From a bacterium (GTDB lineage: Bacteria; Hinthialibacterota; Hinthialibacteria; Hinthialibacterales; Hinthialibacteraceae), in assembly GCA_963662285.2 (NCBI GenBank), contig CAXXMV010000002.1, positions 864,001 through 928,000 of the forward strand: DNA of 64,000 nt. The letters run 5' to 3'. Every line of letters begins with the position of its first letter. The first letter of the stretch is position 1. The notes under the pieces are model-generated. The model was not told the origin of the DNA, ran no database searches, and was given only the letters and a program-made list of their open reading frames with translations. Shown here one piece after another: positions 1-64,000 of the stretch. The translations under genes and the position numbers were made by a program.

Positions 1-2
1 GA

Positions 3-371
3 AAGATTGGCGCGTCCCAGGATGGCGAATTCCAGGTTGGCCTCAGTCAGGTTGGCGTTGGTTAACGACGCCGAATCTAATTGAGCGCGATGCAAGTTAG
101 CCCGTTGGAGATCGGCGCCATCCAGTTTGGCGCCGATCAGGCAGGCGTAGGATAAATCGACTTCTGGTAAATTGGCATTGGTTAAATCAACGCCATGCAA
201 TACCCAGCCTGATAACGAGACTCCATCGGTTATGATCTGGATAATGTGATTAATGTAATCCGGTTGGTTGGCTAGATGTTTCCAACATGTTGATTCTCCC
301 GTCAAAGCCAGGTCAGAACATTGGTCATGTATGCAGTGAATGAAATCGAAATAGGTATTAAGTTTTTCCAT
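3..371 (-). CDS. Pentapeptide repeat protein (partial, runs off the left edge)
   Basis: Manual translation from ATG at 371: MEKLNTYFDF...GVDLTNANLPEVDLSYACLIGAKLDGADLQRANLHRAQLDSASLTNANLTEANL, i.e. A(D/N)Lxx repeats. Confidence 0.85.
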   Translation of the reverse strand, partial: MEKLNTYFDFIHCIHDQCSDLALTGESTCWKHLANQPDYINHIIQIITDGVSLSGWVLHGVDLTNANLPEVDLSYACLIGAKLDGADLQRANLHRAQLDSASLTNANLTEANLEFAILGRANL

Positions 372-489
372 AATTATTCACCCTGTGTTTTTGGGGATAT
401 GAAAACTATATCACAAAAGAAACAGAAGCGCTCTAGGAGTTGATTGAATATTTAATGAGATAAGGAGTCATCGCTCAACCGTATCCGGG

Positions 490-531
490 CTGGGTGGCAA
501 GGGCAAGAGCGCATTGCGCTCAGCCCTTGAT
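490..531 (-). repeat. 42-bp palindromic REP-like repeat (ATCAAGGGCTGA family), copy 1
   Basis: Reverse complement ATCAAGGGCTGAGCGCAATGCGCTCTTGCCCTTGCCACCCAG matches copies at 16314 and 23326. Confidence 0.85.
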
Positions 532-559
532 CAAGCCACCGATGATAGGATGAAATTCC

Positions 560-576
560 TTAACTTAATGACATTG
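560..576. mobile_element. Solitary IS4-like/MITE terminal repeat abutting a truncated REP
   Basis: TTAACTTAATGACATTG is identical to the right end of the MITE at 23403-23494. Confidence 0.7.
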
Positions 577-667
577 CTTTTTATGGGCGCCCGATTAGCC
601 CGTCAGTCCGGGAATTGGAAAAACCAAAGAGGATTCATAATCGGGTAACCACAAGAGTTACCCCTAC
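577..667. repeat. GTAG-type REP doublet (REPIN-like), left REP truncated
   Basis: Near-identical inverted copy of 24697-24796; ends CGGGTAACCACAAGAGTTACCCCTAC. Confidence 0.85.
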
Positions 668-678
668 AGTATGATAAT

Positions 679-2511
679 CTATTTGACGTAATTCAGGCTG
701 CGCAATTGTTCCATGAGAGATTCGGGCATGGATTCTGAGTCATCAGGCAGCGCAGCTGGCGGATCGTATTGTTCTACGTATATGGGTTTATTAGTACTGC
801 GAAATGAATCGGTGAATATTTCATCCATAATCCTGCCGGGCAGTTCCTTGCTGATGGGCATACCCAGTTGATATAGCATGGTCGGCGCCAGGTCGAGAAG
901 ATCGGCTGGTTGCAATTGCGCTCCCGGTTGAATCGATGGACCCTGAGCGATGATAATGCCTGTTGGATGATGGGTTCCAGAAAAGGTGCGTTCAAAGAAG
1001 AACTGGTCAACCGGGTATTCTTTCTCTTGTATGATAATGCTCTTATTGGTCAATACAGGGGATTCGGGATTCCATGAGAGGGAGAAATTAGCCCGCAGCG
1101 TAATCTTACCGTTATCTTCAACCTCTACGATAAAAACTGGTTCATTATCATCCGCGAACTGAATTTGCGTCAATTGTTGTTGCAAATCCTTGATGAATTC
1201 GACATCATGCATGATTGGCTCAAGCACGATTTGTCTTTGAATCATATAGTGATGCAGTAATTGGGAACTGCCCAAGGTATTGAGCAATCGCGGGACATCC
1301 ACAAAAAACTGACGCGGAGCGGCGGGATCAGCCTGGAAGCCGTGATCGGATATAAGAATAACAGTCGTACTTTCGGGCAAGGTTTCGAGGATGCGCCCGA
1401 ACTGCCGGTCGGCTTCGCGGTAATAATCGGTGATGGCGTCTTTATATGGATTATCCGGCTCGATATTGAAATCGGGGAATTTTTCCGGCTGCATATAATG
1501 CCAGAATCGATGGGCGATTTTATCGCTGCCATATAGTATAAATGCTGAGATATCCGGTTGATGACGTTTCAGCAATGATATATAAAGGTCGGCCCGGATT
1601 TGGGCTTCGGCCATAAGTTTGGCGGCCAGGCGTTCTTCTTCGCTGTAGCCAATATAGTCCCGCAGATAGAATTGCGCCATGCGTTCAACGCCTCTCAGAC
1701 GCGCCCCCCGCTTTATGCTATCCCACAGTGCGAGAACGGGGTTGATTGGCCCGCCATAACGGCTTTGCTCAAGATAGAGTTCCTGGATGCATGAATCGCT
1801 CATTGGGCGTGTATCAGGTGAATGAGCCATCCATGACGGGATATTGAAAGCGAATGGATCACGCGGCGGCCATGTTACCAGCCATGAGAATAGACCGACT
1901 TTGAGGTTATTGCGGGCGCAGATATCGAATACCCGGTTAGCGCTTAGATCAGACCGGGTAGAGAAATATCCGTTGATGCCATGTTGATCGGTAGGCAAAC
2001 CGGTGGCAATAGAAGTCCAGACAATAGGAGATTGCATAGGTTCGAGGCTTTGTAGATTGCCATGAACGCCTTCCTGACAAAGTTGTTGGATATTGGGCAA
2101 CTGACCTTTTGCCATCATGGGATTTATCAGATCCCAGGTTGCGCCATCTAAACCGAGGATGACTAATTGAGGTTTGTCTGTGGAAACCGGGCTATGGTTA
2201 ATCCATGAGGCAATCGCCATTAATGATAGAAATACAACGATAAGCATTACTGATGAAATGAACAAGCATTGTTTGATGCGGGTGGAGTAAAATCTCTTAA
2301 TCAATGATTGAAACCACATCGAACGTTTGGATAAATAATGGATTGATATGACGCCAACTGTCCAAAAAACCACAACGGGAATGGAGATAATGAGTAACAA
2401 AAACCAGGGAATGACATCACAAAAACCCGGATGCATATAACTTGCAATCAGGCAAAATCCAATTGGAGCGGCGAAAAAGACTAAAATGTTCAAAAGGGTG
2501 AATGGAATCAT
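679..2511 (-). CDS. Membrane-anchored alkaline phosphatase superfamily protein (type I phosphodiesterase/nucleotide pyrophosphatase-like)
   Basis: LGLDGATW, SPIVWTSIATG, SDHGF, GTHHPTG motifs, C-terminal EQLRSLNY; three N-terminal hydrophobic segments; start taken at MIPFTLL rather than the 2616 ORF start. Confidence 0.8.
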   Translation of the reverse strand: MIPFTLLNILVFFAAPIGFCLIASYMHPGFCDVIPWFLLLIISIPVVVFWTVGVISIHYLSKRSMWFQSLIKRFYSTRIKQCLFISSVMLIVVFLSLMAIASWINHSPVSTDKPQLVILGLDGATWDLINPMMAKGQLPNIQQLCQEGVHGNLQSLEPMQSPIVWTSIATGLPTDQHGINGYFSTRSDLSANRVFDICARNNLKVGLFSWLVTWPPRDPFAFNIPSWMAHSPDTRPMSDSCIQELYLEQSRYGGPINPVLALWDSIKRGARLRGVERMAQFYLRDYIGYSEEERLAAKLMAEAQIRADLYISLLKRHQPDISAFILYGSDKIAHRFWHYMQPEKFPDFNIEPDNPYKDAITDYYREADRQFGRILETLPESTTVILISDHGFQADPAAPRQFFVDVPRLLNTLGSSQLLHHYMIQRQIVLEPIMHDVEFIKDLQQQLTQIQFADDNEPVFIVEVEDNGKITLRANFSLSWNPESPVLTNKSIIIQEKEYPVDQFFFERTFSGTHHPTGIIIAQGPSIQPGAQLQPADLLDLAPTMLYQLGMPISKELPGRIMDEIFTDSFRSTNKPIYVEQYDPPAALPDDSESMPESLMEQLRSLNYVK

Positions 2512-2731
2512 GTTTATATTATTATACTCAATATTAAATTTTATGGAATAACCTACTTGTTTAACTTGGATTAGATTAGCGTAACTGTAATTACAAAGAT
2601 TCGGAGTATCATTCATATAACATATTGTTATTATTGAAGATATCTATGTATCCTACCTTATTAACTTTTTTATAAATCAAACGCTTGGTAATACAAAATA
2701 CGCGATAGTGCGATAGAATTGCATAAACGCC

Positions 2732-2761
2732 GCACTATAAAATCGCATGATTTTATAGTGC
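2732..2761. promoter_or_regulatory. Perfect 13-bp inverted repeat in a divergent intergenic region (candidate operator)
   Basis: GCACTATAAAATC-GCAT-GATTTTATAGTGC. Confidence 0.45.
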
Positions 2762-3112
2762 TTATTATATTAGACTTATAAACATAAAAACATAAAAATC
2801 ATAATTGCATGTTAATGTTTTGATTGTTACTATTGCCAAATGAATATAGAATCGCATATAATTGGTACAATATTCAATTAAATTGCCGTCTTGGATGCTG
2901 GATGTTTTGCGCCTCTTTTATGATTTACCCGATTGCCGGAAACATGAGAGTGGTTTTCATGATGACGTTCTGATTCGCGATTCAAAAAGCCGGAAAAGTG
3001 CGGCTTTTTCGAAGAACAAATGTAATAATAAAAAGAACCAAGTTATGATAATCGCTCTATTAATGCATAAGCGTATATTATAAACGGCTGATATTCTAAA
3101 GAGTACAAATAA

Positions 3113-4162
3113 ATGGCTGCGGCAAAAAAAACAAAACTTAATAGCATCGATACGGGTAAGGAAAAAGCAAAAACCCGCTCATCTACGGCGAAAGGTCAGG
3201 AGACAGCGGCCAAAAAATCGGTAATGTCTTCGAGTAAAAAGACAATTCCGAAAAAAAAGGCTGCACCCCTGAAGACAAATATCAAACAGACTACTGCGAT
3301 TAAAGATAAACGACCATCACAGAATAAACCTGTGAGTAAAAAAACCACCTCACAAAAAAAGTCTTCCAAAACAGTTTCCGAGAAAAAGACTGCCGCAAAA
3401 GCAATTGCATCTAGTAATAAAACTACCGAAAAAATTCTAAAAAGCAATACAAAAAGCGCGTCCGTCGAAAATACCCCTATAAAAGAAACAAAAGTTAAGA
3501 AAACCACGGCCAAAAAGACGGTTAGTAAAAAGACTTCTTCGAATACTAAATCTCCGGTTAACCGGGATGCGCCTGAAAAGAAAACCGCAAGACCCAAGTC
3601 GACGCGACCGGTTAGAAATAGAAGAAAAAAAGCGTCGGCGCCCCAGATCGAATTTCCAACAGCAACCTGGGAATCGGACAGCGTAATAAGTTTTGAAGCA
3701 ACCGAACATCTAACAGCGACAGACTTGACCAGCATAGCTGGCGGGTTTGTTTTTTATGGAGATAGCATTGTTCTGGCCAATATTCCCGGTAGAGGCTGGG
3801 ATATTATCGGGGGTCGGATAGACCTGGGAGAAACGCCGGAAGAAACATTTCGACGGGAAGCAACCAATCAGATTGGAGTAATGCTATCTCATGTAAAAAT
3901 GCTTGGTGTAATCCGTATAGAGCATATGGGTGAAAAACCACCTAATTGCCCTTATCCTTTCCCAATTGGTTATGGAATTCAGTATATTGGAATTGTTGAA
4001 GAGATGTTGCCTTTTACGGGAAGCGATGAGTCTTTAGGGCGCTCGTTGATTTCGCGTGAAGGTTTTAAGGAACATTATCACGAATGGAATGAGTATTATG
4101 AGGCAATTTTCAATTATGCATGCCTGGTATATGATAAATGGCGTAAAAAATTGAAAATTTGA
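3113..4162 (+). CDS. Lys/Ser/Thr/Ala-rich (histone H1-like) N-terminal region fused to a Nudix-fold domain
   Basis: About 175 aa low-complexity basic region (KKTTAKKTVSKK-like), then Nudix box GRIDLGETPEETFRREATNQIGV. Confidence 0.8.
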   Translation: MAAAKKTKLNSIDTGKEKAKTRSSTAKGQETAAKKSVMSSSKKTIPKKKAAPLKTNIKQTTAIKDKRPSQNKPVSKKTTSQKKSSKTVSEKKTAAKAIASSNKTTEKILKSNTKSASVENTPIKETKVKKTTAKKTVSKKTSSNTKSPVNRDAPEKKTARPKSTRPVRNRRKKASAPQIEFPTATWESDSVISFEATEHLTATDLTSIAGGFVFYGDSIVLANIPGRGWDIIGGRIDLGETPEETFRREATNQIGVMLSHVKMLGVIRIEHMGEKPPNCPYPFPIGYGIQYIGIVEEMLPFTGSDESLGRSLISREGFKEHYHEWNEYYEAIFNYACLVYDKWRKKLKI

Positions 4163-4205
4163 TTGGCTAATCTCGATATAGGCTTTACGAATAACCTGCC
4201 ATTTA

Positions 4206-4328
4206 TGATGAGTCGGCAAAAAGTGGATGAAAGACGAAACTCACAATACATCTTGTATATAAGTTTCATGAATATCCACTAAGTATCGTGGTCATAAAAA
4301 CAGTTTTTGACTTTTTACCGTTCCGTCA
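4206..4328. mobile_element. 123-bp MITE, copy 1
   Basis: Imperfect TIRs TGATGAGTCGGCAAAAAGT / ACTTTTTACCGTTCCGTCA; flanked by a TTTA direct repeat; 7 mismatches to the copy at 6018. Confidence 0.85.
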
Positions 4329-4570
4329 TTTATATGTATTTTGAGTGGTTTTGATAATAAAGTTTATATTCACGATTCGATAAAAAAAACAGAAAAGATT
4401 AGCTTTATCGAAGAGCAAAAGTGATAATAAACCAACATAATTTAAATAATCGCTCTAAATCTCTGAAAAAATTCATGGATTTACATTCAAAGTGTGTTAT
4501 ACTACTGTGTTGGAAAATATGGATTTGTGTTCCAAGACTTCATAATGATTCAAGGTGATGGGATATATCC

Positions 4571-5152
4571 ATGTCTGAGCGTCTATCACAAGACGAAATT
4601 GATGCGTTGCTGAATATGGGGTTGGGAGGTGCGGATCCACTTGATGATATCGAGGAGGAACCGGAACCCGAAGCATTCGCCATGTCTGCTCCAAAAACTG
4701 AGCAACAGCCTTTTACCGAGCCTTCAGGTATGTTTGGAGGTCAAGAAGCATCTCAAGGTTGGGCTGCTCCGCAACAAAGTTTACCTCAACAACCTATGCG
4801 CAAGATGCGCCCTTCTTCGAAAGTAGAAAATCCGGTTGATGTTCAAAATGCGGTTTTTGAAGATTTCGATGATGATAAAACCGGCCCTGAAACAACCAAT
4901 CTTGAAACAATACTAAATATTAAGTTAGAAATTCGGGTAGAACTTGGCAAGACGCTTACTTCGGTTCGCGATGTGCTTGATATGGGTCCCGGATCGGTGC
5001 TTGAGTTGCAAAAACTTAATGGTGAGCCGGTGGATCTTCTGGTAAATCAAAAACCTTTCTCTAAAGGTGAAATGATAGTTATCGGCGAAAACTTTGGAGT
5101 GCGCGTTACCGATATTCTTTCGGTTACTGAGATTATTGAAGCGCTGAAGTAA
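4571..5152 (+). CDS. fliN: Flagellar motor switch protein FliN (with N-terminal CheY-binding-type motif)
   Basis: N-terminal LSQDEIDALL; C-terminal SpoA/FliMN domain VELGKT...GSVLEL..LNGEPVDLLVN...GENFGVRVT. Confidence 0.9.
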   Translation: MSERLSQDEIDALLNMGLGGADPLDDIEEEPEPEAFAMSAPKTEQQPFTEPSGMFGGQEASQGWAAPQQSLPQQPMRKMRPSSKVENPVDVQNAVFEDFDDDKTGPETTNLETILNIKLEIRVELGKTLTSVRDVLDMGPGSVLELQKLNGEPVDLLVNQKPFSKGEMIVIGENFGVRVTDILSVTEIIEALK

Positions 5153-5183
5153 TTCGTTCTAACTATGGTGATTTTAATATACT

Positions 5184-5208
5184 CCTCACCCTATCCCTCT
5201 CCCGGCGG
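5184..5208 (+). repeat. Left half of a CCCTCACCC-CCCTCTCCC hairpin repeat (IS481 target)
   Basis: CCTCACCCTATCCCTCTCCCGGCGG directly abuts the IS481 end; same repeat family at 23433 and 55147. Confidence 0.75.
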
Positions 5209-5261
5209 TGTAAAGGCCTGGGACATGGGTAACAGGTGTTCGGGGACATAGGTAACACATT
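5209..5261 (+). mobile_element. Solitary left end (IRL) of the IS481-family element
   Basis: TGTAAAGGCCTGGGACATGGGTAACAGGTGTTCGGGGACATAGGTAACACATT is identical to the reverse complement of the element end at 55146; no transposase or right end follows. Confidence 0.9.
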
Positions 5262-5291
5262 GGTTGCATTGTATTGAAGGGTGGTTAGGTA

Positions 5292-5510
5292 TCAGTTTTT
5301 TTTTACTGCTTTGACTCCCTTATGGCTTAAACCCACTCCACTGAATACGCACCCGAACCATTGTAGGCTTTCAATCAACTTCGGCGTCCAATCCGGCGCG
5401 TCGCCCGCCATCCAGATGTCTGACATTTTTTGAAGAATCATTGCAGCCAGAAAAAGCCCGGCGCCTATAGTGGTTTTCTTTTCATTGATTAGTGACCAGA
5501 ACCATTTCAT
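5292..5510 (-). CDS. Small two-helix membrane protein, phage-holin-like architecture
   Basis: 72 aa from MKWFWSL with AAGGAG RBS; two hydrophobic segments and a basic C-terminus (HKGVKAVKKN). Confidence 0.55.
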   Translation of the reverse strand: MKWFWSLINEKKTTIGAGLFLAAMILQKMSDIWMAGDAPDWTPKLIESLQWFGCVFSGVGLSHKGVKAVKKN

Positions 5511-5634
5511 TGGTTTGCTCCTTATTTTTTGTTTTTTTATATCAATAAATTGACATAGCATAGCTGAGACAAAATTGTTTTGTCCAAAAAATGACCGTTA
5601 TTTCTATGGCGATCTTATGTGATAGAACTGTCAG

Positions 5635-5991
5635 TTATCCTTTTTTCATAAGCAACCCGCTTTGCAAATCCTGGGGGCGTATAGGATTTTCGTAATCTTT
5701 GCCTGATTTCTTGGGCGGCGTAAAAGACAAGACTGGTTCAGAAGCGATTTTTGCTTCGACTTGCTGCTTGATGTTTTCAACTTTGCTCAGGATTTTGTCT
5801 TTGGGCTGGCTGATGCTCTTGATAAACCACATCCTCGTTTTTACGCAAGAACAAAAAAAGTTGAACAATGACATCATTCGATTATCATTGATATGAAATC
5901 TTTTCTTGATAGCATCAGCCATTTTTTCGATGCAGTAATCCATTGTTTCGATAATTTTTTGATCCAATTGGTTTGACATTTCAACGTTCAT
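5635..5991 (-). CDS. Hypothetical protein
   Basis: 118-aa ORF with a strong AGGAGG RBS; no recognisable motif. Confidence 0.55.
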   Translation of the reverse strand: MNVEMSNQLDQKIIETMDYCIEKMADAIKKRFHINDNRMMSLFNFFCSCVKTRMWFIKSISQPKDKILSKVENIKQQVEAKIASEPVLSFTPPKKSGKDYENPIRPQDLQSGLLMKKG

Positions 5992-6017
5992 AATTTTCCT
6001 CCTAGGGAATGTTTAGA

Positions 6018-6140
6018 TGATGAGTCGGCAAAAAGTGGAAGAAAGACGAAACTCACGTTACATCTTGTATATAAGTCTCATGAATATCCACTTAGTATTG
6101 TGGTCATAAAAACAGTTTTTGACTTTTTACCGTTTCGTCA
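6018..6140. mobile_element. 123-bp MITE, copy 2
   Basis: Same element as 4206-4328, flanked by its own TAGA direct repeat (6014-6017 / 6141-6144). Confidence 0.85.
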
Positions 6141-6343
6141 TAGATACGCATTATGGCAAGAACCATGCCAACAATTGAACGTTTGTTTAGTTTTTGGGAT
6201 TTATTTGTCTGAATCTGGATGGGCAGGATTGAAGGATGATCTGGATTTTGTTTTATTAGGTAGTTGCGTGTTTTGGGAATATTGGATAATCAAAACGTAT
6301 CATTACATTGAGCAGGGATAAGAGATTACCTCTATTCTTGAAT

Positions 6344-7360
6344 TTAATATTCTTCACGTTCGACGCGGGCGGCTAGTTCTTTGAAGTGGAATAGTTTTTG
6401 GTATTCGATCAGAGTTGATAGTGCTCTATGTTCGGTGGGGATGCCCGCCTCTTCAATGGCTGCGGTAGGATTCAAGCCTCCGGCCACGATGATTCCCGTG
6501 CGGCCTTCTTCGACCGGGAATTCCAGCAGCGACTGATTGGGTTTTCCCAGAAGCAGTATGCCTCCCAACCCTATCTGATCTAATTTGTCGCGGATGACTT
6601 TTACTTCATTAATGGCGGAAGAAGGAATCTCCCGGAAGCTGGCGCCGATGCGGCCATGTCCGGATCGAGCGACTTCACGAGCGCTGGTGAGTTTGCCTTT
6701 GATAAAAATTTCCAGAGGATCAAGGGATGTTCCATTGTAATATATAACATCGGTGAAGCGTACCGGATTACCTTTATCCATCTCTAATACGCCGCCGAAG
6801 AGGGAGACCGTTGGAATGCGTGCGCTGAGCAGAATTCCATTGAGGGTGACGCTGCATACTGTACCTATGCCTACTTTTCCGGGCGGGATTATTAATTCAC
6901 CCAGGGTTTCTCCTTCATGAGTTAAATAGGTCAGGCGTCCCATACCTACATTGGCTTCAAACACCGGGATCATGTGCCGCACCGCAGCGGGTAAATTGAC
7001 CCGGTCAATTACTGATATATTCATGACGATTAATCCCGAACCGGTATTAGGATCAAAAGTGACCTGATAAGACAGATCATCAACTTTGGCGGCCATGAAG
7101 CCAATGCGGAAGTTGACGTTGGCGTCATGGATTTCGCTGATGCCCTGGCTGGTGATTTCCCGCCCCCCGCTGCGTCCGCGTTTGGCATTTTTGACCAGGC
7201 CATCCCGTTCCATCTCTTCAAGGTAGAGACGGACGGTGCGGGGGCTTAAATCGAATCCAAAGGCCTGTAGTTCCATGGTGATGATAGAACTACCGACAGG
7301 ATGAGAGGAGTCGCGCAAAAACCGAAGAATGGCTACTTTTAATTTGGGATTAATTTCCAC
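6344..7360 (-). CDS. nrpR: NrpR-family nitrogen regulator (winged HTH plus NRD/DUF128 domains)
   Basis: wHTH (PVGSSII...RTVRLYLEEMERDGLV...GREITSQG), TVCSVTLNGILL, GTSLDPLEIF, GGLNP motifs; start GTG at 7360 inferred. Confidence 0.85.
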   Translation of the reverse strand: MEINPKLKVAILRFLRDSSHPVGSSIITMELQAFGFDLSPRTVRLYLEEMERDGLVKNAKRGRSGGREITSQGISEIHDANVNFRIGFMAAKVDDLSYQVTFDPNTGSGLIVMNISVIDRVNLPAAVRHMIPVFEANVGMGRLTYLTHEGETLGELIIPPGKVGIGTVCSVTLNGILLSARIPTVSLFGGVLEMDKGNPVRFTDVIYYNGTSLDPLEIFIKGKLTSAREVARSGHGRIGASFREIPSSAINEVKVIRDKLDQIGLGGILLLGKPNQSLLEFPVEEGRTGIIVAGGLNPTAAIEEAGIPTEHRALSTLIEYQKLFHFKELAARVEREEY

Positions 7361-7685
7361 TATTTTCAATCCAAGATTTATGATTATTTGGTTAATATAC
7401 CATAAAAACAAAAAAGAACATATTGATAATTGGCATTTATTCTATTTTTAATAATAAATAATAAGGTTACATTTATTATACTTGATTGATATATTCTATT
7501 AAAGATGGAAGACTCAAAATTGAAAAACGATATCTAAATCATTTAAGATGCCGATAATAATTCAATAATTTATTAATGTTATCCGATTGAACCAATCCAG
7601 AGAAACGCATCTCCATAATACGCCTTATATATTAATAATTCAATTACTTATAAACATATCATAAATTATTCAACAGTAAAAAACC

Positions 7686-7717
7686 TTCAATATTTCAATA
7701 TTGATTGAAATATTGAA
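7686..7717. promoter_or_regulatory. Perfect 14-bp inverted repeat in the nrpR-gdhA divergent region
   Basis: TTCAATATTTCAAT-ATTG-ATTGAAATATTGAA. Confidence 0.45.
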
Positions 7718-7805
7718 GACAATATTAGAAAAATGAAATTTCTTCTGAAATATATTGACAAAACTTGACGCTCTTCTTGATTCCGATTTATTAATTCTGT
7801 ATTAT

Positions 7806-7825
7806 TATGGAATTGCAATGCCATA
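7806..7825. promoter_or_regulatory. Candidate NrpR operator upstream of gdhA
   Basis: Near-palindrome TATGGAATTGCAATGCCATA containing GGAA-N6-TGCC (archaeal NrpR operator is GGAA-N6-TTCC), downstream of TTGACA/TTGACG boxes. Confidence 0.55.
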
Positions 7826-7994
7826 TTAATTTATTTTGTATTCTGTAAATTGGTAACATGAAGCCAAATAGGCAGTTCGTTATGATTTAACCTTCTGGAA
7901 AGTCAAATTCTGAAGGCGGTTCAAATACTTGTTTGATGGATTGCATAATCAACTGGCATAGAAAAAAATATTTATAAAGGAGAATGGTAATATC

Positions 7995-9335
7995 ATGTCA
8001 TACACAAGCGATATATTCGAATTAGTTAAAAGGCGTAATCCGTCAGAGGTTGAATTTCACCAGGCAGTCAAAGAAGTTCTCGATTCACTGGAACCGGTTA
8101 TGGAGCGCCATCCGATTTATCAGAAATCGAGAATTCTTGAGCGCATCACTGAACCAGAGCGCGTCCTTATGTTCCGCGTTCCATGGTTCGACGATAACAA
8201 TGTTCCGCAAGTAAACCGGGGCTTCCGCATCGAATTCAGCAGCGCTATCGGCCCTTACAAGGGTGGACTGCGCTTTCATCCTTCGGTAAATCTGGGCATT
8301 CTAAAATTCCTGGCTTTTGAGCAGGTCTTCAAGAATTCATTAACAACTCTTCCCATCGGCGGCGGCAAGGGTGGGTCCGATTTCGATCCTAAAGGCAAAT
8401 CGGATGAAGAGATCATGCGTTTTTGCCAATCCTTCATGACCGAATTATGTAAACACATTGGCCACAATACAGATGTTCCTGCGGGCGACATCGGGGTTGG
8501 CGGTCGTGAAATCGGTTTTCTGTTCGGCCAATACAAACGCATCCGTAATGAGTTCGTCGGCGTACTAACCGGAAAAGGACTAGACTGGGGCGGCTCGCTT
8601 ATTCGTCCTGAAGCGACTGGTTATGGAGCGGTTTATTTCGCTCAAAATATGCTAAGCGGCCGTAATGGTGATATGTCAGGTAAAGTTTGTACTGTTTCAG
8701 GTTCTGGTAATGTTGCTCAATATACCGTTGAAAAAATCAATGATTTAGGCGGCAAATGCGTTTCACTGTCTGATTCAAACGGCACTATTTATGATCCTGA
8801 CGGCATTACGCCTGAAAAACTCGCTTTCGTAATGGAATTGAAAAACGTCAAGCGCGGCCGTATCAGTGAATACGCCAAGAAATTCTCCGGCGTTGAATTC
8901 AAAGAAGGCGTGCGTCCCTGGGATATCAAGTGCGACTGCGCTTTCCCATCCGCCACCCAGAACGAAGTTTCAACCAGTGATGCAGAAACATTGGTTAAAA
9001 ACGGCTGCATCCTCGTATCAGAGGGCGCCAACATGCCGACCGAACCAGGCGGCGTGGACGTATTTCTGAAGAATAAAATTCTTTACGGCCCGGGCAAAGC
9101 AGCCAACGCCGGTGGAGTTGCCGTTTCAGGTCTGGAAATGGCTCAGAACTCACAGCATATCTCCTGGACGCGTGACCAGGTGGATAATCATTTAAAAGAC
9201 ATCATGCAAGCTATCTACACGACCTCATCCGAACATGCCCAAGAATACGGCGATCCAGAAAACTTTGTTATAGGCGCCAACATAGCAGGATTCTTGAAAG
9301 TAGCAAACGCAATGATCGATCAGGGTCTTGTATAG
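7995..9335 (+). CDS. gdhA: NADP-specific glutamate dehydrogenase
   Basis: GPYKGGLRFHPSVN, GGGKGGSDFDPKG, DVPAGDIGVG, RPEATGYG, GSGNVA motifs; AAGGAG RBS. Confidence 0.97.
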   Translation: MSYTSDIFELVKRRNPSEVEFHQAVKEVLDSLEPVMERHPIYQKSRILERITEPERVLMFRVPWFDDNNVPQVNRGFRIEFSSAIGPYKGGLRFHPSVNLGILKFLAFEQVFKNSLTTLPIGGGKGGSDFDPKGKSDEEIMRFCQSFMTELCKHIGHNTDVPAGDIGVGGREIGFLFGQYKRIRNEFVGVLTGKGLDWGGSLIRPEATGYGAVYFAQNMLSGRNGDMSGKVCTVSGSGNVAQYTVEKINDLGGKCVSLSDSNGTIYDPDGITPEKLAFVMELKNVKRGRISEYAKKFSGVEFKEGVRPWDIKCDCAFPSATQNEVSTSDAETLVKNGCILVSEGANMPTEPGGVDVFLKNKILYGPGKAANAGGVAVSGLEMAQNSQHISWTRDQVDNHLKDIMQAIYTTSSEHAQEYGDPENFVIGANIAGFLKVANAMIDQGLV

Positions 9336-9395
9336 ATTTCTAAAAACTTGTCAAAATTTCTCTGATTGAATAAAACTATTTATTCTTTTGAAACA

Positions 9396-9427
9396 GGGGC
9401 GGCGCTGAACCGCCCCTTCTTCTTTTT
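9396..9427 (+). terminator. Intrinsic terminator after gdhA
   Basis: GGGGCGG-CGCTGAA-CCGCCCC followed by a T-rich tract. Confidence 0.75.
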
Positions 9428-9514
9428 AAACCAGGAGTGATGCGACTTGCCTAAGAGCCGTGTTTTATGTTATCTTTGTTTTGACGAAGAGGCTCTATTT
9501 ATTAGGGTGGCTTT

Positions 9515-9547
9515 GGTGGGCTACGCTTCGCTTTTAGCCCACCCTAC
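9515..9547 (-). repeat. GTAG-type REP (GTAGGGTGGGC variant)
   Basis: GGTGGGCTA...TAGCCCACCCTAC hairpin with terminal CTAC. Confidence 0.65.
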
Positions 9548-9776
9548 TGGCCTTAGAACCATGCAAGCCCTGGGTCAGAACATGGCCTGGCTGCTGAAGA
9601 AGATAAACGCTTAGAATAATTCCAATATAAAACACCGGGCCGCTCAGCAAGAAGATTGCCGGGCGGCCCGATATTGTTTTATCAGAGTGATCTTTTTGCT
9701 AAGGAATCTGTGGTCCAAATTCATATAGATCGTAATTCGAAAACAGCCCTTATTTGGACTGCTCTAAAGAAATGTC

Positions 9777-11048
9777 CTATGGGCTTGAGTTGGCATAAAC
9801 TGGTAAAAAGATATCGCCACGACTTTCAATACCGTTAGAAGGATTATAGACAATATTGGCATAGTCGTTTCGTCTATCAGGACCGATACTGTAATATAAT
9901 TTTTGGGCTTGAGAATAGAGAAATGATTTTGAATTATCTTCAAACGGATCAATCGGTTCTGTTTTGATATACTTGGATATGGCATCTTCCATACTTCGAT
10001 TCTGGCCGTTATCGTTAAGTTGAACTAACCGTTTTGCTAAACGCAATCGGGATAGACGGGTGAGGGCTATCGCTTCATCTTCTTTTACTTTCGAGGATTC
10101 GAAATTAGGAACGCCAACTTTGTAAACTATAGCGTCGATTTGCTTTCCCACGCCCAGTAGGCGTCCAATACCTAAGTAACTTTCCCATTCTGAATCCAAT
10201 TCATATTTATATAAATAATCAGTCCAAAGACGAAAATAATAGCGTTTTGATCTTCTTTGTTGCAGATTTTTGTTCTCAGGCAGTTCTTTTATTATAGCGA
10301 TAACGTCTTGCCAAAACGGATCGGTTATAGAATCAAGCAGAATTTTGGATTCCAACTGGTTCATTTTCAACAAACAGTTTTGTAAAGCAGGCGTTTCCAT
10401 GCATTGGTCTGCCAAATAAGCCATGGTTTTCGCCGCTTTGACTTGTATACCGCTAGCAATCAAATGGGCGCTTAATATCATGTAAAGTGGTCTTTGGGTT
10501 AGGCGAAAAGCGGCAAGATTGGCATTGAACGCTTTTATCCACTGTAGGTCATGGGCTTCAGCCCATGCCGATAGGCACAGAAGGTCTCCACACATATATA
10601 GATGATAGAAATTCACATTTTTTGCACTGCCTTTTGAGGCTTCGACCATAGCAGGGAAAACACTGTCCGATTCTTCTGTAAGGGTTTTCAATTCGTTCAA
10701 CCATGGGCGGATCCGCTGTATTTCCGCCTTCACTCGCATCCAATCAGTAGCAGTAAAGGATTTCCCCTCGATTAATTGATTAAATAGCTGGGGATCCACT
10801 GTTTTAACAGAATAGGTTTGATAATTAGCAACATTTTTTTGAGATTGCTCTTTCATGATGGATGGGATTGAAGTGGTTTGAAAATATACAGAAGGCAGAT
10901 TGATAGGTTCATTCAATATGTTTTGAATTTTTTTGTACTGGTCAGCAGGAATGAAATTTTTAACAACATAGTTTACTTTATAGTGAATACCTAATAGTGG
11001 TACAATAAAGAGAATAATGAATAGAAAAAGCGCAATTTTCCATTTCAT
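9777..11048 (-). CDS. Membrane-anchored helical protein with a C-terminal pilin/GspG-like head
   Basis: N-terminal TM segment; C-terminal GVPNF...PIDPF...YSIGPD...YNPSNGIESRGDIF matches the prepilin motifs at 62018 and 62801. Confidence 0.7.
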   Translation of the reverse strand: MKWKIALFLFIILFIVPLLGIHYKVNYVVKNFIPADQYKKIQNILNEPINLPSVYFQTTSIPSIMKEQSQKNVANYQTYSVKTVDPQLFNQLIEGKSFTATDWMRVKAEIQRIRPWLNELKTLTEESDSVFPAMVEASKGSAKNVNFYHLYMCGDLLCLSAWAEAHDLQWIKAFNANLAAFRLTQRPLYMILSAHLIASGIQVKAAKTMAYLADQCMETPALQNCLLKMNQLESKILLDSITDPFWQDVIAIIKELPENKNLQQRRSKRYYFRLWTDYLYKYELDSEWESYLGIGRLLGVGKQIDAIVYKVGVPNFESSKVKEDEAIALTRLSRLRLAKRLVQLNDNGQNRSMEDAISKYIKTEPIDPFEDNSKSFLYSQAQKLYYSIGPDRRNDYANIVYNPSNGIESRGDIFLPVYANSSP

Positions 11049-11222
11049 CGGTTCTTCTCCTATGGATGTTGAAGGTTTTTTTTAATTATTGATACTCTAA
11101 AACTTATGTCAATAGGTTTTTTTGAGATCGTTGTTTAGGATTAAACTTTGTATATATGTTGTTGATAAAGGCTTGAAATTATGGTATGAACATAGCAAAA
11201 CGAATTTGAATGGCTTACGTAA

Positions 11223-13823
11223 ATGAAAAATATTCTTGTTTGCGTTTTTTTTGTCATGTTTTGCAGCAGTTTTCCTTGGGAATCTGTTGCGGATGAGTAT
11301 GCCGCAAAATTTGGCCTTTTTGATGCTACAGCAGACTGGGGTCTACCGCTATTTCCTCCACAACAAGGCATATATAAAGTTCCTGGAAAAGTCTCAGTTT
11401 CACATTTAAGAGATGGATTCATTTACGATATTTTTGGTAATGGAGATGATATTGGAAATATATCTGATGAAGGATTCTTTGTATATGGGGATCGTGCAGG
11501 ATCATGGAAATTATCTGCCAAAGTGCATTGGATTGAAGGAGGTGGTCCTCAAGGCCGGAGCCTGGGAAAAGTCGGCCTGCAAATACGGGAAAGAGGCCCC
11601 GATCCAGGTTCAAAATTCTATTTCTTTGCTTTGAAATCGGGTTGGGGGAAATATATTGGGATGGAATCGTCGATAATATTCCGATTGGATGATAATACCA
11701 TTGCAGAATCAACGCAAAATATTAAAGATTTGCATGGGGAAGATCTTCATGATCCCGGGTCAGGGATTTTCTTCAAGGTGACAAGGATAGCTCCACTCAA
11801 TTTGATCCGAGCAGAATGTTCGTATGATGGCATAACATGGCGCATGGTACATGAATGCTATTTCCTTATGCATGAAACAGTCGCTTACGGGATTGCAATC
11901 ACTAACCGGGCAGATAGTGAGGAATTGGGGCATGCTCGTATTTCAAACCTAAATCTCGAACCAGTTGAACTATCGGCTTATCGAATCCTTTCCCAAGAAC
12001 GATATCTACCTGGAGAACAAGTTAAGGTAATTCTAGAATTTTTAAATCCCTATGTAAAAACAAAAACCATTCAACTTGTTGAAATGCTTCCTCGCAATTG
12101 GCGAGCAACTAATATCTCGTACAGCAATGAGGATTACATCCAGGTAGGATTGAATTCAACTCCTATCAATGAATCTGAAAAACAGCGCATTTACCGGACT
12201 TTACATCTCAAACCGGGCTTGTCTTACATGACATATCTGGCAAATGCGATGGAATCTAATATCCAAGAAGCTGTTTTTTCCGGTCGGATCAATGAGGCAA
12301 AAACCGAAGGAAAATCAAAATTAGTATTAAGCCCTTTCTCGTTTTCAGAAAACCGGAGGCGTACATTTTTGCAGACACTGTATACAGCCATTCCGATGGT
12401 TATGGCAGTGGTGCACTTTATCCTTTTCCTTTTTTATCCTCGAATGAAAGAGAACCTGCATTTCGCAATATTTTCTTGCGGAGTAGCGTTATTTGGATTC
12501 ACCTTATTTCAATGGGAATTATTGGCTACCCGCTTTTTCTTTTTAAGGTATCTCTCGCAATTCCTTCTGGCAGTGCTGACATTGCGTTTTTTTTATAGTT
12601 TATCATACGATAAAATTCCGTTACGATTTTGGTATATCATCTCATTACCGTTACTCGTTGTCTGGATATCTATTTGGTTACCGCTTTACCCACTCGATAT
12701 GATGGTTTTTAACATTTATATATTATATGTATTTGTTGAAATTATCCGCATTCTGATTCACCCCATTCGGTTAGCTGAAAAAGAAGGGATTTGGATTCCT
12801 GCTTTGGGAGCATTGATCTTTTGTTTGATTCTTGTTTACACAGCATTTGCGCAGATAATGGGATGGCCTGACTATTACGAACATGGCCCGTGGCCTTTAC
12901 TGCTGATTTTTTTATTCATGTCTGTTTATTTGGCTTATCAGTTTGCCAAAACCAATAAAGACCTTGCTATCCTGAATCTTGAATTAGAGATGAGAATTGA
13001 GGAGCGCACAGTTCAACTGAAAGAAGCGCAAAATCAAATAATTCTATCAGAAAAAATGGCGTCTCTCGGTCAACTGGTTGCAGGAGTCGCTCATGAGATC
13101 AACAATCCTATCAACTTTATTCGATCAAACCTACAACCTTTGAAAGAGTATTTATCGGGTTATAAAAAAGCATTCGATGCCATGAAGCAAATGAAAGAGC
13201 GTTTTCCACATGACATCAAATCGGCCTTTGAGGAAATTGCCGAAAATGAAGATTTAGATTTCGCCTGTGAAGATAGTGATAAACTGATTCAATCCTTTGA
13301 AGATGGTTCTAATCGAATTGCCCAGATAGTTGCCGGCCTTCGACAGTATTCCCGCGTCGATGAGGAATACTATTCCCCATACGATCTCCGCGAGGCCATC
13401 GATTCGACTCTGGATCTTCTTTTTAATAGATACAAAGATAAGATCAGAATTCAAAAAAACTATGACGATATTCCACAAGTCAACTGTTCACCAGGAAAAA
13501 TCAATCAAGCCTTCATGAATTTACTTTCGAACGCGATTGAGGCGATTGAAGGAGAAGGTAATATTTGGATTCATACTACTAGGCAAGACGAAAACGTTTT
13601 AGTGAAAATCCGTGATGATGGAAAAGGAATTGCTAAAGAGATTCAGTCAAAGATATTTGATCCATTTTTTACGACTAAGCCTGTCGGGGAAGGAACCGGT
13701 TTAGGTTTATCAATTACATATAGCATAATCGAACAGCATGGGGGGACAATTATCATTGAAAGTGAAGTGGGGAAAGGAACAACTTTCACTGTGATATTGC
13801 CTATCAAAAAAGATATTGAATAA
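11223..13823 (+). CDS. Sensor histidine kinase: extracellular beta-rich domain, 7TM (DISM-like) region, HisKA, HATPase
   Basis: Signal peptide; about 7 TM segments; EKMASLGQLVAGVAHEINNP H-box; NLLSNAIEA, DDGKG, FDPFFTTKPVGEGTGLGL boxes. Confidence 0.92.
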   Translation: MKNILVCVFFVMFCSSFPWESVADEYAAKFGLFDATADWGLPLFPPQQGIYKVPGKVSVSHLRDGFIYDIFGNGDDIGNISDEGFFVYGDRAGSWKLSAKVHWIEGGGPQGRSLGKVGLQIRERGPDPGSKFYFFALKSGWGKYIGMESSIIFRLDDNTIAESTQNIKDLHGEDLHDPGSGIFFKVTRIAPLNLIRAECSYDGITWRMVHECYFLMHETVAYGIAITNRADSEELGHARISNLNLEPVELSAYRILSQERYLPGEQVKVILEFLNPYVKTKTIQLVEMLPRNWRATNISYSNEDYIQVGLNSTPINESEKQRIYRTLHLKPGLSYMTYLANAMESNIQEAVFSGRINEAKTEGKSKLVLSPFSFSENRRRTFLQTLYTAIPMVMAVVHFILFLFYPRMKENLHFAIFSCGVALFGFTLFQWELLATRFFFLRYLSQFLLAVLTLRFFYSLSYDKIPLRFWYIISLPLLVVWISIWLPLYPLDMMVFNIYILYVFVEIIRILIHPIRLAEKEGIWIPALGALIFCLILVYTAFAQIMGWPDYYEHGPWPLLLIFLFMSVYLAYQFAKTNKDLAILNLELEMRIEERTVQLKEAQNQIILSEKMASLGQLVAGVAHEINNPINFIRSNLQPLKEYLSGYKKAFDAMKQMKERFPHDIKSAFEEIAENEDLDFACEDSDKLIQSFEDGSNRIAQIVAGLRQYSRVDEEYYSPYDLREAIDSTLDLLFNRYKDKIRIQKNYDDIPQVNCSPGKINQAFMNLLSNAIEAIEGEGNIWIHTTRQDENVLVKIRDDGKGIAKEIQSKIFDPFFTTKPVGEGTGLGLSITYSIIEQHGGTIIIESEVGKGTTFTVILPIKKDIE

Positions 13824-14125
13824 GCCCTTTCTATGCGGTATTGCCTGCATATTCTCAATGAGCGAACATGCCAGTTCGATTCATCTCGATAATAATGCGC
13901 CAATAACTAGCGTTCAATTGTACGATGTAGTAATTTTAGAGACTCTGAAAAAACGCTTCTTTAAAAAATCTTATAATTCAAATGTTCCTGATTCTCATCT
14001 TTAATGGAATCAAGTAAATAATGCGGTAGGTCTCAGCCTGCAAAATCTTTGCATTGATCCTCTGGACATGTTCTACGATTGAAAATCATTGATCCGATAT
14101 TTTTTATAAATCTCAAAAAAAACTC

Positions 14126-14169
14126 TTGACAAACAAAAGTTGATGATTTAATGTTGGTGAATTAACGTT
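14126..14169 (+). promoter_or_regulatory. Promoter and tandem candidate operator of the BlaI-like gene
   Basis: TTGACA at 14126 followed by GTTGATGATTTAAT / GTTGGTGAATTAAC tandem 14-mers overlapping the -10 region. Confidence 0.5.
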
Positions 14170-14189
14170 AAGAAATGCGAGGTTAAATT

Positions 14190-14576
14190 ATGGCACGCCC
14201 GCAAAAATCAATTTTAACCGAATGGGAAACGGTCATCATGCAGATCGTTTGGGAGAAAGGCAAAACTTACGCGGATGAAATTCGCGAAATCCTCCGCTCG
14301 AAAGGATTCAAGAGAAGCGATTCGGCTATTCGCAGCACCTTGCGAATTCTTGAGAAAAAAGAAGCCCTTACTCACATTACCCAGGATCGAACCTTTATTT
14401 ACTCTCCTGTTCTCAGCCGTGAACAGGCGGAATCGGATGCAGTTCATTATATGAAAAATGTTTTTTTTCCAAATTCTCCCGGCGCCTTGGCTATGAGGGT
14501 GTTGGATGAAACTGAATTGACTCCGGATGTGATTGAGAAAATGCAAGAAATGCTCAAGGAGGCCAAGAAAAAATGA
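14190..14576 (+). CDS. BlaI/MecI/CopY family transcriptional repressor
   Basis: LTEWETVIMQIVW, STLRILEKK, RTFIYSP..SRE, VFF..S pattern; ATGA overlap with the next gene. Confidence 0.9.
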   Translation: MARPQKSILTEWETVIMQIVWEKGKTYADEIREILRSKGFKRSDSAIRSTLRILEKKEALTHITQDRTFIYSPVLSREQAESDAVHYMKNVFFPNSPGALAMRVLDETELTPDVIEKMQEMLKEAKKK

Positions 14577-14779
14577 ACGTACAATCAATTATTTATTCGA
14601 GTGTGGAATGGTTGCGCAGTGAATATGGTTCGTTTTTAGTGTGGTGGATTGTGGGGTGCTCGGTCATCCTTCTTCTTTCTGAAATTGTTCACCGTTTGTT
14701 ATCCGACAACAAAATCGCGTCAAAGGCTTTCGTGTGGCGAACCGCCGTGGTTGTCGCTTTGTTTCTTCCTATTTCATAT
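14573..14779 (+). pseudogene. N-terminal fragment of a BlaR1/M56-type membrane sensor, truncated by an IS
   Basis: Coupled to the blaI-like gene; two TM segments with ASKAFVWRTAVVVALFLP typical of M56 N-termini; frame enters the IS TIR at about 14780. Confidence 0.7.
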
Positions 14780-14879
14780 TCAGACCTCCTGAGCTCACCC
14801 GTGGTTTGCGGTTCTCGCGGGATTTTGTTAGGATACTGGAGGGAAGGCCAATCCTGCAGAGTATGAGGGAGTTAAAAAA

Positions 14880-15344
14880 ATGCCGCAGACCTTATTACCT
14901 CTATTCGCATCAGGCGAAGGATTCATATCCGAGTTGATTTCCTATCAAAAAAAAGATGGATCGGTGTACTACTTTCATGCCGGATTACCGGTTTTCAGTC
15001 ATGGGGAAACCGACCTTAAAAGTTTTCGCATGTTCACCAGCCAGTTGGCGGTCAGTGGAGTCTGCCGCCAAGTTGACATCGTTAGAGCCTTTGGCATCAG
15101 CGCCATCAGTATGAAGCGATGGGTCAAGAAATACCGCGAGGAAGGCCCGGAAGCATTCTTCAAAACTCCGCGCCGACGCAGCGAACATGTCCTGACGCCG
15201 GAGGTGTTGCAAAAAACCCAAGACCTCTTATCGCAGGGCGTGAGCCGTTCCGAAGCAGCGAAGCAAATGAATCTAAAATCGAATACCTTGTCGAAGGCGA
15301 TCTGCGCAGGCCGCTTGACCGAACCGGTAAAAAAAAAGACCTGA
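14880..15344 (+). CDS. IS ORF A, helix-turn-helix protein
   Basis: RQVDIVRAFGISAISMKRWVKKYREEG HTH; ends at an A9G run containing the A-AAA-AAG slippery site. Confidence 0.8.
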   Translation: MPQTLLPLFASGEGFISELISYQKKDGSVYYFHAGLPVFSHGETDLKSFRMFTSQLAVSGVCRQVDIVRAFGISAISMKRWVKKYREEGPEAFFKTPRRRSEHVLTPEVLQKTQDLLSQGVSRSEAAKQMNLKSNTLSKAICAGRLTEPVKKKT

Positions 15345-16180
15345 ACGGCAGCAACAAAAGCCAGCGCAGCGCGGCGGATCATGCCGCTCCCATGGGGATG
15401 GGATGTACGCGGGTCGTGGAGCGGGTCTGCGCGGCGACGGGGCAACTCAGCGAAGCGCCCACCCGTTTCGAGACCTCGCTGGACGTCTGCAATGGCGGCG
15501 TGCTTTGGGCGCTGCCGGCGTTATCGGCCAATGGATTGTTGACCAAAACAGAAGCCTTGTTCTCCCTGCCCAAAGGTTATTATTCCTGCATTCATATTTT
15601 CCTGCTGTTAGCTTTCATGGCCTTGATCCGGATCAAGACCAACGAACAGTTGCGCTATTTTCCGGCGGGAGAAGGGGGCAAATGGCTGGGATTGGATCGA
15701 ATCCCCGAAGTGCGGACCTTGCGGGAAAAGATCAAAATCCTGGCGGCGCCCGAATCGGTCGCGCAATGGAGCCGCATCTTGTCACGGCATTGGATGGATA
15801 ACAATCCAGAGGCGGCGGGAGTTCTGTATATCGATGGACACGTACGCGTCTATCACGGCTCGCAAACCCCGCTCCCCAAACGGTACGTGGCGCGCGACCG
15901 CTTGTGCATGCGGGGCACGACCGACTATTGGGTAAACGATCAGCAGGGCGATCCGTTCTTCGTGGTGAGCACGCCGTTCACCGCGGGATTGCTCATTCCG
16001 GATGAGGAAAACAAAACCTTAACGGTGCAGTTGCACCATTTGACCAACCACCTATCGGATCAAGCCGCCCGCAACTTAGCAGCGAATCTCAACGCCACAG
16101 AAACCATCTACCCCGGCACGGAATTGCGACTAATCTACAAACTGGTATCGGATGAAATTCCACCAGATCAGGAGGTCTGA
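15329..16180 (+). pseudogene. IS ORF B, putative transposase with an apparent internal deletion
   Basis: -1 frame after the slippery site; YIDGHVRVYHG..LPKRYV..TTDYWVND, then an abrupt jump at about 15991 to the C-terminal LIPDEENKTLTVQL..YPGTELRLIY; stop codon lies in the right TIR. Confidence 0.7.
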
Positions 16181-16249
16181 ATTTTTCTTTGGTACAATTC
16201 TGAAGGTTCAGGGACACGTGAAAATCGGTGTATAATATAACCAATTATT

Positions 16250-16283
16250 AAGGGGTGCGTGAGTTTTCACGCACCCCTTTTTT
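16250..16283 (+). terminator. Intrinsic terminator
   Basis: AAGGGGTGCGTGA-GTTT-TCACGCACCCCTT followed by a T tract. Confidence 0.8.
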
Positions 16284-16313
16284 AATCATGATTGCTATTA
16301 CTCAGGTTATCGC

Positions 16314-16355
16314 ATCAAGGGCTGACCGCATTGCGGTCTTGCCCTTGGCGCCCAG
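16314..16355 (+). repeat. 42-bp palindromic REP-like repeat, copy 2
   Basis: ATCAAGGGCTGACCGCATTGCGGTCTTGCCCTTGGCGCCCAG. Confidence 0.85.
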
Positions 16356-16374
16356 TCATGCGAACTAAACCACT

Positions 16375-17817
16375 CTATTCCTTCCAGGACGGGACGAACG
16401 ATGCGCCGGTGTCTTTGAGCAGTTTTGTTAGGCGTTTCTGCATGTCTTTCCTGACCTCGTAATGAGCGGGATCGTCGATCAGGTTATTCATCTCTTTGGG
16501 ATCGTTTTCTAGATCGTAGAGTTCGTTGAGATCGAAGACGCCGTGATAGTGCATGTATTTGTATTTCTCGGTGCGGACTCCGAAGACGGTGGGCGTCTGG
16601 GGGAAAGCCTCTTCCCAGAAATATTCGTAGAGCATGGCTTCACGCCATTTTGGGTCTTCACCCTTGAGTATGGGTAGGAAAGATTCTCCCTGCATAGATT
16701 CCGGGGTAGAGACGCCGGCCGCTTCCAGGATAGTGGGGCCGATATCGATGTTTAGAGCGATGCGGCTGGTTTTGCTATCCGGTTTGATCATATCAGGACA
16801 ATGCGCCAGTAGGGGAACGCGGATTGACTCTTCGTACATGCAGCGTTTGTCGATTAGACCGTGTTCGCCATGCAGGAAGCCGTTATCGCCCATGAAGAGG
16901 ATCAGGGTGTCATCAAGAATGCCCTGTTCTTCCAGGGTATTCATCAGGCGTCCGATGCTGTCGTCAACCGCCAGCATGGTGCGGTTGTAGTCGATGATGA
17001 AGCGGTCGAAATAGGTGTGGTCGTGATACATATAATCCACGCCGTGCCAGCTGTGGCGTTGACGTTTGACCCATAGTGGTTTGCCTTTGTAATTTTCCTC
17101 GGTGTCGGCCATGGAGTCGGGGTAATCGATTTTGACATCGGAATAAGCGTCCTTGTGGCGTTCGGCGGGATAGAAATCAGCGTGAACCGCTTTATGGGAT
17201 AGATACATAAAGAAGGGCTTATCTTTATCCTGTTTTATATAATCAGAAGCATAATCGGTGAGGATGTCGGTCATGTAGCCTTGGCGGGGGACTGATTTGC
17301 CATTGATGTTGAATGTCGGGTTGTTGTAGACGCCCTGACCTCGGAAACTGACCCAGTGGTTGAATCCGGGGCGCGGTTCGTCGCTGCTGCCGCCCATGTG
17401 CCATTTACCGATGAAAGCGGTATCGTAACCGTTCTTTTGCAGTTCGATGGGGAAGGTGGCGGTGTTGGCGGGCAGTAGAGTTGAGTTGTTCATAACTCCA
17501 TGCGTATGAGCATATTGCCCGCTCATGACGCTGGCCCGGCTGGGCGAGCAGAGCGAGGTGGTGACGTAAGCATGGTTGAAGAACATACCTCCCTTGGCTA
17601 ACCGGTCGAGGTTGGGTGTTTTAAGGAAAGGGTGTCCCATGCAACTCATGGAATCGAAGCGCATATCGTCGATCAGGATGAAGATGATGTTGCGTTTTTT
17701 CTGAGCAGCGTTGGCGGTTGAATTAATAACGGTGTTCATAATAGGCAATCCCGCTCCGACTGCTGCGGTGGATTTTAGAAAGTTTCTTCTTGAAGTTTGT
17801 GTGGTCGTCTGGCTCAT
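16375..17817 (-). CDS. Tat-exported formylglycine sulfatase (N-acetylglucosamine-6-sulfatase-like)
   Basis: SRRNFLK Tat motif; CSPSRAS signature; GKWH, HKAVH, GDNG, DKR..YEESIRVP. Confidence 0.92.
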   Translation of the reverse strand: MSQTTTQTSRRNFLKSTAAVGAGLPIMNTVINSTANAAQKKRNIIFILIDDMRFDSMSCMGHPFLKTPNLDRLAKGGMFFNHAYVTTSLCSPSRASVMSGQYAHTHGVMNNSTLLPANTATFPIELQKNGYDTAFIGKWHMGGSSDEPRPGFNHWVSFRGQGVYNNPTFNINGKSVPRQGYMTDILTDYASDYIKQDKDKPFFMYLSHKAVHADFYPAERHKDAYSDVKIDYPDSMADTEENYKGKPLWVKRQRHSWHGVDYMYHDHTYFDRFIIDYNRTMLAVDDSIGRLMNTLEEQGILDDTLILFMGDNGFLHGEHGLIDKRCMYEESIRVPLLAHCPDMIKPDSKTSRIALNIDIGPTILEAAGVSTPESMQGESFLPILKGEDPKWREAMLYEYFWEEAFPQTPTVFGVRTEKYKYMHYHGVFDLNELYDLENDPKEMNNLIDDPAHYEVRKDMQKRLTKLLKDTGASFVPSWKE

Positions 17818-17831
17818 GATTTCCGCCCTCC

Positions 17832-18563
17832 TTACATGTTATTAATTAGTTCCCAGCGTTTTTTTGCGATGTTTAATTGTTTAGCGCCGCCTAACGATTT
17901 GATGATTTCCGCCGCCATGATGCGGTTGCCGCGTGGATTCATGTGAACGCCATCAGTGGTGAGTAGTCTGTCGTCTCGTAGTTTTTTCTCATACCAACTA
18001 ATGAATATTGCATTTAGATCGCATAAGATGATTTTTTTGTCTTTAGCCAGTTGACGAAGAAAGGCATTATAAGGTTTCAGTTTCTGATTTTGGGGGCTAT
18101 CGATTTTCTCGTATATCGGGGTGGCGGTGAGAAGAATCACTTTAGCGCCTGAATCGAGGCATTTATCGACGATTTCAGTCATATTCTTTTGGTATTCAGG
18201 AAGCGGAACGCCAGTGGGCTTCTCTTTGAAAGAGTGCCATACATCGTTGACTCCACAGGAGATGCTGATCCAGGTGGGATTATGTGAAAGTACGTCTTTT
18301 TGAAGACGAGCCAGCATATCGTTGGATTTGTGGCCGCCGATTCCGGCGTTGATGACATCGACTTCGTAACCGTTGACGTCGCAGAAAATTTTAAACAAAG
18401 TAGTGTAACCTTCAGGTCCTTTGCCCGCTTGAGTGATGCTGTCGCCCAGAAAGACGATAGAATCGCCGTCATGCAACAGGAATCCCTGAGCTGAGCCGGG
18501 TTGGGGCAATCCAGTCAAAACCAGGGCGAACATGCTTAAAATGATAATGGTACGAATGCTCAT
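17832..18563 (-). CDS. Secreted SGNH/GDSL hydrolase
   Basis: Signal peptide; FLGDSIT, NAGIGG, GVNDV, DGVH blocks. Confidence 0.92.
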   Translation of the reverse strand: MSIRTIIILSMFALVLTGLPQPGSAQGFLLHDGDSIVFLGDSITQAGKGPEGYTTLFKIFCDVNGYEVDVINAGIGGHKSNDMLARLQKDVLSHNPTWISISCGVNDVWHSFKEKPTGVPLPEYQKNMTEIVDKCLDSGAKVILLTATPIYEKIDSPQNQKLKPYNAFLRQLAKDKKIILCDLNAIFISWYEKKLRDDRLLTTDGVHMNPRGNRIMAAEIIKSLGGAKQLNIAKKRWELINNM

Positions 18564-18776
18564 TTTGCTCTCCTTTAAATTCTTCTCCTATGAAATAAGC
18601 GAGATTGTTTTATCTATTAGTACACCATAGCATAGAAAATCGTAGGATTGAAACGCTTTTGAATGAGTATGTTGGAATGAATATTCTTTCAGGGGTTCAG
18701 TGCGCTCTGCATTTATTTATCGAAGAGATAACATATAAGTATTGTGTTGTCTAAATATTGAAAGGAATTATTCGAT

Positions 18777-21125
18777 ATGACTCATTCAAAGTGTATTTGG
18801 TTTATGCTGATTACGGCTGTTTTATTGATAGGCGTAGGCGACGTGGATGCCAAGCAAGATCCGGTAGTGAAATTGGATTGCCGATTGAAGGCGCTGATTG
18901 GCCGGACTGACGTTACTCAAGCCAAGCCGCAGGCGTTAGTGCAAAAGCTGACTGGTAAAGTATTTGTAGAAGTAAGGTTGCATAGCGCAGATAACAGCGT
19001 CTTGGAGGAATTGAAATCCGCTGGTCTAATAACTCTGGCGAAATATGGCGGATTGGTGACAGGAGTTATTTCGCAAGATAAATTACTTGATCTTGCGGCG
19101 TTGAAGGTTGTATCAACCGTATATCCTTTGCAGCGCCCATTGCTGCGATCCATTGAGGGGCAGGGAGTGGCATCAACCAGAATGGATATATTGAGAGAAA
19201 CCACGCCGGGATTTGATGGAACGGGCGTTAAAGTTGGAATTATGTCAGATTCATTTGGCGCAGTGTCAGAAGCCACGCCGATTATTGATGATATCGATGA
19301 TGATGGCATCCTGGAAATAGTGGGCACTGATTCTCAACTGGCGGGAGAAGTTCCAGCGGCGGTTGAATTGATTCATGATGGGACGCCGGAGTTTGATGAA
19401 GAAGGCAACCCATATCCGATGGAAGATTTATATACCGATGAAGGACGCGCTATGGCGGAAATCGTGCATGAAATGGCGCCGGGCGCTGAGATTGCATTTC
19501 ACTCAGCGTTTCTGGGAGTTGCTTCATGGGCTGATGGAGTTTTGAAACTGGCTGATGCGGGATGCCAGGTATTGGTCGATGATGTTATTTATTTGACCAT
19601 GTCGGCATATCAGGACGGTGAATTGTCGCAAGCAATCGAGCAGGCCGTTAAAGAACATGATATTGTCTACTTATCCGCTGCTGGAAATGCCCGCGCCCAG
19701 GCGGTAGAGATGGCCTATAATGATATTGATCCAGATAATGATGATGGCCCCATGGCTAAAATCCCTAAAGGAAATGATTATCATAATTGGAATCCAGAGG
19801 GTTTCGATGATACGCTTAATGTATTAATTGAACCGGGACGATCGGTTCGTTTTAGTCTTTTTTGGGAGAATCCCTATAGCGGAACGCTTGGCGCTGGAGC
19901 CACGACGGATTATGACCTTTATATTCTTGATGAAAATGGGAGTATGATAACAAGTTCAGATAATACTCAGGGAACAATTGAAGCGCCGATGGGCGATCCC
20001 TATGAGTTTACCGGCATTTACAATTACAGCGAAACGGATGATCTTCATATAAAAATCGTGGTCAATAAACATCATGGTCCTGCGGTTAATTTTAAGTTGA
20101 TGTTTTGGGGTGGAGGCATTAGTATATCACAGGCGGTACGCAGCCATGATCCAACAATGATGATCGGGCATAATAAGTCTGATTATGTCATGAATGTCGC
20201 CGCAGTGAATTTTAATGAAGCTGATTCTAATGGCGAGCGACAGAATAATCCCAGGCGTGTTGATCCTACCTTCTATACTTCGCTAGGCGGCTATACGGCG
20301 ATTCTCTTCTCGGCGACAGGAGAAACATTGGCAGAGCCGGAATATCGCTTCGCTCCAGATATTGCCAGCATTGACGGCGCCAACACATCATTCTTCTGGG
20401 CTGACAGCGATATCGATGATGATGATTTACCTAACTTTTTTGGAACATCCGCTGCGGCGCCTCATGCCGCTGCTATTGCAGCCCTAATGAGGCAAGCCAA
20501 TCCCGCGTTGTCTTCCAAAGAAATCTGCGATTTGATGCGCGAAGCGGCTACGGATATCTATTTACCTGGCGTTGATTTTTATACCGGCTGGGGATTCTTA
20601 TATGCTGATGATGCAGTGCGGGCGGTTCCTAATCCAATCACGCCTCCCGAACCTACGCCTATCGTTACTCCGACTGTAACGCCGACGCCGACTCCAGAGC
20701 CTACGCAAACTCCGGTTCCGATAGAAGATATTATTTCTGGAAGCGCTGATCTGGGCGTCAATCAGGTAATCGTAACTGATAATGTTTTATCTCTAACCGA
20801 TTTAAGCAGAGGTACGGATTATGATGACGTAGAGAAGCCGGATTTGGTTATTCGCTGGAATATCGTATTGAGCGATGTTAAAGATTACCATGTTTATGTG
20901 AAGGTGGATGATCAACCATTGCAGTATCTGGGACGCACAGATGATCCGAATGCGAACAGATTTGTATGGAAAGCAAATCGACCAAAGATAAATGCGGCTT
21001 TTGCTGGTGGTCCTTTGTTCGGCCATGATTATGCGTTTCATGTATTTGTCATTTCCAATAGCGGCAATCCCCCGTATTACGGGCCATTTTCCACTATTGG
21101 TTCAGTGAAATTAGAAGAGCTGTAA
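18777..21125 (+). CDS. Secreted S8/S53-like serine peptidase with Pro/Thr linker and C-terminal beta domain
   Basis: Signal peptide; VGIMSDSF, DEGRAMAEIVH, SAAGN, FFGTSAAAPH; TPEPTP linker. Confidence 0.88.
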   Translation: MTHSKCIWFMLITAVLLIGVGDVDAKQDPVVKLDCRLKALIGRTDVTQAKPQALVQKLTGKVFVEVRLHSADNSVLEELKSAGLITLAKYGGLVTGVISQDKLLDLAALKVVSTVYPLQRPLLRSIEGQGVASTRMDILRETTPGFDGTGVKVGIMSDSFGAVSEATPIIDDIDDDGILEIVGTDSQLAGEVPAAVELIHDGTPEFDEEGNPYPMEDLYTDEGRAMAEIVHEMAPGAEIAFHSAFLGVASWADGVLKLADAGCQVLVDDVIYLTMSAYQDGELSQAIEQAVKEHDIVYLSAAGNARAQAVEMAYNDIDPDNDDGPMAKIPKGNDYHNWNPEGFDDTLNVLIEPGRSVRFSLFWENPYSGTLGAGATTDYDLYILDENGSMITSSDNTQGTIEAPMGDPYEFTGIYNYSETDDLHIKIVVNKHHGPAVNFKLMFWGGGISISQAVRSHDPTMMIGHNKSDYVMNVAAVNFNEADSNGERQNNPRRVDPTFYTSLGGYTAILFSATGETLAEPEYRFAPDIASIDGANTSFFWADSDIDDDDLPNFFGTSAAAPHAAAIAALMRQANPALSSKEICDLMREAATDIYLPGVDFYTGWGFLYADDAVRAVPNPITPPEPTPIVTPTVTPTPTPEPTQTPVPIEDIISGSADLGVNQVIVTDNVLSLTDLSRGTDYDDVEKPDLVIRWNIVLSDVKDYHVYVKVDDQPLQYLGRTDDPNANRFVWKANRPKINAAFAGGPLFGHDYAFHVFVISNSGNPPYYGPFSTIGSVKLEEL

Positions 21126-21151
21126 ATTTGTTTTTTTTATTATTATTATGA

Positions 21152-21183
21152 AAGGGTGGGGCCGTGGGGCTTCACCCTTTTTT
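21152..21183 (+). terminator. Intrinsic terminator
   Basis: AAGGGTGGGGCC-GTG-GGGCTTCACCCTT followed by a T tract. Confidence 0.7.
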
Positions 21184-21206
21184 ACCTTTTGGGGTTTTGT
21201 GAGTTT

Positions 21207-21233
21207 CGGGCGCCCACAAGGGGCGCGCCCTAC
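21207..21233 (-). repeat. GTAG-type REP
   Basis: CGGGCGCCCACAAGGGGCGCGCCCTAC. Confidence 0.8.
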
Positions 21234-21425
21234 ATGGATTGCCGGATGGTTAGAAGACTGTGCGTCCATGACATGAATCTCAACAAAACATATTTAAGAT
21301 CAATGGATACTTTGCTTGATCAACCTATAAATCTGCTTTTTTATGGCTTATATTATTGATCGTATGTTTTGGGTTATTGGCCCAAATATATAATACTATA
21401 AAAAAATATATTTCGGGATGAACTG

Positions 21426-22970
21426 ATGCAACTTGCTGCGTTGACAGGAATTGATTACGCAATGATGATCGGCTACCTGGTTTTATCAATCGGGTTGGGG
21501 ATCTATCTGGGTAAGAATATCAAGACCGGCAAAGATTACTTTCTGGCCGGACGAAGCCTGCCATGGTGGGCGGTGGGGATGTCAATGGTGGTGTCTGATA
21601 TTGGCGCCATTGATATTGTAGGCATCGCCGGTTCGGCGTATATCTACGGTATAGTGGTAGGCAACTACGACTGGATCGGGTGTATCCCGGTAATGATAAT
21701 CTGTGGATTTGTCTTTATACCCTATTTCTGGCGTTCGGAAGTTTATACCATACCGGAATTTCTGGGCAAACGCTTCAATGTGGGAGTTCGCACCATATCA
21801 GCTGTAATTTGGGGCTTCTTTCTGGCTTGCAACCTGGGCATCATGCTATACGCCACGGCGGTCATGATGAACACTATGCTGGGTTGGGGCGTAGGCGTAT
21901 CCATCATAATCAGCGCAGTGTTGATTGGTCTTTATACGCTGATCGGTGGATTGAAGGCGGTGGTTTACACTGATGCGCTGCAATGCGTGGTTATGATGGC
22001 AGGCTGCACTATGGTGTTGTTTATCGGTCTGTATCATGCCGGCGGCGTCTTTGCTTTCGTCAATACGGTGCATGATTTAGGCGTTGAATATAAAGACCAT
22101 TTTAACCTTATTCTTCCGGTTGATACTGATTCTCCCCATCCCTGGACCGGCATCTTATTGGGGCTTGGGATGGTATTGGCGCCAGCCTACTGGTTCGGTA
22201 ACCAATCCATCCTGCAACGCTGCCTGGGCGCAAAATCTGAATTTGAAGCCAAAGCCTCTTTTATGTGGGGCGCATTGCTTAAGATAGCGATCCCGATGAT
22301 TATGGTTGTTCCGGGCATCATCGTTTTGACTCATAATCCTAATATCGAACAAGCCGATTTTGCACTGCCTACTTTGATCCGCGATACTCTGCCGACTGGC
22401 GTGTTAGGGATTTTCTTTGCGGCGTTTCTGGCGGCTCTGATGTCGAGCGTCGATTCATGCCTCAATTCAGCGTCCACCCTTTGGGTAAAGGATATCTACC
22501 AGCGCTTTTTCGTTCCAAACAAGGATGACCGCCATTATCTGGTTATCGGACGGATACTGACGCTGATATTCACTGTGTGGGGAATTTTATTCGCCTTCTG
22601 GATTTCCGGGCTGAAAGATCAAGAGAGCATTTATAATATTATTCAAACCATACTCTCTCTGTTCCAGGGACCGAGTCTGGTGCTGATTTTGACAGGCGTT
22701 CTATGGAGCAGGACAACCGGCATCGGGGCGCTGGTTGGTTTGGTAAGCGGTCTAATCACTTCCTCCGGGCTGCTCATAATTCACAATTACGCTACCGTGC
22801 CGTTATTCCAGATACAGGATCCTTTTTTATTCATCGCCTTATGGTCGTTCCTGGTTTCGCTGGTTCTCACAATTGTGGTAAGTCTGCTAACTCCACGCGA
22901 ACCGGATGAGAAACTGGTTGGTTTGGTGTATCGTTATAAAGGGAGAAATGAAAATGCAAACGCTGATTGA
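21426..22970 (+). CDS. Sodium:solute symporter (SLC5/SSS family, probably sugar)
   Basis: DYFLAGRSLPWW, TIPEFLGKRF, GGLKAVVYTD, NQSILQRCL, AALMSSVDSCLNSAST. Confidence 0.95.
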   Translation: MQLAALTGIDYAMMIGYLVLSIGLGIYLGKNIKTGKDYFLAGRSLPWWAVGMSMVVSDIGAIDIVGIAGSAYIYGIVVGNYDWIGCIPVMIICGFVFIPYFWRSEVYTIPEFLGKRFNVGVRTISAVIWGFFLACNLGIMLYATAVMMNTMLGWGVGVSIIISAVLIGLYTLIGGLKAVVYTDALQCVVMMAGCTMVLFIGLYHAGGVFAFVNTVHDLGVEYKDHFNLILPVDTDSPHPWTGILLGLGMVLAPAYWFGNQSILQRCLGAKSEFEAKASFMWGALLKIAIPMIMVVPGIIVLTHNPNIEQADFALPTLIRDTLPTGVLGIFFAAFLAALMSSVDSCLNSASTLWVKDIYQRFFVPNKDDRHYLVIGRILTLIFTVWGILFAFWISGLKDQESIYNIIQTILSLFQGPSLVLILTGVLWSRTTGIGALVGLVSGLITSSGLLIIHNYATVPLFQIQDPFLFIALWSFLVSLVLTIVVSLLTPREPDEKLVGLVYRYKGRNENANAD

Positions 22971-23214
22971 TGCAATAGCCAATATACTGCGCGTTCCCGG
23001 AGATTATCTGCGTGAACTTACTTTGATGATTCCCCACTCGGCGGCGCGAACCATTTTCATACTCTATTTTGCGGCCTTGCTGGTATGGGTGCTGACTATG
23101 CCCAAATCTGAAGTGTGCGGCGTTTTGCCGGGAAAGAAGGAACCGATTGACCTTCGTCCTTACGCCGCCGCTGCTCTAATCGGCCAGATTATGATCTATT
23201 CGCTCTTTTCTTGA
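22954..23214 (+). CDS. Small membrane protein overlapping the SSS gene
   Basis: 86 aa, two hydrophobic segments, GGGAG RBS, overlaps the symporter stop codon. Confidence 0.65.
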   Translation: MQTLIDAIANILRVPGDYLRELTLMIPHSAARTIFILYFAALLVWVLTMPKSEVCGVLPGKKEPIDLRPYAAAALIGQIMIYSLFS

Positions 23215-23325
23215 TGGGATGGTTTGTGCTTGTGCTTCGGTTGTTTACCCCCCCCCCCCCCGATCCTCGCTCATTACCAGAGGGCTGATCTTCAGGGAGT
23301 GATTTTGAAATATGTAGGTGGTTGC

Positions 23326-23367
23326 ATCAAGGGCTGACCGCCATGCGGTCTTGCCCTTGGCGCCCAG
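23326..23367 (+). repeat. 42-bp palindromic REP-like repeat, copy 3
   Basis: ATCAAGGGCTGACCGCCATGCGGTCTTGCCCTTGGCGCCCAG. Confidence 0.85.
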
Positions 23368-23392
23368 CCTGTGAATAGATCATGAGTGATTT

Positions 23393-23513
23393 CGGGCGCC
23401 AACAATGTCATTAACTTTGGTTATTGGAATGTCCCCCTCACCTTTATCCTCTCCCAGAGGGAGAGAGGATAACACGGTTAACTTAATGACATTGCCACGA
23501 GAGGCGCCCCTAC
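23393..23513 (-). repeat. GTAG-type REP interrupted by a MITE
   Basis: CGGGCGCCAA [MITE] CCACGAGAGGCGCCCCTAC. Confidence 0.75.
23403..23494. mobile_element. 92-bp MITE with IS4-like TIRs carrying a CCCTCTCCC hairpin
   Basis: CAATGTCATTAACTT ... AACTTAATGACATTG; internal CCCCTCACCTTTATCCTCTCCCAGAGGGAGAGAGG. Confidence 0.75.
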
Positions 23514-24587
23514 CTATCCTTCAATCTCCTCCACCCAGGTCTCTGCGCCGAAGAAGTCTATATTGAAATCAATGATGGTTCCGCCTTCTTTCTGCAGAGC
23601 GCGGCGCACCTGATGTTCGCGTTCCGGGCTGCAATAAAATAGAACGCATCCACCGCCCCCAGCGCCGCAGGCTTTGCCTCCAATAGCGCCGTTTTGGAAT
23701 GCCGCGTCGAAGATTCGTTCAATAAAATCATTGGTGACTGATGGATGCAACCGCTTCTGGCAATCCCAATTGCGGTTGAGCAACTTGGCGAAACTGGTCA
23801 TCTTGCCGCCCAACAGGGCGTCTTTCATGCTAAGGACGATTTCCTTCATCTCTTCAATAGCGCCCACTGTTTCTGCATCGCCGTTGTTGAACCGGCCTGT
23901 AACTTTCGCATGGACATCGCCCGACAAGCGCGATTGTCCGGTATAACACAGCACCAGATTCTTCTCTAATTCCAGCGCTACGTCCCGTGATGCTTTCAAT
24001 TTGGATGACCTTACTTCTTCGCCGCGGAATTCCAGAAATTGCATCGATCCAAGAGCGCTGGCGTAATGATCCTGCTTGCCGCCCAGAATGCCTAACTCAT
24101 CCCGTTCGATGCGGCTGGCTTCTTCCGCCAGCTCATAAGCCAGGGGATGCTTTCCGGCATATCGATTGATCGCGGCCAACAGCGCGACGCCCATCGAAGC
24201 TGATGTTCCCAGCCCGCTGCCTGGAGGCGCGATGGACTGGGTTATCAAACTAAACTTTTTCTCCATCCCCAGTTGGCGCACTGCCGCTTTAACCAGGTCC
24301 AGATTTCCGTCATATTCAAATTCGCGAATCGAGGCTGCTTTCACATAGAGATCGTAATCGCTGGAATAGAGGGTGATTCCATGAGGAGGAGACTCGCCCC
24401 GTTCGCGCAGAGGGCTATTTTCGCCTTGGATGAATTCATTTTCGGTGATTGTGACATACGAATAGACATTCAAGGCGGCGTTGACCACGTATCCGGGCGT
24501 CTCCCGGCAAAAGGTCGCTACATCCGTCCATCCACCCGCGAAATCAATGCGCACCGGCGCTCGTGAACGTAAGATTGTTTCTGGCAT
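23514..24587 (-). CDS. GHMP kinase, HddA-like (heptose-7-phosphate kinase/fucokinase group)
   Basis: RAPVRIDFAGGWTD, PPGSGLGTS, GGKQDHY, GGKACGAGGGG. Confidence 0.85.
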   Translation of the reverse strand: MPETILRSRAPVRIDFAGGWTDVATFCRETPGYVVNAALNVYSYVTITENEFIQGENSPLRERGESPPHGITLYSSDYDLYVKAASIREFEYDGNLDLVKAAVRQLGMEKKFSLITQSIAPPGSGLGTSASMGVALLAAINRYAGKHPLAYELAEEASRIERDELGILGGKQDHYASALGSMQFLEFRGEEVRSSKLKASRDVALELEKNLVLCYTGQSRLSGDVHAKVTGRFNNGDAETVGAIEEMKEIVLSMKDALLGGKMTSFAKLLNRNWDCQKRLHPSVTNDFIERIFDAAFQNGAIGGKACGAGGGGCVLFYCSPEREHQVRRALQKEGGTIIDFNIDFFGAETWVEEIEG

Positions 24588-24696
24588 CAGTCTCCCCCGT
24601 TAATGAATTTATGCATTATTGATAGAATGTAATAGTTTAGTAAATTAAAGCGTATAATCCTTAATGCTATATATAGGTAATAATTCTCAAATAACC

Positions 24697-24796
24697 GTAG
24701 GGGTAACTCTTGTGGTTACCCGATTAAGAATCCTCTTTGGTTTTACCAATTCCCGGGCGGACCGGCTTATCGGGCGCCCATAAAAAGCGCCCCTAT
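24697..24796. repeat. GTAG-type REP doublet (REPIN-like)
   Basis: GTAGGGGTAACTCTTGTGGTTACCCG ... CGGGCGCCCATAAAAAGCGCCCCTAT; overlaps the stop codon of the DJ-1/PfpI gene. Confidence 0.85.
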
Positions 24797-25374
24797 AGTT
24801 CAACCTTGGTTCCCAGCACTTTGAGGAATTTGGCTAACCATTCGGGATGCGCCGGCCATGCCGGGGCGGTGACCAGGTTGCCATCGACATGAGCTTTATC
24901 AACTTCGATTTGCTGATAAGCTCCGCCAGCCAAAGTCACTTCCGGACCAACTGCCGGGTAAGCGGTGCAGGTCTTTCCTTTTAAGGCGCCCACCGCGGCC
25001 AGTAATTGCAGGCCATGGCAGATGGCGGCGATGGGTTTGTCTGCTGCAACGAAATGCGAAACCATAGCGGTTACTTTTGGATTAAGCCGGAGATACTCAG
25101 GCGCACGTCCTCCGGGGATAACCAGCGCGTCGTAATTTCTGGGATTAATTCCATCGAAATCGGCGTTCAAAGTAAAATTGTGTCCCGGCTTCTCGCTATA
25201 TGTCTGATCGCCTTCAAAATCATGTATGGCGGTGCGTATGGTGTCGCCGGTAACTTTATCCGGGCAGACCGCATGAACCAGATGCCCGATCATGGTTAAC
25301 GCCTGGAATGGCACCATTACTTCATAATCTTCCACATAATCGCCCACGATCATCAATATGTTTTTAGAACCCAT
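24793..25374 (-). CDS. DJ-1/PfpI family protein
   Basis: [48 protein letters not shown]. Confidence 0.93.
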
Positions 25375-25460
25375 TATTTATCCTCCAAAATCTGACTGTT
25401 ATTTTAATTCTTATCTATACCAATCATGATCATAATACATTCATGTTGTTTATACAAAGA

Positions 25461-26006
25461 TCACTCACTACTACCTTCGAAATTATTTGGCGTCTGCTTG
25501 GTCAGAAAACTGATAACCCTGTAGGGCTGCCTAATGAAAACATAGGCAATGGCGAATTTGGCGAAAACGATAAACATATTGACGGCGTTTTGTCTAAATA
25601 ACTCTCTCGGCGCAGTTTTATCTGAATACATGACAAACACATTAAGCGTCTCCGCAGATATACTGTGCAATGCCTGAAATAAAATAAAAAGGCCGCATAA
25701 CATAACTGCGAATCCCAGAATTATGGCAGGATCGATGCGGCTAATCTTCTCAGAGGGATTAAGGTCAGATGTCAAGAAAATGCTGATTGGTTTTGCGAAA
25801 ATCCATAATAAAATCGTAAATGAAAACGTAACCAATATAGGTGAAATCTGGCAGAAGGCCATGAAGATATCCTGATTTTCAAGTTGGGAATTACGGGATA
25901 AATAATGCAAGGTGAATCCGAGGCTTCCCAAATATTTCGTGAATTGCAAGCATGCATATATCGAAAAGGCTCTGCAAGTAAAGACGCCTAGTTCATGTTT
26001 TGTCAT
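25461..26006 (-). CDS. Hypothetical four-TM membrane protein
   Basis: 181-aa ORF with four hydrophobic segments. Confidence 0.6.
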   Translation of the reverse strand: MTKHELGVFTCRAFSIYACLQFTKYLGSLGFTLHYLSRNSQLENQDIFMAFCQISPILVTFSFTILLWIFAKPISIFLTSDLNPSEKISRIDPAIILGFAVMLCGLFILFQALHSISAETLNVFVMYSDKTAPRELFRQNAVNMFIVFAKFAIAYVFIRQPYRVISFLTKQTPNNFEGSSE

Positions 26007-26110
26007 TTTCCATACCCCTTATATCACGTTTTCAGATCATAGAATCAGTATTGACAAATCAGCCGTCTTTGGTTTATTCTTAATTAATATAAAAAATGAG
26101 TGGTGGATCT

Positions 26111-26410
26111 ATGAGTTCCCAAAAATTGAGCGGCATGGATTTCGAGCCTGATATAGCCATTGAACTAATTCCCATACTAATCCCTGGTTGTAAGGTCGTT
26201 TCAAGTGACGATGGCCACACAATATATATTCAATTAACCAACCAACCATTAGAACTTCATATTTATGGTAGGCTTCTCCTTATTAACGGCAAGTGCCGCA
26301 ATAAAGGGATCAAATTAGTCGTGCAATGTACAGATTTGGTAGCGCAGGAACTTGCTTCACATTGCATTGACCGCTTGATATTTGTTGAACCTATCGTTAA
26401 TACTGAATAA
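26111..26410 (+). CDS. Small protein, degenerate STAS/anti-sigma-antagonist-like
   Basis: GRLLLINGKCRNKGIKLVV...VAQEL...IDRLIFV pattern; weak similarity judged by eye. Confidence 0.4.
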   Translation: MSSQKLSGMDFEPDIAIELIPILIPGCKVVSSDDGHTIYIQLTNQPLELHIYGRLLLINGKCRNKGIKLVVQCTDLVAQELASHCIDRLIFVEPIVNTE

Positions 26411-26413
26411 GCA

Positions 26414-27097
26414 TTAAACCGCCCAAATCGCTGCGCCGTTAACCTGGTTGCCGTTTTGAGTGTCTACCACCATGTATTCCCAATGTTTGATGTCAAATCC
26501 CGCTTCTCCTAAAAGATCGACCAGTTCGCGCTCACTAAAATGATGGGCTTGAAATGATATTTCGCCGCTTTTATCTTTACCTATAAATGACCCGAATTCC
26601 CCGGTTTCCTTTTCACCATCAACATAACGTTGGTAATAAATCGGATTATGCCAGGTCTGCATAAATACCGCCAGATATAATCCACCGCCCGTCCGGATAA
26701 TCCTCCGCGCTTCGCGTAATGCTTTTAACCTGTCTTCAGGATTAGTCAGCGTTGTCAAAACCGCCATTATTAATCCCGCTTTGAACTCATTATCCCTGAA
26801 TTCTGTATCTAGCGCATCACGTTTATAAAAATGACATTCTTTATATTTATCATTGGTAGATTCTTCAAGTTTTTTACTGGCAAAGCGTATGCAGTGCTCG
26901 TTCTGATCAAATCCGGTGATTGGTCCATATCCCCGGTTGAGCAACTCAAAGCAGATGCGGCCTGCGCCACAACCAATATCTACTATCGGCTGCCCCCTGC
27001 GTACGTTCTTATAAAATATTGGTTGGGGGTATATGGTTCCGGGTACTGTCGTGCCTTTGAACTGATTCCAGTCTTTGTGAGTTTTGTTAGTCGGCAT
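26414..27097 (-). CDS. Class I SAM-dependent methyltransferase
   Basis: IVDIGCGAGR motif I; REARRIIRTGGGLYL. Confidence 0.85.
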   Translation of the reverse strand: MPTNKTHKDWNQFKGTTVPGTIYPQPIFYKNVRRGQPIVDIGCGAGRICFELLNRGYGPITGFDQNEHCIRFASKKLEESTNDKYKECHFYKRDALDTEFRDNEFKAGLIMAVLTTLTNPEDRLKALREARRIIRTGGGLYLAVFMQTWHNPIYYQRYVDGEKETGEFGSFIGKDKSGEISFQAHHFSERELVDLLGEAGFDIKHWEYMVVDTQNGNQVNGAAIWAV

Positions 27098-27302
27098 CTA
27101 GGTCGCTCGCTTGGTGAACTTTGCGTATGATATTACGTCTGTCTAAAAGTATTTGAAAAATAAAAATACGCTATTCCACTTTATAAACCCATCTGGGATT
27201 AAGTGGAAGATGGTTGAGCCGCTATCCTTTAAGTTTATCTGATTAAAACGATCCACTGGATTTCCCATTGTTAAACTTTATCATAGTATCCAGGTTCTAA
27301 TT

Positions 27303-28301
27303 ATGACAAAAGATACTATTCTCGAAATCAAAGACCTTCATACCCATTTTTTTACGGCTGAAGGCGTGGGACGCGCCGTTGACGGCGTCTCTTTTCACGT
27401 AAATCGCGGCGAAACGCTTGGTCTGGTCGGCGAATCCGGTTGCGGTAAGAGCGTCACTTCTCTCTCTATCCTGCGCCTGATCCCCAATCCGCCAGGACGC
27501 ATTGTCTCTGGAAATATCATTTTTAATCAGCAGGATTTGCTGCAACTCTCTGAAAAAGAGATGCGTTCCATTCGCGGCAATAAAATATCCATGATTTTTC
27601 AGGAACCAATGACGGCGCTCAATCCGGTCTTTACAGTCGGCGAGCAGATCGCTGAAGTGTTCCGCATCCACCGCAAAATGAAGCGCCGTGAGGCTTTCGA
27701 TTCAGCTGTGGAGATGATGGATAAGGTTCGTATAGCCGCTCCCCGCGCAAGAGCCAAAGAGTATCCCCATCAGTTATCAGGTGGAATGCGGCAGCGCATC
27801 ATGATCGCCATGGCGCTGGCTTGCGACCCTGACCTGCTAATTGCCGATGAACCGACTACAGCGTTAGATGTAACCGTCCAAGCGCAGATTCTGGCTTTAA
27901 TGGACGATCTTCAGCAACGCACCGGCGCGGCTATTTTGTTGATTACCCACGATTTAGGCGTGATAGCCGAAACCGCCGACCGGGTGGCGGTGATGTATGC
28001 CGGACAGGTGGTTGAACAAGCCCCGGTTAAACAAATATTCTCGGATCCCCTGCATCCCTATACCCGTGGATTGCTCCGGTCCATCCCCAGAACCACCCAT
28101 GCCGATCAAACCCGGCTCAATGTAATCCCTGGAACAGTTCCCAGTGCGGCTCATTATCCCTCAGGATGCAGATTCAATCCCCGCTGCAGCGAGCGTCTGG
28201 ATATCTGCGATAAGCAGGAATGTGCATCCGAAACAACCAATGATAATCGTGATATTCGTTGCTTCTTATATCAAAAAGAGGATGCGCCGCTGGTGGAGTG
28301 A
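27303..28301 (+). CDS. Oligopeptide/dipeptide ABC transporter ATP-binding protein (OppD/DppD type)
   Basis: [35 protein letters not shown]. Confidence 0.95.
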
Positions 28302-28324
28302 GAGGGAACTTATTTATCAGCAGG

Positions 28325-29421
28325 TTAAGTCAATTGGTAACTGGTGCTGCGTCCCCCACTGGGATTTTGCTTCATAAACCCAAAGTTTATAAGTTCACGA
28401 ATATCCCGAAGGGCCGTATCCTGAGAACATTTAGCCAGTTTGGCGTATTTACTGCTTGTAAGATTCCCGGCAAATCCGTCCAGTAATCGGTTTATAATTA
28501 TTCGTTGCCGATCATTAATCTGATAACGATTCGCCCGCTCCCAAACGCGGGCTTTGTGAAGAACCGCTGCCAACGTTTCATCCGCACGGTCTATAGCTCG
28601 ACTAAGACAAGATAGAAACCACTCCAACCAGTAAGTAATATCCACGCTTCCTTTTTGAGATTTTTCGAGATGGATGTAGTAATCATAACGTTCTATCTCA
28701 ATCTGAGTCGACATACTATAAAAACGATCCTCGATCTTATCCGCCCGTGCCAGAGCCAGATCAGTAATTGCTCTGGCAATGCGGCCATTTCCATCTTCAA
28801 AGGGGTGAATGGTAACAAACCAGAGATGAGCAACTCCAGCCTTTAACACAGGATCAATAGAGGAAGGCGTATTGAACCACTCCAAAAAAGTTCGCATTTC
28901 ATGATCAAGACGACTGGCTGCCGGAGCCTCAAAATGCACTTTTTCATGGCCCAGATTACCTGATACCACCTGCATAGGATCTGCTTCTGCCGGTCGCCAC
29001 GCACCAACGGTAATCTTGCGTATTCTGCTATAACCAGTAGGAAACAATGCGCTATGCCAGCCAAAAAGGCGTTCTTCGCTCAAGGCGTCGCCATAACATT
29101 TTGTTGCATTCAGCATCATCTCAACAATGCCGTCCACATGGCGATCCACTGGAGTGAAGCCGCCAATATCAAGGTTAAGTTTTCGAGCAATGGAAGAACG
29201 CACTTGTTTATAATCAAGGGTTTCACCTTCAATGGCACTGGACTTTATAATATCGAAAGTGAGAGTTTCAAGACTGGCTTCAGCGCGTAGCGAAAATCCA
29301 AGAGCGCCCATACGGCCTATAAGCAATCCTTGTCGGTACCTTATATCTGCAACCTGAGATGACAACGTATCCATGTCCCATACAGGATCGGCCAACTGGC
29401 ATGTTCGTGGATATACCGCAT
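28325..29421 (-). pseudogene. Fic family protein (DUF4172-type N-terminus, C-terminal HTH) with a one-base frameshift near the start
   Basis: HPFEDGNGRIAR motif; natural start MRYIHEHASWP at 29421 is out of frame with the main ORF (DPVWD...) at about 29390. Confidence 0.75.
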
Positions 29422-29473
29422 GATTTATGCCTTTTTGATAAAATTATACCTGAAGTTCTTCACAATTGCAATT

Positions 29474-29498
29474 AATCTCCGCAAATTTTGCGTAGATT
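29474..29498. promoter_or_regulatory. Inverted repeat upstream of fic (candidate autoregulatory operator)
   Basis: AATCTCCGCAA-ATT-TTGCGTAGATT. Confidence 0.4.
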
Positions 29499-29509
29499 AT
29501 GGTGGTTAT

Positions 29510-30523
29510 TCACCGCAAAGGGAAAAGACTAATAAATTCCTGGATTATCGGAGATTTTCGATCAAAAAATCGCGTGATATCTGATGCAGATACTTGGTTG
29601 TTTATCAGATAAACCTTATCTAAGGCGTTATGTGCGCCAGAGATGATTTGAATAGAAGCCACATTGTTTGCGCAACGGATGTTATCGCCGCTAAGCAAAT
29701 CCAGTACAAATTGATCGGGCGCCAAAGCGAAGATGTTGTTGGTAATAGTGATATCATTCACGTCGCGAGTCATTGCCGCGCTGCGTCCCAGTTTTATTGC
29801 GGAAGCATTTTGGCCTACAAAGAGGTTGTTATCAATATTGATCTTCCAGGCGTAATCTTGGATGGCCATTAGTGGTTTTGGTTGGTCATGCTTGGGCTGA
29901 TGCAGAACATTACGCCTCAGAGTGATATCATGCACCCGTTCGTTTAGTTCTACTAATTCATCCATAGCGGAATGGATAATATTCTCTTCCAGCAGAATAT
30001 CATGCGCATCACGGTGAATCTTCACTGCATCGGCGTTGCGGTATCCAGAGCAGCCATGGGTAATGATGCAGTTGCGTACTGTGATATCTGAACATCCTCC
30101 CAGTATATGTAAGGCATTGGATGGAGCTGGGTTGCTTCGGTTGTTTATCACAAATCCATCAAATATTATATTTTTAACGCCATTTAATAATACCGCCCCA
30201 TGTCCTGAAGCGGCGGAGATTATCGCGCTATGAGTTTTGGCCGCGCGAATCAACACTGGCTTTTGGAAACGTTGGGTTATTCTGATGTTTGGATAGCATC
30301 CTGAAGCCGCCTGTATTATCATCCCGCCAGATTCGGGTAGGCGCGACAATGCGTAACCTATGCTGCGCCAATGGTTTGAGATGCCATCAGATTCAATCGC
30401 ATCGATTCCACCGGGTGATACGAAATAGGTCTCATCAGCGTTAGATGGATATGGCAATATCAAATAGAAGCCCCATAACAGCGCTATCGGCATAAATATA
30501 TTTATCAATAATTTTCTTTTCAT
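29510..30523 (-). CDS. Secreted right-handed beta-helix (pectin lyase-like) protein
   Basis: Signal peptide; YFVSPGG..W.SI.YAL start; repeated I/V-x-I-x-N-N strands. Confidence 0.75.
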   Translation of the reverse strand: MKRKLLINIFMPIALLWGFYLILPYPSNADETYFVSPGGIDAIESDGISNHWRSIGYALSRLPESGGMIIQAASGCYPNIRITQRFQKPVLIRAAKTHSAIISAASGHGAVLLNGVKNIIFDGFVINNRSNPAPSNALHILGGCSDITVRNCIITHGCSGYRNADAVKIHRDAHDILLEENIIHSAMDELVELNERVHDITLRRNVLHQPKHDQPKPLMAIQDYAWKINIDNNLFVGQNASAIKLGRSAAMTRDVNDITITNNIFALAPDQFVLDLLSGDNIRCANNVASIQIISGAHNALDKVYLINNQVSASDITRFFDRKSPIIQEFISLFPLR

Positions 30524-30648
30524 GATGGTTCGGAATATAACCGCATCATTGATTTTCCCGAAGATGGAGCCGAAGATATTGACCGATTTTATAAAATGGA
30601 TAGAATTATCTCTCTCTGAAAGAATTTTGTGAAACAGGAAAAAATATC

Positions 30649-30849
30649 ATGAAAACTGGCATTCATCCAAATTATTATCTAGCGACAGTAAAATGCGCGT
30701 GTGGAAATACTTATGAAACCGGCTCAACTGCTGAGAAAATACACGTGGATATCTGCTCCGCTTGTCATCCATTCTTCACTGGTAAGCAAAAATTGGTCGA
30801 TACAGCCGGACGTATTGAGCGCTTCAAGAAAAAGTATGGTATGAAATAA
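30649..30849 (+). CDS. rpmE: 50S ribosomal protein L31 (Zn-binding form)
   Basis: [37 protein letters not shown]. Confidence 0.97.
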
Positions 30850-30876
30850 CAAACTCTTATCAACTTATTGTTTACT

Positions 30877-30910
30877 AAAAGGAACGTGAATCAAAGCGTT
30901 CCTTTTGTTT
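30877..30910 (+). terminator. Intrinsic terminator after rpmE
   Basis: AAAAGGAACG...CGTTCCTTTT followed by a T-rich tail. Confidence 0.7.
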
Positions 30911-31137
30911 GTTTTAAGTATCCCCCAATTTTATTCATCGCAACGTCTTTCCCCCTCACCAATTTCGGGTAACAAAGTCCCCTCTACCCTTGGGTGAAGA
31001 TGTAATAATAACACGGATATGAACGTTATAATACAAAACATCCTAATCATATTAGACTTATAACGCTTGACCGTGTTACACTCATCCATAGCTATTCATG
31101 CTGGATCCGGTACTTATATAAAAGGGGGAGTATTCGA

Positions 31138-32481
31138 ATGCCAGATCATGTCGATGAAAAGCAGAAAATCCTCGAACAACGATCCATAAAAAGGTGGATT
31201 CCATCAAGACGCACTGTAAAACGGGCTGGATTAGTAATGCTGGCTGTGTTAATTCTAGGATATATCGGTCTTCATATTTGGCTGGAAATATGGTTTGCCG
31301 GAAAAATTGAACGACATTATGGAAAAGAATGTGCTGATTTTTTGAGTACTTTCATGGAAACCACTATTGATATTCCCAAAGAATGGTTGCAAGAGCCATC
31401 CTTTGTGTATTCACCTGATCAATATCAAGACTTTAATCAATCGTGGGAAGCATTTAATAAAGCAAACCATTCATTAGCATCAAAATTCGGTAAATGGGAT
31501 GAACTGCTGAGATCTTCAGGTGGTATCACGAATAATGAATGGCAGGAACTGGGCGGCGACCTCAAAAAAGCCGAACAGTTTTTACTTGCTGGCTCAAAAT
31601 TAAGCCGGGAACTTGAAAATCAGGTTGCCTCATTGAAACTTGATGAGCGGTTTAGAATTCTGCCATCCAATAATTGGACTTATCATAATTATTGTCAGAT
31701 ATCTAGAATCAAAGCTGCTTATCTGATTTATACCAATAAGATCGAAGATGGAGTCGATCTGCTGATTCATACGATGCCCTTTTCAATTTTTGATCCAATT
31801 GTTGATTTCAATAGTTACCAATCAAGAAAATGGTACTTACAGCAAACAGTATCCCAGGCTCATTCCCAAATTAGATATATCGCTAGTAAACAGCATTTAC
31901 GCGGCTGGCTAGATAAACTGAATGAATTGCATCCATTCCTCTTCCGGCGTAATTATGAGAAGGCGCCTATTTACAGTCTTTTAGCGCAAATGAGAGGGGA
32001 GATGACAAATGGCCATAAACTCGATCTAACATCAGGCAAAAAAGGTGAGTTTTATATCAGGCAACTTGCGGAACTGCGATTCCCCGAATCGGGTTGGGAA
32101 GAGATGAAAAAAGGTATGGATAAAATCCTGCAAGTCTATTTATCCGGCCAACAAATACGGGGTTATAGACAAGATGCAACTATGGTCATGAATCTTTTTG
32201 GGCCAATTACTTTTTCATCTAAATTAGATCAGTATCGCCTGCTAAGCAGCGTTTATCTGATCAATCCAACAGATAATATGCAAGATGAACGAAACCATGA
32301 AAGCCAGTTTAATGAATTGCGGCTTGCAATCGCCGGGCGGTTGTATTTACTGGAGAACAATGAGTATCCGCAATCTACTATTCAACTTATTCCTAAGTAT
32401 ATACCCGGTGAGATCAAAGATATCACCACTGGCCGCTCATACACTTGGGATAAAAATGGCAATCTGAAAACTACAAGATAA
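31138..32481 (+). CDS. Membrane-anchored hypothetical protein, tandem paralog 1 (GspG-like C-terminal motif)
   Basis: 447 aa, one N-terminal TM segment, ends RLAIAGRLYLLENNEYPQS...IPKYIP..IKD..TGRSYTW. Confidence 0.75.
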   Translation: MPDHVDEKQKILEQRSIKRWIPSRRTVKRAGLVMLAVLILGYIGLHIWLEIWFAGKIERHYGKECADFLSTFMETTIDIPKEWLQEPSFVYSPDQYQDFNQSWEAFNKANHSLASKFGKWDELLRSSGGITNNEWQELGGDLKKAEQFLLAGSKLSRELENQVASLKLDERFRILPSNNWTYHNYCQISRIKAAYLIYTNKIEDGVDLLIHTMPFSIFDPIVDFNSYQSRKWYLQQTVSQAHSQIRYIASKQHLRGWLDKLNELHPFLFRRNYEKAPIYSLLAQMRGEMTNGHKLDLTSGKKGEFYIRQLAELRFPESGWEEMKKGMDKILQVYLSGQQIRGYRQDATMVMNLFGPITFSSKLDQYRLLSSVYLINPTDNMQDERNHESQFNELRLAIAGRLYLLENNEYPQSTIQLIPKYIPGEIKDITTGRSYTWDKNGNLKTTR

Positions 32482-32518
32482 GCATGGATTTTGTAATAAA
32501 TATGAGAGGGAATTTTTA

Positions 32519-33862
32519 ATGCCGGATAAAATCGATGAAATACAGAAAATCCTCGAACAACGATCATTAAAAAGATTCATCCCATCAAAACGCATTGTAA
32601 AATGGTCAGCATTAGTTTTTCTGATTTTGTTAACTATAGGTTATATCGGTCTGCATATTTGGCTTGATATTTGGTTTGAAGGGAAAATTCAACGCTATCA
32701 TGGCAAGGATTATGTTAAGTATGCAAGAACTTTCATGGAAAGCACTATTGATTTCCCTGAAAAATGGTTGCATGAGCCAGACCAATATTATCTGACTGAT
32801 CAATATCGAGATTTAAATGAATCGTGGGAAGCATTCAATAAAGAACATAAATCATTTGCAATTAAGTTTCCTAAATGGGAAGAACTGCTTAATTCTCCTG
32901 GAGGTCTTACTCAGGATGAATGGAAGGAACTGGGCGGTGATTTACAAAAAGCCGGGAAATTCTTGCATAGGGGCTTAAAAGTAAGCCGGGAAATCGATCA
33001 TCAAATTGCCGTATTGAAACCTGAAGACCGGTTTGAAATAGATTCATCCAATCACTGGATTTGCCAATATTATTGTCAGATTGCAAAAGTCAATGCGGCT
33101 TATCTGATAAATTCGAATAAGATCGAAGAAGGAGTGGATTATTTGGTTAGTACGCTGCCTTTTGCCGTTTTTAATCCAGTTCTAAATTACAATAATTCCA
33201 ATACAAGAAAATGGTTGCTGCAACAAATAGTACCTCAATCGTATTCTCATATTAAGAGTATAAAAAGTAAAAAATATTTGCGGGACTGGCTGGATACGCT
33301 CAATCATTTGCATCCATTCATTTTCACGGATGATTATAAAAATGCTCCTACATACGCCCTTATATCAGAAATGAATGTGGAGAAAGGAAAAGGCCATAAA
33401 CTCGATATGGCGCCAGGTAGAAAAGGCTCGTTTTACATGCGGCAGATTTTTGATCGAAGATTCCCGGTATCAGGTTGGGGAGGTATGAAAAAAGGGGTGG
33501 ATCAGATTCTTCAGATTTATTTATCTGACCAAAAACAATTTTCCAATGATGACAAGTTGGGTATAGTTCTAGGACTTTTTAGGTCCATTACTTTTTCTTC
33601 AAGATTAGAACTTTTTTGTCAACTATTTACCGTGCGTCTTGAGAATCCAGCAGATATTATACCGGATGAACTAAACCTCGAAAACAAATATAATGAACTA
33701 CGGCTTGCAATCGCCGGGCGGTTGTATTTCCTGGAGAACAATGAATATCCGCAATCTACTGCTATGCTTATTCCCAGGTACTTGCCCAATGACATCAAAG
33801 ATCTAGTCACGGGCCGCTCTTACACCTGGGATGAAAAAGGCAATCTGAAAACTATAAGATAA
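32519..33862 (+). CDS. Membrane-anchored hypothetical protein, tandem paralog 2
   Basis: 447 aa, colinear with 31138-32481. Confidence 0.75.
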   Translation: MPDKIDEIQKILEQRSLKRFIPSKRIVKWSALVFLILLTIGYIGLHIWLDIWFEGKIQRYHGKDYVKYARTFMESTIDFPEKWLHEPDQYYLTDQYRDLNESWEAFNKEHKSFAIKFPKWEELLNSPGGLTQDEWKELGGDLQKAGKFLHRGLKVSREIDHQIAVLKPEDRFEIDSSNHWICQYYCQIAKVNAAYLINSNKIEEGVDYLVSTLPFAVFNPVLNYNNSNTRKWLLQQIVPQSYSHIKSIKSKKYLRDWLDTLNHLHPFIFTDDYKNAPTYALISEMNVEKGKGHKLDMAPGRKGSFYMRQIFDRRFPVSGWGGMKKGVDQILQIYLSDQKQFSNDDKLGIVLGLFRSITFSSRLELFCQLFTVRLENPADIIPDELNLENKYNELRLAIAGRLYFLENNEYPQSTAMLIPRYLPNDIKDLVTGRSYTWDEKGNLKTIR

Positions 33863-33878
33863 GCATGGATCTATACTT

Positions 33879-35765
33879 ATGAGCCACATGAATTGGCGCC
33901 GTTTGACGGATCACCACCGTAAAAGATTGGACGCCCATATAGCCTTATTGCAACAACACCGGCCAGCCTTGCTAAAAGCGCTGGGGAATGTGCATGACTG
34001 CGCCCACAACCTGGAAATTATTGAAGAGGAAAACAACCTCATCGCGCTCAGGTCGAATACTAACGACGGCATGAATACCCTGCTTACCCAGAATCAAGGT
34101 TCAACCCTGTTGCAGCAGCAACGTAGCGCTATTACCGCAAATTTTGAACGCGGCGCCCGTTTAATTGTTTTAAGCGGTATAGGCGTAGGGCATTCCCTGT
34201 TATTCGGCAACCAACTGCTGGAGCAATATCCTTCCGCAGGACTGCTTGTGTGGGAGCCGAACCGTTACGCCTGGGTGGCGTATTTATCCATGTTCGACGC
34301 GCGGCCAGTGATCGAAAAAACCGAGAGCATTTTTCTATACTCCTGTGATGCCATTGATGGGGGAATCTCCAGTTTTATTGAAGAACGCAGGCTTTTCCTA
34401 TTTCCACCGGAGAAGACCTCATACCTGCTCGGCGCTTTGCCCATTGCTCCTGCAATAACCGAGCAATATATTCAACGCGCCAAACAACTGGCGAAATTTA
34501 TTACCGATAAAAATAGCGGTTTCGCTCCGACATTCGTCAATTTTCTGGATAATATCAAAAAACCTTTGGCCGATGCTCCCCGGTCAGTCTGGAGTTGCGT
34601 TCAGCGGGACGCCTATATTCACTTCCCCATTGCGCAGGCGTTTCTCGATGGTTTCAAGCAACTGGGCATGGAAACTCACCTTGAACCATTTGATTCTACT
34701 TTCGGGCGACCGTTTGAAGCCTTGGGCAGGATGTTTGAAATGCAGCCTGATATGTTCTTTTCGATTAACCTATGGCCTGGCGCCCTGCTGGCTGACTTAG
34801 GTATGGCCAAACAGCATGTCGAATCTATGCAATTGCCGCGTGTCTGCTGGATGGTGGACGATACTCTGCTCTTAGCGGATGAAGGGCCTGTAACTCAACT
34901 GGATCAAAATGACTTAGTTTTGTACTGCGACCGCAGTTACGCTCCGCGTTTGCAGGCGCTGAACTGTAAATCCACCTTTTTACTCCATGCTACTATTTTT
35001 CAAGAATCCGGGCGAAAACGTGAAGCATTGGCGGCGGATATATCCTATGTAGGCTCATTGCCCAATGTTTATTATCTACTGGATGCCATGCCGGACGCAT
35101 GTCGGGAGATGCTGGGAAGAATCGAGTCCATCCGTAATACTGATTATTCGATAACATTCCATAGTATTCTTAAGTCGTTTGATCCTAATGCCAGCCAATT
35201 GAATATCATTTCAACGGCGGCGACCAATTATTGTAAAATATCTGGAAAAGACCTACCCGGCGCCAGTTATGAATTGGAATATTTTCTATATGCAGTTGTT
35301 ACTTATTTTAAGCGCCTGGGAACAATCGAAGCATTATTACCGCTAGGTTTGAAAGTTTTTGGGCCTCCGGCATGGAAAGATGTGCTTTCGCTGGAATATC
35401 GCAATCGCTATGGTGGTTTTATTAGTAATTCGGATTTAGCGGATTGTTATGCGTCATCCAAAATTTGTTTAAATATTCACAGTCACCAATGTCCTACTTG
35501 TCTTAATCCACGGGATTTCGATGTGCCTATGGCGGGCGGCGTGGTTCTGGGTGATTGGGTGGAAGATGCAGATTGGGGATTTATGCAGCCTGGCAAGGAT
35601 ATTCTGGTTTATCATTCAATTGCTGAGGCGGCTGATATGGTTCAACAATATCTACATGATCCGGATGCGCTGGCCGCTATTCAGCAGCAGGGACAACAGC
35701 GCGTCATGCAAGAACACACGTACAAACACCGGGCTGAAACAGTTCTTGCTCAATTGAATTGTTAA
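33879..35765 (+). CDS. CgeB-like (Glyco_trans_1_2) glycosyltransferase with a Maf-like N-terminal region
   Basis: SGIGVGH..LVWEP N-terminal block; DISYVGS; YASSKICLNIH..NPRDFDVPMAGG; EHTYKHR. Confidence 0.8.
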   Translation: MSHMNWRRLTDHHRKRLDAHIALLQQHRPALLKALGNVHDCAHNLEIIEEENNLIALRSNTNDGMNTLLTQNQGSTLLQQQRSAITANFERGARLIVLSGIGVGHSLLFGNQLLEQYPSAGLLVWEPNRYAWVAYLSMFDARPVIEKTESIFLYSCDAIDGGISSFIEERRLFLFPPEKTSYLLGALPIAPAITEQYIQRAKQLAKFITDKNSGFAPTFVNFLDNIKKPLADAPRSVWSCVQRDAYIHFPIAQAFLDGFKQLGMETHLEPFDSTFGRPFEALGRMFEMQPDMFFSINLWPGALLADLGMAKQHVESMQLPRVCWMVDDTLLLADEGPVTQLDQNDLVLYCDRSYAPRLQALNCKSTFLLHATIFQESGRKREALAADISYVGSLPNVYYLLDAMPDACREMLGRIESIRNTDYSITFHSILKSFDPNASQLNIISTAATNYCKISGKDLPGASYELEYFLYAVVTYFKRLGTIEALLPLGLKVFGPPAWKDVLSLEYRNRYGGFISNSDLADCYASSKICLNIHSHQCPTCLNPRDFDVPMAGGVVLGDWVEDADWGFMQPGKDILVYHSIAEAADMVQQYLHDPDALAAIQQQGQQRVMQEHTYKHRAETVLAQLNC

Positions 35766-35998
35766 ATAATAACCATGTGCGTATTATTAATTATCTAAAA
35801 GTAATATTAATTTATCTTTGAATGAATTGACATTTTCCAGAATATCCCATTGACCAATAACAAAAACTTTATAGAATTGTACATATTAAATAAGAATTGA
35901 ATATTTTTTTCCTCGTAACATTAATTCGCACCCCCGAGGAGGAGTCGCTTCCCCCCAACGCCGAACCGGCGGCTCCTCCTCTCCCAATACACTTTCTG

Positions 35999-37570
35999 TT
36001 AATAATCAACTGAAATAACCTCTACGTTCAGTTTGCCTATCAGGTTAACTATATCCGTCTGTGCGTCGAGCGAGCCTTCCGCCAGTTTAATATGGGCGGC
36101 ATCCATCTCGATGCGGTTTAAGGTGGCATCGATTGGAATCCAGCGTCCGGCGATAAAGACTTCGTTCCAGGCGTGGTAGTAGAATCCGTCACCTTGATAT
36201 ACTAAGCCGGCGCAGACTTTGGCGGGCAGCCCGATGGCTCTGCTCAGCGCGGCGAACAGGGTGGAGTGTTCGTTGCAGTCGCCTTTCATGGATGCCAGCA
36301 CTTCGACAGCCGATGGTATGGTAACCCGCATCTCTTTGTTGATGTTGAGGTATAACCAGTCGCCGATGGCTCTGGCGGCTTGCCAACGGTTGGCGGCATC
36401 CCTGGTGATCTCTCGAGCTTTCTCGATAATCAGGGGATTATTGCTTTGAACCAGGGATTCTTCCTTAAGGTATTTCTGATTTTCGTCATCATTGACAGCA
36501 TATGGCGCAGTTTCAGCAGGAAGCGAATCAGTTAAAGACTTATAATCCTGTTTTTTAATTCGCAGCACCAGATGATCGTCGCCTTGGCTCAGTAAAGATT
36601 GAAACGTGTTATCTATTACAACATCGCCGGTGGCTGCGCCGATTAACTTGATGTCCATCGACTTTACTTTGTTTGGATTATTAATCGGTTTATCAACCGC
36701 AATTTTTGATGCTTTGATGAGATCCATTTCCGGTGCAGGTTGATTAAGCACTTCTTTAGATACGAAGTCCATGTTCTCCGCTTCTTCTCTGGTTTCGCGC
36801 ACTGCGGTCGATGTAATGCCGATTACCGAGCTGATTTCCTTGAAAACATCTCCCGCTTCATTGATCCACGATGTGGTTTGGATGCCTTTAAGGTTTATGT
36901 CTAGTTTATAGGTATCAGCGACTGTTCCGTTGGGTAGTTTCAATTTTTCTTTATCCAATACCTTTATTTCTACATTACTGAAAGACATGGTCATGGCTTC
37001 GAATACCGGATAAGAGTAACTCTTGCCGATCTCAAGACCATCCCGCGCCACCAGTAAGTGGATCATGTCGGCATGATAAATATCTCCGGAATTGGGGATG
37101 ATAGTATTTGACGTGTCTTGTTCTGATTTAGTAGTTATATGGAGTCCATCGTCTTGCACATCAACGAAAACGGTTAATTTCTGTCCGCTGGCTTCATAGG
37201 AAAAACTAAAATTACGTAGTGATAAATCTTCGTTAACTTCACCGGCTTGATGCATCTTGAGTGTTATAGGCATACCCAGCGCTTCAATTTGCAAAAATGA
37301 ATTAGATTCAAAAAGATAATATTTGCCCGGCAGCCGGGTTTTTGATTCCACATGATCTTCTTTGAGGATATAGCGGGAGAAGCCGATTTTTTTATTGCCC
37401 AGATAAAAGCCCATATAATCCTGGCGCATGATCAGCGCTCCGTCGTTGATATCTATATAAGCGTCTTTGGTTAAGAATGACTGGCTGACGACATCTGTGT
37501 GAAGCAGCCATAAGAAAACCAGCCATATAACAAAGGCAATTGGAGTTGAGCGGTATTTGAATATTCTCAT
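35999..37570 (-). CDS. Exported transglutaminase-like protein
   Basis: GDCNEHSTLF, YHAWNE, PIDAT (Cys-His-Asp triad); N-terminal signal/TM segment. Confidence 0.88.
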   Translation of the reverse strand: MRIFKYRSTPIAFVIWLVFLWLLHTDVVSQSFLTKDAYIDINDGALIMRQDYMGFYLGNKKIGFSRYILKEDHVESKTRLPGKYYLFESNSFLQIEALGMPITLKMHQAGEVNEDLSLRNFSFSYEASGQKLTVFVDVQDDGLHITTKSEQDTSNTIIPNSGDIYHADMIHLLVARDGLEIGKSYSYPVFEAMTMSFSNVEIKVLDKEKLKLPNGTVADTYKLDINLKGIQTTSWINEAGDVFKEISSVIGITSTAVRETREEAENMDFVSKEVLNQPAPEMDLIKASKIAVDKPINNPNKVKSMDIKLIGAATGDVVIDNTFQSLLSQGDDHLVLRIKKQDYKSLTDSLPAETAPYAVNDDENQKYLKEESLVQSNNPLIIEKAREITRDAANRWQAARAIGDWLYLNINKEMRVTIPSAVEVLASMKGDCNEHSTLFAALSRAIGLPAKVCAGLVYQGDGFYYHAWNEVFIAGRWIPIDATLNRIEMDAAHIKLAEGSLDAQTDIVNLIGKLNVEVISVDY

Positions 37571-37651
37571 GAGACAGTTCCTTTTTCGTCGATACTTTCG
37601 GTTTATACTCTAATTATAAGGTAGTCTATTTAAGAAGCGAGAACAATTGAA

Positions 37652-39508
37652 ATGCAATACTTAAGTTATTTTTTTAATAATTATTTATCAGGGCGCCTGT
37701 TTGTTTTGATAGGTTTGGCGTCCTGTTTTGTCTCCTGTTCTAATGATCGCGTTAATCATAACCTATTCACTGGCAAGAATGTGCTCTTAATTAGCATCGA
37801 CACCTGCCGGGCTGATCATATACAGCCCTACAGCGATGATTACGCCCAAACGCCCAATATCCTCTCTCTAGCGCAGGATGGCGTATGGTTTGAAGATGCG
37901 GTGACTGCGGTTCCGCTAACGCTCCCTTCTCATTGTACCATTTTAACTGGACTTCACCCAATGCGGCATGGGGTGAGAGATAACTTTAACAACGCTTTGA
38001 GCGACGATGCCGTCACGCTGGCTGAATTATTCCAGGAATCGGGATATGCCACTGCCGGTATGATAGGCGCGATTATAATTTCCCGCCGTGAGGGATTAAG
38101 CCAGGGCTTTGATTATTATGATGACCAGTTCAAGGAAGAAGATTTTACTGCGTTGCAGCCAATTGTCGAGCGTAAAGCGGACCGCGTGATCGGTTCTGCT
38201 GTGTCCTGGCTCCAAAAACATGCTGAAGATGAGGCCGGTAAACCGTTTTTTATGTTTGTGCATTTGTATGATCCACACATGATGTATCAACCTCCCGCGC
38301 CTTATGATGAGCAATACGCCGATCATCTCTATGACGGCGAACTGGCTTATACCGATCATTGCCTGGGTCAGTTGATTGCTTTTTTGAAGCAGCAGGACTT
38401 GTATGACGATTTATTGATTGTTCTTGTTGGCGATCATGGCGAGGCGCTTGGTGAACATAAAGAAACCACCCATGGTCTGTTCCTATATGAAGAGGCGGTT
38501 CGCGTTCCATTTATAGTCAAACTACCCGAAGATGAAAAGCGCCCGATCAATAAGGCGATTAAACAAAGCGCAAGTTTAGAGGACGTAACGCCTACTCTGA
38601 TTGAATTGTGTGGTTTGGGTCCGGTGGATACGACTGGAGTCAGTCTGGCGCCCTGGCTGGTGGGTAACGCCCGGATCAAAGAGCGTAATATGGTTTTGGA
38701 AACCCAATATCCCCTGGTTTATAACTGGAGCCCGGCCTACAGCTTAAGAAATGCCTCATGGAAATATATTCACTCGCCGATTCCAGAATTATATAATCTG
38801 GTTTCTGATCCGGATGAGATGATAAACTTGATCGCAACGCCGAATACGCCGCTGGAATCTATGAACGCAGAATTGGAAGATCATCTGTTAGATATGGCTA
38901 ATGCTGTAAGTCTGGCTTCTGATATGCCGATTTCGCCTGACCGGGTGGAAATGTTGGCCTCTTTGGGATACGCAGCCGGGGGTAAATCACCGGGTGTTAT
39001 CGGTCCGGAAGAGCAATTGCCTGATGTGAAAGAAAAACTGGACGTCTATCTACTGGTCGATAAAGGGCTGGGGATGATGGCGCGGGGATTCGACCATAAA
39101 TCTATAGATTTATTTCTCCAAGCGATAGATAAAGACCCGGATAATCCTACTCCATACGCTAACCTTGGTCTGGCTTACTCCAAAACCCGGCAATGGAAGA
39201 AAGCCATCCAGTATACCAAAAAAGCGTTGGAGTTGTCTCCGCAGAATATTCTGGCTAATTTGCAATTAACCCGGATATATATACGAAGCAACTACCATGA
39301 CAAGGCGAAACGGCTGCTGGAGATAATAATCAGCGATTTTCCTAAACTGGCTGAAGCCCATTGCCAGTTAGGCCAGGTTTATCTAGAAAAAAACGACTAC
39401 TCAACCGCATTACAAGAATTTGAACTGGCCCGAAAATGGATGCCAGATATGCCGGGGATCGATGGACTTATCAAAACCACCCAAGAGAGCATGGCCGCTA
39501 ATAACTGA
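37652..39508 (+). CDS. Sulfatase-like hydrolase with C-terminal TPRs (possible lipoprotein)
   Basis: SIDTCRADH, TLPSHCTILTG, HLYDPH, GDHGE; TPR motifs YANLGLAY, AHCQLGQVY. Confidence 0.88.
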   Translation: MQYLSYFFNNYLSGRLFVLIGLASCFVSCSNDRVNHNLFTGKNVLLISIDTCRADHIQPYSDDYAQTPNILSLAQDGVWFEDAVTAVPLTLPSHCTILTGLHPMRHGVRDNFNNALSDDAVTLAELFQESGYATAGMIGAIIISRREGLSQGFDYYDDQFKEEDFTALQPIVERKADRVIGSAVSWLQKHAEDEAGKPFFMFVHLYDPHMMYQPPAPYDEQYADHLYDGELAYTDHCLGQLIAFLKQQDLYDDLLIVLVGDHGEALGEHKETTHGLFLYEEAVRVPFIVKLPEDEKRPINKAIKQSASLEDVTPTLIELCGLGPVDTTGVSLAPWLVGNARIKERNMVLETQYPLVYNWSPAYSLRNASWKYIHSPIPELYNLVSDPDEMINLIATPNTPLESMNAELEDHLLDMANAVSLASDMPISPDRVEMLASLGYAAGGKSPGVIGPEEQLPDVKEKLDVYLLVDKGLGMMARGFDHKSIDLFLQAIDKDPDNPTPYANLGLAYSKTRQWKKAIQYTKKALELSPQNILANLQLTRIYIRSNYHDKAKRLLEIIISDFPKLAEAHCQLGQVYLEKNDYSTALQEFELARKWMPDMPGIDGLIKTTQESMAANN

Positions 39509-39574
39509 TAGTTGCTGATGCGGGAAACGCTTATTAGTAAGAATTGATAAACCTGAATTTCTTGCTTTACATGC

Positions 39575-39619
39575 AAAAAATCCCCGGAGGCGGGATCGGG
39601 CGTTCCACGCTCCGGGGAT
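39575..39619 (-). terminator. Intrinsic terminator with a large loop
   Basis: Minus strand ATCCCCGGAG...CTCCGGGGAT followed by a T tract. Confidence 0.65.
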
Positions 39620-39742
39620 ATCGAAACGCGCGGTCAGGTAATCCTCTACATCCAGGTTGCCTTTTTGCAATTCATCCCGAATCTGATTCATCAGCGCCGC
39701 CCTAACCGAGAGAACCTTGTTGATGATTCCAAAGCCCGGTCT
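39575..39742 (-). ncRNA. Candidate orphan structured RNA
   Basis: Nested helices on the minus strand (CGGTTAGG/CCTGACCG, AATC/GATT, TTCGGG/CCTGGA, TTGC/GCAA) ending in a terminator; family not identified. Confidence 0.3.
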
Positions 39743-39768
39743 TGTTACAGCGTAGTGATTAGTGCTTG

Positions 39769-39835
39769 GTATGGGGCGGGTGGATTGATTGATGAATTAA
39801 ATTTTTGGCGGGGCGATGAGACTGGCCCACCATAC
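39769..39835. repeat. Degenerate REP doublet (GTATGG variant)
   Basis: GTATGGGGCGGG ... GGCCCACCATAC, related to the REP at 9515. Confidence 0.45.
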
Positions 39836-39917
39836 GCGTGAGTGGAATCATGCCTTATTGTTTTCGTGGATTTCGTAGACCGCTATACCAAAATATAACG
39901 TAAAACATTGAATAATT

Positions 39918-40823
39918 CTATGTTTTTTGAACTCTAGGCAAGCCAAGATAATGCAGCAGCAGGTGGCCGGTTATGACTTCTAGCCGGGGATCTTCGGTCA
40001 GTGATATTCTGATGGTGTCGCCGATTCCCATCTGCAATAGGGCGCTCAATCCAGCCCATGAATTTACCACGGCGGCGCGGCCGCAACCCGCTTCGGTGAC
40101 TCCCAGGTGTAGGGGGTAATCATTCTTTTCTGCGAAAATCTTGTATGCGTCAATCACCCAGCGGGCGTCGTTGGCTTTTAGTGAAACCAGGATGTCTTCG
40201 ACGCCTTCTTCGGCGATTAAGCGCGTGGAATTTTCGGCGCTGATGGCTAAGGCTTCGGCGGAGTGATGGCCGTATTTTTCCAGCAGGTCGCGATCCAGCG
40301 ACCCGGCGTTAACCCCGACCCGCACGGGAACTTTATGCGCGACGGCTTCACGGGCTATCTGTTTCAATAATTTAGGATCGCGGATATTGCCCGGATTGAT
40401 CCTCAGTTTATCGGTTCCCGCTTCAATTGCGGCCAGCGCCATAGAAGAACGGAAATGAATATCGGCGACTACCGGGATAGGCGAGTTTTGGATGATGCGC
40501 GCCAGCGTGTCCGCTGATTCCTGGTTGGGGATGCTGACGCGGGTGATGTCGCAATAGAAGGGCGCTAATTCGCGTACCAAGTCCCAGCATTGCATCTCCT
40601 TAAGGATATTCTGTTCCCGGTCGCCAAGGTCTTCGGGCATAACCTTGGCGGTAGATTCAATCTGCTGCATTACGGCGTCGTAATCAGTAGTCGGAACTTT
40701 GACCATGGTCTGCACCGGGATGGGGGCGCCGCAGCCGATAGGGATGTCGCGCACAGTGACCATGCGGGTTTTGCGCCGTTCGGCGGTAATTTTTTTTATA
40801 GTGAATTTGCTTGATGTAGTCAT
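39918..40823 (-). CDS. ispG: IspG (HMBPP synthase) TIM-barrel domain only; Fe-S domain missing
   Basis: PVQTM, VADIHF, RINPGN, RVGVNAGS, HLGVTEAG, GDTIRISL; stops before the CxxC motif. Confidence 0.8.
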   Translation of the reverse strand: MTTSSKFTIKKITAERRKTRMVTVRDIPIGCGAPIPVQTMVKVPTTDYDAVMQQIESTAKVMPEDLGDREQNILKEMQCWDLVRELAPFYCDITRVSIPNQESADTLARIIQNSPIPVVADIHFRSSMALAAIEAGTDKLRINPGNIRDPKLLKQIAREAVAHKVPVRVGVNAGSLDRDLLEKYGHHSAEALAISAENSTRLIAEEGVEDILVSLKANDARWVIDAYKIFAEKNDYPLHLGVTEAGCGRAAVVNSWAGLSALLQMGIGDTIRISLTEDPRLEVITGHLLLHYLGLPRVQKT

Positions 40824-42637
40824 ATTTGTCTAGCCCTGATCTGTTTCTGCAATTCTTCTGCTTTTTGGTTTTGTTGCTCTGCTTCACTACCGCGCTGCAA
40901 CCTGCGGTAAAATTCCGCTGCTCTCAGGTAGTAATCCGGCCTGGCGGGAAACAAGCGCTGTGCGGTTAATATCTCATCTAACGCCCGGTCAGTATATCCT
41001 AGCGCGAAGTAAGCGTCTGCGTAATCAGCCCGGATTGAAGCCCGAAGCGGCGCCCAGCGGACTGCTTGCTTCATATATTCCAAACGGCGCGCCTGAGCCG
41101 TAGGGGTGGGGATTGCGCTCCATAACAGACCCAGGCGCCGCCAAGATTCCGCATCCGTCCGGTCAAACAGCACGGCGTTTTCATAGGCTTGGCGCGCGTT
41201 AAGTTTTTGATCGCCCACCAGTAGATAGTGCCCGTTTAAGCGCGAGGTTTCGTTCCAGAAGCGGCATACTCCAAGCAATATCCAGATGATTGCCAAAGTA
41301 ATAGCGAAACTAGTGATAAACCAGGTTGAATGTTGTATCTGTTTTTGAGTAATTTTAGGGCGGTGGGAGATTCCCAATAAGAAAGCCGGGATGATCCACA
41401 TGCCCATTAAGTTATTATGAAAATCCACCAGGGATAAAAGCAGCAGTGAAATAAATGCGCCCAGCGCGGCCAGTGATTCAACTTTAATCTTGGTTCCTGG
41501 TTTCTGTTTGCTTTGTTTGCAGTAAAACCATAGCGGCGTTAAGACTAACCATAGAGATAGCAGCAGGCCGACTACTCCGCCTTCAGCCGCCGCTTCCAGC
41601 ACAAAGTTATGCGCATAATGCGCTTCCAGGTCGCCGGGGCGTAATACGCTGCAATAGGCTGCTTCATAGCCCTCAACGCCGACGCCCAGCCAGGGGTGAC
41701 CGGAGAAAGCCAGTAACGCCCCACGGAAAAAATGCGTCCGGGCTACGATGGTTGAGATAGTCAGCAGCCGCCCGCCAAAGAAGCCGCTTGGAATAAAAGC
41801 GATTACCAGCGTCATTACGATTGATGCGCCTATGATTATTCCAACCAGGTATTTCCATTTGAAAGTAAATCCCCGGTTATGCAGTTCATATCCAGCCATT
41901 AGCATTATTGACGCTGCAAGTACCATAAGCCCGCTGCGCGAAAAACTGCCATAGATTCCCCATAGCATCGCGGCGCCCATAATCGCTAATAAACCATGAA
42001 TAGCCCTGTTTTGCGCATGCTTCCATAAAGCCCACAGCGGCCATAAAGATAAAACCAGGTACCCGGCGAAATGATTGGGGTTGCCGAAGCGCCCCATAGC
42101 CCGGTTGGCTTCCAATGAGCGTATCATTTCACTGCGCATGTTATCGGGGAAAAATTGAGATGTTTTCAGCGATTCTATAGATGTTCCATGACCCATCCAC
42201 TGGACATATAAACCATGCAGAGCCGCTATAGCGCCGCCAATGGCCAATGCCCAGATCAATAGGCTCTGGGAACGCTCTGATAGGGGCATCACCAGCGCAA
42301 TGCCGTATACCAGCCAAATGCAGCATACCAGCATCGCTTTATCTTTGGCCCGGTAAACATCGGGACTGTAGAAATAACTCATGCAAATAAAGGCGAAGAG
42401 AATTACCAATGGCGCAAATAATGGCGCGGTACGTAGAGCGGTTATCAATCGGCTGCCTCCTATGCTATAGCCGATGATTCCGATGATAAGAAATAACGAC
42501 GAACGGAAAAAGAACTCAAATCCAGAATGAACGTGCTGCGGGAACAGAGGCGACAACAAGAAAAGAGCGGCTAACAAAAGAACCGCGATCAGTGAGATCG
42601 AATTATGTGATTCATCAAAGTTATCTTTTTGCATCAT
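40820..42637 (-). CDS. O-antigen ligase/Wzy_C family membrane protein with a C-terminal TPR region
   Basis: Many TM segments; RAMGRFGNPNHFAGY, SFSRSG, HPWLGVG, YAHNFVLE. Confidence 0.85.
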   Translation of the reverse strand: MMQKDNFDESHNSISLIAVLLLAALFLLSPLFPQHVHSGFEFFFRSSLFLIIGIIGYSIGGSRLITALRTAPLFAPLVILFAFICMSYFYSPDVYRAKDKAMLVCCIWLVYGIALVMPLSERSQSLLIWALAIGGAIAALHGLYVQWMGHGTSIESLKTSQFFPDNMRSEMIRSLEANRAMGRFGNPNHFAGYLVLSLWPLWALWKHAQNRAIHGLLAIMGAAMLWGIYGSFSRSGLMVLAASIMLMAGYELHNRGFTFKWKYLVGIIIGASIVMTLVIAFIPSGFFGGRLLTISTIVARTHFFRGALLAFSGHPWLGVGVEGYEAAYCSVLRPGDLEAHYAHNFVLEAAAEGGVVGLLLSLWLVLTPLWFYCKQSKQKPGTKIKVESLAALGAFISLLLLSLVDFHNNLMGMWIIPAFLLGISHRPKITQKQIQHSTWFITSFAITLAIIWILLGVCRFWNETSRLNGHYLLVGDQKLNARQAYENAVLFDRTDAESWRRLGLLWSAIPTPTAQARRLEYMKQAVRWAPLRASIRADYADAYFALGYTDRALDEILTAQRLFPARPDYYLRAAEFYRRLQRGSEAEQQNQKAEELQKQIRARQI

Positions 42638-42639
42638 TC

Positions 42640-44595
42640 TCAAAGTGAAGCCAAGTGATTAGAAAGCCATGATTCCAGCATCGCCATAGCAATGCACAGG
42701 AAAATAAGCAGCAAACGAAGGTCGATCCCGCCGTAAAATGAATCAATCTCCTTATCAATGGTTGATATATCAGCAAAGCGGATGCCGTATTGATCGGTAA
42801 GTTGCTGTTTCTCCCCGTTGGTCAGCAAGGTTAAATCAGATTCGACTCTGGCGCTGTAGTGTTTGAGTTGGCTGTTGATTTTTGACCGCGCAACTTCTTT
42901 GCCGATTTCCCACAATATTGGAGGCAGAATGGGTGAAAGCAGGGCGTTCGATTCGAGTAGTAATGATGTGTTGATTATCCAAATCCGCCCTTTTCCAATA
43001 GTTGACTGAGAGACTAGGTATGCTGTTTCTTCGCCGGATTTATAAGTGATCAACGGCTGCGCCCCATCGACTGTCATACGGCCATGACGATTGGGCGTCC
43101 AGTCCAGCCACATTGTTGTATCCCATGAAGATAATGTTTTAGCGAGTCGCCCGCTTTCGCTGATTGAGATCGAATCGGATTTAATATCAGAATCGGTCTG
43201 GTTTAACCATTGCCACCCGACTGAATCCAGCAAAAGATTCCAGGGTGTATTGGTCTGATTGTCGCTGCCAGTGAAGAGAACCACTGCACCGCCATTTTTT
43301 GTATATTCCATTGCTTGATCAGCGTTATCAGGGGCGAACTGCCCTTGTGCAAGGTTGTCGGCCAGAATAACCATATCCAAAGCCGCATCATAGGATATAT
43401 CCGGCAAGATCAGATTTTGAATGGTTACAGGCGGAGATTCTTTTGTCCCTTGCAAAGGATTAATGGCGGATGTCAGAATCGCCAAAACTGAATCATCCTC
43501 TTCTTGTTTTGAAACGATGCCTACCGTGAACCTGGATATTGCAGGAATTTGAATCTGGAGTTCATTGTCAAATGGCAACAGATCAAGCGGTTCCGCTCTT
43601 AGAACCAAGTCAATATCCTGTTTCTGATTGCTTGCTTGTTGCGATTCGCGCAAAAGTGAAAATTGGGTTGTGAATTGAAAAGGGATTTTAACCTGATTTT
43701 GCTGTATATCGGGATACGCAATTGAACGGGAATAAAGCGTCTCATCTGAGCTGGTGCGCAAGATGGAGATGGTTCCATTATCCAATGGTTCCTGCATCAT
43801 AGCGCCTGCGTTGCCAGTTATTGTTTCCCATCCGGCAATACCCCAGGGTGGCGACGATATCTCGCTTATTTCACACCAAGTGTTTGTAATTGGCGCCTCG
43901 CCGACAGTGACTACAAGCATCGGAGGCGTTGAGCCGTCCTCGATAACGCCATCCAGTATTGCCGACCATGGATAACGCTGCCCGTCGGTTATTAAAATAA
44001 TATTATTCATATCGATTGCTGACTGGTTTATGGCATCGAATAATGGGAGGACGGACGTTCCCTCTTCCTCAGGAGAGACGGAAAACAAGGCGTCTCGTTC
44101 TACCGCCGATAAAAATGATAACTGCGTCGTCCGGTTTGATTTGATTAGCGATTGATCCCATCGAATTGTTTGACTGGAGAAGCCGTATAGTTTGTTATTT
44201 ACTTGTTCCCAGGTTTGCTCCGCCTTACGCCACCAGGAATCGCCGCCTTGTCCATACCCCATACTGTAGGATGAATCCATCACAATGAGATAGTGTTGAA
44301 GAGTACGGCCAAAGGGAAGATAGGATAGAAATCCAGACTGGCTTTTTCCATCCCGCATCCATTTCGGGCCTGCTAAAGCAAAAATCAGCATAGCGATTAA
44401 TATGGTGCGCAGAATCAATAATAATAATTCCTGCAATTGGGGATTTATCAGTTCTTTATCTTCTGATTCACGCAAAAAATGAACCATAGGGAAATCTATA
44501 TGCCGGATGCGCTCTTCCTGTCTGCGCCGGAAAATCCAGGGAAGAGCCAAGAAGGGAAGCATCCACAACAACAAGGGGTTAGCAAATGTAAACAT
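42640..44595 (-). CDS. BatA/vWA domain membrane protein
   Basis: MFTFANP BatA start, DSSYSM MIDAS, ITDGQ, C-terminal TM segment. Confidence 0.85.
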   Translation of the reverse strand: MFTFANPLLLWMLPFLALPWIFRRRQEERIRHIDFPMVHFLRESEDKELINPQLQELLLLILRTILIAMLIFALAGPKWMRDGKSQSGFLSYLPFGRTLQHYLIVMDSSYSMGYGQGGDSWWRKAEQTWEQVNNKLYGFSSQTIRWDQSLIKSNRTTQLSFLSAVERDALFSVSPEEEGTSVLPLFDAINQSAIDMNNIILITDGQRYPWSAILDGVIEDGSTPPMLVVTVGEAPITNTWCEISEISSPPWGIAGWETITGNAGAMMQEPLDNGTISILRTSSDETLYSRSIAYPDIQQNQVKIPFQFTTQFSLLRESQQASNQKQDIDLVLRAEPLDLLPFDNELQIQIPAISRFTVGIVSKQEEDDSVLAILTSAINPLQGTKESPPVTIQNLILPDISYDAALDMVILADNLAQGQFAPDNADQAMEYTKNGGAVVLFTGSDNQTNTPWNLLLDSVGWQWLNQTDSDIKSDSISISESGRLAKTLSSWDTTMWLDWTPNRHGRMTVDGAQPLITYKSGEETAYLVSQSTIGKGRIWIINTSLLLESNALLSPILPPILWEIGKEVARSKINSQLKHYSARVESDLTLLTNGEKQQLTDQYGIRFADISTIDKEIDSFYGGIDLRLLLIFLCIAMAMLESWLSNHLASL

Positions 44596-44649
44596 TAGTT
44601 ATATGTCCGGGCCTTAAGGCAATGATAAGATTAGAGTAATAGGGTAGCA

Positions 44650-45174
44650 CTAGTTGGCGATAGACTGGAGGCGGGAGCTAAGTTGAAGCGCTTCTTCGTT
44701 GGAAGGTTCAATTTCTAAAGCCTTGCGCATTGATTCTAGCGCTTTGCTGGTTTTGCCTTCAAGGTAATAAATCTTGCCCATGGCAATATGGGTTTCCGGA
44801 TCGACAGGATCGAGGGTTAACGATTTATTTATAAGTTGTTTAGCGGTATCAAATTTCTCCCGTTTAGCGAAAACCAGGGCCAGGTTGCGTGGATAAGCTG
44901 CATTTAAGCGATTTAGTTCGTATGCTTTTTGGAAACGGCGCTCAGCTAAATCCAGATCATTTCTCTCGAATGCGATAATCCCCAGTTGATTCCAGGATTC
45001 ATCGTTCTTGGAATCAACCTGCACGGCTTCCATAAAGGCCATTTCCGCTTCCTGGTTAAGTTTCTCCTTATGAAACTCGATACCGCGATTATATGCTGAA
45101 TATGGAGAATTAGCGCACGCATATAATACCAATAGTATTATCATCAACAAATAGCATCGGATTAAAAAATACAT
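44650..45174 (-). CDS. TPR protein (possible lipoprotein)
   Basis: LYAC lipobox-like motif; TPR repeats WNQLGII, NLALVF, MGKIYY. Confidence 0.8.
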   Translation of the reverse strand: MYFLIRCYLLMIILLVLYACANSPYSAYNRGIEFHKEKLNQEAEMAFMEAVQVDSKNDESWNQLGIIAFERNDLDLAERRFQKAYELNRLNAAYPRNLALVFAKREKFDTAKQLINKSLTLDPVDPETHIAMGKIYYLEGKTSKALESMRKALEIEPSNEEALQLSSRLQSIAN

Positions 45175-45224
45175 ACTATGTTATCTTTCAACATCGCCGA
45201 ACATACTGATTCAACGCAAGTTTA

Positions 45225-46091
45225 CTATTTCCCACCGGGAACGCGGAACTGGCAGACGCGTTCTTTGCCAGAGGCGTCATTGTGGATAACGAAATCCTCG
45301 AATCGGCGACGACGAACTTCGGTTCGTATTGACATCATCTGCTCGGGATCGGCTTCCAGAAGGATATATGCGCCAGGATTCAATATAGGCGCTGCGCCAT
45401 CCAGCACACTACGTATGAAAGTTAAGCCTTCCCGACCGCCATCAAGTGCGATTACCGGTTCGAAATCCTTGATTTGACTCGGTAACTTTGCGATATCATT
45501 CGATTTGACATAAGGCGGATTAGAAACCAGAATATCAAATCCGGTGCTCAGCGCATTACGCAAGGGAGCAAAGATCGGGCCTTCGCGCAACTCAACATAG
45601 TTTTGTAATTCATAGCGACGCACATTTATCGAGGCTACTTGAAGGGCGATATTGGATACATCAGTGCCCCAGAATTCACCATAATCCATATTCATCGCCA
45701 GTGATATAAGGACATTGCCGCTGCCAGTGCAGAGATCATAGATTTTCGGCGTATCACCCAATGTTTTTGCAATATCCAATGTCGCATCGACCAGCGTCTC
45801 TGTTTCCGGGCGTGGAATGAAAACCCCGTTGCTGATCGAAAACTGGATTGAATAGAATTCCACTTCTCCTGTGATATAGGGCATTGGTTCATGATGCGAA
45901 CGCCGTTGTAAAATCGCTTGCAGTTTCGAATCTTCCGAATTCGTCAAAGGGCGATTCGCTGAAGAAAGAACTTGAGAGCGCGTCAGCGACGTTGCATGAG
46001 CCACTAATAACTCCGCCGATAATCTTGGCGATTCCACTTTCTTTGTTTCCAGTACAGACGTGCAGTGTTCGACAGCCTCCAGAACATTCAT
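45225..46091 (-). CDS. prmC: Release factor glutamine methyltransferase
   Basis: VFIPRPETE, DLCTGSG, SNPPY, ALDGG; follows prfA. Confidence 0.95.
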   Translation of the reverse strand: MNVLEAVEHCTSVLETKKVESPRLSAELLVAHATSLTRSQVLSSANRPLTNSEDSKLQAILQRRSHHEPMPYITGEVEFYSIQFSISNGVFIPRPETETLVDATLDIAKTLGDTPKIYDLCTGSGNVLISLAMNMDYGEFWGTDVSNIALQVASINVRRYELQNYVELREGPIFAPLRNALSTGFDILVSNPPYVKSNDIAKLPSQIKDFEPVIALDGGREGLTFIRSVLDGAAPILNPGAYILLEADPEQMMSIRTEVRRRRFEDFVIHNDASGKERVCQFRVPGGK

Positions 46092-46148
46092 TCTTAATAC
46101 TCCAATTCAATAAATTATTAATTGAATGTTTGGTTATTCTTTCGCCCC

Positions 46149-47225
46149 TTAAATTACAGCTTCGCCCATACGAGTAAGCTGATCTTCCCGGACAAGGGCG
46201 TCAACCAATTCATCCAAATTCCCCTCCATCATAGATTCAAGTCGATGTAAAGTAAAATTAATTCGATGATCTGTAACCCTGTTTTGAGGATAATTATATG
46301 TACGTATTCGTTCGCTGCGATCTCCAGAACCGACCATCAGTTTTCGTTTGGAGTGTTGCTCCTCGTCTAGTTTATCTTGTTCCAAATCAAATAAACGACT
46401 GCGCAGAACCTTTAAGGCGCGGGCGCGGTTCTTGTGCTGGGATTTCTCATCCTGGCAAGTAACCACCATTCCCGTTGGAATATGAGTTATTCGCACTGCG
46501 GAGTCGGTCGTATTTACGCTTTGCCCGCCAGGACCGGATGAACGATATACATCAACGCGAATATCTTCTGCAGCGATTTGAATATCTACTTCTTCAGCTT
46601 CCGGCAGTACGGCGACCGTGGCTGCGGATGTGTGAATGCGACCGGATGTTTCCGTCTCCGGCACCCGTTGGACGCGGTGCGTGCCGCCTTCATACTGCAT
46701 TCGGGCGAAGACATTGGTTCCGCTTATCATAAAGATAATCTCTTTAAATCCTCCGAGACCGGTTGGATTGGAAGACAGGACTTCTATATTCCAATCTTTG
46801 GATTCCGCGTAACGGCTATACATCCGAAACAGGTCGCCTGCGAATAATCCTGCTTCCTCGCCTCCGGTTCCCGCCCGTATTTCTATGATGGAGTTCCGGT
46901 TGGCGTTAGGGTCTTTGGGTTTTAGATGCTCTTCAAGTCTGTTTTGCAGATCGGCGTCTCGCTCTTCCAGTTCGGCTAGTTCTAACTGGGCCATTTCAAT
47001 CATGTCAGGATCGTCTGATTTTAAAAGACCGTTGACATCCTCAATCTCTTTTTGCAGTTGCATCCATTCCCGGTAATCATGAATGATGGGAATGATCTCT
47101 GAGTGTTTGCGGCTTAATTCAGCCATTCGTTCGCGATTAGACATAACCGAAGTATCACTTAGTTGAGTTTCGATATCTTCGCATCTGCTAACGATTTCTT
47201 GAAGTTTTTTTTCAAATTTTATCAT
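46149..47225 (-). CDS. prfA: Peptide chain release factor 1
   Basis: [20 protein letters not shown] (PxT), [17 protein letters not shown]. Confidence 0.97.
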
Positions 47226-47691
47226 CTTTAATCCATATCTGTACGGTTCCTGCTTTTACATCATTTAATTCATATACACTCTATTCTGTTCATCACGAAA
47301 ATCATAGTCATATTCTAAATTATTGATCTATTAAATGGAAATGATTTCTTGTTAAAAATTCCATGATATTTACGTTTAAGCGCTTCATATATAGTCCGTG
47401 AGGATTTATCGCTGATTTTTTTTGATAGTGACCAGCAACAAATTCAGGGAATTTCCGAAACACATTTTCACGATTAATATTGCATATTTTTTATTGAATA
47501 TATCATCTCTAATTTAAAATTATTATTGCTTGACAAATTAATTCTTCGATAAACCATTGCCATACATCTTCAAAATCGATAAAAACGATGTATAAATATT
47601 CTTGATGCGCCCATACCATTAAGGGTTTTATGGGCAATCTATAATCTAGATTCAAAATACTATACTAAAACGGCTAGGCAGGAAAAGAACT

Positions 47692-50415
47692 ATGGTTAAA
47701 CAGAATGTGTATTTCTTTGGCAACGGCAAAGCAGATGGCGCTGCAGCAATGAAGAATTTGCTCGGCGGCAAGGGCGCGAACTTGGCGGAAATGTCAAAAC
47801 TCAAAGTACCCGTCCCCGCTGGTTTCACGATCACTACGGAAATGTGCACTGAGTACAACAAAAATAAGGGTAAATACTCACCGGCTTTCAAAAAAGAAGT
47901 TGCAGCTAATCTTGCCAAAGTCGAAAAAGTTATGGGCAAGAAATTTGGCGATTCCAAGAATCCTCTTCTTCTTTCAGTTCGTTCCGGTGCGCGTAGCTCC
48001 ATGCCCGGTATGATGGAAACCATCCTGAATGTTGGCTTGAATGAAACCACTATCGAAGCAATCACCAAAAAAACCGGCAATCCTCGTTTCGTATGGGATT
48101 CTTATCGTCGTCTGATTCAGATGTACGCCGATGTCGTTATGGAAAAAGCCGCAGGCTTCGAACCAGAAGATGGCATGGGAATCCGGCCTCAGTTGGATGA
48201 GGAACTGGAAAAAATGAAAGAATCCCGCGGTATTAAGCAGGATTGCGATCTGACTGCTGAAGATCTTCAGGAATTAGTGAAAATCTATAAAGCGAAAATC
48301 ATAAAAGTCCTTAAAACACCCTTCCCGGATGATCCCGAACAGCAGTTGTGGGGTTCCATCAACGCAGTTTTCCAGTCCTGGAACGGAAAACGCGCTATAT
48401 CCTACCGACAGATCGAAGGCATCCCTGAAGAATGGGGCACAGCGGTTAACGTTCAATCAATGGTATTCGGCAATATGAGCAATGACTCAGCTACCGGCGT
48501 TGCTTTTACCCGTAACCCGGCCACTGGTGAAGACTGGTTCTACGGCGAATGGTTGGCCAATGCCCAGGGCGAAGATGTTGTCGCCGGTCTACGTACTCCC
48601 AACCCGATAAACAAAAAAGGCAAAACCGAACAGAGTAGACACCTTAAATCCCTTGATGAAATAATGCCTAAACTTTACAAAGAGCTTGATGGCATTCAGC
48701 AAAAACTGGAAAAGCACTACAAAGACATGCTCGACATCGAGTTTACCATTGAAGAAGGCAAACTATGGATGTTGCAATGCCGCGTTGGTAAACGTAATGG
48801 TCCAGCCGCTGTTCGCATGGCAGTTGAAATGCACAAATCAAAGATGATCAACGCCAAAACTGCTGTTCTTCGCGTGACGCCTTCTCAGTTGGACGAGCTG
48901 CTTCACCCCATCGTCGATCCATCTATAGAAAAGACTACCGCCGTCTTCGCTAAAGGTTTGCCAGCCGGTCCTGGCGGCGCCTGCGGCCAGATCGTCTTTT
49001 CGGCTGATGCTGCTGTTGAATGGGAGAAAAAAGGTAAAACGGTTGTCCTGGTTCGCACCGAAACCAATCCGGAAGATGTTTCAGGCATGCGTGCTGCTAT
49101 TGCTATTCTTACCGCCCGCGGTGGTATGACAAGCCACGCTGCTCTGGTCGCCCGTGGATGGGGCAAATGCTGCATCGTTGGCGCTGGCGCACTGGACATC
49201 AATTACAAAACCAAGACCATTACTGCTGGTGATGTTACATTGAAAGAAGGCGATTTCATTACTCTTAACGGATCAAAAGGTTATGTCTATAACGGTCAAC
49301 TGCCTTTGATCGATTCAGGAAAGAGCAATAAATACTTTGAAGCCTTCATGAAGATTTGTGATTCAATCCGTAAACTCAAAGTTAGAACAAATGCTGAAAC
49401 TCCTGAAGATGCTAAAATCGCTATACAGTATGGCGCTGAAGGCATCGGCCTATTCCGCACCGAACATATGTTCTATGGCGAAGGCTCCGAACAACCGCTT
49501 TCAAAATTGCGCAAAATGATCATGTCCAAGGATGTTACTGAGCGCAAGAAAGCTTTGAAGGAACTCTATCCTTTCCTTAAGAAAGATATCAAAGCAACTC
49601 TTTCCACTATGAACGGAATGCCTGTTACTTTCCGTCTGCTCGATCCTCCTCTGCATGAATTTGTTCCACAGGAAAAAGCAGAAATTGCGAAACTTTGCAA
49701 AGAGTTGGGCATTACTACGGCGGAATTTCAGAAACGCTCAGATATTCTTCATGAACTCAACCCCATGATGGGACATCGCGGCGTTCGTCTTGCCATCACT
49801 TATCCGGAAGTTGCTGAAATGCAGATTCGCGCGATTCTTGAATCATCCGCCGAATTGATTAAAGCCAAAAAGAAACCTCTGCCAGAAATCATGATTCCGG
49901 TTGTTTGCGGAGTAGGCGAATTAGTAGAAATGAAAGCGCTCTGCGAGAGCGTCTATAAAGATGTTCTGGAAAAATCCAAACTGAAAAAGATTCCTTACAT
50001 GTTTGGAACCATGATCGAGATTCCCCGCGCTTGCCTGGTCGCTGATAAGATCGCTGAAGTTGCTGAGTTCTTCTCCTTCGGAACCAACGACCTTACTCAG
50101 ATGGGCTTTGGATTCAGCCGCGACGATATCGGCGGTTTCCTGACCGATTATATCGAACAAGGCATCCTGCCTGACGATCCTTTCCAGACGATTGATCAGG
50201 AAGGCATCGGCGAACTTATCGAAGTTGCTGTTGAGCGTGGCCGCAAGGGACGCAAAGGCATCAAACTGGGCATCTGCGGCGAACATGGCGGCGAGCCGGC
50301 TTCGGTTGAATTCTGCCACCGCACTGGCCTGGAATACGTATCCTGCTCACCTTACCGAGTACCCATCGCCCGTCACTCCGCTGCTTGCGCCGTGGCCCGC
50401 GAAACAAAGAAATAA
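47692..50415 (+). CDS. ppdK: Pyruvate, phosphate dikinase
   Basis: LGGKGANLAEM, SVRSGA, GGMTSHAA phospho-His motif, SFGTNDLTQ, GICGEHGG. Confidence 0.97.
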   Translation: MVKQNVYFFGNGKADGAAAMKNLLGGKGANLAEMSKLKVPVPAGFTITTEMCTEYNKNKGKYSPAFKKEVAANLAKVEKVMGKKFGDSKNPLLLSVRSGARSSMPGMMETILNVGLNETTIEAITKKTGNPRFVWDSYRRLIQMYADVVMEKAAGFEPEDGMGIRPQLDEELEKMKESRGIKQDCDLTAEDLQELVKIYKAKIIKVLKTPFPDDPEQQLWGSINAVFQSWNGKRAISYRQIEGIPEEWGTAVNVQSMVFGNMSNDSATGVAFTRNPATGEDWFYGEWLANAQGEDVVAGLRTPNPINKKGKTEQSRHLKSLDEIMPKLYKELDGIQQKLEKHYKDMLDIEFTIEEGKLWMLQCRVGKRNGPAAVRMAVEMHKSKMINAKTAVLRVTPSQLDELLHPIVDPSIEKTTAVFAKGLPAGPGGACGQIVFSADAAVEWEKKGKTVVLVRTETNPEDVSGMRAAIAILTARGGMTSHAALVARGWGKCCIVGAGALDINYKTKTITAGDVTLKEGDFITLNGSKGYVYNGQLPLIDSGKSNKYFEAFMKICDSIRKLKVRTNAETPEDAKIAIQYGAEGIGLFRTEHMFYGEGSEQPLSKLRKMIMSKDVTERKKALKELYPFLKKDIKATLSTMNGMPVTFRLLDPPLHEFVPQEKAEIAKLCKELGITTAEFQKRSDILHELNPMMGHRGVRLAITYPEVAEMQIRAILESSAELIKAKKKPLPEIMIPVVCGVGELVEMKALCESVYKDVLEKSKLKKIPYMFGTMIEIPRACLVADKIAEVAEFFSFGTNDLTQMGFGFSRDDIGGFLTDYIEQGILPDDPFQTIDQEGIGELIEVAVERGRKGRKGIKLGICGEHGGEPASVEFCHRTGLEYVSCSPYRVPIARHSAACAVARETKK

Positions 50416-50455
50416 ACAATAATCGGAAGAATCCGGTTATGATATGAAAAGTTAA

Positions 50456-50491
50456 CGGGGAAAATCCTGCAAGGATTTTCCCCGGTTTTTT
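50456..50491 (+). terminator. Intrinsic terminator after ppdK
   Basis: CGGGGAAAATCCT-GCA-AGGATTTTCCCCG followed by a T tract. Confidence 0.8.
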
Positions 50492-50525
50492 GTTAATAGA
50501 AATTATCTTTATTATTCAAAGCACA

Positions 50526-50609
50526 GTAGGGGCGCACCATCGTGGTCGCCCGATTATTAATATGCCTATGATTGCATAATCCGGGCGCCCCACAAGAGGC
50601 GCACCCTAC
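50526..50609. repeat. GTAG-type REP doublet
   Basis: GTAGGGGCGCACCATCGTGGTCGCCCG ... CGGGCGCCCCACAAGAGGCGCACCCTAC. Confidence 0.85.
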
Positions 50610-50631
50610 GCAAATCACATGATCATCTGGA

Positions 50632-52053
50632 TCACATCTTCTTCCAGCGCAACAGGCGAACGCCCGCTTTGGCCTTGCGGTAGAATTCTTCAAAACTTCC
50701 CACGGCCAGCATACGCTTGATCAAGTATCCCGGACGCATATAAAACCGCTTGTAACCCGAGCGCATGATCTCTATCAATTCCTCGCGTGAGAGTATTTGA
50801 TCCCAAACCCGTGGGGCGAATCCCGGTTGGGGATCACGGGCGAATTTCTGCCAGAAATCGTGATCGTAAAATCCATTCTGCAAACCCCAGCGGTACAGTT
50901 CCGTACTTGGGAAAGGCGTGGTGATGGCGATATGCACGAAATCAGCGGCTATTGAACAGGCGAATTTGAGCGTATCTTCGATCTGCTCCGGCGTCTCATC
51001 GGGGAAACCAATCATGAAATAGCCCAGGGTTGATATGCCGTGGTCACGCGTCATCTGGAAAACTTCTTTGGTGCGATCCAGTTTAATGCCTTTTTTTATC
51101 AGTTTCAGTATATCCTGGTTGCCCGATTCAACGCCATAATGAATCCGGCTGCAACCCGCTCCGGCAAGAGCTTCCAGCACCTCTTCGTCAATGGTGTTGA
51201 TATGCGCCCGGATATCCCAACTGATGTTGATCTTGTTCTCAATTATGGCCCGGCAAATATCCAGCACCCGGTCTTTGCGTATCGAGAAAGTATCGTCATA
51301 TACAAAAATCTCACCGATGCCCATATCGCTGCATAACTGCATCTCCTTAATCACGCTCTCCGCGCTGCGATAGCGGAACTTTTTACCCAAATGAGGCCGG
51401 TCGCAATAAATGCATTTCATCGGGCATCCCCGGCTGGTCATCATTGTGGTGATGGGATTTCTTTTGGCCAGTACCGAATAATAACGATCCTGGGGTACAA
51501 GATGACGAGCGGGCATAGGCAATCTGTCTAAATCTTCAATCAACGGCGGACAATCGTTCAAATGTACTATGCCATTTTTTTTGTAACCCAATCCATTTAT
51601 GTTGTTTAGGTCGCCGTTGCCGCCTATTGCTTCGATCAGGCCGCTGAAACTCTCTTCCGCCTCTCCACGAATTATGAAATCCACTTCAGGAATTTGCAGC
51701 GTCTCTTCAGGATAAATGAAGACATGGGGGCCGCCAATTACCACTTGGATGGCAGTATCAATACGCTTGACGGTTTTCGCCGTGATTATAGTATCTATCA
51801 GAGTGAACGTCGTAGCCTGGATGCCGACCAGATCAGGTTTTCTTTTTCGTATCTCATCTTCCAGTTGTTCATAACTGAATCGCTCTGCGGGACAGTCCAG
51901 CACCTCAATTTGGCTGGAGGTTCCCTGTTCAGCGAAACTGGCGACATAAAGCAGACCGAGGGGTGGATAAATGCCACTCTCTTCATCTACTACTGACGGA
52001 ACGTTAGTAGTAATCATATTGTGTTCTGGAGGCTGTATAAGTAATACTCGCAT
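50632..52053 (-). CDS. B12-binding domain radical SAM protein
   Basis: Start MRVLLIQPP; PPLGLLY, GGPH, TSRGCPMKCIYC, YGVESG. Confidence 0.92.
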   Translation of the reverse strand: MRVLLIQPPEHNMITTNVPSVVDEESGIYPPLGLLYVASFAEQGTSSQIEVLDCPAERFSYEQLEDEIRKRKPDLVGIQATTFTLIDTIITAKTVKRIDTAIQVVIGGPHVFIYPEETLQIPEVDFIIRGEAEESFSGLIEAIGGNGDLNNINGLGYKKNGIVHLNDCPPLIEDLDRLPMPARHLVPQDRYYSVLAKRNPITTMMTSRGCPMKCIYCDRPHLGKKFRYRSAESVIKEMQLCSDMGIGEIFVYDDTFSIRKDRVLDICRAIIENKINISWDIRAHINTIDEEVLEALAGAGCSRIHYGVESGNQDILKLIKKGIKLDRTKEVFQMTRDHGISTLGYFMIGFPDETPEQIEDTLKFACSIAADFVHIAITTPFPSTELYRWGLQNGFYDHDFWQKFARDPQPGFAPRVWDQILSREELIEIMRSGYKRFYMRPGYLIKRMLAVGSFEEFYRKAKAGVRLLRWKKM

Positions 52054-52223
52054 AAAAAAATACCTGATTTTATTTGTGAAAAAATTAAGTTCAGTATGAT
52101 TATAGATGGATTTTGTTTTGTTGATACTGGCTGATTTGTTCTCATTTAAGCGCTTGACGCTTCGCCAGACCAATAAGTTGAGGTAAACTTCTCTTTTATT
52201 ATTTCGTTGGAGGCTATAAAAAA

Positions 52224-53522
52224 ATGATCGAACGGTATACGCGGGAAGCAATGGGAAATATCTGGAGCGATCAGTTTCGTTTTGAAACATGGCTCAAGGT
52301 CGAAATCGCGGCTTGCATCGCTCATAATCGTTTAGGAGTCGTGCCTGACGATGCTTTGGAAGAAATTAAGACCAAGGCCAAATTCGAGATCGAACGCATT
52401 CACGAAATCGAAAAGACCGTTGATCATGAAACCATCGCATTTCTGACAAATGTCGCCGAACATGTCGGTCCCGCCTCCCGCTATATCCATTATGGCATGA
52501 CCTCATCGGATAAATTGGATACTGCTACCGCCCTGCAACTGGTAGCGGCCGCCGATCTGCTGCTTGATGGGCTAAAACAACTACATCAGAGCGTCGGCGT
52601 CGTTGCTAAAAAACACAAAAACTCCGTCATGGTAGGGCGTACGCATGGCGTCCATGCTGAGCCAATAACCTTCGGTTTGAAAATGGCTATTTTCTATGAA
52701 GAACTGGGGCGCCAGTTAGTCCGCATGGCGAGCGCTAAAGAGACCATCCGCGTCGGGAAAATGTCCGGCGCTGTGGGAACTTTCTTCCATATCGATACCC
52801 GCGTCGAAGAGATTGTCTGTGAAGAATTAGGCCTCAAGCCGGCGCCGGTCAGCAATCAGATCATTCAACGCGACCGCCATGCTGAATTTTTAGCGGCTAT
52901 AGCAAATGTTGGAGCAACTTTAGAAAAAATGGCGCTGGAAATCCGCGGATTGCAAAAAACTGAAATACGCGAAGTCCAGGAACCTTTTCCTCCAGGGCAA
53001 AAAGGCTCGTCCTGCATGCCGCATAAAAAGAATCCCAACCTATGTGAACGCATCACCGGATTGGCCCGCCTGCTGCGCAGTTACGCCATGACTGGTTTTG
53101 AAAATGTGGCTCTGTGGCACGAACGCGACATCTCCCACTCATCAGTCGAGCGCGTCTCTTTGACTGACGCCTGCGTCCTGCTCGATTATATGATGGCCAA
53201 AATGAATTGGATCATCGAAAACCTGGTTGTCGATACAGAGCGCATGAAAAAGAATATTGAATCTTCCAATGGCGTGGTCTTCTCACAAAAAGTCCTTCTG
53301 CTTCTGGCTATGAAGGGCATGTCGCGTGAAGATGCATATAAAATAGTCCAGGATTGCGCCATGAAAGTATGGGATACCGACATACAACTAGTAGATTCTC
53401 TCAAAGAAAACCAGGAACTGAAATCACTTGTTACCAATCAGGAGATTGAAGAATGCTTCAGTCTGGATGGTCTATTAAAGAATGTAGATTTCGTCTTCGA
53501 CCGCATCGGGCTTAATTCATAA
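52224..53522 (+). CDS. purB: Adenylosuccinate lyase
   Basis: MIERY, HYGMTSSD, GRTHGVHAEP, GSSCMPHKKNP, LWHERDISHSSVER. Confidence 0.97.
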   Translation: MIERYTREAMGNIWSDQFRFETWLKVEIAACIAHNRLGVVPDDALEEIKTKAKFEIERIHEIEKTVDHETIAFLTNVAEHVGPASRYIHYGMTSSDKLDTATALQLVAAADLLLDGLKQLHQSVGVVAKKHKNSVMVGRTHGVHAEPITFGLKMAIFYEELGRQLVRMASAKETIRVGKMSGAVGTFFHIDTRVEEIVCEELGLKPAPVSNQIIQRDRHAEFLAAIANVGATLEKMALEIRGLQKTEIREVQEPFPPGQKGSSCMPHKKNPNLCERITGLARLLRSYAMTGFENVALWHERDISHSSVERVSLTDACVLLDYMMAKMNWIIENLVVDTERMKKNIESSNGVVFSQKVLLLLAMKGMSREDAYKIVQDCAMKVWDTDIQLVDSLKENQELKSLVTNQEIEECFSLDGLLKNVDFVFDRIGLNS

Positions 53523-53553
53523 ACCTCGATGCAATTAACTCACTAATGAAAAG

Positions 53554-53584
53554 AAGCCCCCGCTTAATAATAAGTGGGGGCTTT
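53554..53584 (+). terminator. Terminator hairpin after purB
   Basis: AAGCCCCCGCTTA-ATAA-TAAGTGGGGGCTT. Confidence 0.7.
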
Positions 53585-53639
53585 GATATATATTCTGATA
53601 CTTTCTATAACCCAAAACCTGTCCCCTCTCCCGCCGGGA

Positions 53640-55146
53640 TGTACAGACCGGGTAGATGGGTAACACATGTTCGGGGACATGGGTTACAGTTTTTTATCAA
53701 AACCGGGATTTATCCCAGGTTATTGTTTGAGTTTTTTTTTAGGCATCTAGAGATGCTCAGGATAATTGGTTGGCTTAGAGGGAGGAGGTGAATATTTCAC
53801 CTCCTGCATTATCCCTCGCACCTCGGATCGGCTATCCCTGGCGGGTTGCACTCCTGCAGCGCCCGCTTCCGTTTCGCCCAACCAATTTCTATTGTGACGC
53901 CTTTTTCTGGATTGCCAAGTTATCTTCTTTGATTTCATTCAAACGCAGATCGAGCGTCTTGATTTTTTGTCGGCAAAAATATACGTCCATCATCCCATCG
54001 GTCATAGCGGGTTTCAAGGCAACCGGGCATCCTACCAGGGCGCGGCTCACCCGGTAATCTTCACCACGGTACGCCACCCGACCTCCTTGTTGCACCTTCC
54101 TGATAATGCTGCCCGGCGCGTACTCGATATCCGGCAAACTTCCCGGATAAACAAAAGGACTGGACGTATAATGGTTAGCCGGGACATCCATATCCAGGGC
54201 TTCGTGAGGACGCTCAAAATTGTATTCATAACGCCACTCATCAAACCGCCTTTGGCAATATTCCAAATCCACAAACGATTCCCTTATCAGCAATTCTTGC
54301 TTAAAGGTCCGGTGAAATCGCTCGACCTTGCCTTGGGTTTGCGGATGGTAGGGGCGACCGTGATACACGCGAATACCCAATCGTATCAGCCATATTGTCA
54401 ATCTGGTGTATTCGCAGGTTTTGCATCCTCCCCACGGACTTCCGTTATCCATCAACATCGCCCGAGGCATACCATACATCCTGAACACGCTTTCCAGGGA
54501 GTCTTGCACGGTTTCCCTTTGCTGATTGGCGCACGAAAATAATCCGGGAACAAAGCGCGTGCAATCATCCAGAATGCTGAGCGGATAACAGCGTGCTTTG
54601 AGCGTGGGAAAATCTCCTTTGAAATCCATTTGCCACAATTCGTTGGGCGTATCTTTTTCAAAACGCTTATAGGCTTTGTGCTTGTGACTTTCCTTTTCAT
54701 CCAGCAATCCCAGTCGGCGTAACACGGCAGTAATAGTGCTGGCGCTAGGAACATTTTCGTATCCCAATTGAATCAGACGAGAGCGAATTTTGCGTCCTCC
54801 CCATCCTTTTTCGCGATTTTCTGTAATGGCTTGCTCGATAGACTTATCTGTTTGATGAGGGCAAGTATTGGGTTTTTTGGAACGGTCTTGGAGATTTTCG
54901 ACTCCTCCTTCTTTGTACCGTTTGATCCATTTGTAACCCGTCTTACGGCTGATATCAAACCGTTTACATAATTGGCTGATGTTGCTTTCTTCTTGCTGGC
55001 TCAACAATACGAATTCTTTTCTCAGAGACATAAGGTCCACCTCGTTCCAGGGCATATTCTTCGCCTCCTTTCAAGGCTAGAATACACTCAGAAAATGTGT
55101 TACCTATGTCCCCGAACACCTGTTACCCATGTCCCAGGCCTTTACA
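53640..55146 (-). mobile_element. Complete IS481-family insertion sequence (1507 bp) inserted in a CCCTCTCCC hairpin repeat
   Basis: TGT...ACA ends each with two GGGACATGGGTAACA-like repeats; 9-bp flanking repeat CCGCCGGGA / CCACCGGGA. Confidence 0.93.
53889..55055 (-). CDS. IS481-family DDE transposase
   Basis: MPW start, ISRKTGYKW HTH, WQMDFKG, MDNGSPW, PYHPQTQGKVERFHRT, YNFERPHEAL. Confidence 0.95.
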   Translation of the reverse strand: MPWNEVDLMSLRKEFVLLSQQEESNISQLCKRFDISRKTGYKWIKRYKEGGVENLQDRSKKPNTCPHQTDKSIEQAITENREKGWGGRKIRSRLIQLGYENVPSASTITAVLRRLGLLDEKESHKHKAYKRFEKDTPNELWQMDFKGDFPTLKARCYPLSILDDCTRFVPGLFSCANQQRETVQDSLESVFRMYGMPRAMLMDNGSPWGGCKTCEYTRLTIWLIRLGIRVYHGRPYHPQTQGKVERFHRTFKQELLIRESFVDLEYCQRRFDEWRYEYNFERPHEALDMDVPANHYTSSPFVYPGSLPDIEYAPGSIIRKVQQGGRVAYRGEDYRVSRALVGCPVALKPAMTDGMMDVYFCRQKIKTLDLRLNEIKEDNLAIQKKASQ

Positions 55147-55206
55147 CCACCGGGAGAGGGCAGGGTGAGGGCGAAATAGCGAATACTTAAGTTATCATTT
55201 AACCAC

Positions 55207-57132
55207 CTAAAACGAATACCGCGCCCGCTTGACGTAAACAAACCATTCCACCATCAGGATTATTAATGCGATGATAGCGATAATGCGCCAGATTTCTTTA
55301 TTGGATTCAACTACCGATTCATCGCCTTCAAATTCCTCTCCCTGAATGCTCAGAACCGATTTCGGCGCAATATCTGATTCTTCGGGAGACAAGAGATTAA
55401 AGGCGTAACGTTTATGCAATTGATCATTGATAAGGTATTCATATATACCATAACGGCTGGTTTTATCGAAATAAATCGGATTCGAGTTTTCGAAAGTGAT
55501 ATAGTGGCTCTTTTGATTGGCGGGCAGTTTGATCTCTGCTTTAAGAGTCAGGTCTTCAGGTGGATCAATGATCAACATGTCGCCGGTTTTTTTCATATAA
55601 GAGGCCAATCCTTCGCCTGATTGGAACCAGTTTACTAGATTGGTGAAGAAAATTGGATAAGAAACCTGCATCGGCCAGCTGGATTTGTGGACGTCAAAAT
55701 TGGTTACAACTCCCCGAATATCATCCTGTTGAAAAGTAAGGATAAGCGGCGTCTCCCGGCTTTCAGCGATAACCTCGACCCAGGGGGGCGTTCCGATGTT
55801 ATTGCAGGCGTTAATCACCAGGTTATCCAGGTTGAGATATCTGGTCAGGGGATGAAGATGATCCCAGTCTACAATGGCGGGCAATTGCAGTTCCTCTCCG
55901 AAAGTCCATTCCGGTAATGGAGGTACGGCATTGATAAAGACATAATTTCCGTTGATCAAAGCTGGCGGAGTGAATGCATCAAACACCACCAAGTCATAAT
56001 CTTCAGGACGGTCGTATTGCACCGGCGTCGCCATAAAAAGATTAACATGCGGATTGAGATTAAGAACGCGCTGCAAATAAAAGTTCCCGTTAGTCACCAA
56101 TAAAACATCTATATTTTTTTCGCGTGGGATAACCGCCCAGGCGCGGTTATCTATCTGCAACGGGTCGTCGCTATCCAAAACCACTTCAATCTTCTCCGGA
56201 AAAGTCCCATTATCCTTAAATAACAGTGGTTCATGAGAGTTGCCGTTGATAGTCAATTTTTGAGCGTCTATCAATTGCCGTTCAGTTCTCAAAATCGGCG
56301 ATGTTTCCGTTGCGCTGGTTGGCGCAGTGTTTTCCTGATTAGCGACCAATCCTTCGCCCCATAGTTCCACATAAACTTCTTTGGCGTCCACTCCGGCGTT
56401 TTTTATGCCTAATAAAATCTCGTATTGCTCATCTAATGAGAAATCCTTGCGTACTACTAAATCGACAATACCAATATTCTCGGTCGATTCTCCAATAGGT
56501 ACATATCGCAATTTAGCTTGACCAATGTTAAGGTCGGATGGGATGTGAAACTGACCATCTGAAAACAGAATTATTTCCGGATTAGAGGCTACCGCCGCTG
56601 CAGAACGGGCGATTCTAAATGCATCCGTAATATTGGTTCTGGCATCGGTCTGTTGGATGTCATTAATCTGGCGTCTCAGGGTTGCCTTGTTTTGCTCAAA
56701 GGGAGATAGAACCCGTGCGTTTCCAGCGAAGTGCACTACCATCATTCTGTCGCCCACGCTCATGTCATTAACCAGTTCATTCGCTTTTCGCTTGGCGAAG
56801 TCCAGCCGGGTTGGTTTAACGTCGGTGGCCGACATGCTGGCTGATGTATCGATTAATAAGATAAAACTTTGACCTTCCAGTCCTCCCAGACGCAAAACAG
56901 GTCGAACAATGGAAAATGTCAATAAGGCAATAATCAATAACTGTAAAAAGAGGAGCAGATTCTTTTTTAACTTTTGAAATGGCGTATTGGCTTTCAGGTC
57001 TTCAAGACTCTTTCGCCAAAGCAGAGTGCTTGAGATATTCATATCTATTCGCTTCAACTTCAGCAAATATAGAATAATCACTGCTGGTAAAAACAAGGCG
57101 AAGAAAAATCCTATAGGCGCGAGAAAATTCAT
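55207..57132 (-). CDS. BatA/vWA domain membrane protein
   Basis: MNFLAP..LYLLK..SSTLLW BatA start; DTSASM MIDAS; FSDG; C-terminal TM segment ending VEW. Confidence 0.88.
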   Translation of the reverse strand: MNFLAPIGFFFALFLPAVIILYLLKLKRIDMNISSTLLWRKSLEDLKANTPFQKLKKNLLLFLQLLIIALLTFSIVRPVLRLGGLEGQSFILLIDTSASMSATDVKPTRLDFAKRKANELVNDMSVGDRMMVVHFAGNARVLSPFEQNKATLRRQINDIQQTDARTNITDAFRIARSAAAVASNPEIILFSDGQFHIPSDLNIGQAKLRYVPIGESTENIGIVDLVVRKDFSLDEQYEILLGIKNAGVDAKEVYVELWGEGLVANQENTAPTSATETSPILRTERQLIDAQKLTINGNSHEPLLFKDNGTFPEKIEVVLDSDDPLQIDNRAWAVIPREKNIDVLLVTNGNFYLQRVLNLNPHVNLFMATPVQYDRPEDYDLVVFDAFTPPALINGNYVFINAVPPLPEWTFGEELQLPAIVDWDHLHPLTRYLNLDNLVINACNNIGTPPWVEVIAESRETPLILTFQQDDIRGVVTNFDVHKSSWPMQVSYPIFFTNLVNWFQSGEGLASYMKKTGDMLIIDPPEDLTLKAEIKLPANQKSHYITFENSNPIYFDKTSRYGIYEYLINDQLHKRYAFNLLSPEESDIAPKSVLSIQGEEFEGDESVVESNKEIWRIIAIIALIILMVEWFVYVKRARYSF

Positions 57133-57172
57133 AATTCCTCATTCCTCTTAAGTGATTAGTTAGCGTTGCGCG

Positions 57173-58093
57173 TTATTCAATCATTCCCATGCGGCGGAAT
57201 GAATCCGTTAATAGGCGTTCGACAGAGTCTTCCGTGGATACCGGAAGGTAATGTATCCCATATCGGTTGCTCACATTAGTTATATCCGCCTGGAAAGCGC
57301 GTAAACGCCGTTCGTAGGTGTTTAACAACTCTTCTGTGACCGTAACCTCGACTGGTTCGTTGGTTTCCACGTCCAGAAGCCGCAATGCGCCATATAAATC
57401 AGGATGTATTTCCTCAGCAGATAAAATTTGAAATACATAAAGTTCATTTCGGTGTTGCAGCAGGTGTTTGAAAGCCCCTTCGTAGCCCTGAGGATCGAAC
57501 AGATCAGACAATAACACCACAACCCCGCCACGCGATTGCTGCATGGTAAAACGACGGCAACTTTCGGTTAATGAAGTTTCTCCATCAAAAGGTAATTGTT
57601 CCAGGAAATCGATTATGCTCCATATTCTGGATTTCCCTCTGGTGGGCTGTAACCAGCGGTATCTTTCTCCATTGAAGCCAACCAGACATACCCGGTCTAA
57701 ACCGGCCAAGGTAATATATGATAAAGCCGCAGCAATTTTTTTGGCGAACAATGCTTTAGATGGATCGCCTAGCCTCATAGAGGAACTTGTATCTATCAGG
57801 ATGTATAAATATAAATCTTCTTCTTCGTGGAACAACTTAGTGAACAGCCGGTCCAGGCGGCCGAATATATTCCAATCAAGGAAACGCAAATCATCGCCTT
57901 TGGAATAATCTCTATAATCGGCGAATTCTATGGATATGCCCCGTTTTTTTGATCGTCGTTCACCTTTTAGGCGACCCAGAAATATTTTTTTCGAAACAAG
58001 ATGTAATTGTTCCAAATACCGCAGAAAAGATGGATCCAGCAGTGTTTGCGTTTTTGGGGTGTTTGGGGAAGAGACGCTTTCAGTTTCCACCAT
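57173..58093 (-). CDS. DUF58 domain protein (MoxR-associated)
   Basis: GERRS..G.SIEFADYRDY..GDDLRFLDWN; DTSSSM. Confidence 0.92.
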   Translation of the reverse strand: MVETESVSSPNTPKTQTLLDPSFLRYLEQLHLVSKKIFLGRLKGERRSKKRGISIEFADYRDYSKGDDLRFLDWNIFGRLDRLFTKLFHEEEDLYLYILIDTSSSMRLGDPSKALFAKKIAAALSYITLAGLDRVCLVGFNGERYRWLQPTRGKSRIWSIIDFLEQLPFDGETSLTESCRRFTMQQSRGGVVVLLSDLFDPQGYEGAFKHLLQHRNELYVFQILSAEEIHPDLYGALRLLDVETNEPVEVTVTEELLNTYERRLRAFQADITNVSNRYGIHYLPVSTEDSVERLLTDSFRRMGMIE

Positions 58094-58132
58094 GGGGGAT
58101 GAATCTCCTTCCAAAGTCTATGTCTAGCATTA

Positions 58133-58969
58133 TTAATTGATTAGTAAAGATATCTGGTTTTCCTGTTCCAGTAGATATTCTCTATATAACCATGATAACG
58201 CATGAGGATCGTCAGATGGAACAAATTGGTAGCGAAAATAATAAGGTTTTGCAATTGTTTTTCCGGTTTTATCTAATCTGGACGAAGAAGGATGCACAAA
58301 TCGCTCGTTTTTTTCATTAAAAATATCAAAAATAGACAAGGGATGTTGAACGAATCCGATACAGCCGCAGGATTTATAGTTGGCTTTTCGTTTGGTAAGA
58401 ATAAAAAAAGGAGCGCCAACAACGCGGTGATTATCGTTCTTTGGCGGCTGATGGAGTTCTTCGTCAATGTTTATATTATCTTTTTTTATATCTGCAATAC
58501 TCTTTGGCAGCCAGATATGGTTGTTTTCATTATCGGCTAATCTTAAACCGAGGGGAAACTTGATGGAATAAAGTTGATCTTCTTGTTTGCCTGAGACGTA
58601 GCAATAGCAGTTCAAAATTGGAAAAGTCGTTGAAAGCAAATATCTTATAGTTATTTTAGTTTCTTTATCGTCTCCTAAATCACCTTCCAGCGATACATCG
58701 TGAAAATCTTCAGTGTCAGTTGAACGCAACATATAGTAATTTGAGTGAAATAGAATACCGCGTTTCCCCTTTATGCCAAAACGATATTCAGCGTCGGTGT
58801 CATTTGAACGGAAAACCACCTGGCCTGAAGAATGGCCGGTTTTCATATTCCAAACCACTCCGGATACTTTATCTGTAACTTGAAAGCGCCCGCTTGGCAT
58901 TAGAATGCGTACTTGAATGCATTGATTGTCGAGTTGGATAGAGCCTTCTTCTGGTTGTTTATTGGTCAT
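58133..58969 (-). CDS. Hypothetical protein (beta-rich)
   Basis: 278-aa ORF co-oriented with the DUF58 gene; no confident motif. Confidence 0.6.
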   Translation of the reverse strand: MTNKQPEEGSIQLDNQCIQVRILMPSGRFQVTDKVSGVVWNMKTGHSSGQVVFRSNDTDAEYRFGIKGKRGILFHSNYYMLRSTDTEDFHDVSLEGDLGDDKETKITIRYLLSTTFPILNCYCYVSGKQEDQLYSIKFPLGLRLADNENNHIWLPKSIADIKKDNINIDEELHQPPKNDNHRVVGAPFFILTKRKANYKSCGCIGFVQHPLSIFDIFNEKNERFVHPSSSRLDKTGKTIAKPYYFRYQFVPSDDPHALSWLYREYLLEQENQISLLIN

Positions 58970-59032
58970 TTTTTGATCTCAGTAAATATATCGGTTAGCG
59001 TGGTTTCATATATTATGCCTAATAATCGTGAA

Positions 59033-59066
59033 TAAAAAAAGAAGAGCGGTCTTTCGACTGCTCTTC
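59033..59066 (-). terminator. Intrinsic terminator after rpmG
   Basis: Minus strand GAAGAGCAGTCGAAAGACCGCTCTTC followed by a T tract. Confidence 0.8.
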
Positions 59067-59095
59067 TAATCAAAAACTTGATTTAATGGTATTTC

Positions 59096-59245
59096 TTAAC
59101 GTGTTTCCCGGTGCGCTATATGTTTATTGCACCAGCGACAATATTTTTTGGTTTCCATCCGGTCTGGATGAAGCCGTTTGTTTTTGGTAGTGTTATAATT
59201 ACGTCGTTTGCATTCTGTGCATGCTAAAATTACTAAGTCCCGCAT
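59096..59245 (-). CDS. rpmG: 50S ribosomal protein L33 (Zn-binding form; below the ORF-track cutoff)
   Basis: Manual translation [49 protein letters not shown]; AGGAG RBS. Confidence 0.95.
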
Positions 59246-59269
59246 GGGTTCTTCTCCTATTTAACTGAT

Positions 59270-60463
59270 TTATTCAATAATCTCGGCGATGACGCCAGCG
59301 CCAACCGTCCGACCGCCTTCGCGAATAGCGAAGCGTAATTCCTGTTCCATGGCTATTGGTTGATGCAATTCACCTTCCATAACCACGTTATCGCCCGGCA
59401 TTACCATCTCGGTTCCTTCCGGCAACTTCACCGAACCGGTAACATCCGTTGTCCGGAAATAAAACTGCGGACGGTATCCATTAAAGAATGGCGTATGACG
59501 ACCACCTTCTTCTTTGGTCAGAACGTATACATTCGCTTTGAATTTGGTGTGTGGATTAATTGACTTGGGCGCTGCTACAACCTGTCCGCGCTCTATGCCA
59601 TCACGACCGATGCCGCGCAGCAGCAAGCCTACATTGTCGCCCGCCAGACCTTGATCCAATGATTTTCGGAACATTTCAACGCCTGTGCAAACTGTATCAA
59701 TCGGCGCTTCTTTCAGACCCACGATCTGAACTTTGTCGCCAACGGTAACTTTACCGCGCTCAATACGACCGGTCGCAACCGTACCACGACCCGTGATGCT
59801 GAAGACGTCTTCAACCGCCATCAGGAAGGGCTTGTCTACATCACGTTCCGGTACAGGAATATATGTATCCAATGCTTCCACTAATTCTGTGATGCATTTG
59901 GTCGATTCTTCATCGTCTATATTCTCTCCCGCCCGCAAGGCTGAACCCATTATAACGGGAATGTCATCGCCGGGGTAATCGTACTGCGACAGTAATTCGC
60001 GAACTTCCAACTCGACCAGTTCCAGCAGTTCTGCATCATCAACCATGTCTACTTTGTTCATAAACACGACAATGTATGGAACGCCTACCTGACGGGCCAG
60101 TAGAATGTGCTCTCTGGTTTGCGGCATGGGACCGTCTGCGGCTGATACAACCAGCACTGCTCCGTCCATTTGCGCCGCGCCTGTAATCATGTTTTTTACG
60201 TAGTCCGCGTGACCCGGGCAGTCAACATGCGCATAGTGACGTGCAACTGACTCATATTCAACATGCGCCGTTGCGATCGTGATACCGCGTTCACGCTCTT
60301 CCGGGGCGTTATCGATGCTGTCGAATGACCGGATTTCGCCTAGGCCTTTCGCCGCCTGCACCATGGTGATCGCCGCCGTCAACGTTGTCTTCCCGTGATC
60401 CACGTGTCCGATCGTTCCCACGTTCACGTGGGGTTTTGTCCGTTCAAATTTACCTTTGGCCAT
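59270..60463 (-). CDS. tuf: Elongation factor Tu
   Basis: [29 protein letters not shown]. Confidence 0.99.
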
Positions 60464-60530
60464 TGTGGATCCCTTCTTCCTTTGTTTTAGACATTTTCTA
60501 AGAAATTCTTAGATGAAAAAAAAAATTTTA

Positions 60531-60603
<73 letters not shown>

Positions 60604-60858
60604 GTTGGATTCGAAGTCTTTTTATGGATTAATACTAGTTGGCGATAATAGAAATTATGTTTATTCCTGTCAAGTAACTGAGAAAATGTTTCTTACGTTT
60701 TTTTTGTATTCAAAAAAACCAAAAATCCGTTATCCTGAATCACCGTTTGGATTTTAGCGGTTTTTCCAGGTTCATGAACGTCTATACACGGAATAATTAA
60801 CATTTTATCTTATCACAATGTAGAGAAATCGGAATCCTTTCAGCGGGTAACCAAAATT

Positions 60859-62001
60859 ATGGCGCAAAATCAACAAATTAGAGTCTGTTTTGTTTCTCCA
60901 TCAATTTATCCATTATTTAATCCTATGGTGAGAAGTCCATTTAGTGATGCAGAAATTCAGTTATTTGAGTTGGCTCGATGTTTTAAGGATGATGAACATA
61001 TAGAAATCAGCGTACTGACGGGCGATTATGATCAGGATGAGGTGGAATATTACACAGGAATATTGGTTTTTCGAGGTCAGTTTGAATCCAACCGGAGTTT
61101 GATTCAGCGGTTTTTACGGCGCAACTCACCGCTGCAATCAATTCTGGATAAAATTGACGCTGATATTTATATGTTTGGCGAGGCTGGCAGTTTGGCTAAA
61201 TCAGTGGCTGAATACTGTATAGCCAGAAAAAAATCATTTATTTATCGTATATCTCACCAGCGTGATTGCGATGGAACCTTCATTCATGGTGATGCCGCTG
61301 GACCTGATTTTCGATGGGCATTGCATCATGCCGACGCAATTATTTGTCAAAGTGAAGATCAGAAAAGATTGCTTAAACGAACCGAAAAACTCACCGCCGA
61401 TGTAATATCCAATACAATAATCGCGGAACCTTTATCAGATGCGCCCCGGATGGATGTGTTGTGGATCGGCGAGGCGGTTGAATGGAAGCAGCCGGAACTT
61501 TTCTATCGTTTGGCGCTTACTATACCTCATCAGAGTTTTACGCTTCTCATTCGTCCCAACTATCCGGAATATTTCGAAAAATTAGTCTCTAAAACCCGTG
61601 ATATACCAAATCTGGGGTTCGAGAACTCTGTTCCATACCAGGAATGGACTGATTACCTCAAGCGGGCCAGGTTGATCGTCAATACATCCCGATTTGATGG
61701 TTTCCCTTTTTCCTTTACCCAGGCTTTCGCTTATGGGGCCCCTGTAGTCAGTCTCAATGTGAATCCGGATGAGATACTGGAAAAATATAAAATTGGTCTT
61801 TGCGCGCAAGGCTCCGAAGTCCGGTTGGCTCAGGGAGTACTGGATTTAATCAGTTACCCGCGCCAATGGACCAATATGAGTCAAAACGCGATGAAATTTG
61901 CTCAACAATGCCAAAATCCTGATAATATTATAGAAATATACCGAAAACTTTTTATCAAATGCGTTGACATAAAGATAAAAAAACGCGGCTGGAAACGATG
62001 A
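60859..62001 (+). CDS. Glycosyltransferase family 4 (GT-B)
   Basis: WIG...WKQPE; VNTSRFDGFPFSFTQAFAYGAPVVS. Confidence 0.85.
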   Translation: MAQNQQIRVCFVSPSIYPLFNPMVRSPFSDAEIQLFELARCFKDDEHIEISVLTGDYDQDEVEYYTGILVFRGQFESNRSLIQRFLRRNSPLQSILDKIDADIYMFGEAGSLAKSVAEYCIARKKSFIYRISHQRDCDGTFIHGDAAGPDFRWALHHADAIICQSEDQKRLLKRTEKLTADVISNTIIAEPLSDAPRMDVLWIGEAVEWKQPELFYRLALTIPHQSFTLLIRPNYPEYFEKLVSKTRDIPNLGFENSVPYQEWTDYLKRARLIVNTSRFDGFPFSFTQAFAYGAPVVSLNVNPDEILEKYKIGLCAQGSEVRLAQGVLDLISYPRQWTNMSQNAMKFAQQCQNPDNIIEIYRKLFIKCVDIKIKKRGWKR

Positions 62002-62017
62002 TCTAAGCCTTCTGGTC

Positions 62018-62647
62018 TCAATAACTTGGATTGGGCGGCATAGTATTGTGATAAATATTTCCATCAACAATAATATTGCCTTTCAAGACGCTTGCGTCTC
62101 CACCCCAGCGGTAAATATCGCCATCGCTATTCAATCCGTTTGAAGGAGAAAAGGTTCTTACAGTAGTTCCATTTTGCAGATCGGAACGTGAACCCATATC
62201 TTCATCCTGGTCGGGTCCACGGGAGTTGATATTATAAAACTTTTTAATCGGTTCGGGATTGGCAGGCGCCACCGAAACTTCATACATATCAAGACCTGTA
62301 GTACCGCTGGCGGTGGCGAATTTATTTTCGAACGGATCGCGTGGTATTGATGCAATATAACTTGTTGGCGTCACCAGGAAATATAAACCGGCTTCTGCAT
62401 GGGGTTGAACTTCATGCATGGAGATATAACTCTCTGATTCGCAGATATAAGAATTTTTATCAAGTCGATACATCTCCATTGCTTGAGTTATCGCCTTTAA
62501 ATCGCTGATAACTCTGGCAATCTTGGCTCGTGTTTGAGCGTTCAAAAAATTGGGCACAGCAATAGCCGCCAGGATGCCAATGATTGCGACGACGATCAAC
62601 AACTCGATTAACGTAAAAGCCTTTTGTTTTCTTCTATATTTCATCAT
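62018..62647 (-). CDS. Type IV prepilin/GspG-like protein
   Basis: KQKA|FTLIELLIVVAIIGILAAIAVPNF; PRDPF; SRGPD; SNG...GDI. Confidence 0.92.
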   Translation of the reverse strand: MMKYRRKQKAFTLIELLIVVAIIGILAAIAVPNFLNAQTRAKIARVISDLKAITQAMEMYRLDKNSYICESESYISMHEVQPHAEAGLYFLVTPTSYIASIPRDPFENKFATASGTTGLDMYEVSVAPANPEPIKKFYNINSRGPDQDEDMGSRSDLQNGTTVRTFSPSNGLNSDGDIYRWGGDASVLKGNIIVDGNIYHNTMPPNPSY

Positions 62648-62800
62648 TATCTCTCCCATTAATCATTTATTTAATGAAAAACTAATAATATCGGAAAAGC
62701 GATGCAATATATTGAAAAAAAGTATTTTTATGTAAAAAATTATACTGATTACTTAAGAGAAGATTCCTTCAAAATCTTCCTTTAAGCATCTATGGAAATA

Positions 62801-63379
62801 TCATGGACCAAAACGAATCAGGTCGCCTGCGCTTTTGGTTCCGTTTGAAGCGTTATACAGGAAAAACACATCCTGTGGATATCCTTTGGCGCCTGAATCA
62901 ACATTCAGATCGACATCAGGTCCGGCAGATACTAAAGCCCACATGTAAGAAGCGCCTTTGCCATGAAGGAATTCATGTGGGGAGTTATTGCACTTGATAT
63001 TCATGTAGGCTACTGGCGCCTCAACCCAACCATGCGACTCATAAACAAAATTTATCGGATCGCCATCGGGAGTTGTATATCCTTTTGGCGCGAATGGATC
63101 AGGCCAACGACCTTTGTTTACATACGAGACGGGCGTCGTCAACGGGTAAAAGCGGTTAGGCCAGGAAATATTATTATAACGGCTGATATACCTCCCATTA
63201 TCCATTTTATACATTTCCAGCGCGGTTGACAGAGCCTTGAAATCAGCCTCTACGCGGGCGACTTTGGCGCGGGTTTGGGCGTTCAAAAAATTCGGTACAG
63301 CAATTGCAGCCAGGATTCCTATAATCGCCACAACAATTAGTAATTCAATCAGGGTAAAAGCTCGATGTGAACATCTCAT
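62801..63379 (-). CDS. Type IV prepilin/GspG-like protein
   Basis: HRA|FTLIELLIVVAIIGILAAIAVPNF; LTTPVSY; PDPF; SAGPD; SNG...GDL. Confidence 0.92.
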   Translation of the reverse strand: MRCSHRAFTLIELLIVVAIIGILAAIAVPNFLNAQTRAKVARVEADFKALSTALEMYKMDNGRYISRYNNISWPNRFYPLTTPVSYVNKGRWPDPFAPKGYTTPDGDPINFVYESHGWVEAPVAYMNIKCNNSPHEFLHGKGASYMWALVSAGPDVDLNVDSGAKGYPQDVFFLYNASNGTKSAGDLIRFGP

Positions 63380-63491
63380 GATAATAATTTCTCCTTTTGA
63401 GCAAAGATAAAATCATTATACCGTTTCATATCTACGAGTATTATTATATACCGAGTATTATATGAGATATGAAAATTAACGTTATTCTAAC

Positions 63492-63998
63492 TTATTTATC
63501 GAATGATTTTCTAGAGAGCCGGTTGAGGCGGTGCATTAATTGTTTTTTTATTGATTGAGACGAAGAAGCATCTAAATTCATATTATCCATAAACTGATCG
63601 GCTTGCGATAAAGCCTCTTCTGTGAACCTTTTAGCCTGAGAGATGTTTTTCTCCTTATGCTCATAGAATTTCGCTAGTTCTATATAGGCGAAGAAATCCT
63701 CATGTTCCTGCGCCATTATACGCCATATCGTACATGCCTCTGAGAAACGTTCCATTTTCTTATAAATCAGAGACAGGCGTTTTTGAATTGAAAAGCGATG
63801 CTCGCTAGAAAAATCATTCTGCTCTAGCGCCTGGTTCAAGTAAAAAAAGGCTTGATCCCAATCACTGCGTGCAGCAAAAAAAGTACCAACCGCAGCCAGT
63901 TCTAATCCTTGCATGTTTCGGGGTGGAGGTAGTCTCAGCATTCTGCACATGCGTGATGCCATCAATGCCAATGTCAAAATGTCATCAGCATTATGATT
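63492..63998 (-). CDS. YprB-like RNase H-fold protein with C-terminal TPR (partial, start outside the window)
   Basis: Frame open to the window edge with NHNADDILTL (HNxxD) motif, then TPR-like helices and IELAKFYEH...RLNRL. Confidence 0.7.
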   Translation of the reverse strand, partial: NHNADDILTLALMASRMCRMLRLPPPRNMQGLELAAVGTFFAARSDWDQAFFYLNQALEQNDFSSEHRFSIQKRLSLIYKKMERFSEACTIWRIMAQEHEDFFAYIELAKFYEHKEKNISQAKRFTEEALSQADQFMDNMNLDASSSQSIKKQLMHRLNRLSRKSFDK

Positions 63999-64000
63999 CA

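Follow-up and report, generated by a model that had tools for sequence, protein, structure and literature searches.

The closest described systems to the element considered here are IS1397 and ISKpn1, which insert centrally in the palindromic units (REP/BIME) of enterobacteria, where both orientations are possible, and whose transposase is credited with their specificity (PMC1525189). REP targeting is also known for ISPsy8 of the IS3 family, for ISPa11, ISPpu9, ISPpu10, ISRm19 and IS621 of the IS110 family, and for ISRm22 (IS4), ISRm5 (IS256) and ISNm1106 (IS5); in this account of REP-targeting elements five families are named, and IS481 is not among them (PMC1525189). The IS110 elements work by another enzyme and a guide-RNA chemistry, as described in PMC11208160. 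For the IS481 family, hairpin or REP targeting is undescribed in the literature searched; papers that mention both IS481 and REP use the terms in unrelated places, and those on ISRm20 deal only with the group II intron RmInt1 and similar, with nothing on target choice. IS1397 inserts into the loop of its target with a 3-4 bp duplication, and the type member of the IS481 family, IS481 of Bordetella pertussis, duplicates a 6-bp NCTAGN sequence rather than seeking repeated hairpins. A copy-out-paste-in route is known for both the IS3 and the IS481 families.

The window, a stretch of 64,000 nucleotides from a bacterium of the Hinthialibacterota, contains one complete copy and one solitary end of an element here termed IS-A. 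Like IS1397 and ISKpn1, IS-A has an rve-type DDE transposase, here of a sister family, and combines central palindrome insertion with a short duplication. Unlike them, it encodes its IS481-type transposase in one ORF, without an OrfA/OrfB frameshift, duplicates 5 bp, occupies hairpins with a pyrimidine arm and a G-arm in a register that is not unique, and shares its habit with relatives in many phyla that use unrelated palindromes. With the REP-targeting elements of other families it has in common the use of repeats as gene-free landing pads (PMC1525189). It resembles B. pertussis IS481 in its single ORF, in its short terminal inverted repeats and in being assigned to the family by the transposase model.

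The element IS-A and its transposase

The complete copy of IS-A is 1507 bp long (C2:917640-919146), and the boundaries obtained by BLAST within the genome agree with those of the first-pass annotation (Table 1). Its two ends are imperfect inverted repeats, with about 40 of 50 positions matching in a manual count on the printed ends. The transposase, encoded in a single ORF that is intact in 18/18 copies, scores 268 bits against the NCBIfam model of the IS481 family (NF033577; cut-off 224) and only 117 bits against the IS3 model, under its cut-off of 160. Pfam matches comprise rve, rve_3 and LZ_Tnp_IS481, the last at 27.7 against a cut-off of 22.2, whereas the C-terminal 98 aa match no Pfam family (best E-value 0.25). 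The catalytic triad D144, D203 and E245 is invariant across 24/24 aligned relatives. With a model score above the cut-off, one ORF without a frameshift, a DDE triad, TGT...ACA inverted repeats and a short duplication, IS-A is by its sequence an IS481-family DDE element, as had been proposed. Target duplications in this family span a published range of lengths. An AF2 model of the transposase (pLDDT 84.4) finds its best fold matches in IstA, TnsB, MuA and retroviral integrases, a fold group that is structurally well studied.

Table 1. Features of IS-A and of its target repeats in the window.
Feature	Position	Strand	Basis
Repeat half adjoining solo end: tail 5184-5191, C-arm 5195-5203, 5 bases	5184..5208	.	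sequence
Solo 53-bp IRL remnant, 100% identical to full copy	5209..5261	+	BLAST, sequence
Unoccupied, slightly imperfect repeat copy: 7-bp perfect stem, tail left, 3-nt loop	23433..23470	.	sequence
Degenerate repeat relic: tail and mutated C-arm, no G-arm	30951..31000	.	sequence
Left half of occupied hairpin: C-arm 53624-53632, 3-nt loop, first 4 G-arm bases	53622..53639	.	sequence
IS-A complete copy, IS481 family, TGT...ACA termini	53640..55146	-	BLAST of 18 genomic copies, sequence
Transposase-distal inverted repeat IRR, ~50 bp, two ~25-bp sub-repeats	53640..53691	+	sequence reading
Transposase gene, 388 aa: N-terminal HTH domains, DDE core, C-terminal beta-barrel then helix	53889..55055	-	ORF, Pfam, NCBIfam, AF2
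Transposase-proximal inverted repeat IRL	55095..55146	-	sequence reading
Right half of occupied target: 5 bases, G-arm 55152-55160, GGGTGAGG tail 55163-55170	55147..55171	.	sequence

Genomic copies and target duplication

BLAST recovers 18 copies of IS-A from the genome, 99.7-100% identical and by this near-identity recent, along with the one 53-bp solo end. No full-length IS-A was found in 30 related genomes, which yielded only short end-like matches and the ends of related elements at contig edges. An exact 5-bp target duplication flanks 17/18 copies. The copy in the window is the sole one without it: the 9-bp duplication once read from its flanks proves to be a pair of 9-mers matching at 8/9 positions, and the 5 bases adjoining the element on the left differ from the 5 adjoining it on the right. 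Set against the 17 others, each with its exact 5-bp duplication, the window copy is thus exceptional, and it looks rearranged; its left junction is atypical, and its right junction shares the register of the copy at C8:866604.

The solo end reported at 5209 is confirmed as a 53-bp piece identical to the transposase-proximal end of the full copy, relative to which it lies inverted. Both were said to sit in the same register and orientation, and the order of end, 5 bases, G-arm and GGGTGAGG tail is indeed common to the two. An inversion involving the solo end and the full copy, as a possible cause of the missing duplication, was tested at purB, where neither the present neighbour nor those that an inversion predicts lie within 1.5 kb of the gene in 11/11 relatives' loci. 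GC skew gives no legible signal for the 48-kb segment, with noisy values of +0.025 inside it and of -0.030 and +0.002 outside. Candidate origins of the window copy are recombination, 4 flanking bases carried over with the element, and a 9-bp duplication that later mutated.

Hairpin repeats as the target

By inspection, 15/18 IS-A copies lie in or at the loop of palindromes with a pyrimidine arm and a purine arm (the G-arm), which are of four or more sequence types. Intact hairpins of this kind number 324 in the genome, only 20 of them under ORFs of at least 120 aa (94% outside), while such ORFs cover 86% of the genome. The dispersed intergenic hairpin named as the target in the first-pass annotation is thus borne out by the flanks of the other copies, and its idea of a safe harbour fits the distribution of the repeats. 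Both further repeat copies listed in that annotation were found again, the uninterrupted one with imperfections and the degenerate one with its G-arm missing (Table 1). A second IS481-like element of the genome, IS-B, uses this repeat family too: 3 of its 5 copies share one register there, at a position different from that of IS-A.

A stem of at least 7 bp centred within 6 nt of the insertion accompanies 15 of the 17 uninterrupted copies and 1071 of 20000 random positions (5.4%; binomial P = 1e-17); with stems of at least 8 bp the counts are 14/17 and 394/20000 (P = 9e-22). A chance association of IS-A with hairpins is excluded. The association falls short of every copy, with 2-3 of the 18 outside palindromes of the family. 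Of the three sites outside pyrimidine-arm hairpins, each marked by G-rich tracts only, two have no stem of at least 7 bp and one lies in the arm of an AT-rich stem. What IS-A shares with REP-targeting elements in the broad sense is an abundant intergenic palindrome, hit far above chance. The targets are termed REP-like here because no Y1 transposase gene is flanked by the hairpins: the genome has six Y1_Tnp matches that could point to a RAYT, none with the hairpins arranged on its flanks within 1.5 kb.

That insertion was random and survived only in harmless repeats is very improbable. The hairpins are intergenic and copies inside them are probably neutral, yet by our own arithmetic they amount to well below 1% even of the 14% of the genome that is free of ORFs, and they hold 15/18 copies, with junctions within a few bases of the loop. 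The many non-hairpin intergenic copies that this explanation requires are absent, and copies so alike have had little time to be purged. The notion that the hairpin halves are part of the element, or its product, can be dismissed almost outright, for although BLAST between copies extends into the flanking arms in some relatives, the 5-bp duplications abut the TGT/ACA termini within the palindrome, arms and loops vary between copies while within any one copy the two flanks match, 324 intact hairpins have no element sequence, and the flanks show no significant similarity to the element ends.

The candidate explanation that the target mimics the element's own ends was likewise rejected, as 34 flanks locally aligned with both ends score no better than shuffles (lowest shuffle fraction 0.03, most above 0.1).

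Register, orientation and the G-arm

Targeting is less exact than the nucleotide precision first claimed for it. The position of the 5-bp duplication varies over several bases, from the last 5 bases of the C-arm up to 2 bases into the G-arm. Nor is the orientation fixed, as had been supposed from two sites: a strict GGGTGAGG tail lies on the transposase-proximal side in 5 full copies and the solo end and on the distal side in 4-5, and the overall split in tail orientation is about 5-8 against 5. Within each orientation relative to the tail, 4/5 copies share one register, and the two sites originally compared agree because both happen to share one of these two preferred registers. The registers of the two orientations differ by about 3 nt, which a purely symmetric readout of the arms does not predict.

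One feature is constant, namely that the G-rich arm lies at the transposase-proximal end in 19/19 ends. Over the 12 nt past the duplication on the IRL side, a measure picked post hoc after the data had been seen, at least 6 G are found in 19/19 ends and at least 7 in 17/19 (background P for at least 7, 0.00985). The rule takes in the three sites outside pyrimidine-arm hairpins, which have no C-tract opposite. In the preferred target, the G-arm and tail together form a four-tract G-quadruplex motif.

Strand-specific capture at replication forks was considered and rejected, since the orientation of the element is unbiased with respect to GC skew, agreeing with the local sign in 9/19 cases.

Relatives in other phyla

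Relatives at 40-55% identity were sampled at 80 loci, in 57 of which both ends could be called. A stem of at least 8 bp is present at 37/57 of these sites, compared with 33/1114 control positions in the same loci. In 26/41 assemblies from many phyla, the centres of unrelated palindromes are occupied (counting assemblies with at least one site with a stem of at least 8 bp, after removal of 3 loci with miscalled ends); the remaining 15/41 have no such stem at the called site, and some of these end calls may be wrong. The palindromes targeted across the clade include pyrimidine arms, an A/T-rich-plus-GCGCGAG type, a GGGCAAGCTG type and others, and identical transposases within one genome are found in palindromes with the same arms and different loops. 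Palindrome targeting thus appears as an inherited habit of the clade, in which relatives use the palindromes of their own hosts.

Reading of the target

We judge it likely that IS-A is an insertion sequence of the IS481 family that is active, and that its transposase steers integration into short palindromic intergenic repeats. Targeting, 5-bp duplication, G-arm rule and occurrence across the clade are all observed; beyond these, the explanation supposes that it is the transposase that reads the sequence of the arm, with the DNA in duplex form, and that, by analogy with its family, IS-A moves by the copy-out-paste-in route. The transposition complex would dock at the palindrome as duplex DNA and read mainly the G-rich arm, which would always be placed beside IRL. 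Staggered joins 5 bp apart would then be made in or just ahead of the loop, so that the duplication would cover the end of the C-arm, the loop, or both. As each arm repeats the other in inverted form, docking could occur either way round; with respect to the one-sided tail, both orientations would then arise, and each would have a register that it prefers. By landing in gene-free hairpins the element would spare genes, which would explain how 18 intact copies are attainable in one genome without gene hits.

The most serious contender, though an unlikely one, is that shape alone is read, any short perfect palindrome being captured through a bendable centre or an extruded cruciform or hairpin, with the sequence of the arms irrelevant and each host offering its own abundant palindrome. 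The targeted palindromes are unrelated in sequence across the clade, the GGGCAAGCTG type included, their loops vary freely, and the fold of the transposase matches MuA, integrases and IstA, enzymes that act on strongly bent targets. Against this, one sub-family is strongly preferred in the present genome, with about 10 insertions in the 3-nt-loop hairpins (79 intact copies) and 1 in the 6-nt-loop hairpins (101), and the three sites outside pyrimidine-arm hairpins retain only the G-rich flank. The absence of a GC-skew bias runs counter to the idea that hairpins are captured in single-stranded form on one of the replication strands, and a staggered 5-bp duplication that spans the loop would suit duplex DNA better than an extruded cruciform. 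Among the relatives, sequence and shape readout are inseparable because related transposases hit related palindromes in related hosts. A more speculative and fairly doubtful extension is that an IS481 clade with ends of the TGTAYAGACYGG type recognises the geometry of short palindromes and not their sequence, as a "palindrome-centre integrase" that would work in at least ten phyla, and that in this genome the place and time at which IS-A lands could depend on a switch from hairpin to quadruplex or back.

It is improbable that the transposition complex is brought to the repeats by a host protein that binds them, in the manner discussed for REP-binding proteins. Such tethering would account for distant relatives each using the repeat of their own host, and for the two different IS481-like elements, IS-A and IS-B, found on one repeat family here. 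However, no candidate protein was found, the six Y1-transposase-like genes having no flanking hairpins, and the transposases of IS1397 and ISKpn1 are themselves reported to set specificity (PMC1525189).

Target choice by DDE transposases is only partly understood, and a clade that reliably hits palindrome centres in very different hosts, with a fold from a structurally well-studied group, offers a tractable system for target reading. The insertions also mark hairpin repeats as rearrangement hot spots, and split hairpin halves can be used to locate element boundaries and nested insertions. A genome-wide screen for hairpin-splitting elements, noisy as it was, picked up the copies of IS-A together with one other candidate.

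Insertion of IS-A into hairpins

The IS-A finding is real and of an ordinary kind, namely an insertion sequence that targets REP-like repeats; what is new is the involvement of the IS481 family and an unusually broad phylogenetic reach. REP-targeting elements have been listed in five families, IS3, IS110, IS4, IS256 and IS5, and experiments cited for IS1397 and ISKpn1 attribute their specificity to the transposase (Tobes and Pareja 2006, PMC1525189). The available text of that paper does not mention IS481 among REP-targeting elements, nor does that of Di Nocera et al. 2013 (PMC3733652) mention hairpin targeting by IS481. No account of an IS481-family element, ISRm20 included, that targets hairpins or REPs was found in the full-text literature, in which subscription journals are thinly covered.

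The window corresponds to C2:864001-928000 in an assembly of 7.29 Mb (8 contigs). A BLAST search of this assembly with IS-A returned 17 uninterrupted copies and one ending 12 bp before the proximal end (identity 99.7-100%), besides a remnant of the proximal end termed the solo end and one unrelated 47-bp match. The seemingly short copy is complete, being split by a second element, with a 5-bp duplication in its flanks. The 388-aa ORF is retained in all 18 copies with 0-2 amino-acid differences, and an exact 5-bp duplication lies right against the tips in 17 of them; the copy number looks like the product of a recent burst that is probably still ongoing.

By inspection, 15 of the 18 copies lie in palindromes with a pyrimidine-rich left arm, composed mostly of C, and a G-rich right arm that matches it. 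The occupied palindromes are of at least four sequence types. Two share CCCTCTCCC-type arms, one of them having a loop of 3 nt and a one-sided GGGTGAGGG tail and the other a loop of 6 nt; a further type is CCTCCCCC, and two longer palindromes are unique. The preference was also seen with a blind stem score (paired bases with one mismatch allowed, centred no more than 6 nt from the insertion point) applied to the 17 uninterrupted copies and 20000 random positions. Stems of at least 7 pairs occur at 15/17 sites versus 1071/20000 positions (binomial P 1e-17), and of at least 8 pairs at 14/17 versus 394/20000 (P 9e-22). Among the three exceptional copies, one is located between a G-arm and its tail, the corresponding C-arm having apparently been pushed aside by the insertion of another small element; the second is inserted within one arm of an AT-rich hairpin, adjoining ten consecutive G, and the third adjoins six consecutive G and an unrelated hairpin. 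The first-pass annotation's proposal of dispersed-hairpin targeting by an IS481 element is thus upheld as to the targeting itself, but not as to the 9-bp duplication, nucleotide precision and fixed orientation attached to it.

Coordinates of the features discussed
Feature	Location	Strand	Size	Remarks
IS-A, window copy	window 53640-55146		1507 bp	TGT...ACA tips, read from sequence
IS-A transposase ORF	window 53889-55055	minus	388 aa	single ORF
Solo end	window 5209-5261		53 bp	IS-A proximal end
G-quadruplex motif	window 55152-55171			G-arm and tail of preferred repeat
Conserved stretch	window 23470-23497			ACACGGTTAACTTAATGACATTG or variant
Terminator-like hairpin	window 53546-53620			followed by T-rich sequence
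IS-B copy	C1:607699-609516		1818 bp	IS481-like
Non-coding element	C2:115727-116206		480 bp	CTACTCTCC...GGAGAGTAG ends
IS-A copy	C8:567710

Transposase and element ends

The IS-A transposase scores 268 bits with the NCBIfam IS481 equivalog (cut-off 224) and only 117 bits with the IS3 model (cut-off 160). It bears the Pfam domains rve, rve_3, HTH_32/28/29/23 and the IS481 leucine zipper, with no Pfam family covering the last 98 residues, and D144, D203 and E245 are invariant in an alignment including 23 relatives. In the AlphaFold model (mean pLDDT 84.4) the N-terminal domains are helical and the core is RNase-H-like, with an all-beta domain spanning residues 317-369 ahead of a last helix; the closest solved structures to this model are the IS21 transposase IstA (E 8.6e-18), TnsB of CRISPR-associated transposons, MuA and retroviral integrases. 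The two ends of the element form an imperfect inverted repeat, each end being about 50 bp long and composed of two sub-repeats.

Register, orientation and the G-rich flank

A perfect palindrome is identical on both strands, so a C-arm on the left and a G-arm on the right say nothing of orientation, and the one-sided tail alone is informative. Five full copies, like the solo end, have the strict tail on their proximal (IRL) side, and four have it on the distal side, or five with a variant tail included; the orientation relative to the repeat is therefore not fixed. Where the tail is proximal, exactly 5 bases separate IS-A from the G-arm at 4/5 informative ends, and the duplication at these four comprises the arm's last two C and the loop; where it is distal, the duplication is the last 5 bases of the C-arm in 4/5, with one shifted by one base. 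There is hence more than one register, contrary to the nucleotide-precise targeting first proposed, yet it is not loose, since four of five sites are alike within each tail orientation.

A G-rich stretch beside the proximal end is a constant feature of IS-A sites. The 12 nt past the duplication on the IRL side contain at least 6 G at 19/19 ends and at least 7 at 17/19, the latter having a background probability of about 1%. The three sites outside pyrimidine-arm hairpins keep this G-rich side (7, 8 and 9 G) with no C-tract opposite, for which the chance is about 1e-6. The G-content measure used for all these ends was picked after inspection of the data.

The window copy has a typical right junction, whereas its left junction consists of the C-arm, the loop and four G-arm bases, with no 5-bp duplication at this copy. 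The two 9-mers formerly read as a 9-bp duplication agree at only 8/9 positions, and the other copies have 5 bp. Three accounts fit these junctions: recombination or gene conversion with another copy, aided by homology of the hairpin arms; a normal 5-bp duplication (last loop base and GGGA) with four extra bases brought along at the proximal end from the flank of a donor; or a single 9-bp duplication with a later point change. An inversion was also considered, the solo end being inverted and 48 kb distant; gene order next to purB (11 relatives) and GC skew gave no signal either way.

The hairpin repeat in the genome

Perfect hairpins that combine an 8-bp pyrimidine arm with a 3-8-nt loop number 324 distinct cases in the genome, only 20 of which lie under ORFs of at least 120 aa, although such ORFs make up 86% of the genome. 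The CCTCTCCC...GGGAGAGG type accounts for 184, with a 3-nt loop in 79 and a 6-nt loop in 101; 61 of the 184 have the tail, 35 one way round and 26 the opposite. About ten 3-nt-loop hairpins are occupied by IS-A versus only one with a 6-nt loop, and the element thus tells apart hairpins with the same arms. None of the six Y1-transposase-like genes in the genome is flanked by the pyrimidine-arm hairpins, and the repeats are therefore termed REP-like.

The G-arm and tail of the preferred repeat comprise four G3 tracts with 3-nt spacers, a canonical G-quadruplex motif; the genome has 343 such motifs, of which this repeat supplies 82. As the C-arm pairs with the first two G3 tracts, the hairpin and the quadruplex would be in competition. 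On the tail-free side, many hairpins, including those at several IS-A flanks, are followed by a conserved stretch (ACACGGTTAACTTAATGACATTG and variants), which suggests that the hairpin is a piece of a longer composite repeat unit. The occupied repeat in the window is not the sole stem-loop between its convergent genes, a separate terminator-like hairpin lying upstream of it, just past purB.

Relatives in other phyla

A scan of one genome per species identified 80 loci with transposase relatives at 38-55% identity, hosted by Bacteroidota, Ignavibacteriales, Chloroflexota, Acidobacteriota, Planctomycetota, Alpha-, Beta- and Gammaproteobacteria, Zixiibacteriota, Binatia and others. When copies were aligned within eight multi-copy assemblies, the shared region extended into palindromic flanks. 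At the 57 loci with both ends (called automatically) and enough flank, junction stems of at least 8 pairs occur at 37/57 sites versus 33/1114 control positions from the same loci (Fisher's P 5e-36, on copies that are not independent), and of at least 7 pairs at 44/57 versus 80/1114. At least one site with a stem of 8 or more pairs is present in 26/41 assemblies, leaving out L001, L028 and L070, the ends of which were judged miscalled. Among the 37 sites with a duplication, lengths of 5 bp (16 sites) and 6 bp (10 sites) prevail.

The targeted palindromes are unrelated from host to host, being for example of the CTTTCTTTGCGCGAG type in Burkholderiaceae, the GGGCAAGCTG type in Planctomycetaceae and the CCCTCCCC/GGGGAGGG types in Chloroflexia. 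Where a single genome has identical transposases, the palindromes they occupy agree in their arms but vary freely in their loops, and transposases 80-90% alike target similar palindromes. In related genomes of the same order as the window's, ends of a related element at contig edges also adjoin pyrimidine arms. A nearly identical composite repeat (CCCTCTCCC arm, loop, GGGAGAGGG arm, GGGTGAGGG tail) flanks the relatives at L008, L045 and L049, from Hyphomicrobiales, Chloroflexota and Dehalococcoidia.

Probable mechanism of targeting

Active hairpin targeting by IS-A is, in our view, beyond reasonable doubt, since selection alone cannot explain why 15/18 copies, all recent, lie only a few bases from loops; hairpin loops are a tiny share of even non-coding DNA. 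The transposition complex would read the G-rich arm directly on duplex DNA and make a 5-bp staggered join at the loop, with dyad symmetry permitting docking in either direction. Such direct reading of the arm is favoured because the G-rich flank is invariant, loop sub-families are told apart, and IS-A orientation shows no bias relative to the replication strand (9/19). The main rival, less likely but also compatible with the data, is a readout of shape, common to palindromes in general. The idea that the target mimics the ends of IS-A was rejected upon comparison of flanks with element ends.

Other elements at hairpins

IS-B, a second IS481-like element encoding a 357-aa transposase, is present in 5 copies. 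Three share one register in the CCTCCCCC-type repeat, with a 4-bp duplication directly preceding the GGGGGTTG portion of its tail; of the others, one interrupts an IS-A copy 12 bp in from its end and one has no duplication. A third hairpin seeker may be the 480-bp non-coding element, which lies in a hairpin loop with a 9-bp duplication and has 106 partial BLAST matches genome-wide, with one full-length copy at the stringency used. An end similar to that of this element adjoins the IS-A copy at C8:567710.
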